The position numbers and the translations under genes are program-made. Shown here piece by piece: positions 1 through 60,019 of a stretch of 60,019 nucleotides of DNA (positions within the stretch are counted from its first letter, which is position 1; each line of letters begins with the position of its first letter). The notes beneath the pieces are model-generated. The model did not search any database and was not told the DNA's origin. It saw nothing but the letters and a program-made list of their open reading frames with translations. Origin of the DNA: Patescibacteria group bacterium (GTDB lineage Bacteria > Patescibacteriota > Minisyncoccia > Moranbacterales > DUUL01); assembly GCA_034658815.1 (NCBI GenBank), contig JAYEFY010000048.1, positions 1 through 60,019 on the forward strand, written 5' to 3'.

Positions 1-81
1 TTGCTGTAGATCATTAGTCTGACCAATATAAAATTTGTCGTATTTTTTATTGTACGCAATATAAACAAAAAGGTTTTGCAT
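1..81 (-). CDS. Minimal GIY-YIG nuclease, second tandem copy (only the 5' part is in the window)
   Basis: Bases 1-127 are identical to 333-459 (332-bp offset); ATG at 81 starts MQNLFVYIAYNKKYDKFYIGQTNDLQQ and the ORF runs off the window edge. Confidence 0.85.
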   Translation of the reverse strand, partial: MQNLFVYIAYNKKYDKFYIGQTNDLQQ

Positions 82-85
82 AATG

Positions 86-155
86 TGGGCGCTGAGAGAT
101 TCGAACTCCCGACCTACTGGGTGTAAATCCCGAGTACTCGGGACTCTAACCAACT
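86..155 (-). pseudogene. tRNA-Val-derived fragment lacking the first ~12 nt, with CGACTGG replaced by the perfect palindrome TCCCGAGTACTCGGGA (128-143)
   Basis: Direct comparison with the intact tRNA at 418-491. Confidence 0.85.
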
Positions 156-161
156 TGAACA

Positions 162-413
162 TTACATATTACAGAGTTTCCTATAAAACTGTTTCGATTT
201 TTGTTTTTTAAGAAACCTTTCTCTTCTTACAGTCTCTGAACGTGAGAAAAAACTTTCATAATACAAAATTTTCCATCCACCAGTATATTTTTTTGTGTAA
301 ACAGAAAAACCAGAACAATGTTCCAGTTCTCTTTGCTGTAGATCATTAGTCTGACCAATATAAAATTTGTCGTATTTTTTATTGTACGCAATATAAACAA
401 AAAGGTTTTGCAT
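162..413 (-). CDS. Minimal GIY-YIG nuclease (UPF0213/Slx1-like), 83 aa
   Basis: FVYIAY...FYIGQT motif pair, R (QQRE) and H (EH), conserved helix E (RRERFLK); true start is ATG at 413, directly after the tRNA 3' end. Confidence 0.88.
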   Translation of the reverse strand: MQNLFVYIAYNKKYDKFYIGQTNDLQQRELEHCSGFSVYTKKYTGGWKILYYESFFSRSETVRRERFLKKQKSKQFYRKLCNM

Positions 414-417
414 AATG

Positions 418-491
418 TGGGCGCTGAGAGATTCGAACTCCCGACCTACTGGGTGTAAACCAGTCGCTCTAACCAACTGAGCCAAGCGCCC
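418..491 (-). tRNA. tRNA-Val(TAC)
   Basis: GGGCGCT/AGCGCCC acceptor stem, ACTGG-TTTACAC-CCAGT anticodon arm, GTTCGAATC T loop; CCA not encoded. Confidence 0.96.
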
Positions 492-734
492 TTGTAACAA
501 GAAAAACATAAAATGACCTACTGGGTGTAAATCCCGAGTCCTTGGGACTCTAACCAACTGAGCCAAGCGCCCTTGTAACAAGAAAAACATAAAATGACCT
601 ACTGGGTGTAAATCCCGAGTCCTCGGGACTCTAACCAACTGAGCCAAGCGCCCTTGTAACAAGAAAAACATAAAATGACCTACTGGGTGTAAATCCCGAG
701 TCCTCGGGACTCTAACCAACTGAGCCAAGCGCCC
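492..734 (-). repeat. Three tandem 81-bp units: tRNA-Val 5' half with a palindrome replacing the 5' anticodon-stem strand, plus a 17-nt AT-rich spacer
   Basis: Units 492-572, 573-653 and 654-734 are identical except one base (543); palindromes at 532-547, 613-628 and 694-709. Confidence 0.95.
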
Positions 735-758
735 TTGTAATGGGGCTTTGACCATACG

Positions 759-842
759 TGCCCCGAGAGAGACTCGAACTCTCATGCGCATAAAGCGCCA
801 TGGCCCTCAACCATGTGTGTATACCGATTCCACCATCGGGGC
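759..842 (-). tRNA. tRNA-Leu(GAG)
   Basis: GCCCCGA acceptor, CATGG-TTGAGGG-CCATG anticodon arm, long variable arm, GTTCGAGTC T loop. Confidence 0.95.
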
Positions 843-994
843 GATGTTTTTAAATGCCAAATCTTTATCAATGTTACCGTGTTTTTATATTACGGTCAAG
901 ATTTGAATTTTCACACACAGTAGTTGGGCGCTGTTGCATTGTTTTTTCGTGAGCAATTCTATAGATGAAGAATAAAAAACGAAAATTCAAAATA

Positions 995-1022
995 ACAAAA
1001 AGCGCCGATAAGCGCCTTTTGT
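995..1022 (-). terminator. Probable intrinsic terminator after rplS
   Basis: On the minus strand AAAAGGCGC-TTATCG-GCGCTTTTT, about 30 nt after the stop. Confidence 0.5.
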
Positions 1023-1052
1023 GTGCATACTAAGCAAACAAACTGCTTCGTT

Positions 1053-1538
1053 TTAATTTTTCGCTTCAGTCTTTTCTCTCTTTCTTAGTGTCTTTTTCTT
1101 GGATTCCTTTTTTTCGTTTTTCTTTTCCTTCGGCTCTCGTTCTTTCTCTGCTTCTTGCAGTTCTTTGATAATTGTCTTTTCGCTTTCGGAAAGATCTCTC
1201 ACTTTCATCTTTGCGGCTTTACCGGTTCTGTCTCTCATATAATACAGTTTTGCTCTGCGTACTTTACTGCGTCGAAGAAGATCGATTTTTTCAATTGATG
1301 GAAGATAAATTGGAAAAGTTGCTTCTACTCCGATTCCTTGAGATTCACGCCGAACAGTGATAGTTGGTGAAGAACTTTGTTTTCCCTTGATTGCGATAAT
1401 TAGACCTTTAAAAACTTGAATACGCTCTCGGTTGCCTTCTTTAATATGTTTGTGGACGCGAACAATGTCACCGACTTTAAACGACGGAAATTTCTTTGTT
1501 TGCAGTGATTTATTAAATTGCACAACTTTTTCATTCAT
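1053..1538 (-). CDS. rplS: 50S ribosomal protein L19 with a charged C-terminal extension
   Basis: [39 protein letters not shown] motifs. Confidence 0.96.
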
Positions 1539-1562
1539 ATCGGAAAAGTTACTTCATTATAT

Positions 1563-1584
1563 AGATTGTTTCCAAACTAGCTTT
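1563..1584 (+). repeat. Solo terminus of the GGGACTGTTTCCAAACTA MITE-like family
   Basis: AGATTGTTTCCAAACTAGCTTT matches the terminus of the 28084-28171 element. Confidence 0.5.
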
Positions 1585-1854
1585 GTCAATAAAAATCAGG
1601 AAACTTCATTCATCATTACTGTTCGTGAACGGCATGATTCTGAGCATTCAGGATAAGATTTTTGATGGGAATTGACTCAAGAACAGTTTCTTACCAAGCT
1701 TTTCCAAGCATATCCCACTTTCTTAAATAGAGCAAGGTTATTATTGCCTAGATTTAACGGTTCGCTCAGATTGATTGCTATCTCACTATTTAATTTTTCT
1801 CGAAAATATGATATTATTCAGATAGCATCATCGTGAAAAACAAATCTTATAAAT

Positions 1855-2220
1855 ATGACATATTCCAATAACAAAGTATTTTTTGTTCTGTTCGTGTTAT
1901 TTTTTTTATGCGGAACCATTTGTTCAAGCGGACAAATAGCTGCGCAAGCCCAAGATCAAAGAAACGATCAGTCTTTAGAGATCTCAGACGAGAGAATTAC
2001 AAATGACAATGAAGCGAAAGCAATGGCCAGTGCGAATGACAATGTGAATTCGGGAGAAACAAAAGTTGCTGAGTTATCCAAAATACAACCACAAATATTT
2101 GCCGATGCTGAAGCGCCGCCCGCGGGACCTGCGGAATCGGTTGTTATTATTGCGGCAATTACATTCGGGTTTTTAGGCGCCGTGATCTTTCTGGCGCTTG
2201 TTGTTCATAATCGATATTGA
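1855..2220 (+). CDS. Hypothetical exported protein with an N-terminal signal and a C-terminal TM anchor
   Basis: Hydrophobic N-terminus, polar middle, PPAGP followed by a hydrophobic helix. Confidence 0.65.
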   Translation: MTYSNNKVFFVLFVLFFLCGTICSSGQIAAQAQDQRNDQSLEISDERITNDNEAKAMASANDNVNSGETKVAELSKIQPQIFADAEAPPAGPAESVVIIAAITFGFLGAVIFLALVVHNRY

Positions 2221-2229
2221 AACGAAGCT

Positions 2230-3189
2230 TTATTTTAGATGTTTAGAAAATTTTAGTGGAATAGGGCAGGAAAATTCATATTTTTTCATGTTGCTATATT
2301 TAAAGGAAAGATGTGAAGCATGTAAGAAAAGACGGCTAAACGGCGCGTTTTTTTGTTTAGTGTTCTTAGTAAAGTACAATTTGTCGCCGACAACAGGATG
2401 TCCAATTGATTGAAGATGAATGCGAATCTGATGTTTTCTTCCTGTTTTTAACTCAATTTCAACGAGACTGATCTTCCCGTTGTCTTTCAAAACTGAAAAT
2501 GAAGTAAGAGCGTTTTTTGGATTAATAAGTTTTTCAGCACGCGCACTAGTTGACTGGCAAGTAGGCCGTGCTTTTGATCTGCCAATAAACGTTGAGATAT
2601 CTCCCTTTTTTTGTTTAAATGTTCCCCAACAAAAAACATGATACTTTTTTCTAATGGTTCTTTCTTTAAACTGTTTTTTGAAAAATTCGAAACTTTTTTG
2701 CTTAAGAGCGATAATGAGCAAACCGGACGCATCTTTATCGAGTCGGTGGACAATTCCCGGGCGTAGCGGGTCTTCCCCGACTGACGTAATTTGCGGAAAA
2801 TGCGCGAGTGCCCAATTCACAACGGTGTTACGATGTTCATGGTCGCTCGGATGAACTGAAATTCCGGATGGTTTGTTAATAATGAGAAAATCATCATGCT
2901 TGGCAATAATAGAAATTGGCAAGTCAGCCTGTGGTTCGATGCAGAGAGGAGCTGTTTTTTGAAAAATTCGAATCTTTACTAGGTCTCCTTTTTTAATGAG
3001 ATAGCGAGGTTTTATCCTCTTTTTGTTAACTGTAATAAACCCGTTTTTAATATGCTTCTGGATCAAAGTTCTGGGAATATCGGGGAATTTGGAAGCAATA
3101 AAAACATCCAATCGCGTGTCGGTTGAATCTTGAACAATTAAAACTTCTTTAAAAATAGATTGATTCTTTTCGGAAGTTATTTTTGGCAT
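2230..3189 (-). CDS. RluA/RluD-family pseudouridine synthase
   Basis: S4-like N-terminus (RLDVFIA), NKPSGISVHP, catalytic HRLDKDASG, TGRKHQIRIH. Confidence 0.93.
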   Translation of the reverse strand: MPKITSEKNQSIFKEVLIVQDSTDTRLDVFIASKFPDIPRTLIQKHIKNGFITVNKKRIKPRYLIKKGDLVKIRIFQKTAPLCIEPQADLPISIIAKHDDFLIINKPSGISVHPSDHEHRNTVVNWALAHFPQITSVGEDPLRPGIVHRLDKDASGLLIIALKQKSFEFFKKQFKERTIRKKYHVFCWGTFKQKKGDISTFIGRSKARPTCQSTSARAEKLINPKNALTSFSVLKDNGKISLVEIELKTGRKHQIRIHLQSIGHPVVGDKLYFTKNTKQKNAPFSRLFLHASHLSFKYSNMKKYEFSCPIPLKFSKHLK

Positions 3190-3198
3190 AACGCAACA

Positions 3199-3876
3199 CT
3201 ATTTTGCGATCTTTAAAATATATTTGTTAAGGCTGTTTTCAAGACTGTCCTTATATCTGTGCATGAAAAAGAAAAACACAAGAGCCACAACAACGAAAAG
3301 AGCAACTGTCTGGGTTTTCGATATGGCCATGCCGTTGCCGATAACATTGGCAATAAAACAACCTGGAATTCTACCCAGCACGGCTGTAAGCATCAAAGTT
3401 CTGATCTTGATCTTTGTTAGTCCTGAAATGAAACATATTGCGTCATCAGGGAACATTGGAACTAAGAAAACAATGAAGATGATTGAGATTTTTCTGCTGT
3501 TTGAAATATGATGAAAGCGATCCAATGTTTTTTTTGGAACAATTTTCTCAACAAAAGGTTGCCCGAGTGTTCTTGAAAGATAGAAAGCAATAAACGAGCC
3601 AATCGACAGTCCGATTATTGAATAGACTGTTCCCATATAAGGGCCAAAAAAATACCCGCTGATAAAACCGGTTATTTGGCCGGGAATGGGGACAAATATG
3701 ACTTGAAGAGTTTGAAGAAGAATGATGAGAAATGGGCCAAGTGCTCCCGATTGCGTGATGAATAGTTTGATTTGCGAGAAATCATTAAGAGGGAAGTAGC
3801 GACTGAGAACGATTGCAAGAATAAGCAGGATGATGGTAAAGATGAGAACGCTGGCAAGAACTATTTTTTTAACCAT
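3199..3876 (-). CDS. TVP38/TMEM64 (VTT/DedA-like) membrane protein
   Basis: IPGQITGFISGYFFGP and VPMFPDDAICFISGL motifs, multiple TM helices. Confidence 0.85.
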   Translation of the reverse strand: MVKKIVLASVLIFTIILLILAIVLSRYFPLNDFSQIKLFITQSGALGPFLIILLQTLQVIFVPIPGQITGFISGYFFGPYMGTVYSIIGLSIGSFIAFYLSRTLGQPFVEKIVPKKTLDRFHHISNSRKISIIFIVFLVPMFPDDAICFISGLTKIKIRTLMLTAVLGRIPGCFIANVIGNGMAISKTQTVALFVVVALVFFFFMHRYKDSLENSLNKYILKIAK

Positions 3877-3978
3877 GAACGTTGTTTTGAATTACATAAT
3901 GACTGTTCCTAGGCACCGTTTCGCAACGAAGGTTCAGAACTTTCAACAGAAAGAGTGTTTGGGAACAATCTCTTATTG

Positions 3979-4063
3979 TGCCGGAGAGAGGACTCGAACC
4001 TCCAAGGGATAAAATCCCACTAGCTCCTAAGGCTAGCGTGTCTGCCAATTTCACCACTCCGGC
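3979..4063 (-). tRNA. tRNA-Leu(TAG)
   Basis: GCCGGAG acceptor, CTAGC-CTTAGGA-GCTAG anticodon arm, variable arm. Confidence 0.95.
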
Positions 4064-4156
4064 GGAAAGTTTTGTCCGCTGTTTCAGCGGGTACTCGCCG
4101 GTATGGCGAGCGAACTCCAATATTTACAACTCCGGTTTTTGTGACCCCGTAAGAAA

Positions 4157-4244
<88 letters not shown>

Positions 4245-4480
4245 ATTTTTCTACGGAGCAAACCGATGCATTCCTCTGCCCGTTTTTGGTTAGTGACTAC
4301 TTTCTCCCAAAGCGGATAAATTGCCACGCCTTCAAAATCGGTCTTACTCATAGAATTTTAACAATCCCAATGCTTTTTGTAAACTTTTTCGCTGGAAGAG
4401 CCGAATAATGCCAAATTTACAAAAAACTGGCCAAAAAAGACCAGCATTTGCTTGGCGCACTGACTTGTCGTTCAGGTTAT

Positions 4481-4978
4481 CTACTTCAGTAAAAATCTCT
4501 TGCTTTTACTCAAATTAATAAAGTCGTCAGCCGCTTCAATAAGCATATGCGAACAGCTTTCTTGGAATGCCAATACTTCAACGCGAACGCCTTTATTAAA
4601 CTGCAGATACTTCACCAATTGTTCATAATCGCCATCTCCACTGACCAGTACGATCACATCAAGATTATTAGCGAGTTTTATAGCGTCTATCGCGATGCCG
4701 ACATCCCAATCGCCTTTTTTCATTCCTCCTTTGAATATTTGAAGCTCCTTTGTTTTGACTTCATAGCCAAGATTTTCGAGAGAAGTGAAAAATTTTTCTT
4801 CAAGCCCTTCTTCTGTACTGATGCAGTAAGCGATTGCGCGAATGAGCTGTCTTCCCGAAACGGCTTCTTTTAAAATTTCTTTGAAGTTTACTTTTTTACC
4901 AAAGAGTACTCGCCCGCTGTAGTACATATTTTGGACATCAACCAGTACCCCGACTCTTTGTTGTGAAAATTTTGCCAT
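4481..4978 (-). CDS. NYN domain (LabA/DUF88) protein
   Basis: LVDVQNMY, KKGDWDVGIAID, LVSGDGDY acidic motifs. Confidence 0.9.
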   Translation of the reverse strand: MAKFSQQRVGVLVDVQNMYYSGRVLFGKKVNFKEILKEAVSGRQLIRAIAYCISTEEGLEEKFFTSLENLGYEVKTKELQIFKGGMKKGDWDVGIAIDAIKLANNLDVIVLVSGDGDYEQLVKYLQFNKGVRVEVLAFQESCSHMLIEAADDFINLSKSKRFLLK

Positions 4979-5152
4979 TGTGTTAATTAGAAATTATTGT
5001 TACACAATTGTTTTTATCAATGCTATTTAATATCAAAGGAGTAACTTCAATATATATTGGCAGCTCCGCCTCTTAATTAAAAAACATTTAAGAAAAAAAG
5101 CATTACGGCTGCCTATCTGCTGTAATATCGTAAACAACCGAAAAAATCCGAA

Positions 5153-5422
5153 TCAGCCTTTTAAACCAAGTTTCTTTATTACTTTTTTATATTTAGCTTC
5201 GTTAGTGGTTTTAAGGTATCTCATAAGTTTTTTTCGTTGTGAGACCATGCCCAGAAGTCCTCGCCGGGAATGCTTATCTTTCGGGTTTTTTTTCAAATGC
5301 AGAACAAGTTGCTTAATTTTAGCCGTGAAAAGAGCGATTTGATACTCCGAAGAGCCGGAATCCTTTTCATGCCGTTTAAAATTTTTAGTCGCGCTTGTTT
5401 TCTGCCGTAATGTGAGACTCAT
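5153..5422 (-). CDS. rpsO: 30S ribosomal protein S15
   Basis: DSGSSEYQIALFT, HLKKNPKDKHSRRGLL; start placed at ATG 5422. Confidence 0.96.
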   Translation of the reverse strand: MSLTLRQKTSATKNFKRHEKDSGSSEYQIALFTAKIKQLVLHLKKNPKDKHSRRGLLGMVSQRKKLMRYLKTTNEAKYKKVIKKLGLKG

Positions 5423-5512
5423 ACATTTCTGAGCCGTCCTGTCGGAGCGCTGTTTGTTTGATACAACAAACAAACAGCCAGATTTGAGATGCAATCCAAC
5501 TTCGAACAGGAA
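5423..5512 (-). promoter_or_regulatory. Structured 5' leader of rpsO (candidate S15 autoregulatory element)
   Basis: Perfect 12-bp hairpin 5449-5478 enclosed by an imperfect outer stem (5438-5444 with 5503-5510). Confidence 0.45.
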
Positions 5513-5534
5513 AGCGTGTTATTTTTATGCCTTT

Positions 5535-5562
5535 ATTATAGCAGAAAATGATACTTTTGCAA
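5535..5562 (-). promoter_or_regulatory. Sigma70-type promoter for rpsO
   Basis: TTGCAA-16 nt-TATAAT with an extended -10 TG. Confidence 0.6.
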
Positions 5563-5778
5563 TAGGCGGTCGTCAAAGATGTGTTTTACTTGCAGGTTTT
5601 TTGTTGAAACAAGCAAGCTTGGGCCAACGTAGCTTATAAAATTATTAGAAATTGATTATTAAAAAGTTCATAAATATGTACCCGCGTACTTATAAAATAT
5701 TTGTCTTTACAAATATTTTTGAGAAAATATTCATATTAGGGTAGTATGTATGAATAATATGCTTGATGAATACTTTTT

Positions 5779-8040
5779 GTGTCAAAAATACTGGATTATC
5801 TGAATAAAAAACAAAAAGAGGCGGTTGTTCAAACCGATGGGTCTGTTTTGATCTTGGCGGGAGCCGGATCGGGCAAGACACGGGCGTTAACTTATCGTGT
5901 CGCGTATCTTATCAAAGAAAAAAAAGTGCTGCCGCGCCATATATTGGCAATGACATTTACCAACAAAGCGGCGGGAGAAATGCTTGAACGTGTCAAGCAT
6001 TTACTCGGTTTACCTTCGGCAGTTTCAAGGTATTCTCCAAATTTGCCGCACATTGGCACATTTCATTCAATTTGCGCGCGCATTTTACGCAAAGAGATCG
6101 AGAAGATGGGTTACGAAAGAAATTTTGCCATATATGACAGCAGTGATCAGCTGGCTGTGATGAAGCGGGTGATAAAAAAATTGGAAATATCACAAGAGCA
6201 GTTTAAACCGCAGATTATTCTCGGCGCAATTTCAAATGCCAAAAACAAGTTGGTCGGATCGCGTAAATTTAAACAGCAAGTCGGAAGTTTTTTTGAGGAA
6301 CAAGTTTCAAAATGTTATACGAAATACCAAAAAGAACTTCGTGAGGCCAGCGCGCTGGATTTTGATGATATTCTTATGTTAATTGTGGAACTGTTTCAGA
6401 AGCACCCGGATATTCTTGAGAATTATCAGAACTTATTCAAGTATATTATGGTTGACGAATATCAGGACACGAATCATGCCCAGTATGTTTTTCTCAAAAT
6501 GTTGGCGGAGAAGAGCCGCAATATTTGCGTGGTTGGGGATGATTGGCAGTCGATCTACGGCTGGAGAGGAGCTGACGTGCAAAATATTCTGAATTTTGAA
6601 AAAGATTATCCGGAAGCCAAAGTTATTCTTTTGGAACAAAATTATCGAAGCACCCAGAATGTTCTTGACGCCGCGCACTGCGTTATTTCAAAGAATACCA
6701 ATCGCAAAGACAAAAAATTGTGGACTAAAAATGATTCCGGAAGCCCGATCACTCTTTTTGAAGCGCGGGACGAAAAAGACGAGTCGGACTTTGTCGTTAA
6801 TGAAATAAATCTGTTGCGGAAAGAAATGAAGCTAAAACTTGATGATTTTGCTGTTTTGTATCGCACTAACGCTCAATCGCGCGCGCTTGAGGAGGCATTC
6901 ATGAAAGTGGGCATTCCGTATAAAATTATCGGAGGATTCAAATTCTATGAGCGCAAGGAAGTAAAAGACATTCTGGCTTATTTATTGTTTGCGCGCAATC
7001 CCAATGATAAGGTGAGTTTTGAGCGAGTAGTGAATATTCCGGCGCGCGGAATCGGAAGAAAAACAATTGATAAGATAATGGGCGTCTGCGAGCAAAACAA
7101 AATTGATATTCTTGAGGCGATCAAGTCCATTGTATCTGTGCCGGCTGAAGATCCGAAAGAACGGGTCATTGTCTTGTCAAAGATCAAAACGCTTGAGAAA
7201 TTTCATGTTATGTTGCGAAATTTTCGACAGACGCTGAAAAATATGCCGGTTTCAAAGCTCATTACTAAAATTTACAAAGAATCCGGATATGAACAAATGC
7301 TTTCAAAGAACGGGGAGGAAGGCGCGGTACGGCAAGAAAATATTCAGGAGCTTTTAACAGTTGCTCAAGATTATGATGGGCAAGAGAACGGAGCAGACCT
7401 TTTTCTGGAGGAGGTCGCTCTTGTATCCCAGACCGACAATGATCTGGATGCTCAAAATCTTGTTCCGCTTATGACATTGCACAGCGCTAAAGGCCTTGAA
7501 TACGAAACCGTTTTTATTGTCGGGATGGAGGAAGGTTTATTGCCGCATTCAAGAGCCATACTCAATGAAAAGGAAATGGAAGAAGAGCGGCGCTTGTGCT
7601 ATGTCGGTATCACGCGCGCGAAACAAAAAGCTCATTTGATCTATACGGCAACCCGAACTATTTACGGTTCAACGCAAATATCGATCCGTTCGCGTTTTGT
7701 CGATGAAATTGACAATCATCTGTTTGAACAGCGCTATTCACAGAATGAGAGTGATGAATTTTTTACCGATTCTTTTTCGAATGATGGAAATAAGAGAAAG
7801 TCGGAGCGGCAAGGGTTCATTAAAAGAACTGAAGATGTTGAGCGAATTATCGATCTTGGTAAAAAAGGCGAGAGGAAGCAACGTGATGCCAAATTCAAAG
7901 ATGGTGATAGGGTAAAACACAAAGTTTTTGGCGAAGGCATTGTTGTTTCGCAGGACGCGAAGGCGATAAATGTTGTTTTCCCCATAATCGGACTGAAGAA
8001 GTTTGCCAAAGGAGTCGCGCCCTTAGAAAAAGCGCAGTAA
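5779..8040 (+). CDS. pcrA: ATP-dependent DNA helicase PcrA/UvrD
   Basis: LAGAGSGKT, TFTNKAA, VDEYQDTN, VGDDWQSIYGWRGA, LEQNYRS, TLHSAKGLE, EEERRLCYVGITRA, C-terminal Tudor-like domain; GTG start. Confidence 0.95.
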   Translation: MSKILDYLNKKQKEAVVQTDGSVLILAGAGSGKTRALTYRVAYLIKEKKVLPRHILAMTFTNKAAGEMLERVKHLLGLPSAVSRYSPNLPHIGTFHSICARILRKEIEKMGYERNFAIYDSSDQLAVMKRVIKKLEISQEQFKPQIILGAISNAKNKLVGSRKFKQQVGSFFEEQVSKCYTKYQKELREASALDFDDILMLIVELFQKHPDILENYQNLFKYIMVDEYQDTNHAQYVFLKMLAEKSRNICVVGDDWQSIYGWRGADVQNILNFEKDYPEAKVILLEQNYRSTQNVLDAAHCVISKNTNRKDKKLWTKNDSGSPITLFEARDEKDESDFVVNEINLLRKEMKLKLDDFAVLYRTNAQSRALEEAFMKVGIPYKIIGGFKFYERKEVKDILAYLLFARNPNDKVSFERVVNIPARGIGRKTIDKIMGVCEQNKIDILEAIKSIVSVPAEDPKERVIVLSKIKTLEKFHVMLRNFRQTLKNMPVSKLITKIYKESGYEQMLSKNGEEGAVRQENIQELLTVAQDYDGQENGADLFLEEVALVSQTDNDLDAQNLVPLMTLHSAKGLEYETVFIVGMEEGLLPHSRAILNEKEMEEERRLCYVGITRAKQKAHLIYTATRTIYGSTQISIRSRFVDEIDNHLFEQRYSQNESDEFFTDSFSNDGNKRKSERQGFIKRTEDVERIIDLGKKGERKQRDAKFKDGDRVKHKVFGEGIVVSQDAKAINVVFPIIGLKKFAKGVAPLEKAQ

Positions 8041-8076
8041 GTCGCATAAAATGCCGAAAAGAATTAAGTAAAGTTA

Positions 8077-8112
8077 ACAATTTTTGGCAGGAGTTGGTTT
8101 AGTAACAGTCCC
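8077..8112 (-). repeat. Solo terminus of the MITE-like family
   Basis: ACAATTTTTGGCAGGAGTTGGTTTAGTAACAGTCCC resembles 21381-21414 and the reverse complement of 16936-16972. Confidence 0.6.
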
Positions 8113-8200
8113 AATAGTTCTTTCAAATTCTGTCTTAAAAGTTTACGGCATTCGTTCGTAAGTTTCGTCTAAATAATTTCCGAAGAGGAGGGGAGAAAAA

Positions 8201-8689
8201 ATGTTTGACACTTTCATAGCGCTGGGCACAATCGCTGTTTGCCTGATTGGCACGCAACTGATCAAAAGACGATTATCTGACGCCAGTAATGGATCAAAAG
8301 AATTTATTCTTAAGCACAGGTTGTTGCCTCATCCAAATTCGATCAGTTTTACAGGTTTGCTGTGGGCATTATTTTCGATGGCGCTGTACTGGTTTATGTA
8401 TGCCTGGAAGTCGTCGGGCAATTTCTGCGTTCTTTCTCGCCTGCTTAACCGAATATTCGATTTGGAATTATCTATGGCAGCGAATTATTTCGGGAAAATA
8501 AAAACAGTCTGTGTCCACAGCTTGATTGTTTTTTGCGCTTTGGAAATTTCTAATGTTATCGCTTCCGGTTTTTTAACAGCTATCACTTTCTTGGCGGTAT
8601 GCTCGATCACGTTTAAATTCATCAGAATTGGATCTTTGAGGAATTTTATCTCGAATAGGAGGAAATTCAGCCGGTGCAAACTTTTTTAG
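8201..8689 (+). CDS. Hypothetical membrane protein, possibly chimeric or truncated
   Basis: Strong SD (AGGAGG); the N-terminal half is hydrophobic with HPNSISFTG, while the C-terminal half overlaps a protein-like antisense frame. Confidence 0.4.
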   Translation: MFDTFIALGTIAVCLIGTQLIKRRLSDASNGSKEFILKHRLLPHPNSISFTGLLWALFSMALYWFMYAWKSSGNFCVLSRLLNRIFDLELSMAANYFGKIKTVCVHSLIVFCALEISNVIASGFLTAITFLAVCSITFKFIRIGSLRNFISNRRKFSRCKLF

Positions 8690-8715
8690 TCAAAATATTA
8701 CAAGATTAATCCGCA

Positions 8716-8739
8716 GGGATCACGAAAATTCGTGATCCC
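8716..8739. terminator. Hairpin/terminator
   Basis: GGGATCACGAA-AA-TTCGTGATCCC perfect 11-bp stem. Confidence 0.6.
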
Positions 8740-8802
8740 TAATGTTTTTTTATAAACAATAGCCGCCTTGTTATCAGTATTCAGCGTGTTATAATTTCAC
8801 TA

Positions 8803-9747
8803 ATGAAAAAGGTTTTATGCTTGGCAATTTTACTCTCAGGGATTTTTGTTAGTTGGAAAGCTGGCTCCGTTTGGTTTTTTAAAGAAAGGACGCTGGATTT
8901 TTCAGGCGATAAATTAATAACAGTCAATGATAACGGCTTTCAATATCAGATAACGGCCAGCGCGAAAACAGTTGGCCGATTACTGGATGATGTTGGTATA
9001 ACTGTGGCTGATTGCGACAGAATATATCCGGATCAAGAAATAAATCTTTTTCCAGGAATGATTATTTCACTTCACCGTGCCATACCAATTAAAATTTATG
9101 TTGATGGCGAAACTCGTGCGTTGAATTCTTTTTCTTCTACAGTTGAAAAAGCTCTTCATGAGGCTGAGGTTGAACTAAGTCATCTTGATCAAGTAAGCCC
9201 TTCTCGAGTATCTGGTATTGAGAAAGATTTGGAAATTGTCGTTACCAGGATAAATAAGGAACAGACAGTTGCTAAAGAGCCGATTGCGTTTAAAATAATT
9301 GAGAAAAAAAATCCAAAGCTGAAATGGAGAAAAAAGAAAATCCAACAAGAAGGCGTTGAAGGTGCTAAGGAAGTAGAATATGAAATAACGTACAAAAACG
9401 GAAAACAGATCTCTAAAGAAAAATTATCATCAAAAATTACTGAAGAGCCGGTTACTGAAATAGTTTCCATTGGCACAAAAGTCAAAGTTGGAAAAACAAA
9501 GATCGGAGTCGCAAGCTGGTACGCGCATACCGGAGCAATGGCGTGCGCTTCCAGAATGTTTTCCAAAGGAACATGGTTGCGGGTAACCAACAGGGAAAAC
9601 GGGAAACAGGTTTTTGTGGTGGTGAATGACTATGGTCCGCAGCGCGGTACGGGAAAAATGATCGATCTGGATAAAATAGCATTCAAAAAACTTGCATCAT
9701 CAAGCAAAGGCGTCATCGAAGTAAAAGTAGAAGAAATAATAGACTGA
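8803..9747 (+). CDS. Exported DUF348 (ubiquitin-like) + G5 + RlpA-like DPBB protein (YabE-like cell-wall lytic enzyme)
   Basis: Signal peptide; TVGRLLDDVGI and TVEKALHEAEV repeats; G5 (QEGVEGAKEVEY...EIVSIGTK); GVASWY...VNDYGP...IDL. Confidence 0.82.
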   Translation: MKKVLCLAILLSGIFVSWKAGSVWFFKERTLDFSGDKLITVNDNGFQYQITASAKTVGRLLDDVGITVADCDRIYPDQEINLFPGMIISLHRAIPIKIYVDGETRALNSFSSTVEKALHEAEVELSHLDQVSPSRVSGIEKDLEIVVTRINKEQTVAKEPIAFKIIEKKNPKLKWRKKKIQQEGVEGAKEVEYEITYKNGKQISKEKLSSKITEEPVTEIVSIGTKVKVGKTKIGVASWYAHTGAMACASRMFSKGTWLRVTNRENGKQVFVVVNDYGPQRGTGKMIDLDKIAFKKLASSSKGVIEVKVEEIID

Positions 9748-9762
9748 TTTATTAATTTTTTT

Positions 9763-10305
9763 ATGTGCTTATTTTTTATAACAGGAAATAAAGGCAAATT
9801 TGAAGAAGTGAAAGCGGAACTTTCTCTTGTCAATCAATTTAATATTGATCTTCCGGAAATTCAAGAAATTGATTCGCGAAAAATCATCAAATCCAAGCTT
9901 CTTGAGGCATTGAAATATAAAAAGGCTGAATTTATCGTCGAAGATACGTCGCTGTATCTTGATTGTCTGAACGGATTACCCGGACCTTTGATAAAATGGT
10001 TTCTGGCATCAATTGGCGATAAGGGAATTTATGAACTTACGCGTAAATTCAAAAACAACGATGCGCAAGCCAAAACAATTTTTGGATACGCAGAGAATGA
10101 AAACAAAATACATTTTTTTGAGGGCATTGTTAGTGGATCCATTGTTTTGCCTCAAGGAAAAAGGGGTTTTGGATGGGACAGGATTTTTTTGCCGGATGGG
10201 CATAAAAAGACATTTGCTCAAATGAGTATAGACGAGAAAAATGGTATTAGTATGAGAAGAATTGCGCTTGATAAATTAAAGCACTTTTTGGATGCAAAAC
10301 AGTAG
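9763..10305 (+). CDS. Ham1/RdgB-family non-canonical purine NTP pyrophosphatase
   Basis: FITGNKGK, VEDTSL, LNGLPGP, GFGWDRIF, EKNGISMR. Confidence 0.9.
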   Translation: MCLFFITGNKGKFEEVKAELSLVNQFNIDLPEIQEIDSRKIIKSKLLEALKYKKAEFIVEDTSLYLDCLNGLPGPLIKWFLASIGDKGIYELTRKFKNNDAQAKTIFGYAENENKIHFFEGIVSGSIVLPQGKRGFGWDRIFLPDGHKKTFAQMSIDEKNGISMRRIALDKLKHFLDAKQ

Positions 10306-11128
10306 AATAAACAATCCTAAAATATCACGACATACTCCCAAGAAATCATTAGGACAGCATTTTTTGGTCGATACAAAAGTACTTGAGAATATTTTAGCTG
10401 TTGCTGATTTGCGGCAGGATGATTTGGTTGTTGAAATCGGTCCCGGCAAAGGAATTCTAACGCATAAGCTTCTCGAAAAAACAAAAAAAGTGATCGCTGT
10501 TGAGAAAGATGAAATACTCGCGCGAGAACTAAACGGCCGTTTCCAAAAGTTCATTGATAATGACAAACTGAATATTATTGCCGATGATATTCTCGAAATT
10601 AATTTTCCTGAAATTCTTGAAAAAGAAAAAGCCACGCGATATAAGGTGGTGGCAAATATTCCATACTATATTACAGGGAAGATTATCAGGCTGTTATTCG
10701 AAACGCGATATGTACCGGAATTGATCGTTCTTCTGGTTCAAAAGGAAGTTGCCGAGCGGATATGCGCGGATGTTGGAAGAATGAGCAAGCTTGCAACGAT
10801 AGTGCGATACTACGGCACGCCGGAGATAATTACTATAGTTCACAAAAGCAGCTTTAATCCATCTCCAAAAGTAGATTCGGCAATTATCAAAATAGTACCC
10901 CGCAAATATGGTGAAATAAAGCACTCCGAACACGAGAAAGATCTTTTTCGAATAATACGGATTGGATTTGCCAGTCCCAGAAAAACGCTTGCCAATAATT
11001 TATCTGTAGGACTGTGTTTGCCAAAAGAAAGTGTGAAAAAAATTCTCAAAAGGTGCAATATCGATGAAACAGTTCGAGCTCAGGAACTTAATGTCGGCGA
11101 CTGGGAGATAATTCGTAGGAATATATGA
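10292..11128 (+). CDS. rsmA: 16S rRNA dimethyltransferase RsmA/KsgA
   Basis: KKSLGQHFL, VEIGPGKG, VANIPYYIT, FNPSPKVDS. Confidence 0.95.
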   Translation: MQNSRINNPKISRHTPKKSLGQHFLVDTKVLENILAVADLRQDDLVVEIGPGKGILTHKLLEKTKKVIAVEKDEILARELNGRFQKFIDNDKLNIIADDILEINFPEILEKEKATRYKVVANIPYYITGKIIRLLFETRYVPELIVLLVQKEVAERICADVGRMSKLATIVRYYGTPEIITIVHKSSFNPSPKVDSAIIKIVPRKYGEIKHSEHEKDLFRIIRIGFASPRKTLANNLSVGLCLPKESVKKILKRCNIDETVRAQELNVGDWEIIRRNI

Positions 11129-11173
11129 ATTTCTTGATTTTATTCTCTCTCTTAAAGTCAGAAAACGTTGTGA

Positions 11174-11422
11174 GTGCGAACAGGAGTAGGTAAAATTTTT
11201 GACTATGCGGTTGAATATCTTTTGGGAAGATATGAAGAGCCAAAATTCAGCCGCTATAAATATATTAGCAGTATGCCGGCAAGTATTTATAAGAACCTGC
11301 AAAAACTATTAGTTGAAAATCTATTGCGCAGTGAGTATTATGAAAAATTATATGCTGATTTTCTGAAAAATCTGCCTCAAGCGCCGGCTAGTTCCCAATT
11401 TATCGCAGAACAAGGTCTATAG
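11174..11422 (+). CDS. Hypothetical protein
   Basis: 82-aa ORF filling the gap between rsmA and the convergent glmS; no motif recognised. Confidence 0.4.
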   Translation: MRTGVGKIFDYAVEYLLGRYEEPKFSRYKYISSMPASIYKNLQKLLVENLLRSEYYEKLYADFLKNLPQAPASSQFIAEQGL

Positions 11423-11464
11423 CTTGATTCTTTGATCTTAAAGCAAGCGATTCGCTCCAAAAAC

Positions 11465-13309
11465 TTATTCCACAGTTACTGATTTAGCAAGGTTGCGCGG
11501 TTTGTCGACATTAAAGCCTTTTTGAACTCCGACATAATAAGCTAAAAGCTGAAGCGGAATAACGGAAAGAATGGGGGTGAGCATTTCCAAAGTTTTAGGA
11601 ATATAAATCACATCGTCCGCGACTTTCTTAATTTCTCTGTCGTTTTTAGTGGCTATGGCTATAATTTGTCCGCCTCGCGCCTTGATCTCTTCCATCCCGC
11701 TTATATTTTTTTCATAAACACTGTCTTTGGGCACCACAAAAACAGAAGGAAATTTTTTATCAATAAGAGCGATTGGTCCATGCTTCATCTCTCCTGTCGG
11801 ATATCCTTCCGCGTGAACATAGGAAATTTCTTTAATTTTCAAGGCTCCTTCGCAGGCAACAGGCACATTATATTTTCTGCCCAGATAAAGAAAGTTCTTA
11901 TAATTCGCGTATTTCTTTGCAATTTTCTTTATCTCTTTAGGCTTTTTCAAAATTGATTCGACCAATTTTGGAATTTTTTTGAGGTCTTCAGCTATTCTTT
12001 TTCCTGTCACTAAAGACATGGTTCTTTGCCTTCCCAGCTTTAAAGCCAGAAGCGCCAGTATACTCAACTGGGATGTAAAAGCTTTGGTGGAAGCAACTCC
12101 TATTTCCGGACCGGCATGATTGTAAATTCCAGCGTCAGTTTCTCTGGCGATAGTCGAACCGACTGTATTAACAATTCCCAATGTCAGCGCTCCTTTGTTT
12201 TTGGCTTCGCGAACCGCGGCTAAAGTATCAGCGGTTTCTCCTGATTGGGAAATCGCCAAAACAGCGGCTTTCTTGTTTAGGATTGGCTTCCGGTATCGAA
12301 ATTCACTGGCATATTCAACCTCGACTGGAATTCCGGCATATTCTTCCAACATATACTCTCCAACTAACCCGGCATAATAGGATGTGCCGCAGGAGATAAT
12401 AATCAGCCTGTCAATTTCTCTAAGCTCATTTTCGATATTATGCAGTCCTCCTAATTTCGCTGTTCCTTCTTTTACAATTATTCTTCCTCTTGTGGCATTA
12501 CGGATGGTATCGGGCTGTTCAAAAATTTCTTTGAGCATAAAGTGGTCAAATCCCTGTTTTTGAGCTTTATCAACTGACCAATTAACCTTGGATATTTTTT
12601 TGTCCAAGATCTGGTTTTTAATATTAGTTATTTCATAATTATTTTTTTCTAAAATCGCCAGCTCACCATCTTCCAAATAAACCACTCTATCAGTGTACCT
12701 TATTATGGCTGAGGCATCTGACGCGACTATAAATTCATTTTTTCCAAATCCTAAAATCAAGGGGCTTCCGTTTCGAGCAACGATCATTTTTTCCGGTTCT
12801 TTTTTATTAATAATTGCCAAGCCATACGTTCCCTCAAGAAGTTTTAGCGATTTTATCACTGCTTCTTTAAAAGTTTCTTTTTTCGCGAATTCCTCGATCA
12901 AATGGGCAATTACTTCGCTATCAGTCTCCGATTTGAATTTATGGCCTTTTCTGACCAGTTTATTTTTTAGTTTCTGATAATTTTCAATAATTCCGTTATG
13001 TACCAACCAGATATTTCCTTGGCAATCTTTATGAGGATGGGAATTTTTGTTTGATGGTTTTCCATGGGTTGCCCAACGCGTATGGGCGATTCCAATATTT
13101 CCTTTCATTTCTTTTCCCTTGATTTTATCTTCCAATTTGACGATCTTTCCGACGGATTTTTGAGTAGCTATCTTACTACTCCCGGTTTTTTGTTTATAGA
13201 TTACGGTAATGCCGGCTGAATCATACCCGCGATATTCAAGCCGTTTTAAGCCATCCAATAAAATTGGGGCGGCTCTGTTTTTTCCAATGTAACCGACGAT
13301 ACCACACAT
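11465..13309 (-). CDS. glmS: Glutamine-fructose-6-phosphate aminotransferase
   Basis: MCGIVGY, LEYRGYDSAG, HTRWATHG, SQSGETADT, PRNLAKSVTVE. Confidence 0.98.
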   Translation of the reverse strand: MCGIVGYIGKNRAAPILLDGLKRLEYRGYDSAGITVIYKQKTGSSKIATQKSVGKIVKLEDKIKGKEMKGNIGIAHTRWATHGKPSNKNSHPHKDCQGNIWLVHNGIIENYQKLKNKLVRKGHKFKSETDSEVIAHLIEEFAKKETFKEAVIKSLKLLEGTYGLAIINKKEPEKMIVARNGSPLILGFGKNEFIVASDASAIIRYTDRVVYLEDGELAILEKNNYEITNIKNQILDKKISKVNWSVDKAQKQGFDHFMLKEIFEQPDTIRNATRGRIIVKEGTAKLGGLHNIENELREIDRLIIISCGTSYYAGLVGEYMLEEYAGIPVEVEYASEFRYRKPILNKKAAVLAISQSGETADTLAAVREAKNKGALTLGIVNTVGSTIARETDAGIYNHAGPEIGVASTKAFTSQLSILALLALKLGRQRTMSLVTGKRIAEDLKKIPKLVESILKKPKEIKKIAKKYANYKNFLYLGRKYNVPVACEGALKIKEISYVHAEGYPTGEMKHGPIALIDKKFPSVFVVPKDSVYEKNISGMEEIKARGGQIIAIATKNDREIKKVADDVIYIPKTLEMLTPILSVIPLQLLAYYVGVQKGFNVDKPRNLAKSVTVE

Positions 13310-13818
13310 ACGATTTGTTGTTTATTTTTTATTTGCAAATTAGTTTAAAACCGTTAGAGGCTCAAGAAATAATATTCTGCCGGATTGTCTGTATCACTGT
13401 AGCAATTTTTCTATATATTTAGCAAATTGGTTTGACAGGATTATTCATCCCAGCTTCGTTTTCCTGAAAATAATCCCTTTGCAGAACAAATACGAGGCTA
13501 TGAAAACTCTTACAAAGAAATACAGAGTTAGTGAGCTTATGATAGGATAGCTGCCGATTTTCATTGTTATGAATGTATTCATGGAATTTTTATTTTGTTA
13601 TAGTTGCTGCCGAGAATCACTAAAACAGCAATGACAGTTATCACGTCTTCTACTCTTAGTATTACATAAGAATACCATGATTAAATGCGTTGCATCGTCT
13701 ATAATAACAATTTCGTTGCCAACAAAATTTACATCGCGGATTTTTGTTGATATAATGAATACGTGCTGGCAGGAAATATTAAATATTAATTAGCAAATGG
13801 AAATACTGAGCATTTTGG

Positions 13819-16800
13819 ATGGATACGGTAATGCACTTAATTGTTATTTCAATCTTGATGCCTGAAGAGAAAAAGCAAAAACAAAAAAAGGACAAAATTA
13901 AGTTTGCTGATACGGGCGAGGTTCAGAAGGTGTTAAAAAAACTCAAAAGAGAATCGGAGGAAGAAGAAGCGTCACGTCATGCTAAGTCATTGGGAATGCC
14001 CTACCTTGACCTAAATATTTTTCCTATTGACCAGGAACATGCGACATTCATTTCTGAAAAAGACGCACGCAAATATCGTGTTGTTGTTATTCATAAAATA
14101 GAGAGAGATACGAAGATTGCGACAACACGCCCAAAAGACAAGGAAACAGAGCAGTATATAAGTCAGTTAAAGGAAAAAGAGGGGTTAAAAATAAAAATGT
14201 TTGTTGTTTCGAAAACATCTTTCGAACGAGTATTGGAAGAATATAAGAAAACTAAGCTTGTTGATGTTTTTGATTATCTTCGAATGGGATTAACTGGTGA
14301 AGATCTTGAAAATTTTGAAAAGGATCTGCAAGGAATTATTGATCTTGAGAAAAGAATTAATGAATTGCCTGTTACCCAAGTGCTTAACATGATTATTGCC
14401 GGAGCAGTCAAGCTTAACTCGTCTGATATCCATTTTGAACCGCAAAAAAACCAAAAAGTCCGATTACGCTATCGAATTGACGGTGTTTTGCAGACTGTTG
14501 CGGAATTGCCGATCAATATTTACCCAACGATAGTTTCTCGCATCAAAATGCTTGGAAAGATGATGATTAATGTTCGGGATATTGCTCAAGATGGGCGTTT
14601 TTCAATAAAAAAGGGTGATGGGAATGATACCGACGTACGTGTTTCAGTATTGCCGGGAAATTTTGGAGAGAACATTGTGATGCGGCTGCTCATGCATGAT
14701 ATTGGTGATCTGACAGTTGAAAAACTTGGACTTATCGGACTTAACCGTGAATGGTTAATGAATGAAGCGGATAAAAAGCAAGGAATTATTATTAATTCCG
14801 GTCCCACTGGAAGCGGTAAGACGACAACACTGTACGCGATCATTAATAGTATTAATTCATCAGACAAAAAAATTATCAGCATCGAAGATCCTATCGAATA
14901 TCAAGTTGCGGGAGTAGCTCAAACGCAGGTTGAAGAGGGAAAAGGCTACACGTTTTCTAAGGGGCTTCACGCAATTGTCCGACAGGATCCGGATGTCATT
15001 CTCGTTGGAGAAATTCGAGATGAAGATACTGCCGCAATTGCTGTTCAAGCCGCTTTGACCGGACACTTGGTCTTTACGACTGTTCATGCGAATAGCTCCG
15101 CCGGAGTTGTAGGGAGGCTTGTTGATCTTGGCGTAAAGCCAGTACTTATTTCACCGGCTGTGAACGCGTTTATCGCCCAACGGCTTTTAAGAAGACTATG
15201 TCCTCATTGCAAAGAGGAATATATCCCCGCACAAGAAACAATTGACATGATTAAGAAGATGCTTTCGCTTATATCGCCGAAAGCGAAGGTTCAAATTCCA
15301 AAAGAAATTAAAACTTTATGGAGATCAAAGGGATGTACAAAATGCCGAGGACTAGGTTATAAAGGGAGGGTTGGATTATTTGAAGTAATGATGATCAATA
15401 ATGAAATACAGCATTTAATTGAACATTTTGGTTCGGAAGATGAGCTTAGAAATGTCGCGTTGGAAAATGGAATGATTACGCTTGAACAAGATGGAATTCT
15501 CAAGTCGATAGACGGTACGACGTCTCTCAAGGAATTACAGCGTGTTGTCGGCAAAGGAGAATACTTGCTGGATCTATATGAAAAAATTGTTATTCAAACA
15601 TTAGCTCGCGGTTTGCTTATTAAAAATGATATTTTTGAACAGGTCAAAGAGGTGAAAAATGATTATGGCGCGATGAAAGAGAAATTGAAACAATTTTCTC
15701 CAAGTGAAATGGTCACTTATATTTTGGCAAGTGCGCTTTTAACCAGCGCGGGCGATGTGCATATTGAGCCGGGAGAAACGGAATTCAAAGTGAGATTTCG
15801 TATTGACGGAGTATTGCACGACATAGTTAGTTTTCCGATGACGGAATTTCTGAACACACTTAATGAAGTTAAGAATCTCACTGGAGCAAAAACTGAATCT
15901 CGAGAAGGAGTAATTGATGGAAGGTTTAGAATAATAATTCAGGAGGAAACCAAGGAAATTACCGATAAAAGTGTTGATATCCGAGTTTCTATAATTCTTG
16001 GCGGTTTTGGGGATATTATTGTGATGAGACTTTTAAACCAATCGGCAAGAGCGACGGTTCTTGAAGAGTTAGGTATTTGTTCGTATAATCTTCAAATAAT
16101 TAAACGAAACGCTTCAAAGCCGAATGGAATAATTCTTAACACCGGTCCTACCGGAAGCGGTAAAACAACAACATTGTATAGTATATTGGCATTTCTTAAT
16201 GATCCACAGCTTAAAATCATTACAGTTGAAGATCCAATCGAATATCAAATGAGCGGTATTTTACAAACGCAGGTAAAAGAGGAGGAGAATTATACTTTTG
16301 CGACGGCGATGAGAGTTCTTTTGCGGCAAAATCCTGATATTATGATGATTGGAGAGATTCGAGATGATGATACCGCAAATACAGCCTATCAAGCGGCACT
16401 TACAGGCCATTTGGTGCTTAGTACGTTACATACGAACAGCGCCGCAGGATCAGTTCAACGGCTTATCAATATGGGAATCACTTCTTCTGATTTGGCAGCA
16501 GGCACTAACTGTTTTATGGCTCAGCGTTTAATTCGTGTTTTATGTCCGTACTGTAAGAAAAAAGTCAAAGCAACGGCAAGGAAGAAGAAGATAATGGAAA
16601 CGGTTCTTGGTCGGATATCGCCGAAAACAGGATTAAAAATTCCGCGAGAGACTGAATATATTTATAAGCCTGTAGGATGTACAAAGTGTCACGGACTTGG
16701 ATATAGTGGAAGAGTTACAATATCAGAGGCATTGGAAATTGGTGAAGAAATGCAGAAGTTTTTAATTACGATGCCTACTACGATCGAACTTCGGAAAAAG

Positions 16801-16929
16801 GCAATTGAAGAAGGAATGCTTACAATGGCACAGGATGGAGTTCTAAAAATTATTGAAGGGGTAACCTCGTTTGAGGAAGTTGCTCGGCTTACTCGTGAAA
16901 TTGGAAAAGGCTCGGAAGAAAAAGTGTAG
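13819..16929 (+). CDS. GspE/PilB-family secretion ATPase with two complete tandem ATPase domains (start may be 13858)
   Basis: Two copies each of SDIH/DVHIEP, GPTGSGKTTT, EDPIEY, GEIRD, His box and CxxC...CxxC. Confidence 0.9.
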   Translation: MDTVMHLIVISILMPEEKKQKQKKDKIKFADTGEVQKVLKKLKRESEEEEASRHAKSLGMPYLDLNIFPIDQEHATFISEKDARKYRVVVIHKIERDTKIATTRPKDKETEQYISQLKEKEGLKIKMFVVSKTSFERVLEEYKKTKLVDVFDYLRMGLTGEDLENFEKDLQGIIDLEKRINELPVTQVLNMIIAGAVKLNSSDIHFEPQKNQKVRLRYRIDGVLQTVAELPINIYPTIVSRIKMLGKMMINVRDIAQDGRFSIKKGDGNDTDVRVSVLPGNFGENIVMRLLMHDIGDLTVEKLGLIGLNREWLMNEADKKQGIIINSGPTGSGKTTTLYAIINSINSSDKKIISIEDPIEYQVAGVAQTQVEEGKGYTFSKGLHAIVRQDPDVILVGEIRDEDTAAIAVQAALTGHLVFTTVHANSSAGVVGRLVDLGVKPVLISPAVNAFIAQRLLRRLCPHCKEEYIPAQETIDMIKKMLSLISPKAKVQIPKEIKTLWRSKGCTKCRGLGYKGRVGLFEVMMINNEIQHLIEHFGSEDELRNVALENGMITLEQDGILKSIDGTTSLKELQRVVGKGEYLLDLYEKIVIQTLARGLLIKNDIFEQVKEVKNDYGAMKEKLKQFSPSEMVTYILASALLTSAGDVHIEPGETEFKVRFRIDGVLHDIVSFPMTEFLNTLNEVKNLTGAKTESREGVIDGRFRIIIQEETKEITDKSVDIRVSIILGGFGDIIVMRLLNQSARATVLEELGICSYNLQIIKRNASKPNGIILNTGPTGSGKTTTLYSILAFLNDPQLKIITVEDPIEYQMSGILQTQVKEEENYTFATAMRVLLRQNPDIMMIGEIRDDDTANTAYQAALTGHLVLSTLHTNSAAGSVQRLINMGITSSDLAAGTNCFMAQRLIRVLCPYCKKKVKATARKKKIMETVLGRISPKTGLKIPRETEYIYKPVGCTKCHGLGYSGRVTISEALEIGEEMQKFLITMPTTIELRKKAIEEGMLTMAQDGVLKIIEGVTSFEEVARLTREIGKGSEEKV

Positions 16930-16935
16930 TAATAA

Positions 16936-16972
16936 GGGACTGTTTCCAAATTCACTCCTACCAAAAATTGTT
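16936..16972 (+). repeat. Solo terminus of the MITE-like family
   Basis: GGGACTGTTTCCAAATTCACTCCTACCAAAAATTGT begins 6 nt after the stop codon. Confidence 0.65.
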
Positions 16973-17059
16973 CTATCTAAGTATTCAAGATTACATCGCT
17001 CGCGAATGGCGGGGTCGGAGAATAAAAGACCGCGCTATTTGACGCAGTAAAAAAGAGGT

Positions 17060-17213
17060 ATTTTTAGCAATAAACTGTAGACAAAAAGCCCACACGCAAG
17101 GTATGAGGTAGGAACAGTTCTGAGGATAGCAAAGCCTAAACCGTACTAACCTAGTCTAAGAAAAGTTCCCGGGAATCAGAGCATTCCTTTGCCTACAGAT
17201 CATCACCAAAAAT
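17060..17213 (-). ncRNA. Rod-shaped ncRNA candidate (6S RNA-like)
   Basis: ORF-free; 17200-17213 pairs with 17060-17073 and 17187-17198 pairs with 17075-17088; central unpaired region and irregular terminal stem; own promoter upstream. Confidence 0.45.
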
Positions 17214-17253
17214 GTAAATATTCTATAACAAAAAATACTGAACACATTAAAGT

Positions 17254-17282
17254 AATGTAGCACATACGGAATATTTTGTCAA
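17254..17282 (-). promoter_or_regulatory. Sigma70 promoter firing into the ORF-free region
   Basis: TTGACA (17282-17277), 17-nt spacer, TACATT (17259-17254). Confidence 0.65.
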
Positions 17283-17412
17283 TAACTTTTAATTTTTTTT
17301 AGTGTGTATCGCATTGGTAATACTCATATGAGATAATTTTATTTCATATTGGGATCAGTCCCATGTGATGGAGAAGCGCTTTTTTGAAAATTTTTTGTAT
17401 ATATATGAACAG

Positions 17413-18423
17413 ATGATAACTTCCAACAAACAACAAAAAAGAGACAAGCAATTTGAATTAACATTGCGTCCGCAGAAAATGGATGAATATGTCGGACAAA
17501 AGAAATTAAAAAAAGCGTTAGAGATTCAGATTGGCGCGGCAAAAGAAAGAAAAGAATCCCTTGAACACGTATTACTGTTTGGCCCTTCCGGACTGGGAAA
17601 GACAACAATGGCGCATATTATCTCAAAAGAAATGGGTGTTGGAATAAAAATAACATCCGGTCCCGCAATCGAACGAATTGGAGATTTTGGTTCAATACTT
17701 ACAAATCTCAATGATGGCGATATTCTTTTTATTGACGAAATCCATCGTCTTAGCAAAATCATTGAAGAAGTGCTATATCCGGCGATGGAAGACGGGAAAT
17801 TGGATATTATTGTCGGAAAAGGACCATCAGCACGAACAATTCAGCTTGAACTGCCAAAGTTTACGCTTATCGGTGCGACAACACGACTTGGAATGTTATC
17901 ATCTCCGTTAAGAAACAGATTCGGAGTCATTCATAAACTTGAGTTTTATAATTCAGATGAGATCGGCAATATTATCAAAAGAACAAGTTCAATTCTGGAT
18001 ATGCCAATTGGCGATTCCGCAAGCAAGATAATTGCAGAATGTTCACGCTCAACTCCGCGAATAGCAAATCGGTTGCTTAAGCGCGTAAGAGATTATGCCC
18101 AAGTAAATAAGAAAGATATAATTGATAAAAAAATTGTCGAAGAAGCTTTAGATATGCTTAATGTTGACTGTCTCGGTTTAGAGGCGTCTGATCGCGAGCT
18201 TCTCAAAATTCTAATTAGTAAATTTGAAGGTGGTCCTGTCGGAGTCCAGACGATTGCGGCGGCATTTTCTGAAGAAGCTCAAACTATTGAAGAGGTATAT
18301 GAACCATACTTACTTCAAGTCGGCATGCTTGAACGGACACCACGGGGGAGAAAGGCAACAAAAGCCGCATACCGCCACTTAGGAATAAAATACCAAGAAA
18401 ACAATCAAATTTCACTCCTCTAG
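17413..18423 (+). CDS. ruvB: Holliday junction branch migration ATPase RuvB
   Basis: [44 protein letters not shown]. Confidence 0.97.
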
Positions 18424-18446
18424 ATAATTTTTCATGGCAAATAACG

Positions 18447-18668
18447 ATGATAAATATTTTCTTGATAGTGTATTTTACAATATTATCTATTTTCTTGTTT
18501 GGCGCTTTAACAATTATTTATCATCTCCAAGCATATCAATTTAATCGTCGAATTGCCATGTTCATAACGCTATTGTTTATTGTTGGATTTCTTATTGTTT
18601 TGACTGTGAATGTTGTCAATGCGATTAAAGTTGATTGGGGCGATTTCCCGATTGTTATTATTTCTTAA
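18447..18668 (+). CDS. Small two-TM membrane protein
   Basis: 73-aa ORF with two hydrophobic helices. Confidence 0.6.
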   Translation: MINIFLIVYFTILSIFLFGALTIIYHLQAYQFNRRIAMFITLLFIVGFLIVLTVNVVNAIKVDWGDFPIVIIS

Positions 18669-18670
18669 AA

Positions 18671-18784
18671 GGGATTATTTCCAAACTAGTTTTCTGCCTC
18701 GCCGAACTTACCCGTACCGAACGGTACGTTCGGACGAGCAGGCAGGCGTTGGCAAAAACTTGGAGTTAGTTTGGCGACAGTCCC
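18671..18784 (+). mobile_element. MITE-like element with an internal REP-like palindrome
   Basis: Termini GGGATTATTTCCAAACTAG / GTTAGTTTGGCGACAGTCCC; internal CCCGTACCGAACGGTACGTTCGGACG (18711-18736). Confidence 0.7.
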
Positions 18785-18795
18785 TAGAATAGTGT

Positions 18796-19389
18796 ATGAG
18801 AAGCAAAGGTCACCAGCACAAATATTTTGACTACTCTTTCAAAGGGAAAAGAGAAGAAGAGGAAATTATTCTGATGCTTAGACGGCATTGGCTTATTCTC
18901 CTTATGGAATTTATTCCGCTAGGTTTCTTTTTAATATGTTTACTATTTATTGATATCGTCGGGCCGTTTATTCTTGACTTGTTCCCGTTTCAAATAGACC
19001 AAAATTTATTTAATCTGGGTGAAAGCTTTTTGTATATGTTTTTCTGGTGTCTAGTTTTTATTGTTTGGATCGACTATTATCTTGATGTATGGATTGTTAC
19101 TGATCAACGAATTGTTAATATTGAACAAAAAGGTCTTTTCCGGCGTGAAATTAGCGAGCTTGAACATAGTAAGATTCAAGATGTGACAACGGAAATTCAT
19201 GGGATCATTGCGACACTTTTAAAATTTGGCTATGTTTATGTGCAAACCGCCGGTGAACGTTCGCGTTTCGTATTTAAACAGGTGCCGAATCCCGTGCTTG
19301 TTCGAACACTTATAATGAAACTCCAAAAACAAGTGATCAAAAGAGAGAAAATTATGGAAGGAGAAATTCTTAGGGGAAAATTTAGCTAA
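18796..19389 (+). CDS. Membrane protein with a bacterial PH (bPH_2-like) domain
   Basis: Two TM helices, then WIVTDQRIVNIEQKGLF...IQDVT...FGYVYVQTAG. Confidence 0.8.
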   Translation: MRSKGHQHKYFDYSFKGKREEEEIILMLRRHWLILLMEFIPLGFFLICLLFIDIVGPFILDLFPFQIDQNLFNLGESFLYMFFWCLVFIVWIDYYLDVWIVTDQRIVNIEQKGLFRREISELEHSKIQDVTTEIHGIIATLLKFGYVYVQTAGERSRFVFKQVPNPVLVRTLIMKLQKQVIKREKIMEGEILRGKFS

Positions 19390-19489
19390 GAGCCTGTCTA
19401 AAAAGTCCACATTCTGCTGCAAATTTCGGATTCCGGCTGTCCCGAGCCACTCGGAAATCGCAACACAAGAGACTTTTTAAACAGGCTCT
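19389..19489. mobile_element. Second MITE-like element (~100 bp) with 19-bp terminal inverted repeats
   Basis: AGAGCCTGTCTAAAAAGTC ... GACTTTTTAAACAGGCTCT (one mismatch); internal TCCCGAG...CTCGG hairpin. Confidence 0.65.
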
Positions 19490-19565
19490 GAGACGGGAAC
19501 AGTCTCAATATGTACGAAATAAAAACAGCATGCTTTCACATGCTGAAAATATAGAAAAATAAAAC

Positions 19566-20057
19566 TCAATCAAATATTAGCTGATATGTTCCGGTGTAAT
19601 AGTCGTTGGGAATGAAATTATTACTTTTTTCGGTTTTAAGTAAGAAATAGACTGTTCCGTCTGCTTTGCTTATTTTAGTTATTTTAGTGACAACCCAGCT
19701 TTTTTGTTCATTATTAAACACCTGAAGTTTCAATGTAGGATAATCGCCAGATTCTTTTATTCTGTCTGAGTGAATTGCCCGATAATGCCTTACGACAATG
19801 CCACCATTTTCTTCAGTTTGGTCTTTTATGTCTCCTTCACGTTCAACATCAAAAAATCCTTCAATGATATTCCGGGGAGGAGTTACGGCACGTCCGGTTT
19901 GTTGAACAACAGTTGTTTTGAAATTACTATTTGGGTTGAAAACATATCGTGCTTCACTACTGAATGACTTGTATTCTGAAATGATGAACAAGAACAAAAA
20001 AGTTGAAAGCATTACGGTAATGCCGGCGAAGAACTTTAGTGCTTGAGTTGCTTTCAT
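19566..20057 (-). CDS. Hypothetical membrane-anchored exported protein
   Basis: 163-aa ORF with an N-terminal TM helix. Confidence 0.65.
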   Translation of the reverse strand: MKATQALKFFAGITVMLSTFLFLFIISEYKSFSSEARYVFNPNSNFKTTVVQQTGRAVTPPRNIIEGFFDVEREGDIKDQTEENGGIVVRHYRAIHSDRIKESGDYPTLKLQVFNNEQKSWVVTKITKISKADGTVYFLLKTEKSNNFIPNDYYTGTYQLIFD

Positions 20058-20104
20058 TATTTATTTTCACATGTTATGTTACTTCTTAGTATATCACAGA
20101 TACA

Positions 20105-21127
20105 ATGAGAAACAATAAGTTATTTTGGATTCTTGCCATATTTAGCATTTTACTGTTTTTGAGCGGGTGGGCGTTGATCTATTCTTCTTTTTATAAAGAG
20201 GGATACTGTAAATGGTTTTATCCGGCAATTATATTCTTCTGCGCCTCAATTTTTTTCTATTTACTAATAATTATTGTCGAAAAGACGCGAATTTTGCTGC
20301 TTATAAGCGGTATTATCACTATACCATCAATTATTTTAGGCGGTAAATATTGGTACAGCGTAGCATTTATCTGGGCGTGTGCTTTTCTACTTTATTTTAT
20401 TGCGGTAAAACGCATCAAGATAGAACAACACAATAGAATCAAAATAGACATTTATAAAACATTACGACGAGGCGTTCCGATTATTGGAACAGCGTTAAGT
20501 TTATTAATTGCCAGTGGCTTCTACTTTTCAATAATCAATCGACAGCAAGTTGGCGAAATTCCCAAGATCGACATCCGCTTTTCAAAAAAAATGACTAACA
20601 ATGCGTTTCGTTTCATTAATTTCCTTGTTCCAACGGATGAATTTCGCTTGATCATTGAAGGAGCAACTACTGATGAATACATTTCCGAATCAATGAAAGC
20701 CCAAATGAATTTCGGTCAGCCAAGCGAGGAGCAATTTATGCAGATAGATACCATAGAAAAACCCACATCAATTCAACCGGAAAAGTTGTTTGAAAACCAG
20801 CAGGATAAACTTATTGAAAAGAATCGCCGGTTGCTTGAAAAACAGCTTGGTACAGAAGTAACAGGAGACGAGAGAATTGATGATGTGGTAAATTCTTTAA
20901 TAAATAAACGGGCAAACGAGATTCTTAACGGAGATATCATTTCCGCAAGTGTTGTGCCGGTTGGGATTGCATTCGGTATTTTTATTACCGTACGTTCACT
21001 TATTTGGATTTTAAATATCATACTATATTGGGCAGTATCCGGTATTTTTTTGTTATTAGCGAAGAAAAATGTGATTGTTATCAAAAAGAAAATGAAGGAA
21101 GTTGAAGAGATTCAACAGCAACAATAA
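20105..21127 (+). CDS. Hypothetical multi-pass membrane protein
   Basis: 340 aa, about five N-terminal TM helices, a soluble loop and a C-terminal TM. Confidence 0.75.
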   Translation: MRNNKLFWILAIFSILLFLSGWALIYSSFYKEGYCKWFYPAIIFFCASIFFYLLIIIVEKTRILLLISGIITIPSIILGGKYWYSVAFIWACAFLLYFIAVKRIKIEQHNRIKIDIYKTLRRGVPIIGTALSLLIASGFYFSIINRQQVGEIPKIDIRFSKKMTNNAFRFINFLVPTDEFRLIIEGATTDEYISESMKAQMNFGQPSEEQFMQIDTIEKPTSIQPEKLFENQQDKLIEKNRRLLEKQLGTEVTGDERIDDVVNSLINKRANEILNGDIISASVVPVGIAFGIFITVRSLIWILNIILYWAVSGIFLLLAKKNVIVIKKKMKEVEEIQQQQ

Positions 21128-21200
21128 ATATTTGTTTGACACATCATTATATTGGTGTTATTGTTAAAAGTTGTAGGGGCAATTAGATAAATCAATTTTA

Positions 21201-21415
21201 GAGAACTGTTTCTAAACCAGCTTCTTACCTTGCCCTGCCTGCCCTGCCTGTCTGCTAGCAGGCAGGTGGCAGGCGTTAGTCCCGAGTACTCGGAACTAAA
21301 TTTTTGGTTATGTTTCAGCATAAATAATATTTTCAAAGCTGTTGATCGCGCTGTTTGCAAACAGTAATAATAAATAGGCAACAATTTTTAGCAGGAGTTA
21401 GTTTGGAATAGTCCT
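21201..21415. mobile_element. Expanded MITE-like element carrying CCTGCC-type and TCCCGAGTACTCGG-type palindromes
   Basis: Left GAGAACTGTTTCTAAACCAGCTTC, right GCAGGAGTTAGTTTGGAATAGTCC; internal palindromes at 21229-21276 and 21280-21295. Confidence 0.65.
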
Positions 21416-21459
21416 ATTAAGTAAATATTGACCTAATTGGAAAGTAACACTAAATAATT

Positions 21460-22554
21460 ATGGCGAAAGATTATTATGATATTCTCAATGTGCCGAAAGA
21501 CGCGTCAGAAGAAGATATAAAACGGGCATATCGAAAACTTGCCCACAAGTACCATCCAGATAAAAAAAGCGGAGATGAGGGAAAATTTAAGGAGGTTAAC
21601 GCGGCGTATCAAGTGCTTTCAGATAAACAAAAACGTACGCAGTATGATCAATTCGGTCATGCGTTTGATCAAGGCGGAGCAGGCGGATTTTCAGGTTTTG
21701 ATGGATTTCAGGATTCTTCCGGAAAAGGGTTTGGTTTTGATTTTGGCAAGAAACAAGGATTTGAAGATATCTTTTCCGATATTTTTTCTTCTGCTGGCTT
21801 CGGTAGTAAAAACGTAGAACCGCAAGAGGCGGTTGGGTCTGACATTGCCGTTGATGTTGAGATAACTTTTGAAGAAATGGCAAAAGGGGTCGAAAAACAA
21901 ATTGATTTATACAAAAGAGTATTGTGTAGTGCGTGCGATGGAACTGGCGCGGAAAACAAAGAAACCAAAACATGTTCGGCTTGTAACGGAAACGGAAAAG
22001 TTGAAAAAACAACAAGAAGTTTTTTCGGAACATTTTCTCAAATTATACTTTGCACAGAGTGTTCTGGTAAGGGCGTTATTCCCATAAAAAAATGTAGAAA
22101 GTGCGGAGGCGACGGAGTTGTAAGAGATTATCAAAAAATAAAAGTTAATGTTCCGGCTGGGATCGAAGACGGACAGACGATTCGGATTACTGGTTATGGT
22201 GAGATGCCGCGAAGAGGAGGAAGGGCGGGTGATATTTTTGTAACGATACATATTCAAGACCATCCGGAATTTAAGCGTGTCGGGGATGATATTCATTCAA
22301 AAGTAAATATTGCCTATTCCCAAGCCGTTTTAGGCGGTAAACTCAGTGTTAATACTATCGAAGGTCCAGTCAAAATAAAAATAACACAAGGAACTCAATC
22401 CGGTGATATATTCAAAATCCGAGGAAAAGGAATTCGTCGAATAGGACGAATGGGAATCGGCGATCATTTAACTGAGATCCAAGTTTCTACTCCGGAGCAT
22501 CTTTCACGCGAACAAAAAGAAGCAGTCAAACTTCTTAATCGTCTTGGCCTTTAG
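21460..22554 (+). CDS. dnaJ: Chaperone DnaJ
   Basis: J domain with HPD, G/F-rich region, four CxxCxGxG repeats. Confidence 0.97.
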
Positions 22555-22559
22555 CTTCA

Positions 22560-23537
22560 ATGAGAAAAAATCAAAAAAAAATTATCAATCTAATCTTAGT
22601 TGCCGTACTCATTGGGATTGTTGTCGCAAGCCTGTTTTTTATTGTAGCAAAGAAGAGCAAAGAAGTTCAAACATCACTGGTTCGAAAGTATTGGGGAGGA
22701 AGCACGCAATGTATTGCTTATGTGCAGCGTTATTACAAGAATGTTTACAACATTGAGATAAATGATGTTGGTAGAGCTCAAGACCTTTATTTAAAGGCGC
22801 CGGAATATGGGCTTTACGCGCATAGAAACGGAGGGATAACTGCTCCTCAGCCGGGTCATATTTTAGTTTTTGAACATCGGAATAGGATCGGACATGTTGC
22901 GATTATAACAGGTCGCTTAAAAAATGGAATTCTTATTGCTGAACAAAATTGGGGTTCAGCGAGAATTACTACAAATGAAAGTAAGTCATTGCCCATGGAC
23001 ACGCGCAATGGCCAGTATTTTGTGCATGACAGGGATGGTTATAAGATTCTTGGATGGGTCGGGCTCATGCTCGAGAATCCTACGAGAACTTTTGATTTTA
23101 CAAACAAAAGTTCAGAAGGGTGGATCACAGAGAATAATACATCAGTCACAATGTCTGATAACGATTCTTTATTGGCTGTAGAAATAACAGGAAATAATCC
23201 TTCTATAATAAGCCCGGTTTTTATTGAACCTATAGATGTTCAAAATCATCCATGGCTTATTTTTAAAGCACGATCATATGATTTTATATTGGAAGACCCG
23301 AAACAAGGCGCAATTCATTTACGCGATGAGAATGACCAATGGGGGACAGTGATTCCTTTTAAAGTTAAAGCGCGAAAGGCGGAAACTTCGGTGATTTACT
23401 CGGTAGATCTATCAAATCTTCGAAAAGACTTTAGTATAACCCAGGTTAGAATTGAATTACCAGGATACAATAGAAAGAGCGGAAACATGTGGGAGTTTGA
23501 TTGGCTGGAAATTTCAAGGGTGAAAATAGAAAACTAG
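22560..23537 (+). CDS. Membrane-anchored CHAP-domain amidase with an uncharacterised beta-rich C-terminal domain
   Basis: TM helix; QCIAYVQRY (Cys), PQPGHILVF, GHVAII (His), AEQNWG. Confidence 0.8.
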   Translation: MRKNQKKIINLILVAVLIGIVVASLFFIVAKKSKEVQTSLVRKYWGGSTQCIAYVQRYYKNVYNIEINDVGRAQDLYLKAPEYGLYAHRNGGITAPQPGHILVFEHRNRIGHVAIITGRLKNGILIAEQNWGSARITTNESKSLPMDTRNGQYFVHDRDGYKILGWVGLMLENPTRTFDFTNKSSEGWITENNTSVTMSDNDSLLAVEITGNNPSIISPVFIEPIDVQNHPWLIFKARSYDFILEDPKQGAIHLRDENDQWGTVIPFKVKARKAETSVIYSVDLSNLRKDFSITQVRIELPGYNRKSGNMWEFDWLEISRVKIEN

Positions 23538-23598
23538 CCTGTATTAAGGGGCTGTTTCCGAGATAGCTCGCTGTTAAACAACGGAAATTGCGGCAGGA

Positions 23599-23826
23599 TT
23601 GATCGTTATTTTCGGTGAAATAATTCCACAAGCGGTTTGCAGCAGATACGCTCTTCAAATTGGAGCTAAGACCGTTTGGCTGGTTAAAGTTTTCATATTT
23701 ATACTGTATCCGGTCTGCTGGCCGCTTAGCTGGGTACTGAACAAAATGTTGGGAAAAGAGCTACCCACTATTTGGTCACGCGCGGAGCTAAAAGAAATCA
23801 TAAAACTGCAAATGTTAAATTCCTAA
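23599..23826 (+). pseudogene. Internal fragment of a CNNM/DUF21 (CBS-associated) membrane protein
   Basis: IVIFGEIIPQAVCSRY...LYPVCWPLSWVL...ELKEII is the typical DUF21 C-terminal half; N-terminal helices and CBS pair are missing. Confidence 0.75.
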
Positions 23827-23953
23827 ATGTTATTTTTGGCAGCTTGTCAAACTAGTGCTGGTCACATACAATAAAGAAAAATATCTGTGTTGGGGAGATT
23901 GCTAGCGAAACTGGTTCGGAAATAGTGTCACTATATAATGGACTAATAATCAT

Positions 23954-25258
23954 ATGGAACATTTTGAAATTATCGGGGGGAAAAAACTAAAGGGAGAAAT
24001 TGAGGTAAATGGCGCGAAAAATTCAGCTGTTGCGGTGTTAGCTTGCTCGATAATGAATAAAGGCAAGACAACGCTTAAAAATGTGCCTCAAATCGAAGAA
24101 GTTAATCGTTGGATCGAAATTTTGGAAAGTATGGGCGTAAAAATTGATCGGTACGAAAAAACCTTGATCATTACTTCTCCAAAGAAAATTCGAATCGATA
24201 GCATCAACAAAAAATCCGCTAGAAAAACACGCAGTGTGGTTTTACTGCTGGGAGCGCTGGTTGGGAAATTAAAAAACTACTCAATTCCACAAGCAGGCGG
24301 ATGTGAGTTGGGCAACAGAACTGTGCGGCCGCATCTATTTGTTTTAGAAAAGTTCGGAGTAAATATAAAAACGAAAGCAAGCAGTTATGAAGTAAATGCC
24401 AGAAAATTTCAATCTGCAAAAAAAATAGTTCTCTATGAGTCAGGAGATACAGTAACTGAAACAGCTTTAATGGCAGCTGCTCAAACGCCTAAAGAAACAA
24501 TTATTAAAATGGCGTCAGCTAATTATATGGTTCAGGACCTTTGTTTCTTTCTTCAAAAGATGGGCGTTACAATTGCAGGGGTTGGAAGCACAACGCTAAA
24601 AGTTAAAGGGAAAAAAGAGATCAAGAAAAACATAACATATGAGATCAGTGAAGATCCTATTGAGGCTATGTTTTTTATTTCATTGGCAATTACCACGAAG
24701 AGCACTTTGTTAATTAAAAAATGCCCCATTGAATTTTTAGAACTTGAACTTCTCAAGCTTGAAAAAATGGGACAGCAATTTGACATTATCAAAGAATATC
24801 TTTCACGCAACAAGAAGACAATACTTGTTGATATTAAAATACATCCTTCTAAATTAAATGCGCTTGAAGATAAAATTCACGGTCTTCCATTCCCCGGGCT
24901 TAACATGGACAACTTACCATTTTTTGTGCCGATTGCGATGATTGCAAAAGGAAAAACTTTAATCCATGATTGGGTCTATGAAAACAGAGCGATTTATTTC
25001 ACTGAACTGAATCGTCTGGGCGCGAAGATAACGCTTCTTGACCCGCATCGTGTTTATGTTGAGGGGCCGACGAAAATAAAAAGTGCTGAGATGATGTCGC
25101 CGCCGGCGCTTCGTCCGGCCGCGATTATCTTAGTTGCGATGCTTGCGGCTAAAGGAAAATCAATTTTGAGAGATATATATTCCATTGATCGTGGCTACGA
25201 AAAACTGGAAGAACGATTGAGAAAACTGGGAGCGGATATCAAGACAGTTTCTGATTAA
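23954..25258 (+). CDS. murA: UDP-N-acetylglucosamine 1-carboxyvinyltransferase
   Basis: GAKNSAVAV, AGGCELGNR (catalytic Cys), IDRGYE. Confidence 0.92.
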   Translation: MEHFEIIGGKKLKGEIEVNGAKNSAVAVLACSIMNKGKTTLKNVPQIEEVNRWIEILESMGVKIDRYEKTLIITSPKKIRIDSINKKSARKTRSVVLLLGALVGKLKNYSIPQAGGCELGNRTVRPHLFVLEKFGVNIKTKASSYEVNARKFQSAKKIVLYESGDTVTETALMAAAQTPKETIIKMASANYMVQDLCFFLQKMGVTIAGVGSTTLKVKGKKEIKKNITYEISEDPIEAMFFISLAITTKSTLLIKKCPIEFLELELLKLEKMGQQFDIIKEYLSRNKKTILVDIKIHPSKLNALEDKIHGLPFPGLNMDNLPFFVPIAMIAKGKTLIHDWVYENRAIYFTELNRLGAKITLLDPHRVYVEGPTKIKSAEMMSPPALRPAAIILVAMLAAKGKSILRDIYSIDRGYEKLEERLRKLGADIKTVSD

Positions 25259-25358
25259 ACAAAAAATCGGGAAACAAAAACCATGACGAAATTATACCAT
25301 TGTTCGACTGCGTAAAGCAGTACGGTGAATGCAAGGAAGTAAATTAAGTTGTTAAGTT

Positions 25359-25694
25359 ATGTGTCATTTTATTATGGAAAAATATTACAACGCTACCGCC
25401 GAATTTCACAAAAAATTCAAAATGAAAGGAACCAATAATGAAAATATGACTTTTCGATTGAATTTGTTAATTGAAGAACTGGGAGAATTGGCTCAAGCTA
25501 TTACTAAAGGAAAGCCGCGTGAAAACGTAATAGAGGAAAATATAGATCTATTAAATCTTGTGTTAGGTAATTTTGTAAGCTTAGGTGTTTCACTAAAAGA
25601 AATTGACGAAGCATTTTGGAAAAAGCACAAAGAGATAATGAGTCGTAAAAAGAAATTCATTGATGGAAAAAATTTCAGAGTTTCCAGATTTTAA
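25359..25694 (+). CDS. MazG-like nucleotide pyrophosphohydrolase
   Basis: LIEELGELAQAI...EENIDLL acidic helix pair. Confidence 0.75.
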   Translation: MCHFIMEKYYNATAEFHKKFKMKGTNNENMTFRLNLLIEELGELAQAITKGKPRENVIEENIDLLNLVLGNFVSLGVSLKEIDEAFWKKHKEIMSRKKKFIDGKNFRVSRF

Positions 25695-25791
25695 TAAGCA
25701 AAAACGCGGTGAAGAACCTTTTGGTTTAATTGAAGTTTATATCGTTTTATGTGTAAGAAATTAGAGCGTTATTTACAATATTGCCGCTTTT

Positions 25792-25947
25792 TTGTCATCC
25801 CGAGTCCCGAGTGCTCGGGATTGAGGGATCACTTCGCGTAAATAAGTTCACAGTCAAGGGATTCCTGCCTACCCTGCCTACCCTGCCTGCCGGCAGGCAG
25901 GGTAGGCAGGGTAGGCTTCTCCCGCTAAAGCGGGATCAGAATGACAA
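25792..25947. repeat. Composite nested REP-like element
   Basis: Outer TTGTCAT...ATGACAA; inner TCCCGAGTGCTCGGGA (25805-25820), perfect 25-bp-arm palindrome (25867-25916) and TCCCGCTAAAGCGGGA (25920-25935). Confidence 0.8.
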
Positions 25948-26234
25948 GGAGAGAAGTGCAAATAACGCTGTTGGATCTTATTTATGTTATATGCGGCATG
26001 CTCATCTTGCCGTTTTTTTGTTGATTTAACTCAAATCAAACCTGATCTCAATGCTTCGTCTTTATAGCAGCTACAATAAAATGACTTATTTGTAAGTATT
26101 ATATTGTATAAAACATATTTTTACCTTACACTTGACTAGGTGTGGATGAATGTGTCATCTTAATATATTATAATATTGTCTTATAAAACACTGGGAAACA
26201 TTGCAACTTTCAATGTTGATAATTGTACACTGTT

Positions 26235-27239
26235 ATGCTTTTAAGAAAAATTGGAATTGATCTGGGAACGGCTAATACGCTTGTTTTTGTGCCAAAGAAA
26301 GGCATTGTCGCGAACGAACCATCGGTTGTTGCGGTTACGATGGATGACAATAGAGTGCTTGCCGTTGGGAATGAAGCAAAAGAGATGATTGGTAGGACTC
26401 CTGATCTAATAACTGCGTATTGTCCGCTTAAAGATGGGGTTATTGCTGACTATCGCGTCACTGAAGCGATGCTTCGTTATTTTATAAATAAAGTAAGTCC
26501 AAGAATCAAGTTTACGAAACCGGATGTGTTGGTTTCTATTCCTGCCGGAGTTACTTCAACGGAACGCCGCGCAGTTATTGAAGCGACAATAAAAGCCGGG
26601 GCGAAAAATTCCTACATTGTAAAAGAGCCGGTACTGGCTGCAATCGGGGCCGGCATACCGATTAACAGTGCTTCAGGGAATATGATCATTGATATTGGAG
26701 GCGGAACATCAGAAGTGGCGATTATCTCACTGGGTGGCGTCGTATCTGCCCATAGCGCCAGAGTTGGCGGCAATAAGATCGATGCGGCAATTGCGCAATA
26801 CATTAAAAAGCGCCACGGTCTTTTGATCGGAGAACAAACAGCTGAGGAAGTAAAAATAGAGATCGGAAGCGCGTTGCCGCAAGTAAAGGAAGAATATGTT
26901 GAAGTGCGCGGGCGGGATTTGATGGGCGGACTGCCGAAAACGATCAGAATTTCAACCAATGAAGTTACGGAAGCGATTCAAGACGAACTTCACGAAATTA
27001 TCAACGCGGTAAAAAAAGTTCTCCAGGAAACGCCTCCGGAACTTGCTGCTGATGTTATGGATAAAGGGATGGTACTTTCAGGCGGAGGCGCGCTTTTGCG
27101 TAATCTTGACAAATTGATCACCAAGGTCACGGGAGTGCCTTGTTATCTTGCCGATGATCCGCTCTTATGCGTAGCCAAAGGAACAGGCATCGCGCTGGAA
27201 AATCTTGATATTTACAAACGGACGATTCTTTTGAAATAG
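26235..27239 (+). CDS. mreB: Rod shape-determining actin homolog MreB/Mbl
   Basis: IGIDLGTANT, PLKDGVIAD, IDIGGGTSE, LSGGGALL. Confidence 0.96.
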   Translation: MLLRKIGIDLGTANTLVFVPKKGIVANEPSVVAVTMDDNRVLAVGNEAKEMIGRTPDLITAYCPLKDGVIADYRVTEAMLRYFINKVSPRIKFTKPDVLVSIPAGVTSTERRAVIEATIKAGAKNSYIVKEPVLAAIGAGIPINSASGNMIIDIGGGTSEVAIISLGGVVSAHSARVGGNKIDAAIAQYIKKRHGLLIGEQTAEEVKIEIGSALPQVKEEYVEVRGRDLMGGLPKTIRISTNEVTEAIQDELHEIINAVKKVLQETPPELAADVMDKGMVLSGGGALLRNLDKLITKVTGVPCYLADDPLLCVAKGTGIALENLDIYKRTILLK

Positions 27240-27260
27240 AAAACTTTTTTACAGAAAGAT

Positions 27261-27668
27261 ATGAAAAAAATAATGGTCTTCGGAACTTTTGATATCTTTC
27301 ACCCGGGACACAAAAATTTTTTTGAACAAGCCAGAACTTACGGTGATTGCCTGATAGTTGTTATTGCCAGAGATAAAACTGTTTTAGAAGTCAAAGGTGT
27401 TTTGCCAAAAAATAACGAAAATGTCAGACTGAAAATGGTTCGAGAAAGCAATCTTGTTGATAGAGCCGTTTTGGGAAGCCTAGGCGATAAATATGAAATA
27501 ATTAAAGAAAAAAAACCGGACGTGATCTGTCTCGGTTATGACCAAAGGTTTTTTACGGACAAGCTTGAAGAAAAATTGGAAGAATTTGATCTGGAAGATA
27601 CCGTTATAGTCAAAATGAGATCGTATCATCCGGAAATTTATAAATCGTCAAAATATATCAAAAGATAA
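27261..27668 (+). CDS. Cytidylyltransferase-like protein (RibL/FAD synthase-like)
   Basis: FGTFDIFHPGH (HxGH), VVIARD, PDVICLGYDQ. Confidence 0.8.
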   Translation: MKKIMVFGTFDIFHPGHKNFFEQARTYGDCLIVVIARDKTVLEVKGVLPKNNENVRLKMVRESNLVDRAVLGSLGDKYEIIKEKKPDVICLGYDQRFFTDKLEEKLEEFDLEDTVIVKMRSYHPEIYKSSKYIKR

Positions 27669-27711
27669 ACAGTTTTTTAAAATCAAAAATTTAAAGCTGG
27701 ATCCGTAGTAA

Positions 27712-27758
27712 GGGACTATTCAAAAACAGGAAATCGAATTTGATTTCCTGTTTTTGAA
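27712..27758. repeat. MITE-like end (GGGACTATT) fused to a perfect 17-bp-arm hairpin; possible terminator
   Basis: TTCAAAAACAGGAAATC-GAATTT-GATTTCCTGTTTTTGAA. Confidence 0.6.
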
Positions 27759-28083
27759 CTTTGTCTGATTATTTTTCAATCCAATTCGGTTATTTTACTT
27801 TCCATCTCTTGCCAGTTTATTTTTTAGTCTGTTATTCTTTCCATTTCATCTCCCATTTCCATTCTTGATAAATGAGATGAGTTATGATTTATCGCGTGCC
27901 GTAGCCCTTTTTTCTAACTTGGTCATTATAACTGTCGATTACATCCTGCAACGAAAAATCACTGTGAGAAAAGTCCTCAAAAACTTTTTTGAATAATTTC
28001 ATTGCCGCGGTATGTTTTCTGTTCTTTTCCATTTCTATTTGATCAGGCTTTCCGATGCGGTCATACATATCAATGTGTTTTTT

Positions 28084-28171
28084 GGGACTGTTCCCAAACT
28101 AACTCCTGCCAAACATGCCGCTCAATACGGGTGGGTTCGGCGAGGCAGGAAGCTAGTTTGGAAACAGTCCC
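28084..28171. mobile_element. Best-preserved 88-bp MITE-like element
   Basis: GGGACTGTTCCCAAACTAACTCCTGCC ... GGCAGGAAGCTAGTTTGGAAACAGTCCC; the interior is homologous to 18671-18784 in reverse orientation. Confidence 0.78.
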
Positions 28172-28310
28172 TTATATGCTAGTATATCTTAATAACAGTG
28201 AGTTTCTTGTTCTTGCGGGAAATCTTTTAAAGCAGGATACGCTATTGGGGTTAGCCAAGCTCTAAACAGCTAATATTTCGAGAAAATAAAAATAAACAGA
28301 AAATAGTAGT

Positions 28311-29816
28311 ATGCTCAATTTCAAAAAGCAATTTTCAAATATTATCTATACGATCACTCTACTGTTCTTTGTTTGTGTAATTTTCTTGCCGGCAATATAT
28401 GTTTTGACTTACGCTGTTGGTGGAGACTTCTCTGTTTCCGAGGAGCTTTTAAAGGCTTTGGCAATTTCGTTTTTCATAGCTTTTGTTGTGATGATCATCG
28501 ATCTTGTTGTTGGAATTCCTCTAGCGTGGGTACTTGTGAGATCAAAAAGCAGATACAAGCTCTTACTGGACAATATTGTTGATTTTCCTCTCATTGTGCC
28601 AACGGCTGCTTTAGGGCTCTCGGTGTATTTATTTTGGGGAGAGTTTTGGCAAATTGGCAAAGGCATCACGTTGATAGTTTTACTTCATATTATTTTTACT
28701 ATCCCGTATGTTATCCGTTCAGTTGCCGCGGCAATCGAACAGATCGATGAAACATATAATGAAGCGGCATCAGCTCTTGGGGCATATCCTTTCACTGTTT
28801 TTAGAACGATTGATCTGCCTTTATTTAAAGACGGAGTTATTGTCGGTTCAGTTCTGGCCTTTACGAGAAGTTTATCGGAGACGGGAGCGACAATGATGGT
28901 AGCCAGCGCTGTTTCAATGACGGCGCCTGTTTTTATTGTTAATTTAAAACACAGCGGAGATATTCCACAGGCAGCCGCAGCCAGTATAATTCTGATCGTT
29001 TTATCTCTCGCTGTCCTGATTGTCGCGAAGTTTCTAACGAGGAAAAAACATTTTAAGTTTGAGGTAGTTCATTTTAATCTGGAGAAGCATTTGAGCGGGT
29101 TGTCGCGGATCAGAAATTGCTTTTTAGCGCTGTTTTTTTCTGTCATGGTTGTCATACCGACCGTCTATATAATCTTTTATAATTTTTTCAATTTTAATCC
29201 TGTTTTTAATTCAGTAATATTGAAGAGTTTTCTGGTCTCTTTCGGAATTGCTTTTTTTGTTACAATTATAGGATTGATCTTCGCGATTCCGATGGCCTAT
29301 TTTATAGCGCGCGGCAAGAGCAGAAAATTAAGCGTGCTGTTTGAAAACTTACACGATGTTGTTTTGCTTGTTCCGACAAGCGCTCTCGGAGTATCTCTTG
29401 CATTATTCTGGGGCAGGCTGAATTTCAGCGAGATCTTTATTTTAGCATTAAGCCATTTAAGCTTTACCTTCCCATTGCTTGTAAAGCCGATTACGGCGGC
29501 TATAAAAAATGTTGACCATAAAATTGAAGAAGCCGCCGCCGGGCTTGGCGCAAAACGAAAAAAAGTTCTGACTTCCATCATGCTCCCTTTGGTTGCGCCT
29601 GCCATTATTGCCGGAAGCATTATGGCTTTTATGAGAAGCTTATCGGAAACAGGGGCGACTTTGGCGGTTAGCAAGAATATAAAAACAGTCTCGATTCTAA
29701 TCGTGGATCTGGTAAAAAACGGCCAAATACCGGAGGCGGGATTTTTATGTTTTATCCTGTTCATAATAGCGTTTGCATTTTTAATAGTGTTGAAAAGAAC
29801 AAAAAAAGAAGTTTAA
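28311..29816 (+). CDS. ABC transporter permease with two fused TM domains (FbpB/ThiP/CysTW-like)
   Basis: Two EAA-x3-G loops and two RSLSETGAT motifs. Confidence 0.88.
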   Translation: MLNFKKQFSNIIYTITLLFFVCVIFLPAIYVLTYAVGGDFSVSEELLKALAISFFIAFVVMIIDLVVGIPLAWVLVRSKSRYKLLLDNIVDFPLIVPTAALGLSVYLFWGEFWQIGKGITLIVLLHIIFTIPYVIRSVAAAIEQIDETYNEAASALGAYPFTVFRTIDLPLFKDGVIVGSVLAFTRSLSETGATMMVASAVSMTAPVFIVNLKHSGDIPQAAAASIILIVLSLAVLIVAKFLTRKKHFKFEVVHFNLEKHLSGLSRIRNCFLALFFSVMVVIPTVYIIFYNFFNFNPVFNSVILKSFLVSFGIAFFVTIIGLIFAIPMAYFIARGKSRKLSVLFENLHDVVLLVPTSALGVSLALFWGRLNFSEIFILALSHLSFTFPLLVKPITAAIKNVDHKIEEAAAGLGAKRKKVLTSIMLPLVAPAIIAGSIMAFMRSLSETGATLAVSKNIKTVSILIVDLVKNGQIPEAGFLCFILFIIAFAFLIVLKRTKKEV

Positions 29817-29832
29817 CCATAACTCGACAATT

Positions 29833-30924
29833 ATGCCAAATATAAAATTAAAAAATGTAACAAAAAAGTTCAGATCAATAAGCGGCAAAGAAAAAGATGA
29901 AATAATTACGGCTGTTGACAATGTAAGCGTTGAGATCAAAGCGCATAGCTATAATACTGTTCTTGGGCCATCCGGATGCGGAAAGACAACCTTGCTTCGC
30001 ATGATTGCCGGACTGGAAATGCCTACTAAAGGCAAAATATTTTTCAACGGCAAAAATGTCACAAATCTTCCACCGGAAGAAAAGAACATAGGATTTGTTT
30101 TTCAGCACTATTCTCTTTTTCCGCATATGGACGTTTGGCATAATGTCGGTTACGGGCCGTTAGTCAGGAACTTTCCGAAAGAAAAAGCCGACAAGTTTGT
30201 TTACAAAGTTCTTAAAATGGTGAAATTGGACGATCGTTTCAACGCGTATCCAAAAGAACTTTCCGGTGGAATGAAACAGCGAACCGCCGTGGCAAGAGCG
30301 CTGGCGGTAAGGGCAAAACTTTTACTTTTGGACGAGCCTCTTGGCGCGCTCGATGCCCGCATTGGAACGGCTTTACGATATGAATTGATGAATCTTGTTA
30401 AGAAATATAAATTGACGGCAATTCATGTAACGCATAATCAAGAAGAAGCCATGACGATCTCTGACAACATAATTATGATGAAAAGAGGAAGGATAATTCA
30501 AACTGGATCGCCGAAAGAGATTTACCGAAAACCAAACTCGATCTTCTCCGCTTATTTTCTAGGCAGGTGCAATTTTTTCAGATGTGATGTTGTAGATAAA
30601 AATCACGTGAAGTTTCGAAATACTATTGTTGAGATTCCGAAAAGTGTAGAGAAAAGAAGGGTTATTCTTGGTGTTCGTCCGGAGAAAATTCACATAAACA
30701 GTAAAGTAAGAGAAGAAAATATTCAAGGCGCTATTGAGTCTATTAATTTTCTTGGTGATCGCTGGCAGTACAGGATCAAATTATTTGATGGAACCAAAGT
30801 CAGTGCCTTAAAAAGAAGCGAGGTCAAATTTGGGATCGGGGACAAGGTATCAATGAATTTTTATACTGACAATATTTTAATGTTTGACGAACCGGAAAAT
30901 TTTGAAAAAGAAAGATCGGTGTAA
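29833..30924 (+). CDS. ABC transporter ATP-binding subunit (PotA/FbpC/CysA-like, with TOBE domain)
   Basis: GPSGCGKTT, LSGGMKQR, LLLDEP. Confidence 0.93.
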   Translation: MPNIKLKNVTKKFRSISGKEKDEIITAVDNVSVEIKAHSYNTVLGPSGCGKTTLLRMIAGLEMPTKGKIFFNGKNVTNLPPEEKNIGFVFQHYSLFPHMDVWHNVGYGPLVRNFPKEKADKFVYKVLKMVKLDDRFNAYPKELSGGMKQRTAVARALAVRAKLLLLDEPLGALDARIGTALRYELMNLVKKYKLTAIHVTHNQEEAMTISDNIIMMKRGRIIQTGSPKEIYRKPNSIFSAYFLGRCNFFRCDVVDKNHVKFRNTIVEIPKSVEKRRVILGVRPEKIHINSKVREENIQGAIESINFLGDRWQYRIKLFDGTKVSALKRSEVKFGIGDKVSMNFYTDNILMFDEPENFEKERSV

Positions 30925-31128
30925 AAATAGGTATTAAGCATTTAGCATTGAACCCAAAAGGGTTTTTACGGGATAGGTTTGCGCACTCGCTACAATATTT
31001 TATTGTGCAATCACGATAAAAAAACAGTAAAAGTTATTTTTTCTTTCTTGCAAAAACGCGCTTGCTCCGATACAATGAAGAAAGCTCGTTAGCGTGTTTA
31101 GCAGTGGCAAAGAGACAATATTAAATAA

Positions 31129-32211
31129 ATGAAAATTGGAATCGACGCATCGCGCGCGTTTTTGAAACAGCGTACAGGCATTGAGGAGTATGCTTATCAA
31201 GTGATAAAACACCTGAGAGGAAAGCTTGATGATCATGAAGTTTTTATTTATGTCCGTAAATGGAATTCCGGAAAAATTGACTTTGAACTTCCTGATAATT
31301 GGCGCGTCAAAGAAATTCCGTATATCTACGGATGGACACAGGTTGGATTGGCGTTTGATATACTATTCAATCCTATAGATGTTTTCTTTTCGCCGGCGCA
31401 TACGACAGCGATCATTCATCCCGAAAAGACAATAGTTACGATACACGGACTTGAATACGAGCACTGTCCTGAAAATTATTCCACGTATGCCAGGTTGTTT
31501 CACCGTTTTTTTATAAAAAAAAGCTGTGCGTGGGCAACAGAAATTATTGCCGTTTCACGAAATACCAAGAAAGACCTTATAAACCTTTACAATGCTCCGA
31601 AAGAAAAGATAACCGTTGTTTATAACGGATATGAAAGAAACAGCTTCGAAACCGGAACCGAAAGAATAAGTGAAACGCCGTATGTTTTTTATATCGGAAG
31701 ACTTGAGCAAAGGAAAAATATTATAGGGATCATTAAAGCGTTTGAAATCCTTAAGAAGCGATATAAATACCATGGATCACTGTTTTTGGCTGGGAATTCC
31801 GGTCATGGGTATGATGCGATTCAAAGTACGATTGCTAAAAGTAAATTTAAAAAAGATATTAAACAGTTTGGATTTATAAGCGAGACTGAGAAATGGAATT
31901 ATCTTAAATACGCGGATGTTTTTTTATTTCCCTCTTTTTGTGAAGGATTTGGAATTCCGATTATCGAAGCGCAAAGCATTGAAACTCCCGTTGTCACGTC
32001 AAAGATCGGTCCGCTTGATGAAACAGCCGGAAATGACGAAATATGCGTCGATCCTTATAGTCCGAATGATATTGCGCAAAAAGCGCATTTGCTTATAGAC
32101 GATCCGGACTTTCGGAGCAATGTAATCATGAAAGGAAAGGAAAACGTAAAAAGATTTTCGTGGGAAAAATGCGCATGCAGCGTAACCGGTATTATCGAAA
32201 GATGCCAATAG
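31129..32211 (+). CDS. Glycosyltransferase family 4 (GT-B)
   Basis: IGIDAS, TIHGL, YIGRLEQRKN, FPSFCEGFGIPIIEA. Confidence 0.92.
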   Translation: MKIGIDASRAFLKQRTGIEEYAYQVIKHLRGKLDDHEVFIYVRKWNSGKIDFELPDNWRVKEIPYIYGWTQVGLAFDILFNPIDVFFSPAHTTAIIHPEKTIVTIHGLEYEHCPENYSTYARLFHRFFIKKSCAWATEIIAVSRNTKKDLINLYNAPKEKITVVYNGYERNSFETGTERISETPYVFYIGRLEQRKNIIGIIKAFEILKKRYKYHGSLFLAGNSGHGYDAIQSTIAKSKFKKDIKQFGFISETEKWNYLKYADVFLFPSFCEGFGIPIIEAQSIETPVVTSKIGPLDETAGNDEICVDPYSPNDIAQKAHLLIDDPDFRSNVIMKGKENVKRFSWEKCACSVTGIIERCQ

Positions 32212-32259
32212 TAGTAATGCGCTTAGTCGCAAGCTAATACAATATATTCATTTTTTGTT

Positions 32260-33984
32260 ATGAAACTTGAACAACTGACAATAAAGAACATCAAAAGTTT
32301 TAGGGACGAACAAACAGTTTCATTCAAAAGTGATCTCAATATATTTATTGGCTCAAACGCGAGCGGAAAGAATAATTTGCTGGATATTATCCATATTGTT
32401 ACGAGTTACTATTTTGTGTACCCATGGAAGCTTAAAGCAGTTGCAAAGCAGGGTTTAGCATTCTCATATGCTGTTATTGATAGTATTTATGATGGCAGAA
32501 AACATTTTGAGCCAATAGAGCAGTTTCTTGACAGAAACATTTTCGCTCAACAGGAAGAACAGCTTATTAAAATATCATTTCGGGTAACAAGCTCTGACGT
32601 CGAGAGCTTAAAAACGATCAAAAAATACGAGGAAGCGCTGAAAAAGATAGAGCGCCGGAAGTTTCACAAATTATATTTGGGTGATTTTAGCCTTAAGGGA
32701 GTAAATATTGATAAATTTACCGATAAAATATTTGAATATCAGATCATAGGCAATGAACCGATAGCCAGCGAGGATCAGCATAGAGCGGACATTTTTTTAA
32801 ATTATTTGCACTATCATGAACTCATAAGATTTTATATCAATAAGTACAATGAAGATGTAACGGAAACATATCGCATTAGAAACTTATTGCCAATTTCTCA
32901 ATATCTCTCCTCATTAAGAACCTCGGCGGCTCAAGCAGCCGAAAGACTCTTAGAGCTTGACAAAAAAATAGATCCGCTCAAAGGATTCGAAGAAGATTTT
33001 GTAATTTTTACGCTTGGAAAGCAAAATGAACAGGCAGTTTCAAAAGGAAAAAAACAGATCATTAAGGGAAAAAAAAATGAAGAACTGTTAAAGAGCATTA
33101 TTAAAAAATTAGGATATGAAAGTATCATGCTTTGTAAAAGTGAAAAACATGAAGGATACGAATTATCATTAAAAAAAGATCGCAATCAAAAATATTTTTC
33201 GAAAGCCAGTACCGGAGAATTACAAATACTCAATTTTTTGCTTTCAGTAATTACCAGTTGCATTTATGGCGGCACGGTGATAATTGGCGAGCCAGAAATT
33301 CATTTATATCCGCAGCGACAGCGTATCATGCTTGATCTGTTCCGTAAACTTTCTAAATTATTTGATCTGCAGTTTATTATCATTACTCACTCTCCTTATA
33401 TGATCGATGCCAAGTCGATTACCAGCACATTCAGGGTATATAAAGAAAACGAGAGTAGTAGAGTTTATTCACCGAACCAAACAATTTTTGAAGAAACGGA
33501 TTCTTGCGATCTTGTGCTGATAATCAACGTGCTTAACAATGAAAAAATATTTTTTTCAGAGAAAGTGGTATTGGTGGAAGGAATCGCGGATCGTATTATA
33601 TTTGAAATAATATTACGCATATTGCAAGAAAAGAAGAATAATTTTGAAACAATAGAGATCATTGATGTTTTTGGAAAAGGAAATCTTAAACGTTTCAAAA
33701 ATTTTCTCGCGGAATGGAACATAAAAAGTTATATTATTGCTGATGATGATTATGCAGACGATCTTTTACGGGAGCACAAGCGAAAAATTGAAAAAAAGGA
33801 ATTTATTGCGAGTCTTTGGAAAGAAAGCGTTTATATTCTACCCAAAGGCGATTTAGAGGATTATTTTCATGAAGGTCATTTTGATATTGATGAAGCGATA
33901 GAAATTGCTCAGCAAATTCAGAATAAAGATAGAATAATACCGGATGAACTCAGGACAATACTTGAAGAAATTATTCGCGGTTAA
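32260..33984 (+). CDS. OLD-family ATP-dependent nuclease (ABC-ATPase + TOPRIM)
   Basis: IKNIKSF, GSNASGKN, ASTGE signature, EPEIHLYP, IITHSP, LVEGIAD, IADDD. Confidence 0.85.
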   Translation: MKLEQLTIKNIKSFRDEQTVSFKSDLNIFIGSNASGKNNLLDIIHIVTSYYFVYPWKLKAVAKQGLAFSYAVIDSIYDGRKHFEPIEQFLDRNIFAQQEEQLIKISFRVTSSDVESLKTIKKYEEALKKIERRKFHKLYLGDFSLKGVNIDKFTDKIFEYQIIGNEPIASEDQHRADIFLNYLHYHELIRFYINKYNEDVTETYRIRNLLPISQYLSSLRTSAAQAAERLLELDKKIDPLKGFEEDFVIFTLGKQNEQAVSKGKKQIIKGKKNEELLKSIIKKLGYESIMLCKSEKHEGYELSLKKDRNQKYFSKASTGELQILNFLLSVITSCIYGGTVIIGEPEIHLYPQRQRIMLDLFRKLSKLFDLQFIIITHSPYMIDAKSITSTFRVYKENESSRVYSPNQTIFEETDSCDLVLIINVLNNEKIFFSEKVVLVEGIADRIIFEIILRILQEKKNNFETIEIIDVFGKGNLKRFKNFLAEWNIKSYIIADDDYADDLLREHKRKIEKKEFIASLWKESVYILPKGDLEDYFHEGHFDIDEAIEIAQQIQNKDRIIPDELRTILEEIIRG

Positions 33985-34021
33985 TTCTATGCGGAAAATT
34001 GATAAACCATGAAGAATGTTA

Positions 34022-35137
34022 ATGAAAAAAATTGCTTTTGTCCACGATTTTCTGTTATATTTTGGCGGCGCTGAAGGAACACTTAAAGTAATGGCCGAAC
34101 TCTGTCCAAACGCGCCGATCTACACGCTATTAAGTAATAAATCAATTTCAAAAAAATATTTTGGCAATGCAACGGTTATCGAATCATTTCTAAAAAAAGC
34201 GCCGGAATTTTTAAAGAAGAGGCACAAATACCTTTTTCCTCTAATGCCGACAGCGGTTGAAACGTTCAATTTGCGCGATTATGACATTATTATTTCCTCA
34301 TCATCGGCGTTCGCGAAAGGAATCGTGGTTAAGCCAAGGATAACCCATGTTTGTTATATGCACGCTCCAATGCGCTATGTTTGGGACAGTAGTCTTGAAT
34401 ATCTTGAGCAACAAAAATTAAAAGGGAAGACCAAATTGGCGACGCGGCTTCTGCTGAATTATCTGCGGATGTGGGACAGGGCGAGTGCTGAACGAATCGA
34501 TGTGCTGATCGCGAATTCGCGCTATACTGCGCAAAGAATCAGAAAATATTACCGAAAGAAATCACATATCATCTATCCGCCGGTTAACATAGAAAAATTT
34601 TCACCGACAAAAGAACATGATAATTACTTTCTCACTGTTGGAAGGCTTTCACCATATAAGCGGACGAAACTCATGATTGATGTTTTTTCGAAACTTGATC
34701 TTCCGCTTGTGGTTGTCGGAGCAGGAGAAGAATATAATGAGCTTAAGGCGATGGTTGCGGGAGAGCCGAACATTAAACTTATCGGATGGGTTGGAGAAAA
34801 AAAGTTAACAAAGCTCTATCAGAATGCCCGTGCTTTTGTGTGCGCTTCGGAAGATGATTTTAACATAACAGCGGTCGAGGCAATGGCGGCCGGAAAACCG
34901 GTTATTGCTTTGCGAAAAGGAGGAGTGAAAGAAACGGTGATTGAGGGTGTAACGGGTGAATTTTTTGACACTCCTCAAATGGAAATTATGGCTGACGGAA
35001 TACGGCGTTTCATAGAAAATGAACATTCCTATGATATTAAAGATATCAGGGAAAATGCTGAAAGGTTCGATACAAAAAGATTCAAAAAAATATTCTCGCG
35101 ATTTATTGAAACAGTAGCCAGTAATAATGGAAATTAA
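34022..35137 (+). CDS. Glycosyltransferase family 4
   Basis: AFVHDFL...GGAE, VGRLSPYKR, EDDFNITAVEAMAAGKPV. Confidence 0.92.
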   Translation: MKKIAFVHDFLLYFGGAEGTLKVMAELCPNAPIYTLLSNKSISKKYFGNATVIESFLKKAPEFLKKRHKYLFPLMPTAVETFNLRDYDIIISSSSAFAKGIVVKPRITHVCYMHAPMRYVWDSSLEYLEQQKLKGKTKLATRLLLNYLRMWDRASAERIDVLIANSRYTAQRIRKYYRKKSHIIYPPVNIEKFSPTKEHDNYFLTVGRLSPYKRTKLMIDVFSKLDLPLVVVGAGEEYNELKAMVAGEPNIKLIGWVGEKKLTKLYQNARAFVCASEDDFNITAVEAMAAGKPVIALRKGGVKETVIEGVTGEFFDTPQMEIMADGIRRFIENEHSYDIKDIRENAERFDTKRFKKIFSRFIETVASNNGN

Positions 35138-36041
35138 TAGAAAACAATGGAATTATCTTCAGCGCGTGAATGAAAAACACACCCTTTCCCACGCGTATTT
35201 ATTTGCCGGATCTGAAGGTACGGGAAAGTTAAATATGGCTATAGACTTTGCGTGCTTGGTAAATGATATCAAAAATAAAGATATTGTTCGCAACAAACAG
35301 CACCCCGATGTGATTATTGTCGAGCCGGCAGTAGAAGAAAAAAACGGAAAATGGAGGAAAAAAGATATTTCAATTGATCAAGTAAAGAACGTGATCAAAA
35401 AAGCAAGCTTTTATACATATCAATCAAGATATAAAGTGGTGATTATTTCTGAAGTTGAGCGTCTCACCAACACCGCGGCGAATAGTTTGTTAAAATTTGT
35501 CGAGGAGCCGGCAAAAGATATAATAATCTGCCTGATCTCCAGCAATGAAGATCGTGTAATTGCAACAATAAGGTCGCGATGCCAGCCAATTCGTTTTGGG
35601 CTTTATGACGATGATGATATTGCCAATTTTTTAAAGATTCGATTTCCTGAAAAGCAGCAGGAAGAAATTAAAATTTGCACAGAGCTTTCTCATGGAAGAG
35701 TTAGATTTGCTCTCCGTTTTTGTGAAAGCCGTGAAGTTAGAATAAACGCAGGCAAGAACAAGCAGATTTTTCGTGAAGCGCTTAAAGGAGGCATTCTTGA
35801 AGGACTGGCTCTTTCGGAATTTTTAGGTAATGATCGATTCGCGCTTCTCCAAGCAATGGATGAATGGGTTTGGTTTTTACGCGGATTTTTAAAAGAAAAT
35901 ATCAAAATGGGGCAAGACCGGAGCGTCACCAAGAAAGTACACTCGATCATTCTATCGCTTGTTACTCTGAAAGCTTGTGTTGAGAATGAAAATGTTAACT
36001 CTCGCATCCAAATGGATAATTTTTTTGTACAATTGTCATAA
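35127..36041 (+). CDS. holB: DNA polymerase III delta-prime subunit
   Basis: SHAYLFAG, HPDV, ISIDQVK, AANSLLKFVEEP, TIRSRC. Confidence 0.9.
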   Translation: MEINRKQWNYLQRVNEKHTLSHAYLFAGSEGTGKLNMAIDFACLVNDIKNKDIVRNKQHPDVIIVEPAVEEKNGKWRKKDISIDQVKNVIKKASFYTYQSRYKVVIISEVERLTNTAANSLLKFVEEPAKDIIICLISSNEDRVIATIRSRCQPIRFGLYDDDDIANFLKIRFPEKQQEEIKICTELSHGRVRFALRFCESREVRINAGKNKQIFREALKGGILEGLALSEFLGNDRFALLQAMDEWVWFLRGFLKENIKMGQDRSVTKKVHSIILSLVTLKACVENENVNSRIQMDNFFVQLS

Positions 36042-36097
36042 ATTTTGCGCATTCGTGAAATTGTTATAAGCTGCAATAAGCAAAGATCTTCATTATT

Positions 36098-37273
36098 ATG
36101 AATTTAAAACACAAACAAAATAAAACAAGATCAATAATCTCATCTCTCTTAGCAATTTTTCATGGCGTAGCGTTTTATATGCTGCTTGTGCTGCTTGTCG
36201 CGGGATCACTTTTTGGATTCAAGGTGTATTCGCAGGAACAAAAAATGCAAGTGCAGGTTCGAGGAACAAAAGATGTTGTGAAAGGATCGTCAATCACGAT
36301 TTGCTTTTCATCGAAAATGCTTAAAAAAACAGTGCAAGACAATATGGCAGTTGAGCCAAAACTGGATATGCAAATAACATGGAGCAGTGACAGTGAAATT
36401 GAATTAATACCGACGCAACATCTTCACCCGCAAACAGATTACAAGATAAAAATCAACGGAGCAAAGACAAAATGGAGAGTTTCACAGGATGACTTTGAAA
36501 TATCGTTTTCATCGCCGCCTTTTCCTCTGATAAAAAAAATATATCCTTCCAACGGCCAGGAAAATATCGATTATTATGAAAAAATTATGATCGAGTTCGA
36601 TCGATCGATAAGAGATGAGTATATTATGGATGTTAAAATCAAACCATTAACCGGATTTGAATATTCATACAATGAAAACAAAACACAGCTTGTAATTGCG
36701 CCAAAAACCAGTCTGGAAAAAAGTACTGAATATACCATTGCCATTTATCTTAAACATCGGTATTTTCCAGATATTAATAAACTGCTTTATTCCGGAGCGT
36801 TCACGACAAAACAGCCTCCGACAGTTGTCTATAATTTTGATAAAAACGGCAATCCGCTTAAAACCGAAGAGCGAAGGGAAGATATCGTGCCGCAAATAAA
36901 AGAAGGAAGATGCATCGAAATCGATATTTCTTCCCAATCGTTATTTATCTTTCAAGACAGCGAAGAAATTGGCGCTTATAAAATATCAACCGGCAAAAGA
37001 GGTATGGACACGCCCTCCGGAACATATAAGATAATTGCAAAATCGCGCAGGCCTTGGTCCGCAAAATACAAACTTTACATGCCTTGGTTCATGCAGTTTA
37101 CTTATGAAGGCCATGGCATTCATGAACTTCCGGAATGGCCGGGTGGATACAAGGAAGGAGCGAACCATCTTGGCATTCCCGTTTCGCATGGATGTGTACG
37201 GCTTGGCGTTGGCCCGGCAAAAGTGGTGTATGATTTTGTCGAGACCGGAACTCCGGTGGTAATTCATAGATAA
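36098..37273 (+). CDS. L,D-transpeptidase (YkuD) with N-terminal TM and Ig-like (Big_5-type) domains
   Basis: IEIDISSQ, ISTGK...TPSG, HGIH...SHGCVRL. Confidence 0.88.
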   Translation: MNLKHKQNKTRSIISSLLAIFHGVAFYMLLVLLVAGSLFGFKVYSQEQKMQVQVRGTKDVVKGSSITICFSSKMLKKTVQDNMAVEPKLDMQITWSSDSEIELIPTQHLHPQTDYKIKINGAKTKWRVSQDDFEISFSSPPFPLIKKIYPSNGQENIDYYEKIMIEFDRSIRDEYIMDVKIKPLTGFEYSYNENKTQLVIAPKTSLEKSTEYTIAIYLKHRYFPDINKLLYSGAFTTKQPPTVVYNFDKNGNPLKTEERREDIVPQIKEGRCIEIDISSQSLFIFQDSEEIGAYKISTGKRGMDTPSGTYKIIAKSRRPWSAKYKLYMPWFMQFTYEGHGIHELPEWPGGYKEGANHLGIPVSHGCVRLGVGPAKVVYDFVETGTPVVIHR

Positions 37274-37457
37274 AACATTGAAACTTGAGCAGTTTCAGAT
37301 AATACGGCGCGGATATTTTTCCTGTGCCGTTTTTGTTGTTTTGGACAGTAGATAGTAAAAATATACAATCAACTATGACTGAAGAAACACCCATATTTGT
37401 GGCAAAGGAACAAATACAGAAAAACAGCAAATTAAAAGGCACTTTTTCATAAAACCC

Positions 37458-37486
37458 TTGACATATAATATCCGCAGTGCTATGTT
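37458..37486 (+). promoter_or_regulatory. Sigma70 promoter
   Basis: TTGACA-17 nt-TATGTT with an extended -10 TG. Confidence 0.6.
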
Positions 37487-37586
37487 TGGACGTTCGACAG
37501 AGTATGGAATTGTTTTTTTCGCAAATCGAAAATGGGAATTTTCATGACTGAAAAATCGTTTTTTCACAAAATGAGAGGAGAAATAA

Positions 37587-37991
37587 ATGAACAACGAAGA
37601 AAGAAGATTTGTAAAGTGGGGAAAAATAATGATGTTGACGATAGCCTTAGGATCCTTCTTGATCCTCGCAACACTTTTTGTCTTTTGTTTTCGCTCTCAC
37701 GAATATGACAGAAATGAATTATTGGAATTCAAGACTGTCGCCAGTTCTCTGTCTACCGCCATTGAAATCGTGAAAGTGGTTCACGGTCCGATAAAAGCAA
37801 GCGGACAAGATCTGGATATTGATGGTGACAATATGAATGATTATTATATTGTCACTGAAACCGAAATCGTTTTTGCCACATCTTTCAGGAGATTGATTCA
37901 GGGTCAAGATACCGCTGAAGAACATACTTGGCGCCGAATACCGATTGAGCAATTCAAAAACGCAAGGCCGGGAGAATATCCGACCCGCTAA
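37587..37991 (+). CDS. Hypothetical membrane-anchored protein
   Basis: SD GAGGAG, N-terminal TM, DLDIDGDNMND (Dx[DN]xDG-like loop); own promoter and terminator. Confidence 0.7.
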   Translation: MNNEERRFVKWGKIMMLTIALGSFLILATLFVFCFRSHEYDRNELLEFKTVASSLSTAIEIVKVVHGPIKASGQDLDIDGDNMNDYYIVTETEIVFATSFRRLIQGQDTAEEHTWRRIPIEQFKNARPGEYPTR

Positions 37992-38014
37992 TTCAAAAAA
38001 TAAGTTCGTTGATC

Positions 38015-38049
38015 AAAAAAAGCTATCGGCTAAAGTCGGTAGCTTTTTA
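38015..38049 (+). terminator. Intrinsic terminator
   Basis: AAAAAGCTATCGGC-TAAA-GTCGGTAGCTTTTT. Confidence 0.7.
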
Positions 38050-38184
38050 GTTTTAAGACAAATAGTTTTATTTACAAAAATGGAAGCACAAGATCTTCAA
38101 AAACAAAAAGGCATGATATTTTAAAATGTCATTGCAATCTAAAAAGGCCATAGTGACAAATCGCCGGTAAAATGTGCTACAATA

Positions 38185-38259
38185 GAACTATCTCCAAACT
38201 AATATCTGCCCCGTCTTTCGCAGGCAATAAGGCAGGGAAGCTAGTTTGAAAACAATCCC
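38185..38259. mobile_element. Degenerate MITE-like copy
   Basis: GAACTATCTCCAAACTAATATCTGCC ... GGCAGGGAAGCTAGTTTGAAAACAATCCC. Confidence 0.6.
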
Positions 38260-38293
38260 ATTATAAAAATAAATAAAATTTTAAAACAAAATT

Positions 38294-40867
38294 ATGTCGG
38301 AAGAAAATAATTTTAATTCAGGAGACAGCGTTTCTAAGGATCAAGATTCAAAAATGGATACTAACGAAGATAAAGATAAGGATAAATATAAGGAAAAAGA
38401 GAAAGAAGGCAACAATAAAAAGACCTTGATCATTCTTTCTATTTTAGCAATTTGCATAGCGCTGATTTTTGCGGGAGCCTGTTTTATGTTGTTTAAACGC
38501 GTGCCAAAAAATGACGGCAAGCAAGCAATAACTCAAGATGCGATGAATGGCGAAGGCAAAGACGACAAAATGGTTGATAACGTCGGAAAAGTATTTGGCT
38601 TAAATTTAGTCAAACCGGTTTTCGCGGAGTTTGTTGAAATGAAAGACAGCATTAAACCAAGTTTGCCGAGAATAGAAATTAAGACGCAAGAGATGGAAAA
38701 TTTGAATAACTTCAAAGAAAAAGAGAACATTGATTTTTCCAACGAACAAAAACAAGCTCTGGAAGAGTACGGATTTTTTCTGGCTGATAACGATATAATA
38801 AAAGGGCAGGAAAGCGGCACGGATGATTTTGTTGATCTGTACGATCGTTTTGACGGCAACAGCAACAAATATTATCGCCAGCCGCAAAATACGGTTTTCA
38901 TCACCAGTGACACGGCTTTGCATCTTTACCACATTTTGATCGATAGGAGCTTCCAAAGGATCGAGGAGATTAAATTCCGACCTCTTCTGCGCGCCATGAC
39001 CAAGACACTATTTTTAGACTCCATAAATCAATACAACGCTGTTACTGATCCGGCGCTGAAAGAATCCTATAAAAGATTGTCCGCTTATTACTTGATTCCG
39101 CTGGTGGTTTTGGATGCCGGCAATAGATCGGCTGCCGTTGATATAGATCTGGATGATCATGAAACGCTGGCTCAGTATATGGACGCAGTCACGCGAAAAG
39201 AGATCAAGAATAGCGCGGAGAAATTGCAGTTTTCTTTGGATAACGCAACTTACGAAGATATTAGCATAGGCGAAGAAATATACGAGCTGGCCAGCCAAGA
39301 GCTGAAACTTATCAATGACGCCAAAGGGTTGGCTCCTTCACCTCTTTTTACTCCTTTGCGTCCGGTTCTCAAGAACGATTATTCGCAGTTTGTGCCGCGC
39401 TCCCATTATACCAAAAATGATATCTTAAAGAGCTATTTTATAGCTATGATGTGGTACGGCCGCATGGGCTTTACCTTGGATAGTCCGGAACTGACTCAAG
39501 ACGCGCTGGTTGTTACCAGACAGATCAATGAATTGAAGGTTGGTGATGAAGATCTGTCCAAGCTGTGGTCGGATATGACCGCGGTGATAGATTTCTTTGT
39601 GGGTGAAGTTGATGATCTGACTGCTTATCAATATACAAAAATAATGAAAGAGATATACGGAGAAAGGGTTGCTGATGGTGAAATATCGAATGATGAATTT
39701 TTGAATAATTTTATTCAAAAAGCACTGGACGAATTGCCGCCGCCAAAGATTATTTCCGAAGCATTGGATGTTTACGATGATATAGATCGCCGAAAGGAGT
39801 TATTGGCAGAGCTGATGCAGTTTCGCTTTATGGGGCAGAGATTCACTATTGATGCCTATATCATCAATAATTTAACACAGGGAGTAGGCGAACCGGACGC
39901 GGAAACCGAGCAGAAATTACCGTCCATGCCTACGGCGTTAATGCCGATCTCTCTGCTGAAACCGGATAATAAAGTGGTAAAAACAGCTTTGGATGAATGG
40001 ATTGTCGTCCACGCGCCGGATTCGGATCGAGTGATTGCCAAGTTCTATGATAAACTGGACAATGAATTTTCTTCTTACGGTGAAGATGTCTGGACGCAGA
40101 ATATTTATTGGAGCTGGCTGTACTGTTTTAAATCTTTGATGTTTGCTTATGGGGAGGGCTATCCGTCGTTCATGACCAATGAGAATTGGCAGAAAAAGAG
40201 CTTGGGAACAGTTTTAGGATCATTTACGGAATTGAAACACGATACTTTGCTTTACGCAAAACAGTCTTACGCGGAAATGGGCAGTGGCGGTGATGAACTG
40301 CCTGAATTGCCGCCTGTTGTGAAAGGATACGTGGAGCCGGATCTGATTTTTTGGAACAGGATCATCGCTTTAGCCAAAACAACGCAAAATGGATTGAACA
40401 GCCGTGATATACTGCCGGAAGAATTTAATGACAAGTATCAAGCCTTTGTCACGGCCAGTGAATTCTTCAGACAGATTGCCGAGCAGGAACTGCAAAACCA
40501 AAAAATAAGTGATGAAGATTTTGAAAGATTAAGAACTATCAGCAGTACGTTTGAAACAATAGTTGCGCCGATAGGCGGTAAAGATCTGTCAACGAAAGAC
40601 AGAAGAGCCGGCATTATAGCGGATATTCACACGGACGCGGTAATGGGGGAAATATTATATGAAGCTACAGGCAAGCCGTATATTATTTATGTCGCGGTGA
40701 GTGATGTAAACGGCACGCGCTTAACTCGCGGTGCGGTGTTCAATCATTATGAATTTACTAATCCAATAGACGGACGATTAACTGATGAAGACTGGCAGGC
40801 GAAAGTGTATGATAATGAAAGTGATCTGCCGGAGGAAGACAAATGGAGCCGGGAAATAAAAAAATAA
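38294..40867 (+). CDS. DUF3160-like large membrane-anchored protein
   Basis: FITSDTALHLYH, DYSQFVPRSHYT, YFIAMMWYGR, RFMGQRFTIDA, LGSFTELKHDTLLYAKQ, GYVEP, IIADIHT. Confidence 0.8.
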   Translation: MSEENNFNSGDSVSKDQDSKMDTNEDKDKDKYKEKEKEGNNKKTLIILSILAICIALIFAGACFMLFKRVPKNDGKQAITQDAMNGEGKDDKMVDNVGKVFGLNLVKPVFAEFVEMKDSIKPSLPRIEIKTQEMENLNNFKEKENIDFSNEQKQALEEYGFFLADNDIIKGQESGTDDFVDLYDRFDGNSNKYYRQPQNTVFITSDTALHLYHILIDRSFQRIEEIKFRPLLRAMTKTLFLDSINQYNAVTDPALKESYKRLSAYYLIPLVVLDAGNRSAAVDIDLDDHETLAQYMDAVTRKEIKNSAEKLQFSLDNATYEDISIGEEIYELASQELKLINDAKGLAPSPLFTPLRPVLKNDYSQFVPRSHYTKNDILKSYFIAMMWYGRMGFTLDSPELTQDALVVTRQINELKVGDEDLSKLWSDMTAVIDFFVGEVDDLTAYQYTKIMKEIYGERVADGEISNDEFLNNFIQKALDELPPPKIISEALDVYDDIDRRKELLAELMQFRFMGQRFTIDAYIINNLTQGVGEPDAETEQKLPSMPTALMPISLLKPDNKVVKTALDEWIVVHAPDSDRVIAKFYDKLDNEFSSYGEDVWTQNIYWSWLYCFKSLMFAYGEGYPSFMTNENWQKKSLGTVLGSFTELKHDTLLYAKQSYAEMGSGGDELPELPPVVKGYVEPDLIFWNRIIALAKTTQNGLNSRDILPEEFNDKYQAFVTASEFFRQIAEQELQNQKISDEDFERLRTISSTFETIVAPIGGKDLSTKDRRAGIIADIHTDAVMGEILYEATGKPYIIYVAVSDVNGTRLTRGAVFNHYEFTNPIDGRLTDEDWQAKVYDNESDLPEEDKWSREIKK

Positions 40868-40868
40868 G

Positions 40869-41801
40869 ATGGCATCCGGTAAGGCAAACTTGGGAATTTT
40901 TGTATTAAGCCTGCTTGCAGCAGGCTTAATTATTTTAATTGCCGCATTTTTATTTGTTGCGAATAACAGTGCGAATAACAAGAATAACGTTACCGATCAA
41001 GCTGTCGATGCGCGATCTGAGAATTTTCATTTTGCCAAGCCGGATGAACGATCTTTCTACGAAACAGCTTACCGATTTACGGATAAAAAAATAGATCTGC
41101 AGGATCAAAATGTGATTGGCGGAATTATTCCGCATCACTTGTTAGCGGCTGATTTGATCGCTGAACTTTTTTCCAATTTTACGGGCGATTATAACACGGT
41201 GGTCTTGATCGGTCCGAACCATTTTTTTGCCGGACAAGCGGAAATTATATCATCCGCGTATGATTGGCAAACGCCATATGGCGTTTTGCAATGCGACCGA
41301 AATATTCTTGACGAGCTGCTGCAATTTGAGGAGATAAAGGTCGAAGAGGATATTTTTCAAAAGGAGCATGCCATTAACAGTGAAGTGGCTTTCATCAAAA
41401 AAACGTTTCCGCGGGCAAAATTCGTACCATTGGTTTTAAGAGCCGGTGTCGATGAAAAAAATGCCGCGGATCTGGCCAGGCGCTTGGCAAATATCGCGAA
41501 AACCCAAAAAATATTGGTGTTGAACAGCGTTGATTTTTCACATTACAAAAATAGCGCGACAGCGCAAGCGCATGACAAGATCAGTATTCAGGCAATTGAG
41601 GATTTCGATTTTCGCAAGATCTATGATCTGGACATTGATTCTCCCGCGTCCATTTATATCCTAATGAAATTTAGTGAACTAAACGGCGCAAAATTCATAT
41701 TACTGCGTAATTCCAATTCAGCCATTTTGTCCGACAAACCGGATCTAAAAAGTACCACCAGCTATGTTACGGGTTATTTCGTCGTAGGAGAAAATCATTG
41801 A
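40869..41801 (+). CDS. MEMO1/AmmeMemoRadiSam protein B-like protein with an N-terminal TM anchor
   Basis: GGIIPHH, LIGPNHF, WQTPYG, KEHAI, SVDFSHY, TTSYVTGYF. Confidence 0.85.
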   Translation: MASGKANLGIFVLSLLAAGLIILIAAFLFVANNSANNKNNVTDQAVDARSENFHFAKPDERSFYETAYRFTDKKIDLQDQNVIGGIIPHHLLAADLIAELFSNFTGDYNTVVLIGPNHFFAGQAEIISSAYDWQTPYGVLQCDRNILDELLQFEEIKVEEDIFQKEHAINSEVAFIKKTFPRAKFVPLVLRAGVDEKNAADLARRLANIAKTQKILVLNSVDFSHYKNSATAQAHDKISIQAIEDFDFRKIYDLDIDSPASIYILMKFSELNGAKFILLRNSNSAILSDKPDLKSTTSYVTGYFVVGENH

Positions 41802-42099
41802 TAAAATGGAGACTCTGCCGTGGAGGACAGGTCCGCAGCTTCTTCTCGGTACGAGTTTGCCTTTGCCTTGCTTGCTGAAGTGGAATTCTCGCCTGTTTTG
41901 TCTTGCCGATAGGCGGTAGGCAGGATTTTGCTCCGCCGAAGAAGTAAAGAATACCGCACGCTTACGCACACGAAACTTTATGTATCCAACGATCGCCTCT
42001 TTAGGCCTTAAATGAAATAATTTCATGCAATTCCTAGACTATCGGGAATTTTTTTGTTAAAGTAAACATATAAAATACTATATTTAAGCCAAAACGTAT

Positions 42100-43539
42100 A
42101 TGCTGGAACAGATACGAGACGATAAAATTAAGAAATTGGAAAACTTTAAGGCCAAAGGGATCGATCCTTATCCTTCGAGTTCATTTAGTAAAGAGGATTT
42201 GCAAAAGATTGTTAAAAAAGAAGTCGGTGAAAAAGTTATAGCCGCGGGGCGCATAATGCTTTTTCGCAACATGGGCAATATCACTTTTATGCACCTTCAA
42301 GACGGAAGCGGTCGCATGCAGATTGTCGTCAACAAAAAGGAATTTAGCGAAGACTATAAGTTTTGGATGAAAAATCTTGATGTCGGTGATTTTATCGGTG
42401 TTGAGGGCGAACGGTTTGACACTCAAAAGGGAGAAAAATCGATACTTGCCAGAAAGTTTACACTGCTCGCGAAATCAATTTTGCCGCTTCCGGATAAGCA
42501 TAAAGCTTTGCAGGATGAGGACGAAAGATTCAGGAAGCGATATCTGGATATTCTTTTTGATCCGGAAGTGAGAGATATGATAGAAAAAAAAGCTGAGTTT
42601 TGGAATGCGGTTAGAGAATTCCACGTTAAACACGGCTTCATTGAAGTTGAAACTCCTGTTTTGGAAAATACAACCGGTGGAGCTGACGCCGCTCCGTTTG
42701 TTACCCACCATGATGCGCTGGACATGGATGTTTACTTAAGAATTTCAGCCGGTGAACTTTGGCAAAAACGATTGATGGTGGCTGGATTCGAAAAGACTTT
42801 TGAAATCGGAAGAATTTTCAGAAATGAAGGAATGTCAACCGAACACTTGCAGGATTATACGCAATGTGAAGCCTATTGGGCGTATGGCGATTACAAAAAA
42901 ATGTATAAATTTTTGCGTGATTGCTGCATATATGTGGCGGAAAAGACTTTTAACACTTCAAAATTCAAAATAAGGGGATTTGAGGTGAATTTAGACAAAG
43001 ATTGGCCGCTAATAGATTACTCTGAAGAAATAAAAAAACAAATAGACATTGATGTTTGGAAAGCCAGCGATAAGGATATCATCAAAAAGTTAGAAGAACT
43101 CGGAATCGATGTTGAGATCAAAAATAGGGGAAGATCGATCGATTCTCTTTGGAAGCATTGCCGAAAAAATATTGGAGGGCCGGCTATTCTCATAAATGAG
43201 CCAAAAATAATTTCTCCATTATCGAAAACATGTCGAAACAACCCAAATGCCACGGAAAGATTTCACTTTGTTATTGCGGGATCGGAAATAGGACAGGGGT
43301 ACAGTGAGCTCAATGATCCGACTGATCAAAAAGAAAGGTTTGAAAGGCAGCAAGCTTTGCGGAACACAGGAGACAAAGAAGCGCAAATGGCCGATGACGA
43401 GTTTGTTGAGGCGTTGGAGTATGGTATGCCGCCGACTTGCGGTCACGGCTTTAGTGAAAGGTTATTCAGTTTTCTGATGGATAAGCCGGTTCGCGAATGC
43501 CAAATTTTCCCGCTCATGAAGCCTAAAAAGCAAAATTAG
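42100..43539 (+). CDS. lysS: Lysine-tRNA ligase (class II)
   Basis: AAGRIM, LQDGSGRMQ, EVETPVL, GGADAAPFVTHH, YLRISAGEL, FRNEG, YGMPPTCG. Confidence 0.96.
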   Translation: MLEQIRDDKIKKLENFKAKGIDPYPSSSFSKEDLQKIVKKEVGEKVIAAGRIMLFRNMGNITFMHLQDGSGRMQIVVNKKEFSEDYKFWMKNLDVGDFIGVEGERFDTQKGEKSILARKFTLLAKSILPLPDKHKALQDEDERFRKRYLDILFDPEVRDMIEKKAEFWNAVREFHVKHGFIEVETPVLENTTGGADAAPFVTHHDALDMDVYLRISAGELWQKRLMVAGFEKTFEIGRIFRNEGMSTEHLQDYTQCEAYWAYGDYKKMYKFLRDCCIYVAEKTFNTSKFKIRGFEVNLDKDWPLIDYSEEIKKQIDIDVWKASDKDIIKKLEELGIDVEIKNRGRSIDSLWKHCRKNIGGPAILINEPKIISPLSKTCRNNPNATERFHFVIAGSEIGQGYSELNDPTDQKERFERQQALRNTGDKEAQMADDEFVEALEYGMPPTCGHGFSERLFSFLMDKPVRECQIFPLMKPKKQN

Positions 43540-43593
43540 CGCGAAGAAAATATTTGGAATAATAAAACGTTTGTTAAATAATCATAAAAAAGC

Positions 43594-43836
43594 ATGGAAG
43601 AAACAAAAAAACAAAAGCCGGACGCAAATCCATTTGAACGTAGCACGGAACAAGTTGAACAAACGGAACGGTCTGAAGATGTTGAAAATGGCGTAACTTC
43701 AGAGGAAAAAGAGGAACCCGTCAACAGCGGAGAGGTGCTGGATGAGTTTTTAAAGCAACATAAAGCTGATTATGCAAAAGGCATTTTAAAAAAACGAGCA
43801 GAAGAAACAAAAAAAGAGGACCCAGAAAAAAACTAG
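43594..43836 (+). CDS. Small acidic hypothetical protein
   Basis: 80-aa E/K-rich ORF. Confidence 0.55.
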   Translation: MEETKKQKPDANPFERSTEQVEQTERSEDVENGVTSEEKEEPVNSGEVLDEFLKQHKADYAKGILKKRAEETKKEDPEKN

Positions 43837-43955
43837 AGTAATGGTTATAATCTTACATGTGTAGGAATCAGCAGGTGAAGCATATGAAATTGTAATTTAG
43901 GCGGGACAAATATTTTTAGCAGAAGCGATTTAAATAAAAGTAAATAAATAAAATT

Positions 43956-44723
43956 ATGCTGGTGGAACGAGATAAAATTGTTGAATATTGTTCAAAAAAA
44001 CTCAAAGTAGACGAGTTCAATGATTTATGCTGGAACGGCTTACAGATTGAAGGGACCGCTAAGGTAAACAAGATCGTCACGGCTGTCAGCTTGTCCGAAG
44101 AAGTTATCAAAGCGGCTATCAAGAAGAAAGCACAGATGATCATGGTGCATCACGGCATCACACGCTTTCATTTTGGCAATCAGCCGCGGATAAGAACATT
44201 TCTAAAAAAACGATTGAGACTTATTTTGGAGAACAACATCAATCTATGCGGATTTCATTTGCCTCTTGATGCCCATCCTGAATTTGGGAACAACGCGCAT
44301 ATCATAAAACTTCTTGGCGTAAAGCAATGGAAAATATTGGATGACGGACAATACGGTGAAATACTTTTTGTTGGCAAACTTGAAAAAAGCATGAAAAGAG
44401 ACGAGTTTATTTCTCTTGTTGACTTGTCGTTAAATACATCAACAACATCAATTCTTGCCGGACCGGAAAAAATTGAAATAATCGGCGTTGTATCAGGTGC
44501 CGGCAGTGATGATTTTAAAATTGCGTATGAAAATGAGGCAAGGACGTTTATCACTGGAGAACTTCGCGAGCACAATGTATGGGAAGCGCGTGAGATGGGA
44601 GTAAACTTAATTGGCGCCGGACATTACAATACGGAAGTTTTCGGGATCAAAAACCTTGGCAGTTTAATTGCGAAGGAATTTAACATTAAGGCGGAATTTG
44701 TGGATACTCCGTGTGAGATTTAA
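43956..44723 (+). CDS. Nif3-like dinuclear metal centre protein
   Basis: NGLQIEG, MVHHG, HLPLDAHPEFGNN, GHYNTE. Confidence 0.92.
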   Translation: MLVERDKIVEYCSKKLKVDEFNDLCWNGLQIEGTAKVNKIVTAVSLSEEVIKAAIKKKAQMIMVHHGITRFHFGNQPRIRTFLKKRLRLILENNINLCGFHLPLDAHPEFGNNAHIIKLLGVKQWKILDDGQYGEILFVGKLEKSMKRDEFISLVDLSLNTSTTSILAGPEKIEIIGVVSGAGSDDFKIAYENEARTFITGELREHNVWEAREMGVNLIGAGHYNTEVFGIKNLGSLIAKEFNIKAEFVDTPCEI

Positions 44724-44733
44724 TGCCATTGTT

Positions 44734-45303
44734 ATGAAAATTGAGTATGAAGCGACATTTGAAAATATTGATAAAAATAGCATCCGCCGCCGGCTCAGAA
44801 AAGTCGGAGCAAAATTGGTCTATCCGGAGTTTTTACAAAAACGGGATGTGTTTTCTCTTCCAAGCAAGAAAAAACATGCTTGGCTGAGAGTCAGAAAAGA
44901 AAATGGAAGAAATACCATGAGCCTCAAAATTATTGATGGGAATAAGATCGAAGATCAGCGGGAAATTTGTCTCAAAGTGGGTAATTACGATAATGCGGTG
45001 GAATTTCTCAAAATGATCGGGTGTGAGTGGAAAAGCTATCAGGAAACAAAACGTGAAATATGGAAATTGGAAGATGTTGAGATCTCAATTGACGAATGGC
45101 CGTTTCTGGAACCGTTTATTGAAATTGAAGGGAAAAGTGAGGATAAAGTGAAAAACATTTGCCAAAAGCTCGACTTGGACTACAAGAATGCTCTTTTTTG
45201 CGCAATCGGTGAGCTCTATAAAAGAAAATATGAGCTTGCTCTTGATCAGATAAACAATAAAACTCCGAAAATAACTTTTGAGATGGACAATCCATTTATT
45301 TAG
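44734..45303 (+). CDS. CYTH-domain protein (class IV adenylate cyclase-like)
   Basis: IEYEATF, WLRVR, QETKRE, IDEWPFLEPFIEIEG. Confidence 0.85.
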   Translation: MKIEYEATFENIDKNSIRRRLRKVGAKLVYPEFLQKRDVFSLPSKKKHAWLRVRKENGRNTMSLKIIDGNKIEDQREICLKVGNYDNAVEFLKMIGCEWKSYQETKREIWKLEDVEISIDEWPFLEPFIEIEGKSEDKVKNICQKLDLDYKNALFCAIGELYKRKYELALDQINNKTPKITFEMDNPFI

Positions 45304-45352
45304 ATATATACAAATATAACTTGTTAAAGTTTTTGACTATTAAAACAATATT

Positions 45353-46669
45353 ATGTTGGATATAAAATATATCGAGCTTCATAAAAAAGAAGTGAAAAAA
45401 AATTGCGAACTGCGCAACATTCAATGCGATGTGAAGCGGCTTTTAGAGCTGAACGAAAAACGCAAGCGGCTTTTGCGGAATGTTGAAAATCTCAACGCGC
45501 AAAAAAATAGTTTGAATGATGAAATAAAAAGCGTGCCAGCGAGTCAAAAACCCGATATTATTGAACGAGGAAAAATAGTTAAAGAACAGCTTAGCGAGAA
45601 AGAACCGGAATTAAAGAGAATCAAAGAGGAATTTAGAAAGCTTCTGGCACAAGTACCAAATGTTACGCATCCCGATTCTCCAGTCGGCAAGGACGAAAGT
45701 GAAAATCAAGTGATCAGAAAAAACGGCGAACCGACTAAGTTTGATTTTGAACCGAAAGATCATATGAATTTGGGCGAGGCGCTTGATATTATTGACACTA
45801 AAACGGCAGCACAAGTATCAGGATCAAGATTTAACTACATCAAAGGAGAAGCAGTGCTTTTGCAATTTGCGATCATTCAATTTACGTTTGACGTACTTAC
45901 CAATGAAAAAATTATTACTGAACTTGCAAAAAAAGTTGGTAATTCATCTGGCAAGCCCTTTACGCCGATTATTCCGCCGATGATCGTGAAAGCGGACGTT
46001 ATGGAAAAGATGGATCGTTTTGAGCCAATTGAAGATCGGTACTACTTTAAAGAAGACGATGCTTTGCTTGTGGGCAGTGCGGAACATTCTTTGGGTCCGA
46101 TGTTTATGAACACAACAATTGACGAAAAAGAATTGCCGCTGCGTTTTGTCGGATATTCAACTGCTTTTCGCCGCGAGGCCGGTACATACGGGAAAGATAC
46201 CCACGGAATTTTTCGCTGCCATCAGTTTGACAAACTGGAACTGGAAATTTTTTCAGTTCCTGAAAAGGGAGAGTCCGAGCAAGATTTGATTGTGGCTATC
46301 CAAGAATATCTTATTGAAAAGCTTAAAATTCCGTATCAGGTAGTCGCGATTTGCACTGGAGATATGGGCAAACCTGATTACCGGCAAATTGATATTGAGT
46401 GTTGGCTGGCGGGACAGAACAAATATCGTGAGACTCACACGTCTGATTATATGACTGATTTTCAAGCGCGCCGTTTAAATACTAAAGTCAAACGCACGGA
46501 TAGCTCAGTTGAACTGGTGCATATGAATGACGCGACTGCGTTCGCGATCGGAAGAATTCTCATTGCTATTATTGAAAACTATCAGCAAAAAGACGGATCA
46601 GTTCTGATTCCCGAAGCTTTGCAAAAATATATGCCCGGCGGGATAAAAAAAATTGAACGCGGAGAATAA
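45353..46669 (+). CDS. serS: Serine-tRNA ligase
   Basis: MLDIKYI, SGSRF, GSAEH, FRREAG, HQFDKLE, DIECW, HMNDATAFA. Confidence 0.96.
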   Translation: MLDIKYIELHKKEVKKNCELRNIQCDVKRLLELNEKRKRLLRNVENLNAQKNSLNDEIKSVPASQKPDIIERGKIVKEQLSEKEPELKRIKEEFRKLLAQVPNVTHPDSPVGKDESENQVIRKNGEPTKFDFEPKDHMNLGEALDIIDTKTAAQVSGSRFNYIKGEAVLLQFAIIQFTFDVLTNEKIITELAKKVGNSSGKPFTPIIPPMIVKADVMEKMDRFEPIEDRYYFKEDDALLVGSAEHSLGPMFMNTTIDEKELPLRFVGYSTAFRREAGTYGKDTHGIFRCHQFDKLELEIFSVPEKGESEQDLIVAIQEYLIEKLKIPYQVVAICTGDMGKPDYRQIDIECWLAGQNKYRETHTSDYMTDFQARRLNTKVKRTDSSVELVHMNDATAFAIGRILIAIIENYQQKDGSVLIPEALQKYMPGGIKKIERGE

Positions 46670-46681
46670 AAAGCTAAAGCT

Positions 46682-47617
46682 ATGGCAAAAATAAAGTTGG
46701 CGCTTCTTAGCGGTGGAATTTCCGATGAACGTGAAGTCTCATTGAATACCGGAAAACAGATCTTTAACGCGTTAGACAAGAAAAAATATGAGATTTTTCA
46801 GTATAATCCAAAAACAGATTTAAGAAAATTTTTTCTGGATGCGTTGAATAAAAAATTCAATATTGTCTTTCCGGCGCTTCACGGACCGTTTGGAGAAGAC
46901 GGAAAATTGCAAGGGATGCTTGATATGATCGGCGTGCCGTATGTTTTTTCCGGATGCCTCGCAAGCGCGCTGGCAATGAATAAATCCCAAACAAAAGCAA
47001 TCGCGTGGAGTGTTGGAATCAACACGGCGAATTCTGTTGTTTTGGAAAAAGCGGATAAAAATCGCTTAGACCAGTTCGGATTTCCTATAGTAATTAAACC
47101 GATTGAACTTGGTTCTTCAATTGGAATGGCGGTTGCGAAAAACAAAAAAGAGCTAAAGGATGGGATCAGCAGAGCTTTCAAATTTAGCAAAAAAGTAATG
47201 CTTGAACAATATATACAAGGGCGGGAACTTACGGTGGCAGTAATGGGAAATAGGCAGGCCAGGGCACTTCCGGTAATTGAAATTATCCCAAAAAATTCAA
47301 AGTGGTTTAATTACGGAACAAAGTATGAAATAGGCGCGACAGAAAAGATTTGCCCGGCTAAGATTTCCTTTGAAGCGCGAGACATGGTTCAAAAAATAGC
47401 GATAAAAATTTATAAAGCGCTTGGATGTGAAGATGTCGCCCGGGCTGATTTTATTTGGAATGAAAAAAGCGGGAAATTTTATTTTTTAGAGATTAACACC
47501 ATTCCCGGAATGACGGAAACATCGCTTGTTCCGCAAGCAGCCAGAACAGCTGGCATGGAATTTTCTGACTTTTTGGATAAGTTAATCAAAGGCGCGATAG
47601 AAAAAAACGAGAGATAG
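46682..47617 (+). CDS. ddl: D-alanine-D-alanine ligase
   Basis: GGISDEREVS, ALHGPFGEDG, GSSIG, EQYIQGRE, LEINTIPGMT. Confidence 0.96.
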   Translation: MAKIKLALLSGGISDEREVSLNTGKQIFNALDKKKYEIFQYNPKTDLRKFFLDALNKKFNIVFPALHGPFGEDGKLQGMLDMIGVPYVFSGCLASALAMNKSQTKAIAWSVGINTANSVVLEKADKNRLDQFGFPIVIKPIELGSSIGMAVAKNKKELKDGISRAFKFSKKVMLEQYIQGRELTVAVMGNRQARALPVIEIIPKNSKWFNYGTKYEIGATEKICPAKISFEARDMVQKIAIKIYKALGCEDVARADFIWNEKSGKFYFLEINTIPGMTETSLVPQAARTAGMEFSDFLDKLIKGAIEKNER

Positions 47618-47699
47618 AATAATATTGCATAGAATTTGAATTTTTTAGTCTGTCTTTATTTTCAAGCAATTAAAAAGATCAAAGCAACAAAAAAGTTTC

Positions 47700-47730
47700 G
47701 AGCCGTCCACATTTACGGACGGCTCTTTTT
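47700..47730. terminator. Terminator between convergent ddl and tsaD
   Basis: GAGCCGTCC...GGACGGCTC followed by TTTTT. Confidence 0.7.
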
Positions 47731-47797
47731 ATGTGCTATGTCACCAACCAAAAGAATGGTGTGCACTTCAAGAGTTAATTTAAGATTATATCAAAAA

Positions 47798-48916
47798 TTA
47801 TATTTTCTGTAATTTCATATTGGCGTCAGCTTCAAGCGTTTTCCAGTTATTGCCCAATTCCTTTAAGCGATTAGCTTTTTCGAGTGCATTATAACGGTAA
47901 AATGCCGCAACTCCGATCATTGCCGCGTTATCACCGCAATATTCAAGTTTCGGAGAAATAAAACGCACAGAATCTAATTCATTTATTGATTCTTTTAATT
48001 TTTCTATAAGTTTTTTATTGGCCGCTACTCCTCCGGCAACGAGCAATGTCAAAGGAGCGAATTGCCTAACCGCATCCATTGTTTTTGAGACAAGCACTTC
48101 GATTGCCGCTTCTTGGAAAGCATAACATATTGCTCCTTTATACAACTCCATTGTTTCAGTGCCGGTCTTTTTCTTTTTCATATCTTTCATGAAATACAGT
48201 ACGGCGGTTTTAAGTCCGGAAAAAGAAAAATTAAGGTCATTGCTTGAGATCATGGGCCGGGGAAAGCTTATTGATAAAAGTGCGTCTTTTAATTTTTTGT
48301 TCTTGATCGCGCTGATATTTTTTTCAAAATCTTGCGCTCGTTTCGAGACGATCGGGCCGCCCGGATAACCCAGATCAAGCATTTTGGACACTTTGTCAAA
48401 AGCTTCGCCTACGGCGTCATCATGCGTCTGTCCGATAATCTCATATTGGAAATGGCCTTTCATGCGGATCAATTGCGTGTGTCCTCCGGATACTATCAAA
48501 GAGATCAGTGGAAACAATTTCTTAGGATCATCATTTGTTTTTAACAAATTTGCGTAAATGTGCCCTTCAATATGGTGAATGCCAATAAGTGGTTTTTTAT
48601 GGAAGTAACTTAATGTTTTCGCGACGTTCGTACCGATAAGCAAGGCGGGGATAAGCCCCGGTCCCTGCGTAACGGTGAACAGATCAACACTGTCCAAGTT
48701 AGTCTTTCCGTGTTCCAGAGCGCTGTTTATGACCGGAATACAATTTTTTAAATGTTCGCGAGCGGCAAGACTGGGAACAACCCCGCCCCATTTTGCGTGG
48801 ATGGCTATCTGTGACGAAACAATATTGGACAAAACAGAAACCGGATGAGCTGTATCACCTTGCAGTACCGCTGCGGACGTTTCATCGCATGATGTTTCAA
48901 ACGCTAGGATCTTCAT
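47798..48916 (-). CDS. tsaD: tRNA N6-threonylcarbamoyltransferase TsaD
   Basis: ETSCDETS, HHIEGH, VSGGHT, DDAVGEAFDK, FSFSGLKT, DNAAMI. Confidence 0.96.
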   Translation of the reverse strand: MKILAFETSCDETSAAVLQGDTAHPVSVLSNIVSSQIAIHAKWGGVVPSLAAREHLKNCIPVINSALEHGKTNLDSVDLFTVTQGPGLIPALLIGTNVAKTLSYFHKKPLIGIHHIEGHIYANLLKTNDDPKKLFPLISLIVSGGHTQLIRMKGHFQYEIIGQTHDDAVGEAFDKVSKMLDLGYPGGPIVSKRAQDFEKNISAIKNKKLKDALLSISFPRPMISSNDLNFSFSGLKTAVLYFMKDMKKKKTGTETMELYKGAICYAFQEAAIEVLVSKTMDAVRQFAPLTLLVAGGVAANKKLIEKLKESINELDSVRFISPKLEYCGDNAAMIGVAAFYRYNALEKANRLKELGNNWKTLEADANMKLQKI

Positions 48917-49742
48917 TCTTTTTGGAATAAATTAATAATGCAATGCCTGTAATTGTCATACAAAAGCACAAAAGTTGTCCTACTGTCAATCCAAATAATG
49001 CTGTTCCGATGTGCCGATCCGGCTGGCGGAAAAATTCAATGATAAATCGAACTATGCCGTAACCGATCAAATATAGTCCCAGAAATTTTCCCTGAAGCTT
49101 TTTGCTGTTTCGCAGAGGCCAAAAAATAAGAAAAAGAAGTAAGCCTTCTCCGAAAGCCTCATAGAGCTGGGATGGATGGCGCGACAACCCGTCTCCATCA
49201 CGAAAATTCATTCCAATGTTGCTGTCTGTAGGTCTGCCGAAAAGCTCCCCGCTAAGAAAATTGCCTATTCGTCCCCACATGTAACCGATAGGAATTGCCG
49301 GAATGGCGAAATTGGCAAGTTGGGAAAATGACAGATCGTATTTCTTACCAAGCAAAAACCCGGCCAGAGCAATTCCAATAAGTCCGCCATGATATGAAAG
49401 GCCGTAAAAACCGGTATAAGCTCCCGATTGAAAAGGGAGCAGTGAATTCAGCGGATGCGCGATGAATTCTGATAGATCGTAAAAAAATAAATAGCCAAGC
49501 CGGGCGCCGACGACCAATCCGAAAAATAAGAATATGAACATATCTTCCAAGAGGCCTTTTTTTACATAAACGCCAAGTCTTTTTTGGATCTGTGTATCAT
49601 GCAAAACTCTCCAATGAAGGAACGAATATATTGTAATAAATCCGACAAGATAGCTTAAGGAGTACCAGCGCACTCCAAAAGAACCGATGTGAAACGCTAT
49701 CGGGTCAATGAGAAGAGGCAGATTGTGCCAAAATTCAATCAT
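48897..49742 (-). CDS. lgt: Prolipoprotein diacylglyceryl transferase
   Basis: VRWYSL, GARLGY, SYHGG, GRIGNF, RHPSQLYE, EFFRQPD. Confidence 0.94.
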   Translation of the reverse strand: MIEFWHNLPLLIDPIAFHIGSFGVRWYSLSYLVGFITIYSFLHWRVLHDTQIQKRLGVYVKKGLLEDMFIFLFFGLVVGARLGYLFFYDLSEFIAHPLNSLLPFQSGAYTGFYGLSYHGGLIGIALAGFLLGKKYDLSFSQLANFAIPAIPIGYMWGRIGNFLSGELFGRPTDSNIGMNFRDGDGLSRHPSQLYEAFGEGLLLFLIFWPLRNSKKLQGKFLGLYLIGYGIVRFIIEFFRQPDRHIGTALFGLTVGQLLCFCMTITGIALLIYSKKNEDPSV

Positions 49743-49850
49743 GGATAATATTCCTATTGTATGGCATAAAAAAGCATATGGCAATTTGTTGCGGTGTAGC
49801 GTTTTGAAATATTTGGTGTTTCAGGATATAATAGAATTGCTTGCTGGTAA

Positions 49851-49871
49851 AGCTAGTTTGGAAACAGCCCC
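49851..49871 (-). repeat. Solo terminus of the MITE-like family
   Basis: AGCTAGTTTGGAAACAGCCCC. Confidence 0.6.
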
Positions 49872-49915
49872 ATAATAGTTAATGAGTATTTGATTTTGTA
49901 ATTAAATAAGTAGAG

Positions 49916-51025
49916 ATGAAAATAATAAAAAAATTCAACATTTTATTTGCGAGCATATTACTCATTGGTGTTACCGTGGCTGTATTTACTTTTTTATGGT
50001 CCACACGAGAGAATATTGACTTTGATCGTTCAGCTACGGCCGGACACGCGAAATTAATGAAGAACAGTGATCAGCGGGAGCAAGTGCCGAACGAAGTTTC
50101 AGCGCAGGCGGTGGAAGGGGAGACTGTTTTACTGAATGCGTCGGAGTCGGATCATTTTGAAGGAACAGAAACCGAAAGTACGATAGAAGACAAGCAAATG
50201 GCTGATATCAAAGAAGGTCGGGAGAAAGCTAGGTTTTCGTTTATCGCGATCGGAGATTCTGAATCATACACCAATCACACGGGACATAAAGAAGAGCTGG
50301 AAACAGTTTTAAGTCAGGCGAAAGAGCACAAGCCTGATTTCACGATTTTTACCGGGGATATCATCATTACCGGTGATGCTTCGATCAAAGGAAATGAATC
50401 TCGAATATCGAATGTCAAGCATATGATCGAAAAATATTTTAACAATTACTATATTGCTTTCGGACAGCATGATATTGAATGCGGAAAAGACTGTATCGAT
50501 TCGTGGAAGAAGATCTTTTTTGATTTTACCGTCCAAACAGACGAAGACAGAAAGCTCTATTATTCATTTGATTATCTTAACACGCATTTTGTTTTGCTTT
50601 CCACTGACTATCCGGAAGAACGCTCAGTTGATCAGGCGCAATTATCATGGCTTGAAAAAGATCTTGGATCAAATTCGCAACCAAACACGATCGTTGTGCA
50701 GCACATTCCGCCGGTTACATTTTTTAAAAAATCAGCCAGAAAATGCCATGATCTAAGTTGCGTCCCGCATGTTCGCAATAAACTTCTATCACTGTATCGA
50801 AAGTATAATGTTGATTGCGTGATCTCCGGACATGAACATGCGTTTGACCACAAAATTGTTGATGGAATAGATTTTGTATTAAGCGGCAACACTGGAAATA
50901 AACCAAAATATAAGGGGGTGATAAAAGGCAATATTTATTCCCATTTTTCTATCGACGGAGAAAAAATCATGCTCAAAGCGATCAATACTGAGAATAAACT
51001 TATTAGGGAAATTAACATTAAATAA
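49916..51025 (+). CDS. Membrane-anchored calcineurin-like metallophosphoesterase
   Basis: IGDSE, FTGDII, FGQHD (variant of GNHD), QHIPP, SGHEH. Confidence 0.85.
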   Translation: MKIIKKFNILFASILLIGVTVAVFTFLWSTRENIDFDRSATAGHAKLMKNSDQREQVPNEVSAQAVEGETVLLNASESDHFEGTETESTIEDKQMADIKEGREKARFSFIAIGDSESYTNHTGHKEELETVLSQAKEHKPDFTIFTGDIIITGDASIKGNESRISNVKHMIEKYFNNYYIAFGQHDIECGKDCIDSWKKIFFDFTVQTDEDRKLYYSFDYLNTHFVLLSTDYPEERSVDQAQLSWLEKDLGSNSQPNTIVVQHIPPVTFFKKSARKCHDLSCVPHVRNKLLSLYRKYNVDCVISGHEHAFDHKIVDGIDFVLSGNTGNKPKYKGVIKGNIYSHFSIDGEKIMLKAINTENKLIREINIK

Positions 51026-51038
51026 CTACAACAAAACG

Positions 51039-51539
51039 ATGCCTATTGATCTGTTAATCAGTTTAGGAATTCCAAAGCAATACGCAGGCGATATTTTAGT
51101 GGCGCTATTGTATATTTTAACGAGTATCGGCGTGACAATATTTATAAAAAAAAGAGATCTTGGCGCGCTTCTTTTTTCCCTTTACATCGCTTACGCAATT
51201 GTTACGAAAACATTTTTTAAATTTGCTCAAAATCCAACTACGAAAGCCGTTATTTTAATTGTTTCGATTTTTTTATTATTTGCTCTTATCAAACATTATG
51301 TCAGAATGAAAATAAGCGGTGGTAAAATTATTGTTTGGGTGAAAACTTTATTGATCGCATTATCAATTGTGGGATTACTTGCCAGCATTGTTCTTCAATG
51401 GCTGCCGGCATTAATGTTAAAAGAATTTTTTACCGCTTTTTCGTCCGAGGTTTTTCTTTCCAAAGAAGCTCAATTGATCTGGATGATCGTGCCGCTTGTC
51501 CTTATTTTTATGTTAAAACATAAACAAAGAGTATACTGA
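51039..51539 (+). CDS. Hypothetical multi-pass membrane protein
   Basis: 166 aa, about five TM helices. Confidence 0.7.
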   Translation: MPIDLLISLGIPKQYAGDILVALLYILTSIGVTIFIKKRDLGALLFSLYIAYAIVTKTFFKFAQNPTTKAVILIVSIFLLFALIKHYVRMKISGGKIIVWVKTLLIALSIVGLLASIVLQWLPALMLKEFFTAFSSEVFLSKEAQLIWMIVPLVLIFMLKHKQRVY

Positions 51540-51627
51540 TCATGCTGCCAAGGCTTGCTTTTTATGCCGTTTTGTAATACGATCAGCTGGTTGGCTGAGA
51601 AAAGTTTTAATTTGACTGAAAGTTTTT

Positions 51628-53016
51628 ATGAATAAAAAGGGGGTTTTAAAGATAAGCACAGTACTAATGGTTTTTACTCTGGTAAGCATCCTTGCCGGTT
51701 TTTTGTTTTTCAAATTTGGAGGAACCGAGATGATCAATAAGAAGGCCATTATCGTCAATTCGCTTTCAGCGTTTGAAAAAGTCATACGGTTTCTTCCAGT
51801 TGAGAAAGATACCAAAAAAGAGATCAAAACAGTTGACAAGCTCATGGAAGCGTTTATGCGGCAAGACAATATAGAGCGGTCTTACCTGGTTCTTCTGCAG
51901 AACGATATGGAGCTTCGACCGGGGGGCGGATTTCTCGGCCAATACGCAGTGGTAAAAGTAAAAAATGGTGAAGTGATTTCAACTTTTATTGAAGATGCAA
52001 ATCTTCTTGATGAGAGAATTCATACCCGAGTTGCTTCTCCGTATCCGTTTCGCCGAATGATGAGCATTAAAAAATGGAAATTTCGCGATTCGAATTTCTC
52101 ACCCGATTTTTCTGAAAATGCTGAAAAAGCGAAGTACTTTTATCGTTTGGCGGGAAGATCAAGTAACTTTGATGGCGTTGTTTCCATTAATTCGAGTGTT
52201 CTTGATAGAGTTCTTGGACTTACCGGATCGATCAATGTTCCGGGATACGGTGTTTATGAGGCAGGTAGCGCGGTAATTAAATTAGAAGACCAAATTGAAC
52301 GCCCATATCTGATTAATCCCGAACTGGATACTAGAAACAGAAAGTACGTTTTAAAAAAAATGGCGCCGATTATTATTGATAAGCTTTTTACACTTGGAAA
52401 TATTAAAAAAGTTGCCGATTTTGGTCTTGAAGAGCTTCGAAGTAAAGATGTCATGCTGAATTTTGAAGATCCGGAGTTGCAAAAACTCGTAGAAGAAGTG
52501 CATTGGGGGGGCAGTGTCGCTGAAAAGTGGAGTGGAGATTATTTGATGCTTATTGACGCGAATATGGGTGCGTTAAAATCCGATTACTATATGAAGCGGG
52601 ATATTGTCTATACAGTTGATCTTACCGCGGAAAAGCCGACGGCGACGCTTGAATACACTTATACTCATACTGCCACTCATGGAAACTGGCGAACAAGCGA
52701 TTATCATTCTTATTTGCGCGTGTATGTTCCAAAAGGCTCGAATCTGCTTGAACGTAAAATGGTGAGTTATCCGAATGTGCAGGAAGAATTCAATAAAACA
52801 TATTTTGGTTTTATCGCGCATACGCTGATTGGCAGGCAAACAAAAGCGGTCATTAAATATGAACTGCCTGAAAGTGTTAAAGACAATTACGAGTTATTGA
52901 TCCAAAAGCAATCAGGTGTCGGTGATATTCCCGTCAAAATTCACATTATTTCACATAAAGGAAACTTTATTCAGGAAACGATTTTAAAAAAAGACGCAAG
53001 GTTCGAACTTAAATAA
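51628..53016 (+). CDS. DUF4012-like membrane-anchored protein
   Basis: YLVLLQNDMELRPGGGFLG, FRDSNFSPDF, DGVVSIN, DANMGALKSD. Confidence 0.82.
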   Translation: MNKKGVLKISTVLMVFTLVSILAGFLFFKFGGTEMINKKAIIVNSLSAFEKVIRFLPVEKDTKKEIKTVDKLMEAFMRQDNIERSYLVLLQNDMELRPGGGFLGQYAVVKVKNGEVISTFIEDANLLDERIHTRVASPYPFRRMMSIKKWKFRDSNFSPDFSENAEKAKYFYRLAGRSSNFDGVVSINSSVLDRVLGLTGSINVPGYGVYEAGSAVIKLEDQIERPYLINPELDTRNRKYVLKKMAPIIIDKLFTLGNIKKVADFGLEELRSKDVMLNFEDPELQKLVEEVHWGGSVAEKWSGDYLMLIDANMGALKSDYYMKRDIVYTVDLTAEKPTATLEYTYTHTATHGNWRTSDYHSYLRVYVPKGSNLLERKMVSYPNVQEEFNKTYFGFIAHTLIGRQTKAVIKYELPESVKDNYELLIQKQSGVGDIPVKIHIISHKGNFIQETILKKDARFELK

Positions 53017-53250
53017 AAAAATTATCGATCAACCGAAAACAAGAAATCCGATGACAAAGAATCGTTATCGGATTTTCTATTTTTTCATAGCGCTTGATTG
53101 CGTTTCCGTGAAAAAACTGTTAATATTACTTGTGAGAATAAATATTTGTTCTAGATTGCAAAACAGGGGAGGGACTAAACTAAAACGGTTTAGTCGTTTT
53201 TGTGACCAGTCCCTTGAAAATTTAAAATTGATGAAAGGAGGAGAATGCCG

Positions 53251-54159
53251 ATGATTTTATTTCCGAACGGATTATCCATATCAACTATTATAATCTCAAC
53301 GGCGTTGGGCCATTCTGGGAGAGGATTTTTTCCATATCTTCTACTTCCGAATTATCGGAGATTGGTATCAACGGTAAAGCAAGAAAAAATTTCGGTGGCG
53401 ACAAAGTCTTTCACTCGGTTTCCTCGCGTGGGCAATTTTGTTATGAAAGATCCGCGAACATGGGAATATGTTCAAAAGTTGCCTGATATGGGAATGCTCA
53501 ACGCGTATGGGCTTACCAATGATGGTGTTGAAAAATGCGCGAAACAAATTGCTATTTCCCGGAAAAAAGGTTTTAATGTTATTCCAAATTTCTATCCGGA
53601 ATTTGACAAAGGCAAAGAAATAGCGATTAAAGAAACGCTGGAAGCCGTAGGAATATTCTGCTTTTATTTCGGAACGGAAAAATGGATTTTGGAACTTAAC
53701 TTTTCCTGTCCAAATTCCAAAGAAATAATCGCGGAAAATATCCAAATGGCTTCAAAGTGTGTTACGGAAGTCAAAAAGTTGTATCCGGATGTCGTGATTA
53801 TTGCCAAGACAAGTATTGTTCATCCTTATCACTTTTATACAATACTTAGAAACGCTGGCGCTGATTGTATTCACGCTATCAATACCATTCCGTACACCAT
53901 GTTGTTTGATTCAATATCGCCGCTTGAAAATGTTGGCGGTGGCGGAGTTTCCGGCGGACCAGGTTTTCAAAAATCGTTTCCGTACATTATTGAAATTCCT
54001 AAATGGACATCGCTTCCGCTAATTTTCGGATGTGGAGTTATCAACTCACGCGATATGGAAATGTGTTTTGAGGCTGGCGCGCGGTCAGTCAGTATTTGCA
54101 CCTTAGCGGCACGCGATTCAAAAAAAGCGCGAAAATTGATTTGCGAGTTTGGAAGTTAA
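53251..54159 (+). CDS. pyrD: Dihydroorotate dehydrogenase (class 1-like)
   Basis: TKSFT, NAYGLTNDG, ELNFSCPN (catalytic Cys), AINT, GGVSG; strong SD. Confidence 0.82.
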   Translation: MILFPNGLSISTIIISTALGHSGRGFFPYLLLPNYRRLVSTVKQEKISVATKSFTRFPRVGNFVMKDPRTWEYVQKLPDMGMLNAYGLTNDGVEKCAKQIAISRKKGFNVIPNFYPEFDKGKEIAIKETLEAVGIFCFYFGTEKWILELNFSCPNSKEIIAENIQMASKCVTEVKKLYPDVVIIAKTSIVHPYHFYTILRNAGADCIHAINTIPYTMLFDSISPLENVGGGGVSGGPGFQKSFPYIIEIPKWTSLPLIFGCGVINSRDMEMCFEAGARSVSICTLAARDSKKARKLICEFGS

Positions 54160-54205
54160 TCAATAAACAAGTGCGTTGTTGCCCAAAAATACAAAGGAGA
54201 GAGAA

Positions 54206-55240
54206 ATGAATGAGATAAAAACAAGAAAACCGGATAATTGGCATGCCCATCCTCGGCAGGATGATTTGCTGGCAAGAGTATTCCATCATTTTAACATATA
54301 CGGCCGGGTGCTGTGCATGGGAAATACTTCGCCATTGATTGAGACTGCGAACGACGCGCTTCGCCATAAAAATGATATTTTGGCGCAAGGTGCGCTGTTT
54401 GAGCCGGTAATGTGAATTATGCTAACGCAAGACACAACGCCGGAAATAATTTTCAAAGCCGCAAAAAAGGGAATTAAGTTTGTAAAATTTATCCCTGTCG
54501 GCACATCAACTGGAGCCGTCAAAGGACTTCGGCTTGATGATTCTGATAAGCTGTATAAAATTTTTCCGGCGATTGAAGAAACAGGTATGTATTTGCCTTT
54601 GCATGCAGAATTAATGTCGTTTATAAATGGCAAAGCAATTCATTTACAGGATCGTGAGGAAGCGGCAATTAGTATAGTTTTCGCGTTTCATAAACATTTC
54701 CCTAAAATGAAAATTACCATTGAGCATGTTTCGACTGCTAAAATGATTAACTTTGTTCAATCGCAGGATAGCGCTAATGTGCGAGCCACCTTAACCCCAC
54801 AGCACGCGTTATTGACTTATTCAGATGTATTCGACCACAATGACCATTTGATTAACCCATATAACTATTGCTTGCCGGTCGCAAAAAAAGAAATTGACAG
54901 GCAAGCGGTTATTGCGGCCATGGTCAGTGGCGATGAGCGTTTTTTCGCCGGAGCGGACTCCGCTCCTCATTGGGCAAAACTCAAAGCCGGCGATAATCCG
55001 CCAGCAGGCATTTTTTTCGAACCAGCCGAGTTTCCGCTGTGGGTAAAAATTTTTGAGAGCAAGAGCGCTTTACATAGGCTTGAGAATTTCACTTCCCGCT
55101 TCGGAGCGGAATATTACGGCTATCCGTTAAATTCCGGTACGATTACTCTTGTGCAAGAAGAATGGGAACTGCCGATTATTGAAAATGGAATTCGTTACTG
55201 TAAAGGTGGAGAAATTATCAGATGGAAAGTGGTTGAATAA
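54206..55240 (+). pseudogene. pyrC: Dihydroorotase (E. coli-type) interrupted by one in-frame TGA at 54413-54415
   Basis: DNWHAHPR, MGNT, VKFIP, LHAE, IEHVST, GADSAPH all present; ORFs 54176-54415 and 54419-55240 are in the same frame (ATG TGA ATT ATG). Confidence 0.85.
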
Positions 55241-55261
55241 ACCTAGCCAAAAGGAGGGTGT

Positions 55262-55459
55262 ATGAAATTAAAAAAGTGGCGACTAAAAAAAGAAAGGCTG
55301 ACGAAAAAGAAGAAGAAAACAAAGAAGAAGCAAGAGAACAGAGAAAATCTTAGGAAGAAGAAAAAGTGAAATGTAATTCCCAAAAGCCCAGCCTGCGACA
55401 AGCAGGCGAAGAATAAAGGGATGTATTGTCAAGGATGTAAAGACAATAAATATAGGTAA
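55262..55459 (+). pseudogene. Small charged, Cys-containing ORF, broken or recoded
   Basis: Strong SD (AAGGAGG) then ATG; frame reads 35 Lys-rich codons, TGA (55367), then NVIPKSPACDKQAKNKGMYCQGCKDNKYR*. Confidence 0.4.
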
Positions 55460-55477
55460 AAACAGAAAAGGAGACAG

Positions 55478-56047
55478 ATGATGGAATTTTGGAAGAGATA
55501 CAAGATTGGAGTTTTTGGTTCGGCAGGCGGGAGTGAAATGGATGCGTGTAAGCAAGTTGCCCGAGTTATTGGTCAGCAGATTGCCAGATTTAAAGGTATT
55601 ATTTGCACTGGCGCTTGCCCTAGGCTTCCTCATGAAGCCGCTTTGGGAGCTGATGAAAAAGGTGGTGTGGTGTTCGGTTTTTCACCGGGAATGAATTTAA
55701 GTGACCATATTCAAAATTACCATGAGTTTCCTACTTTTCCGTATACTCTCATCTTTACTGGTATGGAAAAGAAAGGGCGGAACCTGATTAATACTCGTAC
55801 TTGCGATGCCGGTATTTTCATTTCTGGAAGATGGGGAACTATGAATGAATTTACCCTTATGTATGATGAAGGTGCGAACAAAGTAATTGGTCTCTTGGCA
55901 GGTTCAGGCGGTTTTGTTGACGGAAAGATTATTCCGGTTTTAAACGAAACCGAAAAACCAAGTAAGGCAAGAATTGTGATCGAAAACAACCCTGCATTTC
56001 TGGTAGAAGAAATTTTTCAACACTTGGCAGAAATCAAACAACTGTAA
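55478..56047 (+). CDS. LOG/SLOG-family protein
   Basis: IGVFGSA, TGACP, GFSPG, GRNLIN, GRWGTMNE, GSGG. Confidence 0.82.
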   Translation: MMEFWKRYKIGVFGSAGGSEMDACKQVARVIGQQIARFKGIICTGACPRLPHEAALGADEKGGVVFGFSPGMNLSDHIQNYHEFPTFPYTLIFTGMEKKGRNLINTRTCDAGIFISGRWGTMNEFTLMYDEGANKVIGLLAGSGGFVDGKIIPVLNETEKPSKARIVIENNPAFLVEEIFQHLAEIKQL

Positions 56048-56059
56048 GGAGGAATTAAC

Positions 56060-56875
56060 ATGAAAAGCCAGATACAGAAATCAACTTTGTTTTTACCGCT
56101 TGATGTGCCGACTCTTATTGAAGCTGGAAAGCACCTGGTTAAATTGGCGCCGCTCTACGATGTGGTTAAGGTTGGACTGGAGCTAATGAGTAATGTCGGC
56201 CAAGCTACTGCTATCAACCTGCCGAAAGTATTCGGCCGTGAAGTATTTGCGGATACTAAGTATTATGATATTCCGAATACTATTAAAGGCGCGGCTAAGG
56301 CTACAACTTCGCATGGTGTCGCGTATTTTAATGTCATAGCTGAAGGCACAAGACCTATGATGGAAGCAGCTATGGAAGGCGCGCATGAACGGGCGCAGGA
56401 ATGGGGTATTCCCAGACCAAAGATTATCGCCGTGACCATTCCAACGAGCCAGAAATACGAAGACTTATTAAGGAAGGGCATGGTTCCTAAGGACATGGAT
56501 GAGCCCAAGACACCGGAAGAACAGCAAGCATTTATCACTTACATTGTGATGAAGCTGGCTAAAGAAGCAGTTTCGGCCGGAGTAGATTGTCTTTTATCTT
56601 CACCTTTGGAAGCACCGGAAATGATAAAGCAGTGGTCTGATAAAGAAGTATTGACTCCGGGTATTCGCAATCCCGACTCGCCGCCGGACGATCAAAGCCG
56701 TAAAATGTCTCCCTATGAAGCCAGAAAAAAAGGTATTACTGGATTCGTAATTGGAAGACTGGTTTCACAACCGCCTGAAGGAAAAACCATGGAAGATATG
56801 GCCAGACTGGTTCGCCAGAATATTAAACGAGCCGAAGTAGAGCTGAACTACTATAACACAGCAGGAGGTGATTAA
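56060..56875 (+). CDS. pyrF: Orotidine-5'-phosphate decarboxylase
   Basis: LPLDV, VKVGLEL, DTKYYDIPNT (DxKxxD), TPGIR, DDQSR, VIGR. Confidence 0.9.
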   Translation: MKSQIQKSTLFLPLDVPTLIEAGKHLVKLAPLYDVVKVGLELMSNVGQATAINLPKVFGREVFADTKYYDIPNTIKGAAKATTSHGVAYFNVIAEGTRPMMEAAMEGAHERAQEWGIPRPKIIAVTIPTSQKYEDLLRKGMVPKDMDEPKTPEEQQAFITYIVMKLAKEAVSAGVDCLLSSPLEAPEMIKQWSDKEVLTPGIRNPDSPPDDQSRKMSPYEARKKGITGFVIGRLVSQPPEGKTMEDMARLVRQNIKRAEVELNYYNTAGGD

Positions 56876-57580
56876 ATGACACGCGATGAGCTACTATCAT
56901 TAGACCCAAAAGTTTTTGATAATTTCGTATTATCTCAGGACGAAATACTATCCTGGTTTTCAACACTCAATGCTTTTTGGGAGTATAGCGGTAACCCAAA
57001 GGATCCGCACGCGAAATTAACAACAGGAAAGTGCAGCAATGGTTTTTTCGACTGCCTACGGGTGATCCAATATCTTAATCTTTCAAGAATTTTAGCTAAT
57101 CAGTTGGCTAAAAAGATCCGAAAGGTTATTGGAAATACAAAGGTAGATCGAACTATCGGGTCGCCGATGGCAGATATTGAATTTGCCCGTGAGGTCGGTT
57201 GGGCTATCGGCGCCAAGGCCAGTAATTTCGTTGAGAAAGATCCGAAAATCAAAGGCAAGATGGTCTGGGAACGGATGACAATCCCAGAGAATGAAACAGT
57301 ACTTCAAATTGAGGAGCTGACTACAACTGCCGGAACGCTTTTGTCTGTGCGGGCGGCAATTGACGAAAGCAATCCCACTCCGATAAATTGGTTGCCGGTA
57401 GTCGGCATTCTCGTGCATCGGCCGCCAAAACTTCCCGCCGGTCCTTATGATAACCGGCAAATTATATCTTTAATTGAAAAGGAAATTTGGGCTGTTGATC
57501 CGCCGTGTGAGCTTTGCAAGAAAGGATCGCCGCGATGGCGTCCAAAAACCCATTGGAAAGAATTGACAGGAAAAGAATAA
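56876..57580 (+). CDS. pyrE: Orotate phosphoribosyltransferase-like protein
   Basis: AKLTTGKCSNGFFDC, LQIEELTTTAGT (variant PRPP-binding loop), operon position after pyrF. Confidence 0.75.
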   Translation: MTRDELLSLDPKVFDNFVLSQDEILSWFSTLNAFWEYSGNPKDPHAKLTTGKCSNGFFDCLRVIQYLNLSRILANQLAKKIRKVIGNTKVDRTIGSPMADIEFAREVGWAIGAKASNFVEKDPKIKGKMVWERMTIPENETVLQIEELTTTAGTLLSVRAAIDESNPTPINWLPVVGILVHRPPKLPAGPYDNRQIISLIEKEIWAVDPPCELCKKGSPRWRPKTHWKELTGKE

Positions 57581-57599
57581 GTCACCTTGTCTGTCAATA

Positions 57600-57704
57600 A
57601 CAAAAAGGGAAGTAGCACAAACAAGCTATTTCCCTTTTTTCTTTTTTACCCTATTACTATTAAGCAAAAAGCCGAAAGTCCAAACGGACAACTAGGCTTT
57701 TATT
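57600..57704. repeat. Direct repeat copy A (terminator-like hairpin plus a GTCCAAACGGAC hairpin)
   Basis: Aligns with 58223-58320. Confidence 0.8.
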
Positions 57705-57762
57705 TCTTGGCAATGAAAAAGCGGCGCCGCAATGGGAACCGCTCGGTTTGCTAGAATGGTAA

Positions 57763-58152
57763 TTATAAATTCACGCTTAAGGCCTTCAACCTGCATATCA
57801 GATGAACTGCTTCCTTTTTCCAATAGTCTGCCCCTCCATATTCATCAGGAAAACCACCAATGTATAATGTAAGGACATCTATCAAGAAAGGTTTAAGCTC
57901 CCTGATAAATGTTAGTTTTCCTGCGTATATACCGCTCATTTGCTCTGGAAAGTAAGGACATCCAAACCGCAATTGAACACTCTCTACGCCTTCCAAAAGT
58001 CTATCTGTCCACGCGCGCTTACCTTCATCCTTCCACCCTTTAAACGCCTCGGACCAATCCCCTCGGCACATTTTTAATGCAGTTAGTAGAGCATCCTTCT
58101 CCTCTTCCACAATGACCAACTCCATTAACTCTGACTTTTGTTCTTCTGCCAT
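57763..58152 (-). CDS. Hypothetical protein (129 aa) with a possible internal duplication
   Basis: SD AAGGAGG, upstream TTGACA; halves LVIVEEEKDALLTAL...WKDE and LTFIRELKPFLIDVL...WKKE resemble each other. Confidence 0.7.
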   Translation of the reverse strand: MAEEQKSELMELVIVEEEKDALLTALKMCRGDWSEAFKGWKDEGKRAWTDRLLEGVESVQLRFGCPYFPEQMSGIYAGKLTFIRELKPFLIDVLTLYIGGFPDEYGGADYWKKEAVHLICRLKALSVNL

Positions 58153-58222
58153 AACTTTTCCCTCCTTTGTGTATTTTAACTAAATTATTGAATATACTTT
58201 ATAAAATGTCAAGCGTTTAAAT

Positions 58223-58320
58223 ACAAAAAGGGAAATAGCGCAAACAAGCTATGGCCCCTTTTTTCTTTTGTTATAAGCAAAAAGCTGAAAGTCCAAACGG
58301 ACGAGTAGGCTTTTATCTTT
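58223..58320. repeat. Direct repeat copy B
   Basis: ACAAAAAGGGAAATAGCGCAAACAAGCTAT...TAAGCAAAAAGCTGAAAGTCCAAACGGAC...TAGGCTTTTAT. Confidence 0.8.
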
Positions 58321-58328
58321 TATTTATG

Positions 58329-58474
58329 TATGCTGGGGAGGAGGGATTTTCGCCTCGTCTTCACTAAAGTTCAGACTTCGTTGTCCAGGGCAGCGCTGAA
58401 AGCTGTTCGCTTCCAGCGACACTCGCTTATCTCACTTTGTTCGATGCTCGCTTCTGCCCGTTCGAATCCCTCTC
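58329..58474 (-). repeat. Duplicated tRNA-Gln 3' end plus an inverted T-arm copy
   Basis: 58329-58348 equals 58521-58540; GTTCGAATCCCTC at 58460-58472 is inverted relative to the tRNA T arm. Confidence 0.75.
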
Positions 58475-58524
58475 TCAAAACACACAAACAAAAAACGGAA
58501 CAAGCCTTTTTTCATTTGTGTATG

Positions 58525-58596
58525 CTGGGGAGGAGGGATTCGAACCCCCGAATCACGGGACCAGAACCCGTTGCCTTACCGCTTGGCTACTCCCCA
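58525..58596 (-). tRNA. tRNA-Gln(CTG)
   Basis: TGGGGAG/CTCCCCA acceptor, ACGGG-TTCTGGT-CCCGT anticodon arm, GTTCGAATC T loop. Confidence 0.96.
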
Positions 58597-58745
58597 AGAA
58601 ATATTTTGTAAAAAACTTTGTCCCGTTTCAATCTTGACCACTCTTTTTATCCCATCCAAGCGGTCAGCTTGCCCGCCCGAACGTACCATTCGGTACGGGC
58701 GAGCCCGCCCGTCCGAAGCTTTAACGCAGGCGGGGCTACTCCCCA
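58562..58745 (-). repeat. 184-bp direct repeat, copy 1 (tRNA-Gln 5' half, upstream DNA, and a REP-interrupted tRNA 5' tip)
   Basis: Near-identical to 59097-59280 (535-bp offset). Confidence 0.9.
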
Positions 58746-59002
58746 ATGTTATTTTGTGTAAATAACTCCTTTAGTTGTTGGCGTAAAAATCTTTTTCCTT
58801 CAGTAGTTTTCAGATATCGTTCTCTTCGTTCAGCATCTTGCGATAATAAATATGCTTCGTAATGAATAAGCTTAACAGGTAAACGCTTACTTGTGAACTT
58901 TGATTTTCCAAGTTTATGTTCCTCAACTCTTCTTTTTAAGTTGCTCGTGCACCCAGTATAAATCTGCAAATTATTTAAAAGTAAAATATAAACGTAATGC
59001 AT
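58736..59002 (-). CDS. Minimal GIY-YIG nuclease, 88 aa
   Basis: YVYILL...IYTGCT, RRVEEH, RLPVKLIHYEAY, AERRERYLKT; stop codon supplied by the tRNA-derived TGGGGAGTAG. Confidence 0.9.
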   Translation of the reverse strand: MHYVYILLLNNLQIYTGCTSNLKRRVEEHKLGKSKFTSKRLPVKLIHYEAYLLSQDAERRERYLKTTEGKRFLRQQLKELFTQNNIGE

Positions 59003-59059
59003 TTTGGAATATTTGTATTTAATACCTACAGAAATTTATTGCACTACCGTAGGAACCAT

Positions 59060-59095
59060 CATGTCATTCGACATGATGCCATGTCGAATGACATG
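59060..59095. repeat. Perfect 16-bp-arm inverted repeat whose arms are themselves hairpins
   Basis: CATGTCATTCGACATG-ATGC-CATGTCGAATGACATG. Confidence 0.9.
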
Positions 59096-59096
59096 G

Positions 59097-59280
59097 CAGA
59101 ACCCGTTGCCTTACCGCTTGGCTACTCCCCAAGAAATATTTTGTAAAAAATCTTATCTCGTTTCAATCTTGACCACTCTTTTTATCCCATCCAAGCGGTC
59201 AGCTTGCCCGCCCGAACGTACTATTCGGTACGGGCGGGTCTGCCCGTCCGAAGCTTTAGCGCAGGCGGGGCTACTCCCCA
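59097..59280 (-). repeat. 184-bp direct repeat, copy 2; its tRNA half ends exactly after the anticodon
   Basis: TGGGGAGTAGCCAAGCGGTAAGGCAACGGGTTCTG, then the 59060-59095 palindrome. Confidence 0.9.
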
Positions 59281-59368
59281 AGATTATATCATTCCAAGTT
59301 TGTCGAGGTTCAATCATTTGACGGGGTAAAAATTGCTTCGTGTAGATATAGAAAGTATTTCAGTGCCA

Positions 59369-59417
59369 AGGGATCCTTCGACTTCTCCCGCTAAGCGGGA
59401 TTCACTCAGGATGACAA
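59369..59417. repeat. REP-like element related to the right part of 25792-25947
   Basis: AGGGATCCTTCGACTTCTCCCGCTAAGCGGGATTCACTCAGGATGACAA. Confidence 0.65.
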
Positions 59418-59437
59418 AAAGTAATATGAAGTGAAGA

Positions 59438-60019
59438 TTACTTTTTGGTAATTTTCCCTCCAAACATTTTCATCGCATCGTGGAGAATGTTGTGCTCTTT
59501 GTTGTCTGTGTTTTCGGGAAAATTCATTGATGCACATTCTTTTTCGGTGACAAATGATACTTTCAGCGACGTATCGGTGATTGTATCAACCACTTTTTGA
59601 ACTGTCAATCGATTGTTCAGCTCGGACAGCCTCTCTTTATAAAAGTCGTATTTTGTTTTTATATACAGTGTATTATTCATTATTCCGCATGGAGTACAAT
59701 TTTCCAAAAATGCGTGGATTGAATGATTGTGGGGTTTTACATCTTCTATTATCTTTGACCAATATCCCAGAACATCTTCAAAAGCAATGTTCGAACTTTT
59801 ACTTTTTGAGATATCTGATGGCGGTTTTTCCTGATCATCTGTTTTTTCTTCTACTTCGATTTCGGCCATTGCTTGTTCAACGGAAGTAACAGTCGTTTTC
59901 GGTTCTTGAAGAGTATTTTTTTCCGGAGGGGCCTCTTTTCTTAGAGCTTCCGCTTCGGACGGTTCGCGATCCGGACTATTTCGCATGCCGGCGGTTTCTG
60001 TTGCCGGAGCCGGTACGGC
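59438..60019 (-). CDS. dnaX: DNA polymerase III gamma/tau, C-terminal part (gene starts beyond the window)
   Basis: Pro/Ala/Glu-rich linker, then WSKIIEDVK...HAFLENCTP...FYKERL...AMKMFGG; frame is open to the window edge. Confidence 0.75.
   Translation of the reverse strand, partial: AVPAPATETAGMRNSPDREPSEAEALRKEAPPEKNTLQEPKTTVTSVEQAMAEIEVEEKTDDQEKPPSDISKSKSSNIAFEDVLGYWSKIIEDVKPHNHSIHAFLENCTPCGIMNNTLYIKTKYDFYKERLSELNNRLTVQKVVDTITDTSLKVSFVTEKECASMNFPENTDNKEHNILHDAMKMFGGKITKK

Follow-up and report, generated by a model that had tools for sequence, protein, structure and literature searches.

What is a minimal GIY-YIG nuclease gene doing beside a tRNA gene, between broken copies of that same tRNA? 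This arrangement was observed twice in the window, the 60,019-nucleotide stretch of Patescibacteria contig JAYEFY010000048.1 analyzed here. The best explanation is that a small selfish cassette lives inside the tRNA transcription unit at each of these loci. Its parts would be a minimal Slx1/UPF0213-type GIY-YIG gene, a replacement tRNA part or whole spare tRNA, and a subfamily-specific palindrome placed where the cassette meets the native tRNA fragment it displaced. We consider it probable, on balance, that this is a homing cassette with its own rescue tRNA, like the mobile ORFs (mORFs) of fungal mitochondria.

Two nuclease genes in the window lie among broken tRNA copies

ARAGORN, Rfam, and Pfam bore out the original prediction of two tRNA loci with a GIY-YIG ORF amid broken tRNA copies (Table 1). 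Both nuclease genes are on the same strand as the intact tRNA and between its broken copies, with a palindrome at each break. The 83-aa and 88-aa proteins are 36% identical over 64 aa.

At the Val locus, 4 nt separate the end of the intact tRNA from the start codon of the nuclease. Each 81-nt unit contains tRNA-Val positions 1 to 25, the palindrome TCCCGAGGACTCGGGA (694-709, 613-628, and 532-547), positions 33 to 49, and a 23-nt spacer; these units are 5' tRNA-Val copies that have been displaced or are dead. The fragment downstream of the ORF is composed of a D-loop piece (144-155), the palindrome TCCCGAGTACTCGGGA (128-143), which stands in place of 7 nt on the 5' strand of the anticodon stem, and tRNA-Val positions 33 to 75 (85-127). 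The tandem unit of the locus is 332 nt; positions 1-127 and 333-459 are 100% identical, and therefore the second ORF copy starts at 81 and runs past the window edge.

At the Gln locus, the stop codon of the nuclease gene falls within a tRNA-Gln 5' stub, and a 191-nt unit is present twice (94% identity). The upstream unit contains a 5' stub (tRNA-Gln positions 1 to 12), a GC-rich palindrome block, AT-rich sequence that includes a promoter-like site, and tRNA-Gln positions 1 to 35 (59097-59131), broken directly after the anticodon (35/36). A perfect 16+16 inverted repeat (59060-59095) follows this broken copy; the double hairpin spanning it is in the anticodon loop with TG at either side. In a further tRNA-Gln fragment, missed by the original prediction, the T loop is interrupted by about 110 nt of inserted sequence, and the fragment's last 17 nt are identical to the tRNA 3' end.

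Table 1. Features of the Val locus, the solo palindromes, and the Gln locus in the window
Feature	Positions	Strand	Remarks
Second Val-type nuclease gene copy, identical, start only	1-81	-	Cut by window edge
Displaced tRNA-Val fragment, downstream of nuclease ORF	85-155	-	
Val-type minimal GIY-YIG nuclease gene, 83 aa	162-413	-	Pfam GIY-YIG, E 2e-12
Intact tRNA-Val(tac)	417-491	-	ARAGORN and Rfam; working (rescue) copy
Three 81-nt tandem units, without ORF	492-734	-	
Solo CCCGTACCGAAnGGTACGTTCGG palindrome	18711-18733	.	Present too in each 191-nt Gln-locus unit
Solo Val-type palindrome, 1 mismatch	21280-21295	.	Intergenic, beside CCTGCC...GGCAGG palindromes
Solo Val-type palindrome, exact	25805-25820	.	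Intergenic, within 138-nt GC-rich palindrome cluster
tRNA-Gln T-arm and 3'-end fragment, downstream of intact gene	58330-58472	-	
Intact tRNA-Gln(ctg), working copy	58524-58596	-	ARAGORN and Rfam
191-nt unit, second copy	58562-58752	-	Continues into intact tRNA-Gln
Gln-type minimal GIY-YIG nuclease gene, 88 aa	58736-59002	-	Pfam GIY-YIG, E 6e-13
Gln-type double hairpin	59059-59096	.	CCATGTCATTCGACATGG CA TCATGTCGAATGACATGA on - strand
191-nt unit, upstream copy	59097-59287	-	

The design recurs at tRNA genes in other bacteria

The same cassette design was found at about 160 further loci in uncultured bacteria, comprising other Patescibacteria and some other phyla. With some 160 independent loci and about 30 tRNA species in use (20 for the Gln type and 12 for the Val type), the architecture is, as had been proposed, a recurrent one and not one duplication; we found no published description of such cassettes in bacteria. 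Of 177 related genes, 126 (Gln type, 70/86; Val type, 56/91) have a tRNA no more than 60 nt away, in every case on their own strand, compared with 1.2% of background bases that close to a tRNA. On the far side of the ORF, the tRNA recurs as an incomplete copy, in most cases with 100% identity, that breaks off in the T loop (about position 55), the anticodon loop (about 36), or the D loop (about 22). Tandem ORF copies are present at 16 loci, the window counted. That these repeats are mis-joined reads from tRNA genes has a negligible probability: many contigs end right at nuclease loci, so the repeats do trouble assemblers, but some 160 independent assemblies, produced by many projects with many assemblers, show the same ordered architecture, and in them the sequence is specific to each locus and the reading frames are intact.

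The cassette also changes position. The host tRNA differs between nearest-neighbor proteins in 41 of 88 informative cases, and close relatives show empty or gene-deleted sites. Several genera keep the nuclease gene at an L19/tRNA-Leu/tRNA-Val locus; the matching locus of L167 has a clean tRNA-Val, and in the closest relative (L166) only 'CATTATGCAAA' is left of the ORF start.

At three loci (L023, L080, and L091), the acceptor half of the outer 5' fragment is complementary at 7/7 positions to that of the outer 3' fragment, and the intact tRNA between them differs from both. Judged by their sequences, these flanking fragments are halves of a tRNA allele other than that of the intact copy. In the better-fitting reading, the broken copies, which are real as predicted, are native fragments pushed aside by a cassette that supplies a replacement tRNA part or whole tRNA. 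The foreign allele is found in these three loci only; most loci have all copies identical, which also fits plain duplication and counts against homing.

The nuclease is a conserved catalytic domain

The family alignment shows no variation at Y5, Y15, H29, and E61 and almost none at R25. The median dN/dS over 52 pairs of nuclease genes is 0.10, indicating purifying selection, and the protein looks active from these sequences. For an AlphaFold model (pLDDT, 91.9), UPF0213 proteins were the best fold match, followed by Slx1; the nuclease belongs to the Slx1/UPF0213-type structure-specific branch, as had been suggested. It consists of the catalytic domain alone, without a DNA-binding module.

Such a protein could serve the host by guarding or maintaining tRNA loci, for example by cutting invading DNA with tRNA-like attachment sites or resolving structures at highly transcribed tRNA genes, with the broken tRNA copies as side effects or decoys. 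The strong purifying selection, the retention at the L19/tRNA-Leu/tRNA-Val locus across genera, and the genome maintenance role of the branch's known members (PMC1564403) fit this explanation. We nevertheless consider it improbable: the gene is missing in close relatives with no sign of replacement, close homologues sit at differing host tRNAs, no partner gene is conserved, and the tandem arrays and dead tRNA pieces resemble costs rather than benefits. Against the homing cassette, long syntenic retention under strong selection could equally reflect domestication.

Each nuclease subfamily has its own palindrome

The partner of the Gln-type nuclease is a 38-nt double hairpin with covarying stems and a 2-bp duplication at its flanks. 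Its insertion point is either TTCG^AA in the T loop or a site in the anticodon or D loop. The Val-type partner is the palindrome TCCCGAGnnCTCGGGA. The double hairpin is near the ORF at 52/80 Gln-type and 0/84 Val-type loci, and TCCCGAGnnCTCGGGA is near it at 51/84 Val-type and 0/80 Gln-type loci; the predicted nuclease-palindrome coupling therefore holds, with each palindrome confined to the loci of its own subfamily. Mapping of the palindrome flanks likewise agreed with the prediction that the tRNA breaks lie in loops of hairpin arms. At 17 loci, the sequences on either side of the double hairpin both belong to the T loop and share 2 nt (CG), an overlap also seen at anticodon-loop insertions. 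The Val-type palindrome stands in for 5 to 13 nt at several differing positions with no single site, which counts against a homing cassette.

When the double hairpins were aligned, pairing held in 98.1% of cells and 10 of 14 pairs had compensatory changes, a result matched by 0/500 shuffles. The loop cores are fixed while the stems covary, and hairpin 2 includes TCGAAT, the T-loop sequence.

Palindromes also occur alone. TCCCGAGnnCTCGGGA has 6 matches in the window at up to 2 mismatches (0.04 expected), and CCCGTACCGAAnGGTACGTTCGG has 3 (0.01 expected; 18711, 58677, and 59212). Of four palindromes placed away from tRNAs by the original prediction, those at 21280, 25805, and 18711 were recovered; the sequence at 19440, with a 3-nt centre and one arm mismatch, is only a loose relative and was missed by the search. 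The CCCGTACCGAA palindrome, proposed as a nuclease partner, is present in none of the other loci, and its tie to a nuclease is therefore not supported. Outside the window, solo or ORF-less palindromes occur at L044:736, L059:4980, and L071:5396 and, in L065, as three copies in tandem. The DNA examined contained few solo copies. In the locus sets, 7/64 double hairpins and 1/68 Val-type palindromes are far from ORFs. Because of the covariation with nuclease subfamily and the solo occurrence, the palindromes are probably a DNA site bound or acted on by the nuclease.

Alternatively, palindromes could drive replication slippage and duplication at tRNA genes, with the ORF carried along in no role. 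Several unrelated palindrome families, for example CCTGCC...GGCAGG, are found in tRNA loops near nuclease loci, and some units with duplicated tRNA ends carry no ORF; both observations fit this explanation. It is distinctly improbable, however, as it leaves unexplained the one-to-one pairing of palindrome and nuclease subfamily, the constant strand and spacing, the conserved catalytic residues, and the low dN/dS.

A possible though doubtful explanation is a system like REPIN/RAYT with a different enzyme, the substrate of the nuclease being its cognate hairpin, spread or maintained genome-wide. REP/REPIN elements are reportedly associated with RAYT transposases (work ascribed to Nunvar, 2010, and to Bertels and Rainey, 2011). 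As in those systems, short palindromes form inverted doublets, are scattered between genes, and covary with one small nuclease-type gene family. Since hairpin 2 has the T-loop sequence, tRNA loops would merely be favored landing sites, the tRNA duplications would be repair by-products that survive only if a working tRNA is restored, and the gene would be placed by the tRNA for expression. The exceptionless partitioning of palindrome type, the covarying stems with fixed loop cores, the inverted units of the double hairpin, and the solo and ORF-less palindromes all fit. So does the lack of a RAYT: as predicted, Pfam scans of the 50 largest ORFs in the window detected no transposase, integrase, or RAYT. 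However, palindromes in the DNA examined are seldom far from ORFs, and insertions are concentrated in tRNA loops. The ORF itself is multicopy and mobile, switches host tRNA, and is lost or gained, whereas a domesticated RAYT-like gene usually does none of this. RAYT is an HUH Y1 transposase; GIY-YIG enzymes hydrolyze DNA, and to our knowledge none rejoins it.

A proposed homing mechanism with a rescue tRNA

For the homing cassette, we infer the following roles for cleavage, homing, and the hairpin. In an unoccupied tRNA gene, the nuclease would cut the loop of one hairpin arm, be it the T arm (at TTCG^AA), the anticodon arm, or the D arm, probably with a 2-nt stagger, and its substrate may be extruded or single-stranded DNA. 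The tRNA gene, originally viewed as a passive safe harbor, is thus read as the target. Repair of the break would copy the occupied allele, with the tRNA sequence itself as homology. The missing tRNA part would arrive with the cassette, and the host would therefore keep a working tRNA; the old fragment would be left as a dead piece, its target site destroyed by the palindrome. Recutting of the rescue copy and unequal repair could generate tandem arrays. The nuclease gene would be transcribed from the tRNA promoter and released by tRNA processing.

Several points argue against this mechanism. Site recognition is hard to explain for a catalytic-domain-only protein, since it has no DNA-binding module, and the rescue tRNA has an intact T loop and should be cut itself. 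Simple homing requires no palindrome and does not account for covarying stems and solo copies. The nuclease family is essentially absent from viral contigs, and therefore there is no known vector for cell-to-cell transfer.

Comparison with known systems

In fungal mitochondrial mORFs (Allomyces atp6; Glomus atp6, atp9, cox2, and nad3), an endonuclease gene is inserted with a foreign 3' end of the target gene, and the native end is displaced (PMC3630166). As here, the endonuclease is free-standing (for atp9, a GIY-YIG enzyme) and its gene lies within an essential one, the native end stays downstream as a dead duplicate, and the inserted piece may differ from the native sequence (PMC3630166). 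Unlike mitochondrial protein genes, the targets here are bacterial tRNA genes, of which the 5' part, 3' part, or whole is replaced; the enzyme is an 83- to 88-aa Slx1/UPF0213-type domain without a DNA-binding module, and the junction is marked by a subfamily-specific palindrome. Synthetic cleave-and-rescue gene drives, said to be the work of Oberhofer, Ivy, and Hay (2019), similarly couple the disruption of an essential gene by a nuclease with the supply of a functional copy. Those drives are engineered and Cas9 based, with a recoded, uncuttable rescue, whereas the rescue tRNA here appears to retain the target sequence.

Integrase-driven islands and prophages reportedly insert into tRNA genes (Williams is credited with this, 2002). 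They too enter the anticodon loop, T loop, or 3' end (for example, PMC1762012) and bring the displaced tRNA part, which leaves a complete tRNA gene and an incomplete second copy beside the element. The cassette, in contrast, has no recombinase, is only about 350 to 450 bp, replaces 5' as well as 3' parts, and has palindromes at the junction.

SegB of phages T4 and T6, one of the free-standing GIY-YIG homing endonucleases of T4-like phages, is encoded amid tRNA genes; it cuts the tRNA region, leaving 2-nt 3' overhangs, and promotes its own inheritance and tandem amplification of the tRNA-plus-nuclease segment (PMC2330249, PMC13096335). SegB is larger, however, with DNA-binding modules, belongs to the I-TevI/UvrC branch, is phage borne, leaves tRNA genes unsplit, and lacks a cognate hairpin.

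Two further likenesses are of architecture. The double-hairpin elements of Allomyces mitochondria (Paquin 2000, as cited in PMC3787672) are short mobile two-hairpin units in a genome that also has mobile endonuclease ORFs; they are not known to be tied to any enzyme. In rRNA genes of CPR bacteria, GIY-YIG ORFs occur in nonintron insertions found where a stem-loop has its top or its base, again in structured-RNA genes, although there the rRNA gene is interrupted without a rescue copy (PMC11270868).

The tRNA-associated ORFs encode minimal GIY-YIG nucleases

The two window ORFs, 83 amino acids (aa) at the Val locus and 88 aa at the Gln locus, share 36% identity and represent two subfamilies, Val-type and Gln-type. 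Both matched the Pfam GIY-YIG family (PF01541) above its curated cut-off (E values of 2e-12 and 6e-13) and contain the GIY and YIG tyrosines, the Arg, the His/Tyr, and the catalytic Glu of the superfamily. When 32 sequences from both subfamilies were aligned, Y5, Y15, H29, and E61 were invariant and R25 was nearly so. The alignment has no invariant Asn after E61; a conserved C-terminal Asn is a trait of the UvrC/I-TevI branch (PMC1564403). Profile searches matched PDB entries 1ywl and 1zg2 (E values of 6e-15 and 1e-14) and then SLX1. The structure was predicted with confidence (pLDDT, 91.9), its nearest folds being UPF0213 proteins, followed by the nuclease domain of Slx1; Foldseek ranked 1zg2, 1ywl, and Slx1 chains highest and placed I-TevI and UvrC at E > 1. 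By every sequence and fold test, and as a stand-alone minimal domain of 83 to 88 aa, the protein belongs to the Slx1/UPF0213 branch of the GIY-YIG superfamily.

The catalytic domain makes up the entire protein, the Pfam match spanning residues 1 to 70 of 88 and 5 to 74 of 83. No separate DNA-binding module (NUMOD, zinc finger, or helix-turn-helix) was found, which sets the protein apart from I-TevI/Seg-type enzymes, and the score against the NCBIfam group I intron endonuclease model fell under that model's cut-off. At a profile E value of <=1e-10, the family comprises 7,020 clusters at 50% identity, whose members carry no annotation beyond "GIY-YIG nuclease" or the mistaken label "excinuclease ABC subunit C." Carriage by phages was rejected, since the family is essentially missing from viral contigs, with one weak match in IMG/VR.

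Nuclease genes recur beside tRNA genes

Three sets of loci were gathered: 80 found with a profile of both subfamilies, using one genome per species; 80 further loci from a metagenome scan with the Val-type profile; and 4 from look-ups of close homologues. The hosts of the first set are Patescibacteria together with Victivallales, Kiritimatiellae, Verrucomicrobiota, Planctomycetota, and Cloacimonadota. A tRNA gene lies within 60 nt of 70 of the 86 Gln-type ORFs and 56 of the 91 Val-type ORFs, always on the same strand as the ORF (126/126). The original prediction had claimed from two loci that this architecture is recurrent, and these 126 same-strand neighbors confirm it against a background in which 1.2% of bases >600 nt from the ORFs are as near a tRNA. 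For 53 Gln-type and 26 Val-type ORFs this tRNA follows the ORF, and for 17 and 30, respectively, it precedes it, at a median distance of 9 to 24 nt; 20 and 12 tRNA species are represented. Tandem ORF copies occur at 16 loci, including the window.

ORFs without an adjacent tRNA are mostly at contig ends, and many contigs break exactly there. Contig ends very often fall <100 nt from a cassette, that is, the nuclease gene with its spare tRNA (or part of one) and palindrome (comparison loci L005, L020, L026, L033, L047, L074, and L084 and many short contigs), and L19-bearing contigs beside the Val locus are mostly 1 to 3 kb long. Cassette repeats apparently often cause assemblies to break in Patescibacteria bins.

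All features of the Val and Gln loci in the window are on the minus strand, and the surrounding genes are the ordinary housekeeping genes of a Patescibacteria (Moranbacteria-like) genome. Each 81-nt unit of the Val locus contains tRNA-Val positions 1 to 25, TCCCGAGGACTCGGGA, positions 33 to 49, and a spacer, with TCCCGAGGACTCGGGA standing where 7 nt of the anticodon stem should be. Promoter and terminator scans gave no signal beyond chance level.

Features of the window and sites of the T-loop insert (L001 and L168 are comparison loci, with positions in the locus after the colon)
Feature	Position	Strand	Remark
tRNA-Leu(gag)	842-758	-	First feature of Val locus, 5' to 3'
Three 81-nt tandem units	734-492	-	Val locus, after tRNA-Leu(gag)
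Intact tRNA-Val(tac)	491-417	-	Val locus
Val-type ORF, 83 aa	413-162	-	Start 4 nt past tRNA-Val
D-loop piece, TCCCGAGTACTCGGGA, and tRNA-Val positions 33-75	155-85	-	3' of Val-type ORF
Second, identical Val-type ORF copy, start only	81-1	-	Val locus
191-nt unit ending in tRNA-Gln positions 1-35	59287-59097	-	Gln locus, 5'-most
Double hairpin, 38 nt	59096-59059	-	Gln locus
Gln-type ORF, 88 aa	59002-58736	-	Gln locus
Intact tRNA-Gln(ctg)	58596-58524	-	Second copy of 191-nt unit reads into tRNA
tRNA-Gln 3' fragment, T loop with ~110-nt insert	58472-58330	-	Gln locus, 3'-most
ORF-less T-loop insert	58330-58472; L001:3500-3640; L168:4290-4440		
OLD-family nuclease gene	32260-33984	+	Between two glycosyltransferase genes
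1036-aa protein	13819-16929	+	

Each nuclease subfamily has its own palindrome

Palindromes occur in the window at a frequency far above chance. At Gln-type loci, the breaks are filled by a double hairpin consisting of CCnnGTCATYCGACnnGG, CG, and CCnnGTCGRATGACnnGG. The loop cores are constant and mutually reverse complementary, and the stems vary: across 49 distinct copies, 98.1% of cells are paired and 10 of 14 pairs show compensatory changes (112 cells), a level of pairing that none of the shuffles or partner-shifted structures approached. At 17 loci, the double hairpin has T-loop sequence on either side, on the left up to the G of TTCG and on the right from the C onward, which amounts to a 2-bp CG duplication; the T-loop sequence TCGAAT is itself present in hairpin 2. 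Insertions in the anticodon loop (after TCG, GCG, or CTG) have an equal 2-nt overlap, and those in the D arm have none. The 2-bp duplication, seen at at least 20 loci, would be compatible with, and is no proof of, a 2-nt staggered cut. At Val-type loci, the palindrome TCCCGAGnnCTCGGGA takes the place of 5 to 13 nt of a single stem strand that connects two loops, and it does so at a small number of recurring positions in tRNA-Val, -Asp, -Ala, and -Pro.

Of the 80 Gln-type loci, 52 have the double hairpin close to the ORF and none has the Val-type palindrome there. The 84 Val-type loci all lack the double hairpin near the ORF, and 51 of them (48 of 80 and 3 of 4) have the Val-type palindrome there. 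The partition of palindrome type by nuclease subfamily is without exception. ORF-less units composed of a palindrome and a tRNA 3' end also exist, as do solo palindromes at non-tRNA sites, and four near-identical double hairpins occupy one D-loop position in tRNA-Arg, tRNA-Gly, and tRNA-Lys. Rfam has no family that matches either palindrome. An origin of the palindromes as scars of hairpin opening (P nucleotides) was ruled out, since identical sequences occur at different tRNAs and in different phyla.

A further palindrome, CCCGTACCGAA, is carried in both 191-nt units of the Gln locus and occurs alone at 18711. The proposed link between this palindrome and a nuclease is not supported: CCCGTACCGAA was found at none of the other loci. 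The claim that the window holds no RAYT or other transposase did stand: no transposase, integrase, or RAYT was found among its 50 largest ORFs.

Other repeats were observed near the loci. Next to the solo Val-type palindromes (window positions 21240 to 21275 and 25870 to 25915) are palindromes of a third family, CCTGCCTGCC..GGCAGGCAGG, which at other loci is inserted in D loops of tRNA copies, e.g., at TTA^GAGC (L085:71, L092:488, and L099:93). GTCATCC(T/C)GAG... elements recur (window positions 59385 to 59417 and 25786 to 25800; L003:3528; L101:284) and yield spurious small ORFs, e.g., "..VILSESRLAGEVE.." In some double hairpins (window positions 59059 to 59096, L006, L021, L044, and L075), the flanking or separating CG reads TG or CA, the change expected from deamination of methylated CpG.

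Cassettes are flanked by broken tRNA copies

On the side of the ORF opposite the intact tRNA, that tRNA is present a second time as a partial copy, mostly 100% identical, with its breakpoint in a loop of a hairpin arm. The location of the breakpoints hints, if only indirectly, that branched or hairpin DNA may be cleaved in a structure-specific way. When the intact tRNA is downstream, the upstream copy comprises positions 1 to ~55, ~36, or ~22; when it is upstream, the downstream copy runs from ~55 or from ~33 to 36 to the end. The ORF is therefore always bordered by a working tRNA on one side and, on the other, by a palindrome adjoining a dead fragment.

Three loci (L023, L080, and L091) have an upstream 5' fragment and a downstream 3' fragment whose acceptor halves pair 7/7. 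These fragments differ from the intact tRNA between them, of the same isoacceptor, at 2 to 4 positions per side. Since the acceptor halves match each other, unlike the intact tRNA, the outer pieces are the two halves of one tRNA gene, which appears to have been split by a cassette bringing its own tRNA. This evidence for a foreign allele comes from three informative loci only; all tRNA copies are identical, and so uninformative on foreign origin, in most loci, including the window. Partial tRNA duplicates are present in most loci and could also be read as target-site duplications from widely staggered nicks at tRNA ends, a reading that the foreign alleles in the tRNA flanks make unnecessary. 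One-sided decay of tRNA copies was seen at a few loci. Nested insertion was rejected as the source of the array at L013, where three 5' fragments lack matching 3' fragments; unequal repair fits the arrays better.

An ORF-less insert of ~100 to 110 nt lies in the T loop of a duplicated 3' end of tRNA-Gln, -Phe, or -Val. The inserts at L001 and L168 share the motif GGGGTCG..AAACG...GGTTTCAAAG, Rfam has nothing that matches, and the insert may be a separate structured element. At L085:429-511, a full-length tRNA-Val copy bearing a palindrome is called "tRNA-Pro(cgg)" by ARAGORN, which shows that dead tRNA copies can inflate or distort the tRNA inventories of uncultured genomes.

Cassettes are present and absent at one conserved site

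The conserved L19/tRNA-Leu/tRNA-Val site is occupied in the window, L001 to L004, and L086, and L167 has a clean tRNA-Val there. The closest relative, L166 (L19 90% identical), has kept the tRNA and one palindrome-bearing fragment; its ORF is deleted, with 11 nt of the start left. This polymorphism at a single site is as expected of a homing gene, as is the carriage of a displaced part of the target gene, possibly foreign to the host (three informative loci). In 41 of the 88 cases that were informative, a protein and its nearest neighbor are encoded at different tRNA species, and the median dN/dS is 0.10 (52 pairs). The nuclease gene appears to be functional and mobile.

Comparison with known systems and a proposed mechanism

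In fungal mitochondria, mobile ORF elements (mORFs) enter essential genes as an endonuclease gene plus a foreign copy of the displaced gene end, and the native end stays behind (PMC3630166). The anatomy of the cassettes matches theirs, and in its behavior the element resembles free-standing homing endonuclease genes of this type. In T4/T6, a tRNA segment is amplified through the action of SegB, a GIY-YIG enzyme encoded within a tRNA cluster (PMC2330249, PMC13096335); the cassette nuclease likewise is a GIY-YIG enzyme beside tRNAs, with tandem arrays. Other systems differ. The palindrome-flanked RAYT (Y1 HUH, PF01797) of REP/REPIN systems is missing among the 50 largest window ORFs. As for dispersed palindromes, of which such systems have many, the window has two solo Val-type copies and no solo double hairpin, and the loci have few distant copies. 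Integrase-borne tRNA islands carry a tyrosine or serine recombinase, which is absent from these cassettes of ~350 to 450 bp with a single ORF of 83 to 88 aa. The ribozyme core of a group I intron is also absent, and an intact, uninterrupted tRNA is present; Rfam at permissive thresholds returned tRNAs only, which ruled out that the breaks hold a group I intron or another known RNA. In a literature search whose coverage was incomplete (most subscription journals lay outside it), no description of bacterial GIY-YIG genes with split tRNA copies and palindromes was found; the nearest concerned GIY-YIG ORFs in nonintron insertions at stem-loops of CPR rRNA genes (PMC11270868).

Given the mORF-like anatomy and the resemblance to SegB, the cassettes are most likely homing cassettes for tRNA genes. 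The nuclease would cut a tRNA gene in a loop, and the occupied allele would serve as the template for break repair. The spare tRNA part would rescue tRNA function, and the palindrome would abolish the old target site; the arrays suggest that the rescue copy is sometimes recut. Homing does not account for the way in which a catalytic domain of 85 aa locates its target, for the survival of the rescue copy, or for the hairpin with conserved loops at the junction. According to the original prediction, hairpin DNA is the substrate of the enzyme, which would also move the palindromes. This proposal agrees with the strict match between nuclease and palindrome type and with a fold like that of Slx1, and it is a live alternative, or a complement, to homing.

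A broader possibility, which we put forward tentatively and consider rather unlikely, is that these elements are cleave-and-rescue drives of natural origin, directed at essential tRNA genes, and make up a new bacterial class of mobile element. Here, a bare 85-aa structure-specific nuclease, with coevolving hairpins as its cis sites, would cut cloverleaf arms as extruded DNA, carry a spare tRNA, and spread hairpins alone. If so, it would be the first REP-type mobilizing enzyme other than a HUH transposase.

If true, these proposals would assign a role to an orphan nuclease family of very large size and extend the mitochondrial strategy of "endonuclease plus replacement gene end" to bacteria and to tRNA genes. 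Targeting by a catalytic domain alone, through DNA structure and a cognate hairpin, would be a new principle of nuclease specificity and a candidate compact tool. In genomes of uncultured bacteria, the cassettes account for broken contigs, erroneous tRNA calls, and dead pieces of tRNA genes. They are also relevant to a long-standing question, the attraction of mobile DNA to tRNA genes, and to the origin of split tRNA genes.

Other genes of the window

Two further genes of the window were noted. The OLD-family gene encodes an AAA_15/AAA_21 ATPase with an OLD-like TOPRIM domain and is likely an antiphage defense gene. In the 1036-aa protein, an MshEN domain accompanies two stretches of T2SSE (type II/IV secretion ATPase), and the protein looks like a tandem fusion of pilus assembly ATPases.

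Follow-up and report, generated by a model that had tools for sequence, protein, structure and literature searches.

At the left edge of the 60,019-nt stretch of DNA analyzed here (the window) lies a compact cassette made up of a gene for an 83-residue GIY-YIG nuclease, an adjoining tRNA-Val, and disabled tRNA copies that bear a 16-base hairpin, here called PAL (Table 1). On the minus strand the features follow one another in the order given by the original prediction, which was made from the sequence of this DNA: intact tRNA-Val, an ATG 4 nt past the discriminator, the open reading frame (ORF), a 5′-truncated tRNA copy carrying TCCCGAGTACTCGGGA, and a second ORF start. Alignment shows that the tRNA-Val copy downstream of the ORF is missing positions from about 1 to 12. 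The reported identity between bases 1 to 127 and bases 333 to 459 was also confirmed, at 100% in a direct sequence comparison, and the spacing of 332 sets the size of the repeated unit at 332 bp.

Three further disabled copies, arranged as an 81-bp tandem repeat, lie between the intact tRNA-Val and tRNA-Leu. Each unit consists of TTACAA, tRNA-Val positions 1 to 24, PAL (at 532 to 547, 613 to 628, and 694 to 709), positions 32 to 48, and a 17-nt tail, ATTTTATGTTTTTCTTG, which together with TTACAA makes a 23-nt spacer. Exactly one tRNA copy remains intact. The three 81-bp units (492 to 740) and a tRNA-Gln locus at 58.3 to 59.4 kb, described below, had been absent from the original prediction. 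A 209-aa ORF at 162..791 is a false long ORF that extends across the tRNA and its neighboring repeats.

Table 1. Positions of the cassette features, the second locus, and neighboring elements in the window
Feature	Position	Strand	Basis
GIY-YIG copy 2, first 27 codons, leaving the window	1..81	minus	tblastn, 100% to residues 1-27; identical to 333-413
CATT spacer from 3′ end of disabled tRNA copy to ATG of copy 2 (CATT+ATG at 85-79)	82..85	minus	sequence
3′ arm of disabled tRNA-Val copy (tRNA positions 32-73), equal to 418-459	86..127	minus	alignment
PAL hairpin TCCCGAGTACTCGGGA in place of tRNA positions 25-31 (CGACTGG, 460-466)	128..143		alignment, pattern search, fold
5′ arm remnant of disabled tRNA-Val copy (D-loop/D-stem, AGTTGGTTAGAG), equal to 467-478	144..155	minus	alignment
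GIY-YIG ORF copy 1, 83 aa plus stop (164-162), UPF0213/Slx1-like	162..413	minus	Pfam PF01541 E=2e-12; PDB profile matches 1ywl, 1zg2
CATT spacer from discriminator A418 to ATG (413-411)	414..417	minus	sequence
tRNA-Val(TAC), intact	417/418-491	minus	ARAGORN; Rfam tRNA 72.6 bits; cloverleaf fold
TTACAA (492-497), then three tandem 81-bp units of tRNA-Val copy plus PAL (498-740)	492..740	minus	TRF period 81, 99% identity
tRNA-Leu(GAG), presumed first gene of the transcription unit	758..842	minus	ARAGORN, Rfam
Sigma-70-like match TTGACC-17-TAACAT, upstream of tRNA-Leu	871..899	minus	simple scan, consensus match only
tRNA-Gln(CTG), intact, downstream of second GIY-YIG	58524..58596	minus	ARAGORN, Rfam
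Divergent GIY-YIG ORF, 88 aa, 36% identity over tblastn match to copy 1	58736..59002	minus	tblastn
36-nt palindrome after tRNA-Gln 5′ half (positions 1-36), upstream of second GIY-YIG	59060..59095		sequence

Sequence relationships of the nuclease

The 83-aa ORF scored 47.7 bits against the Pfam GIY-YIG model (cutoff, 22.6). In the family alignment Y7, Y18, G20, H32, and E65 are invariant and R28 is nearly so, placing the protein in the GIY-YIG superfamily. A PDB profile search returned Enterococcus faecalis EF2693 (1ywl; E=1.1e-10) and Bacillus halodurans BH0048 (1zg2; E=3.1e-10), with SLX1 chains next (E=3e-4 to 4e-3). These two structures, like Escherichia coli YhbQ and Bacillus subtilis YazA, represent UPF0213 proteins that share with the cassette protein its domain, its size, and its single-domain build, and by sequence similarity the 83-aa protein belongs to this UPF0213/bacterial Slx1-like stand-alone GIY-YIG type. 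In 2006, Dunin-Horkawicz et al. assigned proteins of the UPF0213 type to the Slx-1 cluster and pointed out fusions with methyltransferases that modify tRNA (PMC1564403). Within the genome collection surveyed, the best GIY-YIG match was at 68%.

The protein amounts to the catalytic domain alone. Against the NCBIfam group I intron endonuclease model it reached 22.8 bits, below the cutoff of 56, and a PHROG homing endonuclease match was confined to the first 35 residues. PADLOC defense models gave only a weak, partial match to UzuA over ∼30 residues (E=0.003 for copy 1 and 0.001 for copy 2); an anti-phage defense system was ruled out, as there was no meaningful PADLOC match.

Copy number at the window edge

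The identity of the overlap had been taken as a sign of active amplification, a claim that did not survive comparison with other contigs. The overlap measures exactly 127 nt, which is a common maximum de Bruijn k-mer setting of assemblers, and four other metagenome contigs carrying members of the nuclease family (L115, L117, L118, and L148) end in the same way, with terminal repeats of exactly 127 nt one unit away. Because the overlap is k-mer sized and recurs on four unrelated contigs, its identity is probably an assembly by-product that is uninformative on age. The overlap nevertheless implies that the assembly graph contains a cycle and hence that there are at least two units, with one ORF start following the intact tRNA and another following the PAL copy; the second unit is visible in the window over 127 nt only and rests on this assembly-graph logic.

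It is quite unlikely, in our estimate, that there is no true array and that copy 2 is an assembly artifact, such as a strain-mixture graph loop or chimeric reads, in a genome with one tRNA-Val, one GIY-YIG gene, and one PAL copy. An artifact would fit a sequence that ends after an overlap of a typical k-mer length, the single units held by the close relatives L001, L002, and L005, and the lack of any exact match to the unit junction when metagenome contigs were searched. However, re-entering the 127-mer needs reads that join PAL, tRNA positions 32 to 73, CATT, and 81 nt of the ORF, and in a single-unit genome the PAL copy would be followed by flanking sequence, not by the ORF. In addition, arrays in relatives consist of units that have diverged (95% in L045, 91 to 98% in L068, and 93 to 99% in L161), so those arrays cannot be k-mer loops.

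A second locus and other hairpins in the window

A second, analogous locus, combining a divergent GIY-YIG gene with tRNA-Gln, occupies positions 58300 to 59450. The TAG stop codon of its 88-aa ORF is formed by positions 8 to 10 of the tRNA-Gln 5′ fragment. The PAL pattern occurs 6 times in the window versus 0.04 times expected, showing that the presence of the palindrome is not due to chance. PAL-like hairpins also lie away from tRNAs, at 21280, 25805, 25920, and 59386, and are sometimes nested in other palindromes. An Rfam scan of the PAL copies and GC-rich inserts returned tRNAs and sub-threshold noise, with no other RNA family.

A family of tRNA-linked nuclease loci

The design of nuclease, hairpin, and tRNA fragment beside tRNA genes recurs at about 160 loci in several bacterial phyla. 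A same-strand tRNA lies within 400 nt of 128 of the 156 full-length homologs (82%) and within 30 nt of 72 of them, and PAL is found within 120 nt of 116 of the 156 (74%), where it sits inside copies of the local tRNA. Many different tRNAs serve as partners. In related Patescibacteria, the syntenic site has the order rluD-rplS-tRNA-Leu-tRNA-Val-GIY-PAL copy-tRNA-Phe. Many family loci are located at contig ends.

Tandem arrays of 2 to 5 copies, with unit identities of 59 to 100%, are present at 30 of the 160 loci. There, as in the 332-bp unit of the window, each unit contains a tRNA sequence and a nuclease gene, and units follow one another head to tail in the manner described for the phage nuclease SegB. 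Amplification is a real trait of the family. Searches of viral contigs, INPHARED phages, and PLSDB plasmids found no relatives, so the vehicle for passage across phyla is not evident.

PAL is a conserved signature of the family

The palindrome had been regarded as a local oddity of this tRNA copy. It turned out to be a conserved signature of the whole element family, retained across phyla as TCCCGA-N4-TCGGGA (usually TCCCGAGNNCTCGGGA) and folding into a hairpin with a stem of 6 bp and a loop of 4 nt (−8.2 kcal/mol). In 358 kb there are 112 matches, where about 1 would be expected by our own arithmetic assuming uniform base composition, and 78 of the 112 lie within 100 nt of ORF ends. PAL takes the place of 6 to 12 nt of one strand of a tRNA stem, and with that strand replaced the copies cannot fold as tRNAs. 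Both flanks match the local tRNA exactly, at recurrent replacement positions, for 105 of 167 PALs. The strands replaced belong to different tRNA stems, at several positions, and one copy can hold two PALs. When single-linkage clusters of tRNA-Asp-type proteins were compared with PAL position, 57 copies were lumped in one cluster. At L085, a PAL copy was named “tRNA-Pro” by ARAGORN, which is a false tRNA call.

Compensated, symmetric variants of PAL are of five kinds, and mispairs are concentrated at the innermost position, in keeping with the 6-bp stem and 4-nt loop. Certain nuclease clades have hairpin variants of their own, one being TCCCGCCTTAAAGCGGGA, which accompanies tRNA-Pro in Flavobacterium. 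A test for a hairpin acting only as RNA showed no excess of G·T over A·C mispairs on the sense strand (32 versus 35) and so gave that reading no support. Two origins were ruled out: a tRNA intron or functional odd tRNA, because PAL occupies one stem strand and the cloverleaf cannot form, and a P-nucleotide-type palindrome, because inspection of the sequences showed that the PAL halves are not complementary to the flanks. Since PAL is kept unchanged even as identity among the proteins falls to about 40%, it may be a cis site, a putative hairpin or binding site for the nuclease.

These properties could also mean that PAL itself is mobile, a 16-nt “nano-element” for which the GIY-YIG protein is the structure-specific nuclease, as in REP with RAYT. 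PAL would insert in hairpin-prone DNA such as tRNA stems and survive in redundant tRNA copies or intergenic DNA, and the tRNA duplications would be break damage. The SLX1 proteins, the nearest characterized relatives, are structure-specific nucleases, and a mobile PAL would account for the several stem positions hit and the two PALs possible in one copy, for the four hairpins away from tRNAs, for PAL units without GIY-YIG (window positions 492 to 740, L043, and L165), and for compensated variants that preserve perfect symmetry. We nevertheless consider it unlikely. PALs are mostly found no more than 100 nt from a GIY-YIG ORF and are not dispersed, with only about four solo copies in 60 kb; no known mechanism moves a 16-nt palindrome together with a 6- to 12-nt deletion; and the exact abutment of ORF and tRNA is left unexplained.

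Proposed expression with the tRNA

In the window, the near-leaderless layout punctuated by tRNAs is accompanied by a single promoter-like site on the minus strand within positions 1 to 1100, which is the one before tRNA-Leu (871 to 899). The ORF would have no promoter of its own and would be transcribed from the tRNA-Leu/tRNA-Val promoter, and 3′ processing of the tRNA would release a nearly leaderless nuclease mRNA. The distance from the called end of a same-strand tRNA to the ATG is −1 to +4 nt at 22 related loci, although the tRNA ends called by ARAGORN may take in part of a CCA. At 33 other related loci, the ORF stop codon falls within the next tRNA. With comparative support from these 22 and 33 loci, the cotranscription and 3′ processing that had been proposed for this cassette appear plausible, whereas the active amplification proposed alongside them was not upheld.

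The start of an ORF 0 to 4 nt past a tRNA 3′ end, or its stop inside the next tRNA, resembles leaderless mRNAs and the tRNA punctuation of the mitochondrial model. With ORF ends at tRNA boundaries, cuts of the RNase Z and RNase P type would define the mRNA ends. In bacteria, tRNA punctuation is not an established feature of such protein genes. The missing Shine-Dalgarno motif before the ATG was dropped as an argument for leaderless translation; just 7 of the 46 long window ORFs have one, and with the motif so rare in this genome its lack is uninformative.

Evidence for mobility

Relatives of the cassette differ both in the presence of the nuclease gene and in the tRNA sequence that flanks it. 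The closely related, syntenic locus L165, at ∼85% nucleotide identity, has kept the upstream PAL unit and the intact tRNA, and the GIY-YIG gene is absent. At L007, L008, L010, L011, and L091, the acceptor arms of the PAL copies are foreign to the adjacent intact tRNA, and at L092, the PAL half upstream and the one downstream are complementary to one another yet unlike the intact tRNA between them. Campbell-type integration of a circle with one PAL copy predicts a host acceptor arm on the upstream PAL copy. The foreign arm found there contradicts this in L008, L010, L011, and L092, so that such integration is not the general route.

These comparisons also bear on the possibility that the GIY-YIG protein is a nonmobile housekeeping factor tied to tRNA genes or tRNAs, active in repair of highly transcribed loci or in quality control and co-regulated in tRNA operons, with the fragments as decay products. 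Although bacterial Slx1-like domains have long been linked with tRNA enzymes (PMC1564403) and the association with same-strand tRNAs is strong, a housekeeping role is made highly improbable by presence and absence of the gene between relatives at about 85% identity, by tandem and degenerate copies, by the many different tRNA partners, by the foreign tRNA arms that accompany the gene, and by two divergent copies at different tRNAs in one 60-kb window.

Very little credence can be given to another origin, in which the tRNA fragments are attL/attR-type duplications from an integrase-mediated larger element, since decayed, and the GIY-YIG gene is leftover cargo. The direct repeat of tRNA positions 32 to 73 does resemble an att duplication. 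However, the unit is merely 332 bp with one 83-aa ORF, and the ORFs of the window include no integrase in or near it, neither a tyrosine nor a serine recombinase. The compact layout is recurrent in about 160 loci, 5′ partial copies occur upstream too, and the replacement of internal tRNA segments by PAL is not an outcome of att recombination.

We regard as reasonably probable that the locus is one case of a widespread, mobile, homing-type, Slx1-like nuclease cassette that resides in tRNA transcription units, relies on tRNA processing for its expression, and multiplies through recombination between tRNA-derived repeats, by a mechanism that we infer as follows. The cassette would spread through repair of double-strand breaks, as in homing, or through homologous recombination, and conserved tRNA segments would act as portable homology arms. 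PAL would mark the break point of the resident tRNA copy, and in at least some loci, the cassette may carry its own functional tRNA, replacing the disabled one. Out-of-register repair between tRNA-derived repeats could add further units of GIY-YIG gene and PAL-bearing tRNA copy, producing the 332-bp tandem at the window edge.

Several considerations weigh against homing. Judged from its sequence, the 83-aa protein lacks the separate DNA-binding domain of characterized homing endonucleases. Were the intact tRNA gene the target, the resident intact copy would be expected to stay cleavable. Finally, the strong sequence conservation of PAL is not explained by homing alone.

Comparison with known systems

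SegB of phages T4 and T6 is a protein of >200 aa with a DNA-binding region, whereas the cassette nuclease is an 83-aa catalytic domain, is chromosomal, and has no relatives found in phage, viral, or plasmid collections. The likeness lies in a free-standing GIY-YIG gene among tRNA genes, and SegB cuts within tRNA-containing sequence (PMC2330249; PMC13096335). In T6, tandem amplification of a 718-bp tRNA-Tyr+segB unit depends on the nuclease and on recombination and makes use of a short stretch of homology that the tRNA shares with the end of the gene (PMC13096335). The tRNAs amplified by SegB are functional, while the extra tRNA copies of the cassette are disabled, and SegB is without a described conserved hairpin, in contrast to the cassette with its PAL.

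With REP/RAYT and IS200/IS605 elements the cassette shares a short hairpin kept by compensatory change, one small nuclease gene, and hairpin-only derivatives. The enzymes of those elements are HUH/Y1 transposases, however, and the cassette protein is a GIY-YIG nuclease; REPs also occur as hundreds of dispersed intergenic copies that are not embedded in tRNA copies.

Two organellar cases offer further parallels. In Allomyces atp6, Paquin et al. reportedly described in 1994 a free-standing GIY-YIG ORF at the end of an essential gene, together with a replacement copy of the displaced segment. A functional replacement is brought in and the resident segment is left as a pseudo-fragment, as may be compared with L092, where the halves of one tRNA allele flank an intact tRNA and the GIY-YIG gene. 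The Allomyces case differs in its mitochondrial protein-coding target, its much larger nuclease, and its lack of a junction hairpin and of tandem arrays. In Neurospora mitochondria, conserved GC-rich PstI palindromes are said to flank tRNA genes, as told by Yin, Heckman, and RajBhandary in 1981. Like PAL, these are short, conserved, GC-rich, and tRNA-associated, with a GTAC-like center, and the AT-rich genome around them likewise contains GIY-YIG genes; they differ in having another sequence, in flanking intact tRNAs, and in having no demonstrated linked nuclease.

Concerning the UPF0213 proteins themselves, we know of no tRNA genes adjacent to yhbQ or yazA. COG4123 we take to be YfiC/TrmN6, the tRNA1-Val m6A37 methyltransferase, and these names are found together in papers. 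Slx1-like GIY-YIG domains occur fused to or in operons with COG4123 methyltransferases and fused to TrmH, a link that was left unexplained (PMC1564403). Accessible papers on UPF0213 proteins were not found to describe a function, adjacency to tRNA genes, a hairpin, or mobility, and the full-text literature searched, with subscription-only papers outside its scope, contained nothing that describes a mini GIY-YIG gene linked to tRNAs in bacteria and accompanied by a conserved palindrome.

Implications

In practical terms, these elements break metagenome assemblies and yield false tRNA calls and false long ORFs. A more far-reaching interpretation is possible, and we offer it tentatively: that this is an undescribed class of minimal mobile element of ∼330 bp, in which a putative structure-selective Slx1-like GIY-YIG nuclease, together with a 16-nt hairpin, colonizes essential tRNA genes across five or more bacterial phyla. 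The element would split and disable the resident tRNA copy with the hairpin, supply or preserve a functional one, borrow the tRNA promoter and processing for a nearly leaderless mRNA, and expand in tandem.

If this is true, an 83-aa nuclease with a 16-nt hairpin would be among the smallest known protein-coding mobile elements and would represent a new way for selfish DNA to settle in an essential single-copy gene while the host survives. It would also provide a bacterial instance of a protein-coding mRNA delimited by tRNA processing. For UPF0213 (YhbQ/YazA-like) proteins, it would give a first role and would explain their link with tRNA enzymes, assigning a concrete function and substrates, the PAL hairpin and tRNA-gene DNA, to an uncharacterized Slx1-like family that is found bacteria-wide and has solved structures.

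A tRNA-linked GIY-YIG gene at the window edge

The original prediction read window positions 1 to 491 as a tandem array of 332-bp units, each a tRNA-Val fragment plus a GIY-YIG nuclease gene. ARAGORN, Rfam, PF01541, and alignment confirmed its order of features: intact tRNA-Val, CATT-ATG, the nuclease ORF, its stop codon, a truncated tRNA copy carrying a palindrome, and a second start. The repeat was also as claimed, with bases 1 to 127 being 100% identical to bases 333 to 459 at a spacing of 332. Absent from the prediction were three tandem 81-bp units (TRF, 99% identity) between tRNA-Leu(GAG) and the intact tRNA-Val, each composed of tRNA-Val positions 1 to 24, a 16-nt palindrome (TCCCGA-N4-TCGGGA, here called PAL) with GA/TC at its center, positions 32 to 48, and a 23-nt spacer.

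Features of the two GIY-YIG loci in the window
Feature	Position	Strand	Evidence or detail
Intact tRNA-Val(TAC)	418-491	minus	ARAGORN, Rfam
CATT, then ATG, after discriminator A418	ATG 413-411	minus	Sequence
GIY-YIG ORF, 83 residues	ATG 413-411, stop 164-162	minus	PF01541, E=2e-12
tRNA-Val copy, start within D-loop	144-155	minus	7 nt past GIY-YIG stop; equals 467-478
TCCCGAGTACTCGGGA in the PAL-disrupted copy	128-143		In place of CGACTGG (460-466) of the tRNA-Val gene
3' part of the PAL-disrupted copy	86-127	minus	Equals 418-459, exact to tRNA 3' end
Second CATT-ATG and first 27 GIY-YIG codons	As far as window edge	minus	
tRNA-Leu(GAG)	758-842	minus	
tRNA-Gln(CTG) element as a whole	58300-59450	minus	
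tRNA-Gln positions 1-36, then 36-nt palindrome	Palindrome 59060-59095	minus	
GIY-YIG ORF, 88 aa	59002..58736	minus	TAG stop is positions 8-10 of tRNA-Gln fragment
Two TTGGGGAGTAGCC copies	About 59272-59130, 58745-58600		Each then GC-rich insert of ~147 nt
Intact tRNA-Gln(CTG)	58596-58524	minus	
3' tRNA-Gln fragment	58480-58340		Split by ~120-nt insert

The spacer ATTTTATGTTTTTCTTG of each 81-bp unit (498 to 578 and the two next) reads ATTTT-ATG-TTT-TTC after tRNA positions 32 to 48, a string resembling the leader plus initial codons (M-F-F) in relatives' GIY-YIG genes behind an upstream PAL-disrupted tRNA copy. The units may be cassettes with the ORF deleted, judging from this very short similarity. 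No stop interrupts a 209-aa ORF (162 to 791, minus strand) that spans the three units, at 27 codons apiece, the intact tRNA-Val, and the nuclease gene. It is an artefactual fusion that might be reported by a gene caller, and such a call may be the reason that an exact look-up of protein records gave no match to the 83-aa protein.

Identity of the overlap had been taken as a sign of active amplification. This claim fails, because the overlap has a length of exactly 127 nt, a value often used as the upper k-mer limit in de Bruijn graph assemblers, and four independent metagenome contigs with related loci (L115, L117, L118, and L148) end in exactly 127-nt terminal repeats, one unit away. The edge identity is therefore probably an assembly signature and is uninformative on the age of the duplication. 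Since a random cut would give such an offset in about 1/332 trials, the window start is most likely the contig end. A cycle in the assembly graph does follow from the repeat, because reads must join PAL, tRNA positions 32 to 73, CATT, and 81 nt of ORF, a join foreign to a single-unit genome, and thus the existence of two or more ORF starts is likely.

Assembly artefact is one of the lesser rival explanations. Scanning metagenome contigs and a single genome for each species gave 160 loci. In 30 of these, 2 to 5 same-strand copies occurred in tandem with periods of 308 to 394 bp. Unit identities ranged from 59% to 100%, so the arrays are real and of different ages, and those with diverged units (L045, 95%; L068, 91 to 98%) cannot be k-mer loops.

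Many public contigs end within one of these elements, their terminal repeats measuring 105 to 171 nt (L018, L019, L024, L027, L058, L060, L124, L131, and others, in addition to the four at exactly 127 nt), making the elements a recurrent source of assembly fragmentation beside tRNA genes. They can also produce false tRNA annotations: at locus L085, a full-length tRNA-Val copy disrupted by PAL (positions 1 to 24, PAL, and 32 to 76; 429 to 511) was called an 83-nt "tRNA-Pro(CGG)" by ARAGORN.

Hosts, tRNA partners, and protein family

The closest protein relatives (55 to 69% identity) are in Patescibacteria and occupy the syntenic site rluD-rplS-tRNA-Leu-tRNA-Val-GIY-...-tRNA-Phe, with part of their own tRNA-Val repeated before or after the nuclease gene and carrying the same palindrome in the same place. 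Assigned by record title, hosts of the 160 loci are Ignavibacteria, Calditrichaceae, KSB1, Aminicenantia, Dehalococcoidales, several lineages of Patescibacteria, and many families of Bacteroidota. A same-strand tRNA lay within 400 nt of 128 of the 156 full-length copies and within 30 nt of 72; the ATG was −1 to +4 nt past the called tRNA end in 22, and the stop codon fell inside the next tRNA (TAG at positions 8 to 10 or 21 to 23) in 33. The tRNA partner follows protein clade, being Val in Patescibacteria and mainly Asp(GTC), with Pro also frequent, in Bacteroidota and Ignavibacteria; Ala, Met, Gln, His, Asn, Leu, and Ile each occur at few loci.

In the family alignment, catalytic positions Y7, Y18, G20, H32, and E65 are invariant and R28 is nearly so. 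Among solved structures, the closest matches are EF2693 and BH0048, both UPF0213 proteins (E about 1e-10), followed by SLX1 structure-specific nucleases. Dunin-Horkawicz et al. (PMC1564403) assign these bacterial proteins to the Slx-1 cluster and describe cases of fusion to, or a shared operon with, a COG4123 methyltransferase, as well as one fusion with TrmH. Such methyltransferase associations are an old, unexplained link of the family to tRNA. We take COG4123 to be YfiC/TrmN6, which methylates A37 of tRNA1-Val, the literature showing only co-occurrence of the names. A housekeeping tRNA-linked enzyme is a rival explanation to which this link would be relevant. NCBIfam, PHROG, and PADLOC gave no specific family for the protein.

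PAL, the signature of the element family

Allowing up to 2 substitutions, PAL had 112 matches in the first 358 kb of loci, where our own arithmetic, assuming uniform base composition, predicts about 1. It was found in 63 of 80 loci, and 78 of the 112 matches were within 100 nt of GIY-YIG ORF ends, typically 16 to 40 nt downstream or 18 to 46 nt upstream. Over all loci, PAL lay within 120 nt of 116 of 156 ORFs, on both sides in 24. Rather than being inserted between tRNA bases, it replaces 6 to 12 nt of one tRNA stem strand, at recurrent sites (Val 25|33; Asp 22|29, 38|51, 56|66, and 33|45), and both flanks exactly matched the local tRNA for 105 of 167 PALs.

Among 241 PAL-like sites, 121 matched the consensus perfectly and 26 were compensated symmetric variants of five kinds. 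Mispairs cluster at the innermost position, which points to a conserved core in which 6 bp (TCCCGA/TCGGGA) form the stem and 4 nt the loop. Some nuclease clades have their own variants of the TCCCG...CGGGA hairpin. In Flavobacterium, for instance, TCCCGCCTTAAAGCGGGA accompanies tRNA-Pro, and another clade has TCCCGAT-N4-ATCGGGA. PAL must be functional, judging from the constancy of its 16 nt against a linked protein whose identity falls to about 40%; most economically, it would be a site or structure recognized by the nuclease.

The main rival explanation is that PAL itself is mobile, with the nuclease as its structure-specific partner in the manner of REP/RAYT, and several palindromes in the window bear on it. 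The PAL pattern occurs 6 times, versus 0.04 expected, including intergenic copies at 21280 and 25805 that adjoin other GC-rich palindromes. At the far window end, and likewise absent from the prediction, another GIY-YIG ORF, divergent in sequence (36% identity across its tblastn match), lies in a setting of the same kind as the first, with a tRNA-Gln 5' half plus palindrome, the ORF, a tRNA-Gln fragment, and intact tRNA-Gln; the GC-rich inserts of this element had no Rfam match.

Although the genome is only 39% GC, intergenic GC-rich palindromes cluster at 21234 to 21295, 25790 to 25935, and 59386 to 59400. Among them are solo PAL-like hairpins (TCCCGAGTACTCGGAA, TCCCGAGTGCTCGGGA, TCCCGCTAAAGCGGGA, and TCCCGCTAAGCGGGA), some inside GTCATCC(T/C)GAG...GGATC-type motifs, and long CCTGCC.../...GGCAGG palindromes at 21234 to 21266 and 25867 to 25916. 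A CCTGCCTGCCGG(C/T)AGGCAGG palindrome occurs near GIY-YIG loci of different phyla (L011, 2175 to 2230; L013, 2419 to 2438; L015, 3018 to 3037). In L011 it breaks a partial tRNA-Ile copy at position 22, 5' of intact tRNA-Ile(TAT) with no GIY-YIG gene adjoining. This suggests a more general occurrence of tRNA copies disrupted by palindromes.

Evidence for gain, loss, and exchange

The window and loci L008, L092, L011, and L014 share a full layout: an upstream disrupted copy (tRNA positions 1 to 24, PAL, and 32 to 4x), 10 to 30 nt, an intact tRNA, 0 to 4 nt, the nuclease gene, and a downstream disrupted copy (a to 24, PAL, and 32 to 76). In L092, the acceptor strands of the upstream (GGACGCA) and downstream (TGCGTCC) copies are mutually complementary, and the intact tRNA between them differs (GGACGAT/ATCGTCC, with another T stem). 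The arrangement resembles a single tRNA allele that was split and disabled by the arrival of a tRNA plus nuclease gene. Disrupted copies in L007, L008, L010, L011, and L091 likewise have acceptor arms that do not belong to the intact tRNA beside them, and the GGATCCT arm of L008 and L010 is the one that L091 has in its genuine tRNA-Val.

L165 (GCA_030626045.1, DAOUPS010000003.1), from a close relative of the window organism, is syntenic over 5.5 kb at about 84 to 86% identity. Its tRNA-Leu is followed by one degenerate upstream unit, in which two PALs remain, an identical tRNA-Val, CATTATGCAAA, and then unrelated DNA, with neither a nuclease gene nor a downstream disrupted copy at the syntenic site (4575 to 4760). 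Homology stops at window position 75; probably the site is the scar of a lost element, as opposed to one that is empty and naive. The split allele, the foreign acceptor arms, and L165 together indicate that the element is gained, lost, and exchanged along with tRNA-derived sequence. Decayed integrase att sites are another rival explanation for such tRNA fragments. Viral, phage, and plasmid records contained no relatives.

Expression

The single sigma-70-like match on the minus strand within positions 1 to 1100 is at 899 to 871, just 5' of tRNA-Leu, and a terminator-like hairpin follows rplS (1022 to 995). The 4 nt from discriminator to ATG are too short for a promoter or ribosome-binding site. 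A missing Shine-Dalgarno motif is uninformative in this genome. Abutment of ORFs and tRNA ends throughout the family argues that mRNA ends would be set by RNase Z/RNase P-type cuts.

Proposed mechanism and relationship to known elements

Our best guess is that homing-type break repair or homologous recombination is the most likely route of spread for the cassette, and that conserved segments of a tRNA gene, in the D-arm and the anticodon/T-arm, would serve as homology arms. PAL would mark the interruption point of the disabled tRNA copy, and selection would keep one copy intact, whether resident or brought along. In out-of-register repair, the 3' side of a broken intact tRNA would invade the downstream disrupted copy on the sister chromosome, restoring the intact tRNA and adding one unit of nuclease gene plus disrupted copy, the product being exactly the layout of the window. 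An experimental precedent for such unit gain is phage T6, where tandem amplification of a 718-bp tRNA-Tyr+segB unit needs the nuclease and recombination (PMC13096335).

In the full-text literature covered, largely outside subscription journals, no paper describes a small bacterial GIY-YIG gene that is linked to tRNA genes and accompanied by a conserved palindrome within tRNA fragments. SegB is the closest known analogue, although the separate DNA-binding domain that characterizes Seg-type proteins is missing here. The element is grouped here with the free-standing selfish nuclease genes.

Follow-up and report, generated by a model that had tools for sequence, protein, structure and literature searches.

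Described precedent for a GIY-YIG nuclease residing among tRNA genes is provided by SegB, a phage protein of the homing endonuclease/UvrC branch whose free-standing gene lies in the tRNA gene cluster of T-even phages and whose C-terminal extension holds a DNA-binding domain. SegB cuts inside tRNA genes at the motif RAWTSGAAC, which corresponds to the T-loop region, and drives a recombination-dependent tandem segmental amplification of tRNA and segB in which truncated copies arise, while truncation of the C-terminal extension abolishes toxicity (PMC13096335). A second group, the Slx1-like family, has been treated as repair-type nucleases of unknown role and was regarded in a 2006 superfamily survey as vertically inherited repair enzymes, and the survey does not mention a linkage to tRNAs, pseudo-tRNAs, or palindromes (PMC1564403). 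Fragments of tRNA genes are common products of the integration of integrative elements (PMC9897764), which leave partial copies beside an intact tRNA gene and, as mobile elements, must not destroy it. Short GC-rich palindromes in AT-rich DNA, often near tRNA and homing endonuclease genes, are found, as far as the available descriptions go, as GC palindromic clusters and double-hairpin elements in fungal mitochondria and as REP in bacteria. In ToxIN, tandem short repeats (ToxI) lie upstream of a small nuclease gene (ToxN) within one transcription unit, and the tandem array sets the dose.

Here, a window of 60,019 nucleotides (from a contig of a Patescibacteria group bacterium, JAYEFY010000048.1) was analysed in which an intact tRNA gene, a mini GIY-YIG nuclease gene, and palindrome-broken partial copies of the tRNA gene lie together. 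The locus resembles that of SegB in having a free-standing GIY-YIG gene among tRNA genes and with respect to the T loop, the SegB target, which is also replaced in the relatives L002, L026, L032, and L078. However, the protein here has 83 aa, is of the Slx1/UPF0213 type, chromosomal, and essentially absent from phage collections, and its clade-specific palindromes replacing tRNA loops have no counterpart in the available part of the SegB paper (PMC13096335). By sequence profile, the closest solved relatives are UPF0213/COG2827 proteins (1ywl and 1zg2), with which it has the minimal single-domain size in common. Unlike integrative elements, the cargo is ~250 bp without an integrase, and the fragments are palindrome-broken, often tandem, and maintained without divergence from the live gene; unlike ToxIN, the repeats are tRNA-derived and the nuclease belongs to a DNase family; and unlike fungal GC clusters and REP, to which there is a resemblance only, the palindromes are found at set positions of the tRNA, with a type that covaries with the clade of the adjacent nuclease. 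No description of an association of mini GIY-YIG nucleases with tRNAs, pseudo-tRNAs, or palindromes was found in the searchable full-text literature (subscription-only papers being outside its scope), and a class of tiny nuclease genes living in bacterial tRNA operons is apparently undescribed.

Anatomy of the tRNA operon

A terminator-like hairpin of rplS (1022..995) lies just upstream of a minus-strand sigma-70-like promoter match (871..899; TTGACC, 17 nt, TAACAT; 9/12 matches, a consensus match only), which is likely the start of the tRNA operon holding the repeats. On the same strand, the first operon gene, an intact tRNA-Leu(GAG) (758..842; ARAGORN; Rfam tRNA, 50.9 bits), is separated by three 81-bp units (734..492) from an intact tRNA-Val(TAC) (417..491; ARAGORN; Rfam, 72.6 bits, full cloverleaf), which is the working copy, both source and partner of every fragment. 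The mini GIY-YIG nuclease gene (162..413, minus strand; 83 aa and stop) has its ATG 3 nt past the tRNA-Val 3’ end, and a 3’-type pseudo-tRNA-Val (86..155, minus strand) begins 6 nt past its stop codon with nt 14–25, followed by TCCCGAGTACTCGGGA (143..128) and nt 33–75, an architecture that recurs after the GIY-YIG gene in L001, L002, L005, and L025. The 5’ part of a second GIY-YIG gene copy (1..81, minus strand; tblastn, 27/27 residues identical) is cut by the window edge and, with the 86–155 copy, forms a 332-bp tandem repeat of tRNA 3’ half and nuclease gene.

An earlier note, made from the letters of the DNA alone, had described the 81-bp repeats, and Tandem Repeats Finder reports them at 467–740 with a period of 81, 99% matches, 0 indels, and 3.4 copies, a copy number that may be wrong for so uniform an array, as the assembly is probably metagenomic, the unit itself being secure. 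A second repeat search likewise recovers the 81-bp array, together with 100% identity between 1–127 and 333–459. On the minus strand, each unit consists of GGGCGCTTGGCTCAGTTGGTTAGAG (tRNA-Val nt 1–25, ARAGORN numbering), the 16-nt palindrome TCCCGAGGACTCGGGA, TTTACACCCAGTAGGTC (nt 33–49), and a 23-nt spacer, ATTTTATGTTTTTCTTGTTACAA, while TTACAA (735..740, minus strand), with which the repeated segment opens, precedes every tRNA-Val 5’ end and extends the array to 740. Unit 1 (654..734; palindrome 709..694) lies farthest from the intact gene, unit 2 (573..653; palindrome 628..613) in the middle, and unit 3 (492..572), whose palindrome (547..532; minus-strand TCCCAAGGACTCGGGA) has one substitution, adjoins it.

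Both tRNA segments of unit 1 are 100% identical to the intact tRNA-Val, which has CGACTGG at the position of the palindrome; per unit, 7 nt are out and 16 nt are in, without a target duplication. The T arm and 3’ acceptor strand are missing from the units, and a complete cloverleaf is not detectable by tRNA models: neither ARAGORN nor Rfam, even at E ≤ 10, finds a tRNA in 492–740. Across the Rfam search only real tRNAs were matched, with nothing else in the units or at the tRNA-Gln locus. The units are dead partial (5’) copies of the neighbouring tRNA-Val gene, all interrupted by one and the same 16-base palindrome, and are probably transcribed within the operon. The note’s reading of the units as tRNA fragments, of the event as a replacement instead of a clean insertion, and of the 86–155 copy as sharing the substitution point while keeping the 3’ half is thus borne out. 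A core of nt 11–24, palindrome, and nt 32–43 is common to the 5’-type and 3’-type pseudo-tRNAs.

Several other origins of the units were set aside. Split or permuted tRNA genes do not fit an adjoining intact tRNA-Val(TAC), the same self-complementary palindrome in both fragment types, and the absence of nt 26–32 from both, and a CRISPR-like reading is ruled out by the anatomy. The ORF list for 1–9000 holds no integrase and the 5’-half fragments lie within 250 bp of the tRNA, against an integrase attachment-site duplication. An alignment of the spacer to the nuclease gene 5’ end of the window is not significant (269/2000 shuffles score equally), though in L125–127 a remnant of the nuclease gene 5’ end is unambiguous.

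The mini GIY-YIG protein

The involvement of a GIY-YIG gene, also proposed in the note, is confirmed by a Pfam match of the 83-aa protein to PF01541 (E = 2e-12; 47.7 bits against a cut-off of 22.6; residues 5–74). The catalytic residues of the superfamily are present, with Y7, Y18, G20, R28, H32, and E65 invariant in alignment A1 (14 sequences, including distant clades). A PDB profile search returned the UPF0213 structures 1ywl (2.6e-7) and 1zg2 (7.6e-6) and then SLX1 4xlg (0.002), with no match to I-TevI or UvrC, and the sequence-based alignment A1 contains no invariant Asn, the C-terminal Asn being typical of the UvrC/homing endonuclease lineage (PMC1564403). A single domain within ~80–110 aa fits the Prokaryotic Slx1-like/UPF0213 minimal GIY-YIG class; there is no second domain beyond residues 5–74, and the separate DNA-binding domain of Seg/Mob-type homing endonucleases is missing. 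NCBIfam gave only a sub-threshold match, to the N-terminus of group I intron endonucleases, and no entry on record is identical to the nuclease of the window. A phage origin was rejected, as tblastn against 50,697 phage records gave no match and IMG/VR contained just 3 relatives, all weak.

Conservation among relatives

The gene order rplS, tRNA-Leu(GAG), tRNA-Val(TAC), GIY-YIG gene, then tRNA-Phe and tRNA-Gly is found in L001, L002, and L004, with tRNA-Leu(GAG) in the same syntenic position, and each has a pseudo-tRNA-Val with TCCCGAGNNCTCGGGA at an unchanged position. Compared between loci, the intact tRNA-Val genes share a mean identity of 83% (66–87% between the window and the others), and the anticodon stem, ACTGG/CCAGT in the window, is TCTCG/CGAGA or CCTCG/CGAGG elsewhere. 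Although the intact genes differ between loci, every pseudo segment matches the tRNA beside it at 100% identity, which suggests concerted evolution of the tRNA-derived parts of the pseudo-tRNAs with that neighbour. The resemblance of the palindrome to an anticodon stem was put down to coincidence and not to derivation, as CGAG/CTCG fits most Patescibacteria tRNA-Val stems, but neither that of the window nor tRNA-Arg.

A scan for AGAG plus palindrome in one genome per species returned 63 loci, against ~17 expected by our own estimate under an assumed uniform composition. At least 20 of the 63 are flanked by a full D arm on the upstream side and by an anticodon loop on the downstream side (Val-TAC/GAC/CAC, Asn, and others). 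Hosts under this strict D-arm test are Patescibacteria, Gracilibacteria, Bacteroidota, Chlorobiota, Ignavibacteriota, and one Gammaproteobacteria MAG, and looser pseudo-tRNA contexts occur additionally in Calditrichaceae, KSB1, and Verrucomicrobia MAGs. The single local nick-and-repair event envisaged in the note does not agree with the same palindrome at the same tRNA position in syntenic relatives with different anticodon stems, nor with its presence in other tRNA species and phyla; the palindrome is therefore a hallmark of an element class and not a local accident.

Using 80 metagenome loci gathered by protein alone, regardless of palindrome (the narrower alignment A2), it was possible to examine the surroundings of the nuclease gene. 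A same-strand tRNA lies within 150 nt of the GIY-YIG gene in 62 of the 79 sampled, with 23 anticodon types, and palindrome-bearing pseudo-tRNAs accompany the gene almost universally, though their extent varies freely and their position may be upstream or downstream of it, many relatives having a single unit only or a unit downstream. The 69 inserts taken from between pseudo-tRNA segments are mostly short GC-rich palindromes of the form TCC...GGA and are sited in the D loop (nt 13/14 to 17/18), the anticodon arm (nt 25/26 to 32–38), or the T loop (nt 57 to 63/64), where they replace C...G segments of 3–17 nt and are not clean insertions with target duplications; in Pro and Gly tRNAs, the entire anticodon arm is exchanged for a mini-hairpin. 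ARAGORN labels the palindrome-bearing pseudo-tRNAs tRNA-Pro or tRNA-Ala, and the nuclease ORFs run on into ...QLVRVPRSRD tails.

As with homing endonucleases, the gene sits between conserved genes and is polymorphic in its arrangement: syntenic loci occur as tRNA-nuclease-pseudo, pseudo-nuclease-tRNA, and pseudo-tRNA-nuclease, and the near-identical contigs L125–127 and L129 differ by exactly one 106-nt unit with its ends inside the tRNA. One nuclease clade occurs beside different tRNAs, and across these the palindrome type goes with the clade of the nuclease and not with tRNA or host, with one contig (L074) carrying two nuclease clades, each with its own palindrome. Judging from these comparisons, an intact tRNA, a mini GIY-YIG gene, and palindrome-bearing pseudo-tRNA pieces form the hallmark set of a widespread element class found in many phyla.

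The amplification of units proposed in the note is likewise supported, as tandem pseudo-tRNA arrays recur in L010, L017, L022, L062, L065, L082, L093, L131, and L137. The note had held that arrays in genomes lacking the nuclease would speak against its role. Arrays whose 8-kb locus has no nuclease gene do occur, at tRNA-Asn and tRNA-Lys genes (L022, L062, and L010), which goes halfway towards that objection, while the genome of L010 possesses the nuclease elsewhere, at L001. Tandem repeats can expand through slippage unaided, and these arrays require either such simple slippage or a nuclease acting in trans.

Proposed origin of the units and alternatives

On balance, we consider that the 81-bp units are probably by-products and cis parts of a selfish tRNA-operon nuclease element, amplified by misaligned recombinational repair, and they are probably not independent RNA genes. 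The element would have three parts: a ~83-aa Slx1/UPF0213-type GIY-YIG gene directly after an intact tRNA, the intact tRNA itself, and at least one partial tRNA copy with a clade-specific short GC-rich palindrome in place of the anticodon arm (or, at other loci, of the D or T loop). The nuclease would cut tRNA-gene DNA at or near the loop-coding segments, and the break would be repaired by homologous recombination from a palindrome-bearing copy, itself presumed no longer cleavable, on a sister or incoming chromosome, with the conserved D-arm and T-arm sequences acting as portable homology arms. A broken 5’ end (nt 1–24) that pairs out of register with an upstream pseudo-copy would yield one extra unit of pseudo-tRNA and spacer, and such repair may build a tandem array upstream of the intact gene (three units here), with tandem repeats of tRNA 3’ half and nuclease as the downstream product (the 332-bp repeat here). 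Repeated gene conversion would hold the tRNA-derived parts identical to the live gene, and selection would keep the palindrome arms as a cis site that resists the nuclease, binds its dimer, or does both. The replacement by the palindrome is no more than a candidate for an immunity change.

The conserved catalytic residues count in favour of this selfish-element reading, together with the anatomy of the window, the synteny and concerted evolution of the loci, the spread over tRNA species and phyla, the tRNA linkage in the protein-based sample, the pairing of palindrome type with nuclease clade, the selection on the palindrome arms, the recurring and varying arrays, and the precedent of SegB-driven amplification of tRNA and segB. 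Counting against it, a nuclease directed at the intact tRNA gene would leave the host copy open to cutting, immunity alone would not call for a conserved palindrome, the putative nuclease lacks the separate DNA-binding domain of SegB or I-TevI, and the Slx1-like branch has been regarded as vertically inherited repair enzymes (PMC1564403). The arrays without a nuclease gene in their 8-kb locus and the possibility of wrong copy numbers in metagenome assemblies weigh in the same direction.

The behaviour of the palindromes bears on a different reading, in which they are themselves the mobile unit, miniature REP- or MITE-like elements put into exposed tRNA-gene hairpin loops by the GIY-YIG protein or a host factor and tolerated only in redundant copies, with pseudo-tRNAs arising by ordinary duplication first and the palindrome second. 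The palindrome pattern has 6 matches in the window against 0.04 expected (0/100 shuffles reach 6), well beyond chance. Copies outside of a tRNA context at 21280 and 25805, within clusters of other GC palindromes, would suit a mobile unit, as would REP-like copies in a Chloroflexi MAG and Bacteroidota, the involvement of all three loop regions, and the presence of more than one kind of palindrome in one pseudo-tRNA (L002, L035, L048, and L098). So would conserved arms with a free centre: as the note had observed, the centres differ between copies (plus strand: TCCCGAGTACTCGGGA at 128–143, TCCCGAGTCCTCGGGA at 613–628 and 694–709, and TCCCGAGTCCTTGGGA at 532–547), the last having one extra change beyond the centre difference, while across 29 instances the outer 6+6 bases are perfect in 22. 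However, the remaining four of the six copies in 60 kb are in pseudo-tRNA-Val units, and the copy at 21280 is preceded by GTTAG, resembling a decayed D arm. Further, the events replace C...G segments of 3–17 nt without target duplications, the near-constant position after AGAG in many tRNAs fits homology-guided copying equally, and to our knowledge there is no bacterial GIY-YIG transposase. A mobile palindrome is for these reasons considered unlikely. As the nuclease genes are only ~65% identical in DNA while the outer bases are so often perfect, the arms appear to be under selection.

Quite improbable, too, is an RNA decoy or antitoxin in the style of type III toxin-antitoxin systems, in which the units would give rise to processed tRNA-like RNAs with the anticodon loop closed by a tight hairpin that neutralise or guide the nuclease, the array setting the dose. 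A tandem repeat array that precedes a small nuclease gene within one operon would be in keeping with it, as would the near-universal company of palindrome-bearing pseudo-tRNAs and nuclease gene, the hairpin-for-hairpin replacements in several tRNAs (the whole anticodon arm in Pro and Gly), the core shared by 5’-type and 3’-type copies, and a reported fusion of GIY-YIG with the tRNA methyltransferase TrmH (PMC1564403). Yet the folding check suggested in the note gave a z of −1.05 for the unit RNA, which, the palindrome hairpin excepted, is no better than shuffled sequence, and within a clade the palindrome arms are fixed in sequence and do not covary. The known GIY-YIG enzymes are DNases. The array-terminator-toxin layout was rejected, as an intact tRNA, not a terminator, separates repeats and gene, no terminator-like site is called within 160–760 (units included), and relatives often have one unit or a downstream unit; a terminator or attenuator reading fails on the same absence of a called site and on a hairpin followed by just three T. 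Given the weak fold, the lack of terminator-like sites in that interval, the variable extent and side of the pseudo-tRNAs, and the arrays without a nuclease gene in the 8-kb locus, the guide, decoy, or attenuator roles raised in the note are rated less likely.

A bystander role for the nuclease, in which a tRNA duplicate in decay expanded by replication slippage or unequal crossing-over or the array is attachment-site debris of integrative elements, would accord with slippage acting unaided, with tRNA fragments as common integration products, and with arrays that have no nuclease gene in the fetched locus, but is very unlikely, being already at odds with the association statistics (62/79 nuclease genes with a same-strand tRNA no more than 150 nt away, palindrome type tracking nuclease clade), the same junction in different tRNAs and phyla, and fragments that, with no integrase nearby, include 5’ halves and internal cores and not attachment-site-type 3’ ends.

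Implications for the UPF0213 family

Extending the selfish-element reading, a more tentative and rather doubtful proposal is that bacterial Slx1-like mini GIY-YIG proteins (UPF0213/COG2827) are the nucleases of a new class of mobile elements resident in tRNA genes. The bare domain would act as a dimer on its cognate TCC...GGA palindrome, the universally conserved D-arm and T-arm segments, as homology arms, would allow hopping between tRNA genes and phyla, the nearly leaderless message would be freed by tRNA 3’ processing, and the pseudo-tRNA arrays would be cis-acting sites, not debris. If true, this would give a very widespread orphan protein family a biological role, that of a selfish, tRNA-operon-resident nuclease, and would explain why metagenome annotation recurrently yields odd tRNA calls and spurious ORFs. 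Further, the amplification of tRNA segments recently demonstrated for a phage GIY-YIG enzyme would extend to the bacterial chromosomes of many phyla, and the strict pairing of clade and palindrome would constitute a set of natural pairs of small nuclease and site that are directly testable.

Results

Anatomy of the tRNA-Val locus

The tRNA-Val locus lies on the minus strand of the window and begins, in locus order, with a sigma-70-like promoter match (899..871) and an intact tRNA-Leu(GAG) gene (842..758), followed by an extra TTACAA (740..735), three 81-bp pseudo-tRNA-Val units (734..492), an intact tRNA-Val(TAC) gene (491..417), and the gene for an 83-aa GIY-YIG protein (ATG 413, stop at 162), which starts 3 nt past the end of the tRNA-Val. 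A second pseudo-tRNA-Val (155..86) follows six bases past the GIY-YIG stop, and beyond it are the first 27 codons of a second, identical GIY-YIG copy (81..1), the rest of which is cut off by the window edge; window positions 1-127 and 333-459 are 100% identical. The array has a period of 81 with 3.4 copies at 99% identity (Tandem Repeats Finder), and every unit consists of tRNA-Val nt 1-25 (ARAGORN numbering of the intact tRNA), TCCCGAGGACTCGGGA, nt 33-49, and ATTTTATGTTTTTCTTGTTACAA, with the palindrome at the position of CGACTGG in the intact gene. The downstream copy consists of nt 14-25, TCCCGAGTACTCGGGA, and nt 33-75. Six occurrences of the palindrome pattern were observed in the window against 0.04 expected. 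The factual statements of the earlier note are thus all confirmed, including that the units are tRNA-Val parts carrying a palindrome, that the event is a replacement, and that the 86-155 copy has the same substitution point.

The tRNA-Leu(GAG) gene (window 759-842) was absent from the whole-window Rfam run at the gathering threshold and scored 50.9 bits in a 1-kb run; its absence reflects filtering by the tool rather than any fault in the gene. The adjacent ribosomal protein L19 (1053-1538, minus strand) has a Lys/Glu-rich C-terminal tail of ~45 residues, and the L19 ORFs of two relatives, L002 and L004, are comparably long (169 and 157 aa).

The mini GIY-YIG protein

The 83-aa ORF matches Pfam GIY-YIG (E = 2e-12), the positions of the catalytic Tyr, Tyr, Arg, and Glu do not vary across distant relatives, and, in a search of solved structures with a profile of close relatives, the nearest were UPF0213 proteins (1ywl and 1zg2) and SLX1, with neither I-TevI nor UvrC found. 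The protein is thus an Slx1-like nuclease domain on its own, lacking any DNA-binding domain. A 2006 survey of the superfamily described the prokaryotic Slx1-like group as vertically inherited enzymes with a role unknown but probably related to repair, and noted no link to tRNA genes (PMC1564403).

In the clade of the window protein, the ATG falls 0-4 nt past the tRNA end in 14 of 28 cases where the nuclease follows a tRNA, with close spacing in the window (411-417) and in L001, L002, L045, L054, L066, L067, L073, L077, and L095. This spacing leaves no space for a ribosome-binding site, so the nuclease message may be nearly leaderless and produced by tRNA 3' processing. In Bacteroidota relatives the gap is instead 33-52 nt with a terminator-like hairpin.

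Concerted evolution in syntenic relatives

The closest homologues of the nuclease are from Patescibacteria (59-69% identity), and three of the relatives' loci (L001, L002, and L004) are syntenic with the window, with rplS, tRNA-Leu(GAG), tRNA-Val(TAC), and GIY-YIG, then tRNA-Phe and tRNA-Gly. All three possess a pseudo-tRNA-Val with TCCCGAGNNCTCGGGA immediately 3' of ...AGAG. The pseudo-copy lies past the nuclease gene in L001 and L002, matching the arrangement at window 155..86, while L004 has a pseudo-copy retaining the 5' end (5'-type), then the nuclease gene and the intact tRNA; in L002, the T loop is replaced by a second palindrome copy. The intact tRNA-Val genes share a mean identity of 83% (window versus others, 66-87%), and their anticodon stems differ (window, ACTGG/CCAGT; others, TCTCG/CGAGA or CCTCG/CGAGG). 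The tRNA-derived segments of each pseudo-copy nevertheless match the intact tRNA-Val of the same genome exactly, and the palindrome is unchanged throughout. The pseudo-copies thus evolve in concert with the diverged intact gene, being either continually regenerated or homogenised. The earlier note had proposed a single nick-and-repair event at the anticodon arm followed by tandem amplification; a single local event is not supported, as palindrome-bearing pseudo-tRNAs recur in the syntenic relatives and at other tRNAs.

Distribution across tRNAs and phyla

Scanning one genome per species for AGAG plus the palindrome returned 63 loci, versus ~17 expected by chance (our own uniform-composition estimate). 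In at least 20 of these, the palindrome sits between an upstream full D arm and a downstream anticodon loop; these loci represent tRNA-Val (TAC, GAC, CAC), tRNA-Asn, and others, in Patescibacteria, Gracilibacteria, Bacteroidota, Chlorobiota, Ignavibacteriota, and one Gammaproteobacteria MAG; looser contexts with a partial D arm also occur in Calditrichaceae, KSB1, and Verrucomicrobia MAGs. At 15 pattern-found loci, excluding two duplicates of L001 and L004, the palindrome has a GIY-YIG ORF next to it. The association of nuclease, tRNA, and palindromic pseudo-tRNA is also present among 80 metagenome loci fetched by protein alone, and so free of bias from palindrome searching: a same-strand tRNA lies within 150 nt of the GIY-YIG ORF at 62 of 79 loci (upstream only, 27; downstream only, 28; both, 7), with 23 anticodon types represented.

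When the adjacent intact tRNA was aligned with the sequence around it, 69 cases emerged in which two pseudo-tRNA segments flank a short insert, and the majority of these inserts are GC-rich palindromes of the form TCC...GGA. The inserts occupy the D loop (nt 13/14 to 17/18), the anticodon arm (nt 25/26 to 32-38), or the T loop (nt 57 to 63/64), as in a tRNA-Arg example ([1-25] + TCCGCCTGCGGCGGA + [38-77]) and a tRNA-Asn example ([1-24] + palindrome + [35-76]); in tRNA-Pro and tRNA-Gly, a mini-hairpin takes the place of the entire anticodon arm. Full-length palindromic pseudo-tRNAs are miscalled by ARAGORN as Pro(cgg) of 83 nt, Ala(tgc) of 80 nt, and one undetermined tRNA (odd calls at L069 429-511, L110 1736-1815, L125 1745-1824, L148 1737-1816, and L079 1755-1840), and some nuclease ORFs run on into the pseudo-tRNA, with tails such as ...QLVRVPRSRD; both are pitfalls for annotation.

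Palindrome type follows nuclease clade

When the nucleases were clustered and the palindromes beside each were listed, palindrome type clearly paired with nuclease clade. The clade of the window protein has TCCCGA(G)..(C)TCGGGA, a large clade at tRNA-Arg, Asn, Gln, Pro, Tyr, and Ser has TCCGCC-NNN-GGCGGA, a subclade at tRNA-Arg(CCG) has GGTCGCCGCGGCGACC (L131, L132, L137, L142), and a further clade has (C)TCCGCCAGCTGGCGGA(G). Contig L074 carries two nucleases of two clades, each followed by its own palindrome type. Although nuclease genes of the window's clade share only ~65% identity at the DNA level, the outer 6+6 bases of their palindromes are perfect in 22 of 29 instances, with the center free to vary. 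Selection thus acts on the sequence of the arms, and a symmetric protein site or a templated copy fits this better than neutral debris does; the nuclease may bind the palindrome, cut it, or be blocked by it. GGTCGCCGCGGCGACC contains CCGCGG, the site of Eco29kI. The same hexamer is given as the site of the GIY-YIG restriction enzyme Cfr42I (PMC2241918), and this analogy provides a lead that bare GIY-YIG domains could read such palindromes.

The window repeats the L074 pattern, possessing a second mini GIY-YIG gene (88 aa, 59002..58736, minus strand; 36% identical to the first) among tRNA-Gln fragments ending in another palindrome. This locus (58300-59300, minus strand) has the same architecture as the tRNA-Val locus with a different palindrome, and includes pseudo-Gln nt 1-12 (59281..59269 and 58745..58734), pseudo-Gln nt 1-35 (59131..59097) followed by a 41-nt palindrome (59096..59056), the intact tRNA-Gln (58596..58524), and a tRNA-Gln 3' fragment (58348..58327). 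After each pseudo-Gln nt 1-12 is a GC-rich direct repeat of ~135 nt (59268-59135 and 58733-58600, minus strand) that carries the tRNA-Gln upstream flank and has no Rfam match; its upstream copy has an 8-bp stem, CCCGCCCG/CGGGCGGG, and the left arm of the downstream copy is GCTCGCCCG. A palindrome at 18713-18733, CGTACCGAACGGTACGTTCGG, is similar to the repeat core at this locus.

Elsewhere in the window, two intergenic regions contain clusters of GC-rich palindromes, which may be the remains of former pseudo-tRNA and nuclease sites. The cluster at 21230-21295 includes CCTGCC...GGCAGG and a degenerate TCCCGAGTACTCGGAA after GTTAG, and that at 25781-25950 includes TCCCGAGTGCTCGGGA and TCCCGCTAAAGCGGGA along with a perfect palindrome of 50 nt (25867-25916). 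Palindromes of the CCTGCC...GGCAGG type also take the place of tRNA nt 1-9 in L035 and lie within the pseudo-tRNA-Asn D loop in L068.

Tandem arrays and copy-number change

Tandem arrays of 5'-type pseudo-tRNAs upstream of an intact gene recur outside the window, with periods or spacings of 80 bp (L010, two units), 98 bp (L017, three units), 74 bp (L022), 79 bp (L062), 104 bp (L065), 89 bp (L082), 83 bp (L093), and 100 bp (L131 and L137). No nuclease gene was found within the 8-kb loci of L022, L062, and L010; L010, a tRNA-Lys array in the genome of L001 with a palindrome identical to that of L001 including the center, has a matching nuclease encoded elsewhere in the genome.

Four near-identical contigs differ by a single unit. 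L129 has tRNA-Arg, nuclease, and pseudo-tRNA, and to this arrangement L125-127 add exactly one unit of 106 nt that starts and ends within the tRNA (columns 206-311 of their alignment, A3). The added unit comprises tRNA-Arg nt 38-77, the leader and ATG of the nuclease fused to the final ~15 nt of that gene, pseudo nt 2-25, and the palindrome. In this natural before-and-after pair, the extra unit is a duplicate of tRNA and nuclease in which the nuclease gene is internally deleted, and we propose a history of this kind for the window array.

Discussion

In the mechanism we propose, the nuclease would break tRNA-gene DNA in or near the segments encoding the loops, and a palindrome-bearing pseudo-copy would serve as the repair template through flanking tRNA homology. 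In-register pairing would spread or maintain the element, while out-of-register pairing would add 5'-type units upstream or, downstream, units that combine the nuclease gene with a retained 3' end (3'-type), of which the 332-bp repeat at 1-459 would be an example; the palindrome would mark a copy that is no longer a substrate. An experimental precedent exists in a phage enzyme: the GIY-YIG enzyme SegB cleaves within tRNA genes, at a T-loop motif, and ladder-like tandem amplification of tRNA-Tyr and segB requires both SegB and the phage recombinase (PMC13096335). The proposal has weak points, including that an 83-aa domain without a DNA-binding module makes an unusual homing enzyme, that the intact host tRNA would remain cleavable, and that the patch need not be a conserved palindrome.

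A ToxIN-like RNA decoy or antitoxin is an attractive alternative, as the pseudo-tRNA is an almost obligatory partner of the nuclease and the replacement is often hairpin for hairpin, but it is weakened by the variable placement and extent of the pseudo-tRNAs, the existence of arrays that lack a nuclease in cis, the fact that the GIY-YIG family is one of DNases, and the lack of structure beyond the palindrome hairpin. Palindromes that are themselves mobile and insert into tRNA-gene loops are supported by the copies outside a tRNA context; this reading is weakened in turn, as the events are replacements and the palindromes are rare elsewhere in the window. The association statistics, both the proximity to tRNAs and the palindrome-clade pairing, disfavor a bystander role for the nuclease in which the array is only the product of slippage or attachment-site debris.

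Each ingredient is known by itself, namely the GIY-YIG homing enzymes found at tRNA genes of phages, tRNA fragments generated by mobile elements, and GC palindromes. Full-text literature searching, outside subscription journals, did not find their combination, in which chromosomal Slx1-like mini nucleases reside within tRNA operons of many bacterial phyla beside pseudo-tRNAs in which clade-specific palindromes replace the loops, many of them in tandem arrays. The three units of the window are one ordinary instance of this class, and the interest resides in the class of elements.

Follow-up and report, generated by a model that had tools for sequence, protein, structure and literature searches.

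Several orphan structured ncRNAs, among them the raiA-motif RNA and OLE RNA, are restricted to particular lineages, covary and are transcribed independently, and their function was unknown when they were discovered. CPR (Patescibacteria-like) bacteria, the group considered here, have genomes of about 1 Mb with very little non-coding DNA. The described housekeeping RNAs closest to the locus that we report are 6S RNA (SsrS, RF00013), the SRP (4.5S) RNA and the bacterial Y RNAs of the YrlA type. 6S RNA has been described as having a large and relatively unstructured central bubble, with a template strand on its 5' side and a '-10-like' strand on its 3' side (PMC8876501). The same source records that some bacteria have two 6S paralogues and that small hairpins occur on the 3' side of the 6S central bubble (PMC8876501). 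SRP subunits are missing from many CPR bacteria (PMC8080830). Searches of the literature on the 6S, SRP and structured RNAs of CPR bacteria, Patescibacteria and Parcubacteria found no description of the present RNA, and unnamed motif lists might still sit in supplementary files; a term search of one preprint (10.64898/2026.10.21.760802) found no mention of ruvB, Holliday or CPR.

The window, by which we mean the whole stretch of 60,019 nucleotides that was analysed, comes from a Patescibacteria group bacterium of the class Minisyncoccia and the order Moranbacterales, and below "the class" and "the order" are those of this host. On its minus strand, in a 435-bp spacer (16930-17364) flanked by two plus-strand genes, lies what we take, with high confidence, to be a real gene for a new structured RNA other than 6S, SRP or Y RNA (Table 1). 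The locus has the generic features of a stand-alone ncRNA gene: a promoter and a terminator, covariation, G-U asymmetry and no conserved open reading frame. Like the raiA-motif and OLE RNAs, the RNA is restricted to a lineage, has a strongly covarying complex fold and apparently its own transcription, and has no downstream gene to regulate. Unlike them it occurs in a CPR-like host class in unusually strict synteny, and it has no Rfam 15 match, the Rfam scan being the comparison made with these families.

Table 1. Predicted parts of the RNA gene and its two neighbours, in window coordinates.
Feature	Position	Strand	Basis or remark
Pilus-type ATPase gene (convergent neighbour)	13819..16929	+	1036 aa; two stretches of type II/IV secretion ATPase (T2SSE), MshEN domain
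Termination region	17019..17054	-	U6 run 17054-17049, terminator-like hairpin 17048-17029, U-rich tail 17028-17019; scan and reading
P1, 3' strand	17060..17085	-	UUUGUCUACAG...; fold, covariation
P4, short 3' hairpin	17089..17107	-	Fold, covariation
P3, long arm	17110..17170	-	Base helix GGGAAC/GUUCC, asymmetric internal loop, tetraloop-capped apical helix
P2, short 5' hairpin	17172..17187	-	GGAAU-GCUCUG-AUUCC; fold
P1, 5' strand	17188..17213	-	14 + 11 bp; inner part CUGUAGGCAAA near-invariant in the order
5' leader, ~34 nt	17214..17247	-	Length and sequence variable among homologues; outside the conserved core
Extended -10, TGC-TACATT	17254..17262	-	Hexamer TACATT 17259-17254; promoter scan and direct reading
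-35 hexamer TTGACA	17277..17282	-	Promoter scan and direct reading
ruvB reading frame (divergent neighbour)	17365..18423	+	Domains RuvB_N, AAA_lid_4 and RuvB_C

The RNA belongs to no Rfam 15 family. At gathering thresholds, a scan of the whole window returned four tRNAs only and nothing at the RNA. The earlier note had proposed a search against RF00013 and the other Rfam families; at E ≤ 10 none of them matched the RNA in the 541-nt region 16880-17420, where mir-4000 noise at 16895-16954 was the only hit. No match to the RNA appeared at E ≤ 1 in six distant homologous loci, one of which (L054) carries a weak CRISPR-repeat-like match elsewhere, nor at E ≤ 0.1 at the homologous locus of the class genome G312.

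The minus strand of 17040-17260 folds at -61 kcal/mol, against a shuffle mean of -43.3 (z = -4.42; 0/200 shuffles as low). The structure spans 154 nt (17213-17060), so the length and coordinates given in the earlier note were right, but the rod that it described is not the shape that we find. The predicted architecture is instead a four-way junction: P1 closes the structure, short hairpins form P2 and P4, and P3 extends as a long arm. About six bases at the junction are unpaired in the minimum free energy (MFE) fold of the window RNA. What had been taken for an internal loop is really this junction, with P2 and P4 as covarying side hairpins. The closing stem, in agreement with the ~26 bp put forward previously, has 25 bp (14 + 11, with one mismatch) and pairs 17213-17188 with 17085-17060, and the two pairings singled out before, GGAAC/GTTCC and TTCTTAG/CTCAGAA, both form part of P3. 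In that arm, UUCUUAG... faces CCUC-R-GAA across a conserved asymmetric loop whose 5' side is long and whose 3' side is a single base. The cap is a UNCG-type tetraloop in most homologues and UUAG in the window RNA.

P1 is nearly perfect in most homologues, at 25-30 bp. A hairpin is predicted at the place of P2 in 33/33 order-level homologues, with differing stem sequences, and in none of the three distant sense-strand rows L054, L055 and L056; the covariance model R1 (see below) handles P2 as an insertion. When 20 class-level homologues were folded singly and their dot-brackets compared by eye, most gave a long P1 and a multi-arm junction, the exceptions being L142, which lacks P2, and L126, L129, L130 and L139, whose arms are drawn differently. 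Because P2 or P4 is absent from some distant homologues, the four-way junction itself is not universal. Inspection, with Rfam as the sole formal test, revealed no K-turn, loop-E, T-loop or tetraloop-receptor and no core of a hammerhead or other ribozyme; by the same kind of inspection, we recognised no known motif for protein binding within the loop of P3.

Covariation among homologues, which the earlier note had proposed as a check, bears the fold out. A blastn search with 17000-17300 (minus strand) matched 13 of 41 genomes (the host genome and 40 relatives), and 11 of the 13 were aligned with plain MAFFT (alignment A1), leaving out L011, which matched over the promoter-proximal 38 nt only, and L013, a 24-nt match. 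RNAalifold predicted 49 pairs on A1, 22 of them with compensatory double changes. In A3, which holds 74 sense-strand homologues aligned to R1, 91.2% of 3585 cells are standard pairs, compared with 42.7-49.0% in controls with partners slid by 1-3 columns. Both sides have changed in 40/49 pairs of A3, and 0/500 shuffles reach any of the observed measures; A3 and A4 are fitted to the model, which inflates such pair counts, and the unfitted MAFFT alignment A1 gives weaker values in the same direction. By helix, both sides are altered at 18/22 pairs of P1 (helix 1 of A3) and at 7/7 pairs of P4 (helix 6), and covariation in P3 was assessed as helices 2-5.

The RNA strand is the minus strand of the window. 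The 74 homologues hold 521 G-U/U-G cells and 43 A-C/C-A cells, which bears out the preference of G-U pairs for the minus strand that had been noted before, and the fold pairs 91.2% of cells when read on the minus strand against 77.9% on the plus strand.

Conservation extends beyond pairing. In the order, near-invariant stretches are the inner part of P1 (CUGUAGRCAA paired with UUGYCUACAG), the helix at the foot of P3 (GGGAAC/GUUCC), the tip of that arm (GGUUUCGRCU), and the 5' side of P3, UUUUCUUAG, facing UCCUCGGAA on the 3' side. At the level of the class the inner part of P1 covaries, for example as CUGUCGGUAAU with AUUACCGACAG and CUCGAGGCAAU with AUUGCCUCGAG. At that level one can still recognise the tetraloop tip (mostly UUCG, UCCG, UGCG or UACG) and the loop region of P3.

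The RNA gene appears to be a transcription unit in its own right, with a strong sigma-70 promoter and a termination signal. The minus-strand promoter reported earlier, TTGACA-17-TACATT, was found again at 17282-17254, with 10/12 matches and a TG before the -10 hexamer. It is the sole sigma-70-type site in 16800-17500, and one such site taken alone is not above chance (shuffles: mean 2.4), so its weight rests on conservation among loci. A site with at least 10/12 matches lies at most 120 nt upstream on the RNA strand at 69/91 loci, compared with 14/91 on the opposite strand and 4/91 in shuffles. A stricter promoter pattern gave 27/91, with 35/91 for a U-tract and 25/91 for an A-tract, and the scored versions are higher. 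In the raw homologue sequences a TTGACA...TGnTAnnnT promoter is likewise visible, as is, further downstream, a hairpin followed by a T-run. From promoter spacing, minus-strand transcription is predicted to start at about 17247; that there is a transcript, where it ends and how abundant it is are likewise predictions. Of the five sequencing runs listed as containing part of the stretch, none is recorded as RNA. Among the 27 loci that match the stricter pattern, the distance from the -10 hexamer to the start of the model has a median of 31 nt (range 6-76).

At the other end, the U6 run begins 5 nt past P1, and the outermost of three terminator-like sites on the minus strand is the hairpin at 17048-17029, followed by CUUUUAUUCU. 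At least six T in eight stand directly at the end of P1 in 38/91 loci, and a separate hairpin with a T-run lies within 90 nt downstream in 36/91, as it does in 1/91 shuffled downstream regions. One form or the other occurs at 69/91 loci, and the window RNA has both. The plus strand of 16800-17500 contains no promoter and no terminator by the same kind of scan.

R1 was built from A1 and matches 135/151 genomes sampled from the order, including 117/133 high-quality genomes and 71/76 genera. The corresponding figures are 81/151 for a sample of the class and 7/151 for a sample of the phylum. A second model, R2, built from the trimmed alignment A5 and holding 25 pairs only, matched 5/151 genomes of the phylum sample, all of them of the host's own class, and did not recover the weak R1 matches in other classes (G195, G215 and G286). 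We regard these three matches outside the class as uncertain. There is essentially one copy per genome: second matches are nearly all at the same place on the opposite strand, and true second copies were found in G020 (on two contigs) and in G140 and G135 (in tandem).

Five R1-negative genomes of the class, from five families, suggest a wider distribution. The ATPase gene and ruvB are adjacent in 4/5 of them, the spacer of these four, read on the opposite strand, adopts a long-stem, multi-arm shape (MFE folds compared by eye), and a TTGACA promoter is visible in two. Since these spacers have the same architecture, the RNA is probably more general in the class than 81/151 would indicate.

The genomic position of the RNA is strict. 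Of 38 order-level and distant loci, two of them cut by contig ends, 33 have ruvB upstream in divergent orientation (once at 1.2 kb) and 28 have the T2SSE ATPase gene downstream in convergent orientation; at class level ruvB is upstream in 19/20 loci and the ATPase gene downstream in 20/20. Distances were computed for 57 loci. In many of them candidate ruvB starts fall between a few bases inside P1 and ~90 nt upstream of its 5' end, which places them within the promoter or leader of the RNA, and in most the ATPase stop is -13 to +60 nt from the RNA 3' end. The gaps in the window are wider, at 128 nt and ~150-200 nt, and the true ruvB start is probably the ATG at 17413, since homologue alignments begin at residues 15-17 of the reading frame. 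The RNA is not tied to these neighbours: in G011 an intact copy scoring 136.9 bits has an RNase J gene on one side and a PPIase gene on the other, and in G010 the upstream gene encodes an ATP-synthase subunit.

Canonical 6S RNA was followed in the same samples. RF00013 matches 22/151 genomes of the phylum sample at E ≤ 0.01, seven of them above the cut-off, and these matches carry the signature GGGAGC...GGGCACCCACCU; neither ruvB nor the ATPase gene is nearby in any of the 12 6S loci of the phylum that were fetched (0/12). Five of the 151 class genomes have a 6S match, G312 above the cut-off with 52.1 bits and G352, G394, G207 and G367 below it, and the alignment of G207 displays the 6S signature. 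The RNA described here is also present, on another contig or at another position, in four of these five (G312, G352, G207 and G367, not G394).

These data bear on the proposal that the RNA is a divergent or second 6S-like RNA, that is, an open-promoter mimic that binds the sigma-70 holoenzyme and is freed by pRNA synthesis. It resembles 6S RNA in standing alone as a single-copy gene for an RNA of ~150-200 nt, in the strength of its housekeeping promoter and in its layout of a long closing stem, a centre and an apical arm opposite, and 6S is undetectable in most of the class, RF00013 being absent from the host genome and from the 41 genomes of the order (0/41) and matching only 5/151 class genomes. 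However, the 6S bubble is absent, its place being taken by a tight four-way junction with covarying hairpins on both sides; the 5' side of the junction is 1-7 nt long in distant homologues, which leaves no template strand; P1 is a near-perfect duplex and not the bulged, irregular helix of 6S; the signature of CPR 6S RNAs is missing; and RF00013 (gathering score 46.4 bits) finds nothing in the region at E ≤ 10 and nothing in the host genome. Two RNAs at separate loci in one genome are, moreover, different genes. As the genome's own 6S gene the RNA was rejected, since mutual exclusivity with canonical 6S (unless one is a paralogue) is violated in 4/5 genomes. We consider the 6S-like proposal, judged on these sequence comparisons, to be improbable. 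Of the two alternatives offered at the outset, a shortened 6S RNA or a novel ncRNA, only the latter is supported. A divergent SRP (4.5S) RNA is practically refuted. The two are alike as small hairpin RNAs of a universal, housekeeping type whose long arm contains an asymmetric internal loop, which we take here to recall SRP helix 8 superficially, and no small or large bacterial SRP RNA was otherwise seen in the host genome or the 41 genomes of the order, where RF00169 and RF01854 gave no match, at the RNA or elsewhere. Yet the P3 positions that would match the invariant SRP loop covary here as ordinary Watson-Crick pairs, the tip of P3 is not a conserved GNRA loop, and the protein partner is itself missing: the Ffh M domain (PF02978) was found in 0/41 order genomes and 0/151 genomes of the phylum sample (positive controls 14/14), and no SRP54-type GTPase (PF00448) scored above the cut-off in the host genome. 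A hunt for helix-8-like motifs in the host genome returned only GC-rich repeats on contigs C8 and C20, which are unlike SRP RNA. A Y-RNA-like molecule of the YrlA type, with Ro60/Rsr as its partner, would share the long stem in which the two RNA ends pair and a multi-helix junction module, but no Rfam Y RNA family matches at E ≤ 10, the host genome (93.2% complete) contains no TROVE domain (Ro60, PF05731), and inspection of P2 and P4 showed no signature resembling a T-loop. This identity is very improbable.

The main rival is a role in cis, which we think unlikely. The RNA would then be an element of the ATPase-ruvB pair, either an antisense RNA or a convergent unit acting on transcription that reads through from the ATPase gene into ruvB, by insulation, termination or down-regulation, and P1 with its flanking A- and U-tracts could act as a bidirectional terminator. 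The strict class-wide position between the two genes fits such a role, as do the occupation of the whole spacer by the RNA gene (among the 57 loci, many ruvB starts and most ATPase stops lie at the RNA ends), the lack of plus-strand signals, and the tracts themselves (U-tract at the 3' end of P1, 35-38/91 loci; A-tract at the 5' end, 25/91). However, an antisense RNA or a terminator needs no conserved junction, sequence-conserved loop or tetraloop-capped arm; the asymmetry between G-U and A-C pairs shows selection on the minus-strand RNA fold; the RNA is intact away from both neighbours in G011 and G010; and only 12/91 loci carry tracts of A and U on both sides. It is also conceivable that there is no RNA gene at all and that the spacer holds a gene for a small protein, an element of the ruvB 5'-UTR on the plus strand or a DNA palindrome, and one could point to a 35-aa reading frame at 17156-17263 (minus strand), to the position in front of ruvB and to the inner part of P1 as an inverted repeat in DNA. 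The ~300 bp behind the promoter were described earlier as free of reading frames, and the minus strand of the spacer indeed has only chance frames of 34-35 aa. The 35-aa frame is retained within the genus only; among the 58 homologues compared, the longest frames have a median of 29 aa and vary in frame and place, and none is conserved. A plus-strand element is at odds with the poorer pairing on that strand and with a promoter and terminator that point the opposite way, and compensatory changes that include G-U pairs indicate selection at the level of RNA. The odds that the spacer has no RNA gene are accordingly very small.

With moderate confidence in the reading as a whole, we favour a new class-wide RNA that would act in trans and probably bind protein. 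We suspect that it is a stable, abundant, protein-bound RNA: its promoter is near-consensus, of the kind seen at stable-RNA genes, and intact copies survive relocation (G011 and G010), which would be consistent with action in trans. Protein binding is suggested by conservation in sequence, beyond pairing, of the P3 loop with its flanking helices, of the inner part of P1 and of the junction, and these same parts (the P3 loop, the invariant inner P1 and the junction) could form the recognition surface for the putative partner. P1 may protect the RNA ends and, judging from the U-tract that directly follows it in many relatives, would double there as the stem of the terminator. In very compact genomes, overlapping signals may lock the ATPase gene, the RNA and ruvB together, which would be the simplest account of the synteny.

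More tentatively, the RNA could be the RNA subunit of a housekeeping ribonucleoprotein that is particular to one CPR class and that would rank with 6S, SRP and Y RNA; we consider this possible and rather doubtful. In its boldest form, the junction would mimic a nucleic-acid junction bound by RuvAB and would titrate or regulate that complex. An alternative target in the same bold form would be another core machine, for example RNA polymerase where 6S is undetectable.

The RNA is kept in nearly every genome of the class, behind a near-consensus promoter and with dozens of compensatory changes, so it is very likely important to CPR biology. With it, the few widespread structured RNAs of bacteria that lack an assigned function gain a further member. 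Labelling it '6S' in CPR genomes would be a mis-annotation, since canonical 6S is separate in some of the same genomes. The RNA is directly testable, with a short gene, a well-defined fold and a covariance model in hand, and concrete hypotheses follow from its being so strictly linked to ruvB and to the gene of a pilus-type ATPase.

When the RNA was compared with the host genome by blastn-short, no match with E below about 0.1 looked like rRNA or like a target. Other housekeeping RNAs of that genome are RNase P RNA on contig C18, tmRNA on C16 and 5S rRNA on C27. Genomes of the lineage measure 0.5-1.4 Mb.

In four loci fetched from relatives at class level (L129, L133, L136 and L263), the RNA promoter lies on the strand opposite to ruvB and the ruvB start is upstream of the RNA, with the start codon overlapping or abutting that promoter at its -35 hexamer or spacer. 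This leaves almost no room for a ruvB leader or a separate promoter, and thus ruvB mRNA may be leaderless or produced by read-through. The secretion ATPase gene on the other side of the RNA in the window encodes a fused double type II/IV protein, in which two T2SSE stretches and an N-terminal MshEN domain occur in a single polypeptide. In tblastn comparisons, both ATPase halves align to one region in relatives with a single-length gene.

A few relatives (G140, G135 and G020) have two copies of the RNA, arranged either in tandem or on separate contigs (see table). The RNA at locus L048 in relative G024 is 231 nt long because an additional, perfect hairpin of ~58 nt is inserted at the position of the short hairpin P2. 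Relative G011 has a relocated copy (L029), which is found ~70 nt 3' of an RNase J gene and on the same strand; this adjacency may be a coincidence.

The canonical 6S RNAs found elsewhere in the phylum, in other classes and orders (L102-L121), are products of a different gene from the RNA of the window and are short, at ~142-197 nt versus the 187 positions of the Rfam model (RF00013). Given that the majority of the phylum's canonical 6S RNAs fall under the Rfam gathering cut-off (46.4 bits), 6S RNA is probably under-annotated in these genomes.

The M domain of Ffh (PF02978) was detected in none of the 41 genomes of the order and in none of the 151 genomes sampled from the phylum, and the same search recovered all positive controls (14/14). 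No SRP54-type GTPase scored above the cut-off in the genome that contains the window (G000), and no SRP RNA was matched in G000 or the relatives searched. Many CPR bacteria are described in PMC8080830 as being without SRP subunits. The missing SRP matches at the scale of the phylum may merit separate attention. Two GC-rich stretches with GCAGGCAGG-type repeats occur in G000, a genome with a G+C content of 39.5%, and both have stable predicted folds (energies in the table). They surfaced in a search for SRP motifs and were rejected as SRP RNA, which they do not resemble in appearance. The tRNA genes of the window are also included in the table.

Coordinates of genes, RNA copies and repeat stretches in the window, G000 and relatives
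Feature	Location	Strand	Details
Fused secretion ATPase gene	window 13819-16929	+	1036 aa
Tandem RNA copies	G140:C19:22609-23160		
Tandem RNA copies	G135:C99:73-394		
RNA copies on separate contigs	G020 C49 + C65		
RNA with additional hairpin (L048)	G024:C36:2-232		
GC-rich repeat stretch 1	G000 contig C8 ~40416	-	-74 kcal/mol over 200 nt
GC-rich repeat stretch 2	G000 contig C20 ~58716	+	-69 kcal/mol over 200 nt
tRNA gene	window 418-491	-	Rfam
tRNA gene	window 3979-4063	-	Rfam
tRNA gene	window 4158-4244	-	Rfam
tRNA gene	window 58525-58596	-	Rfam
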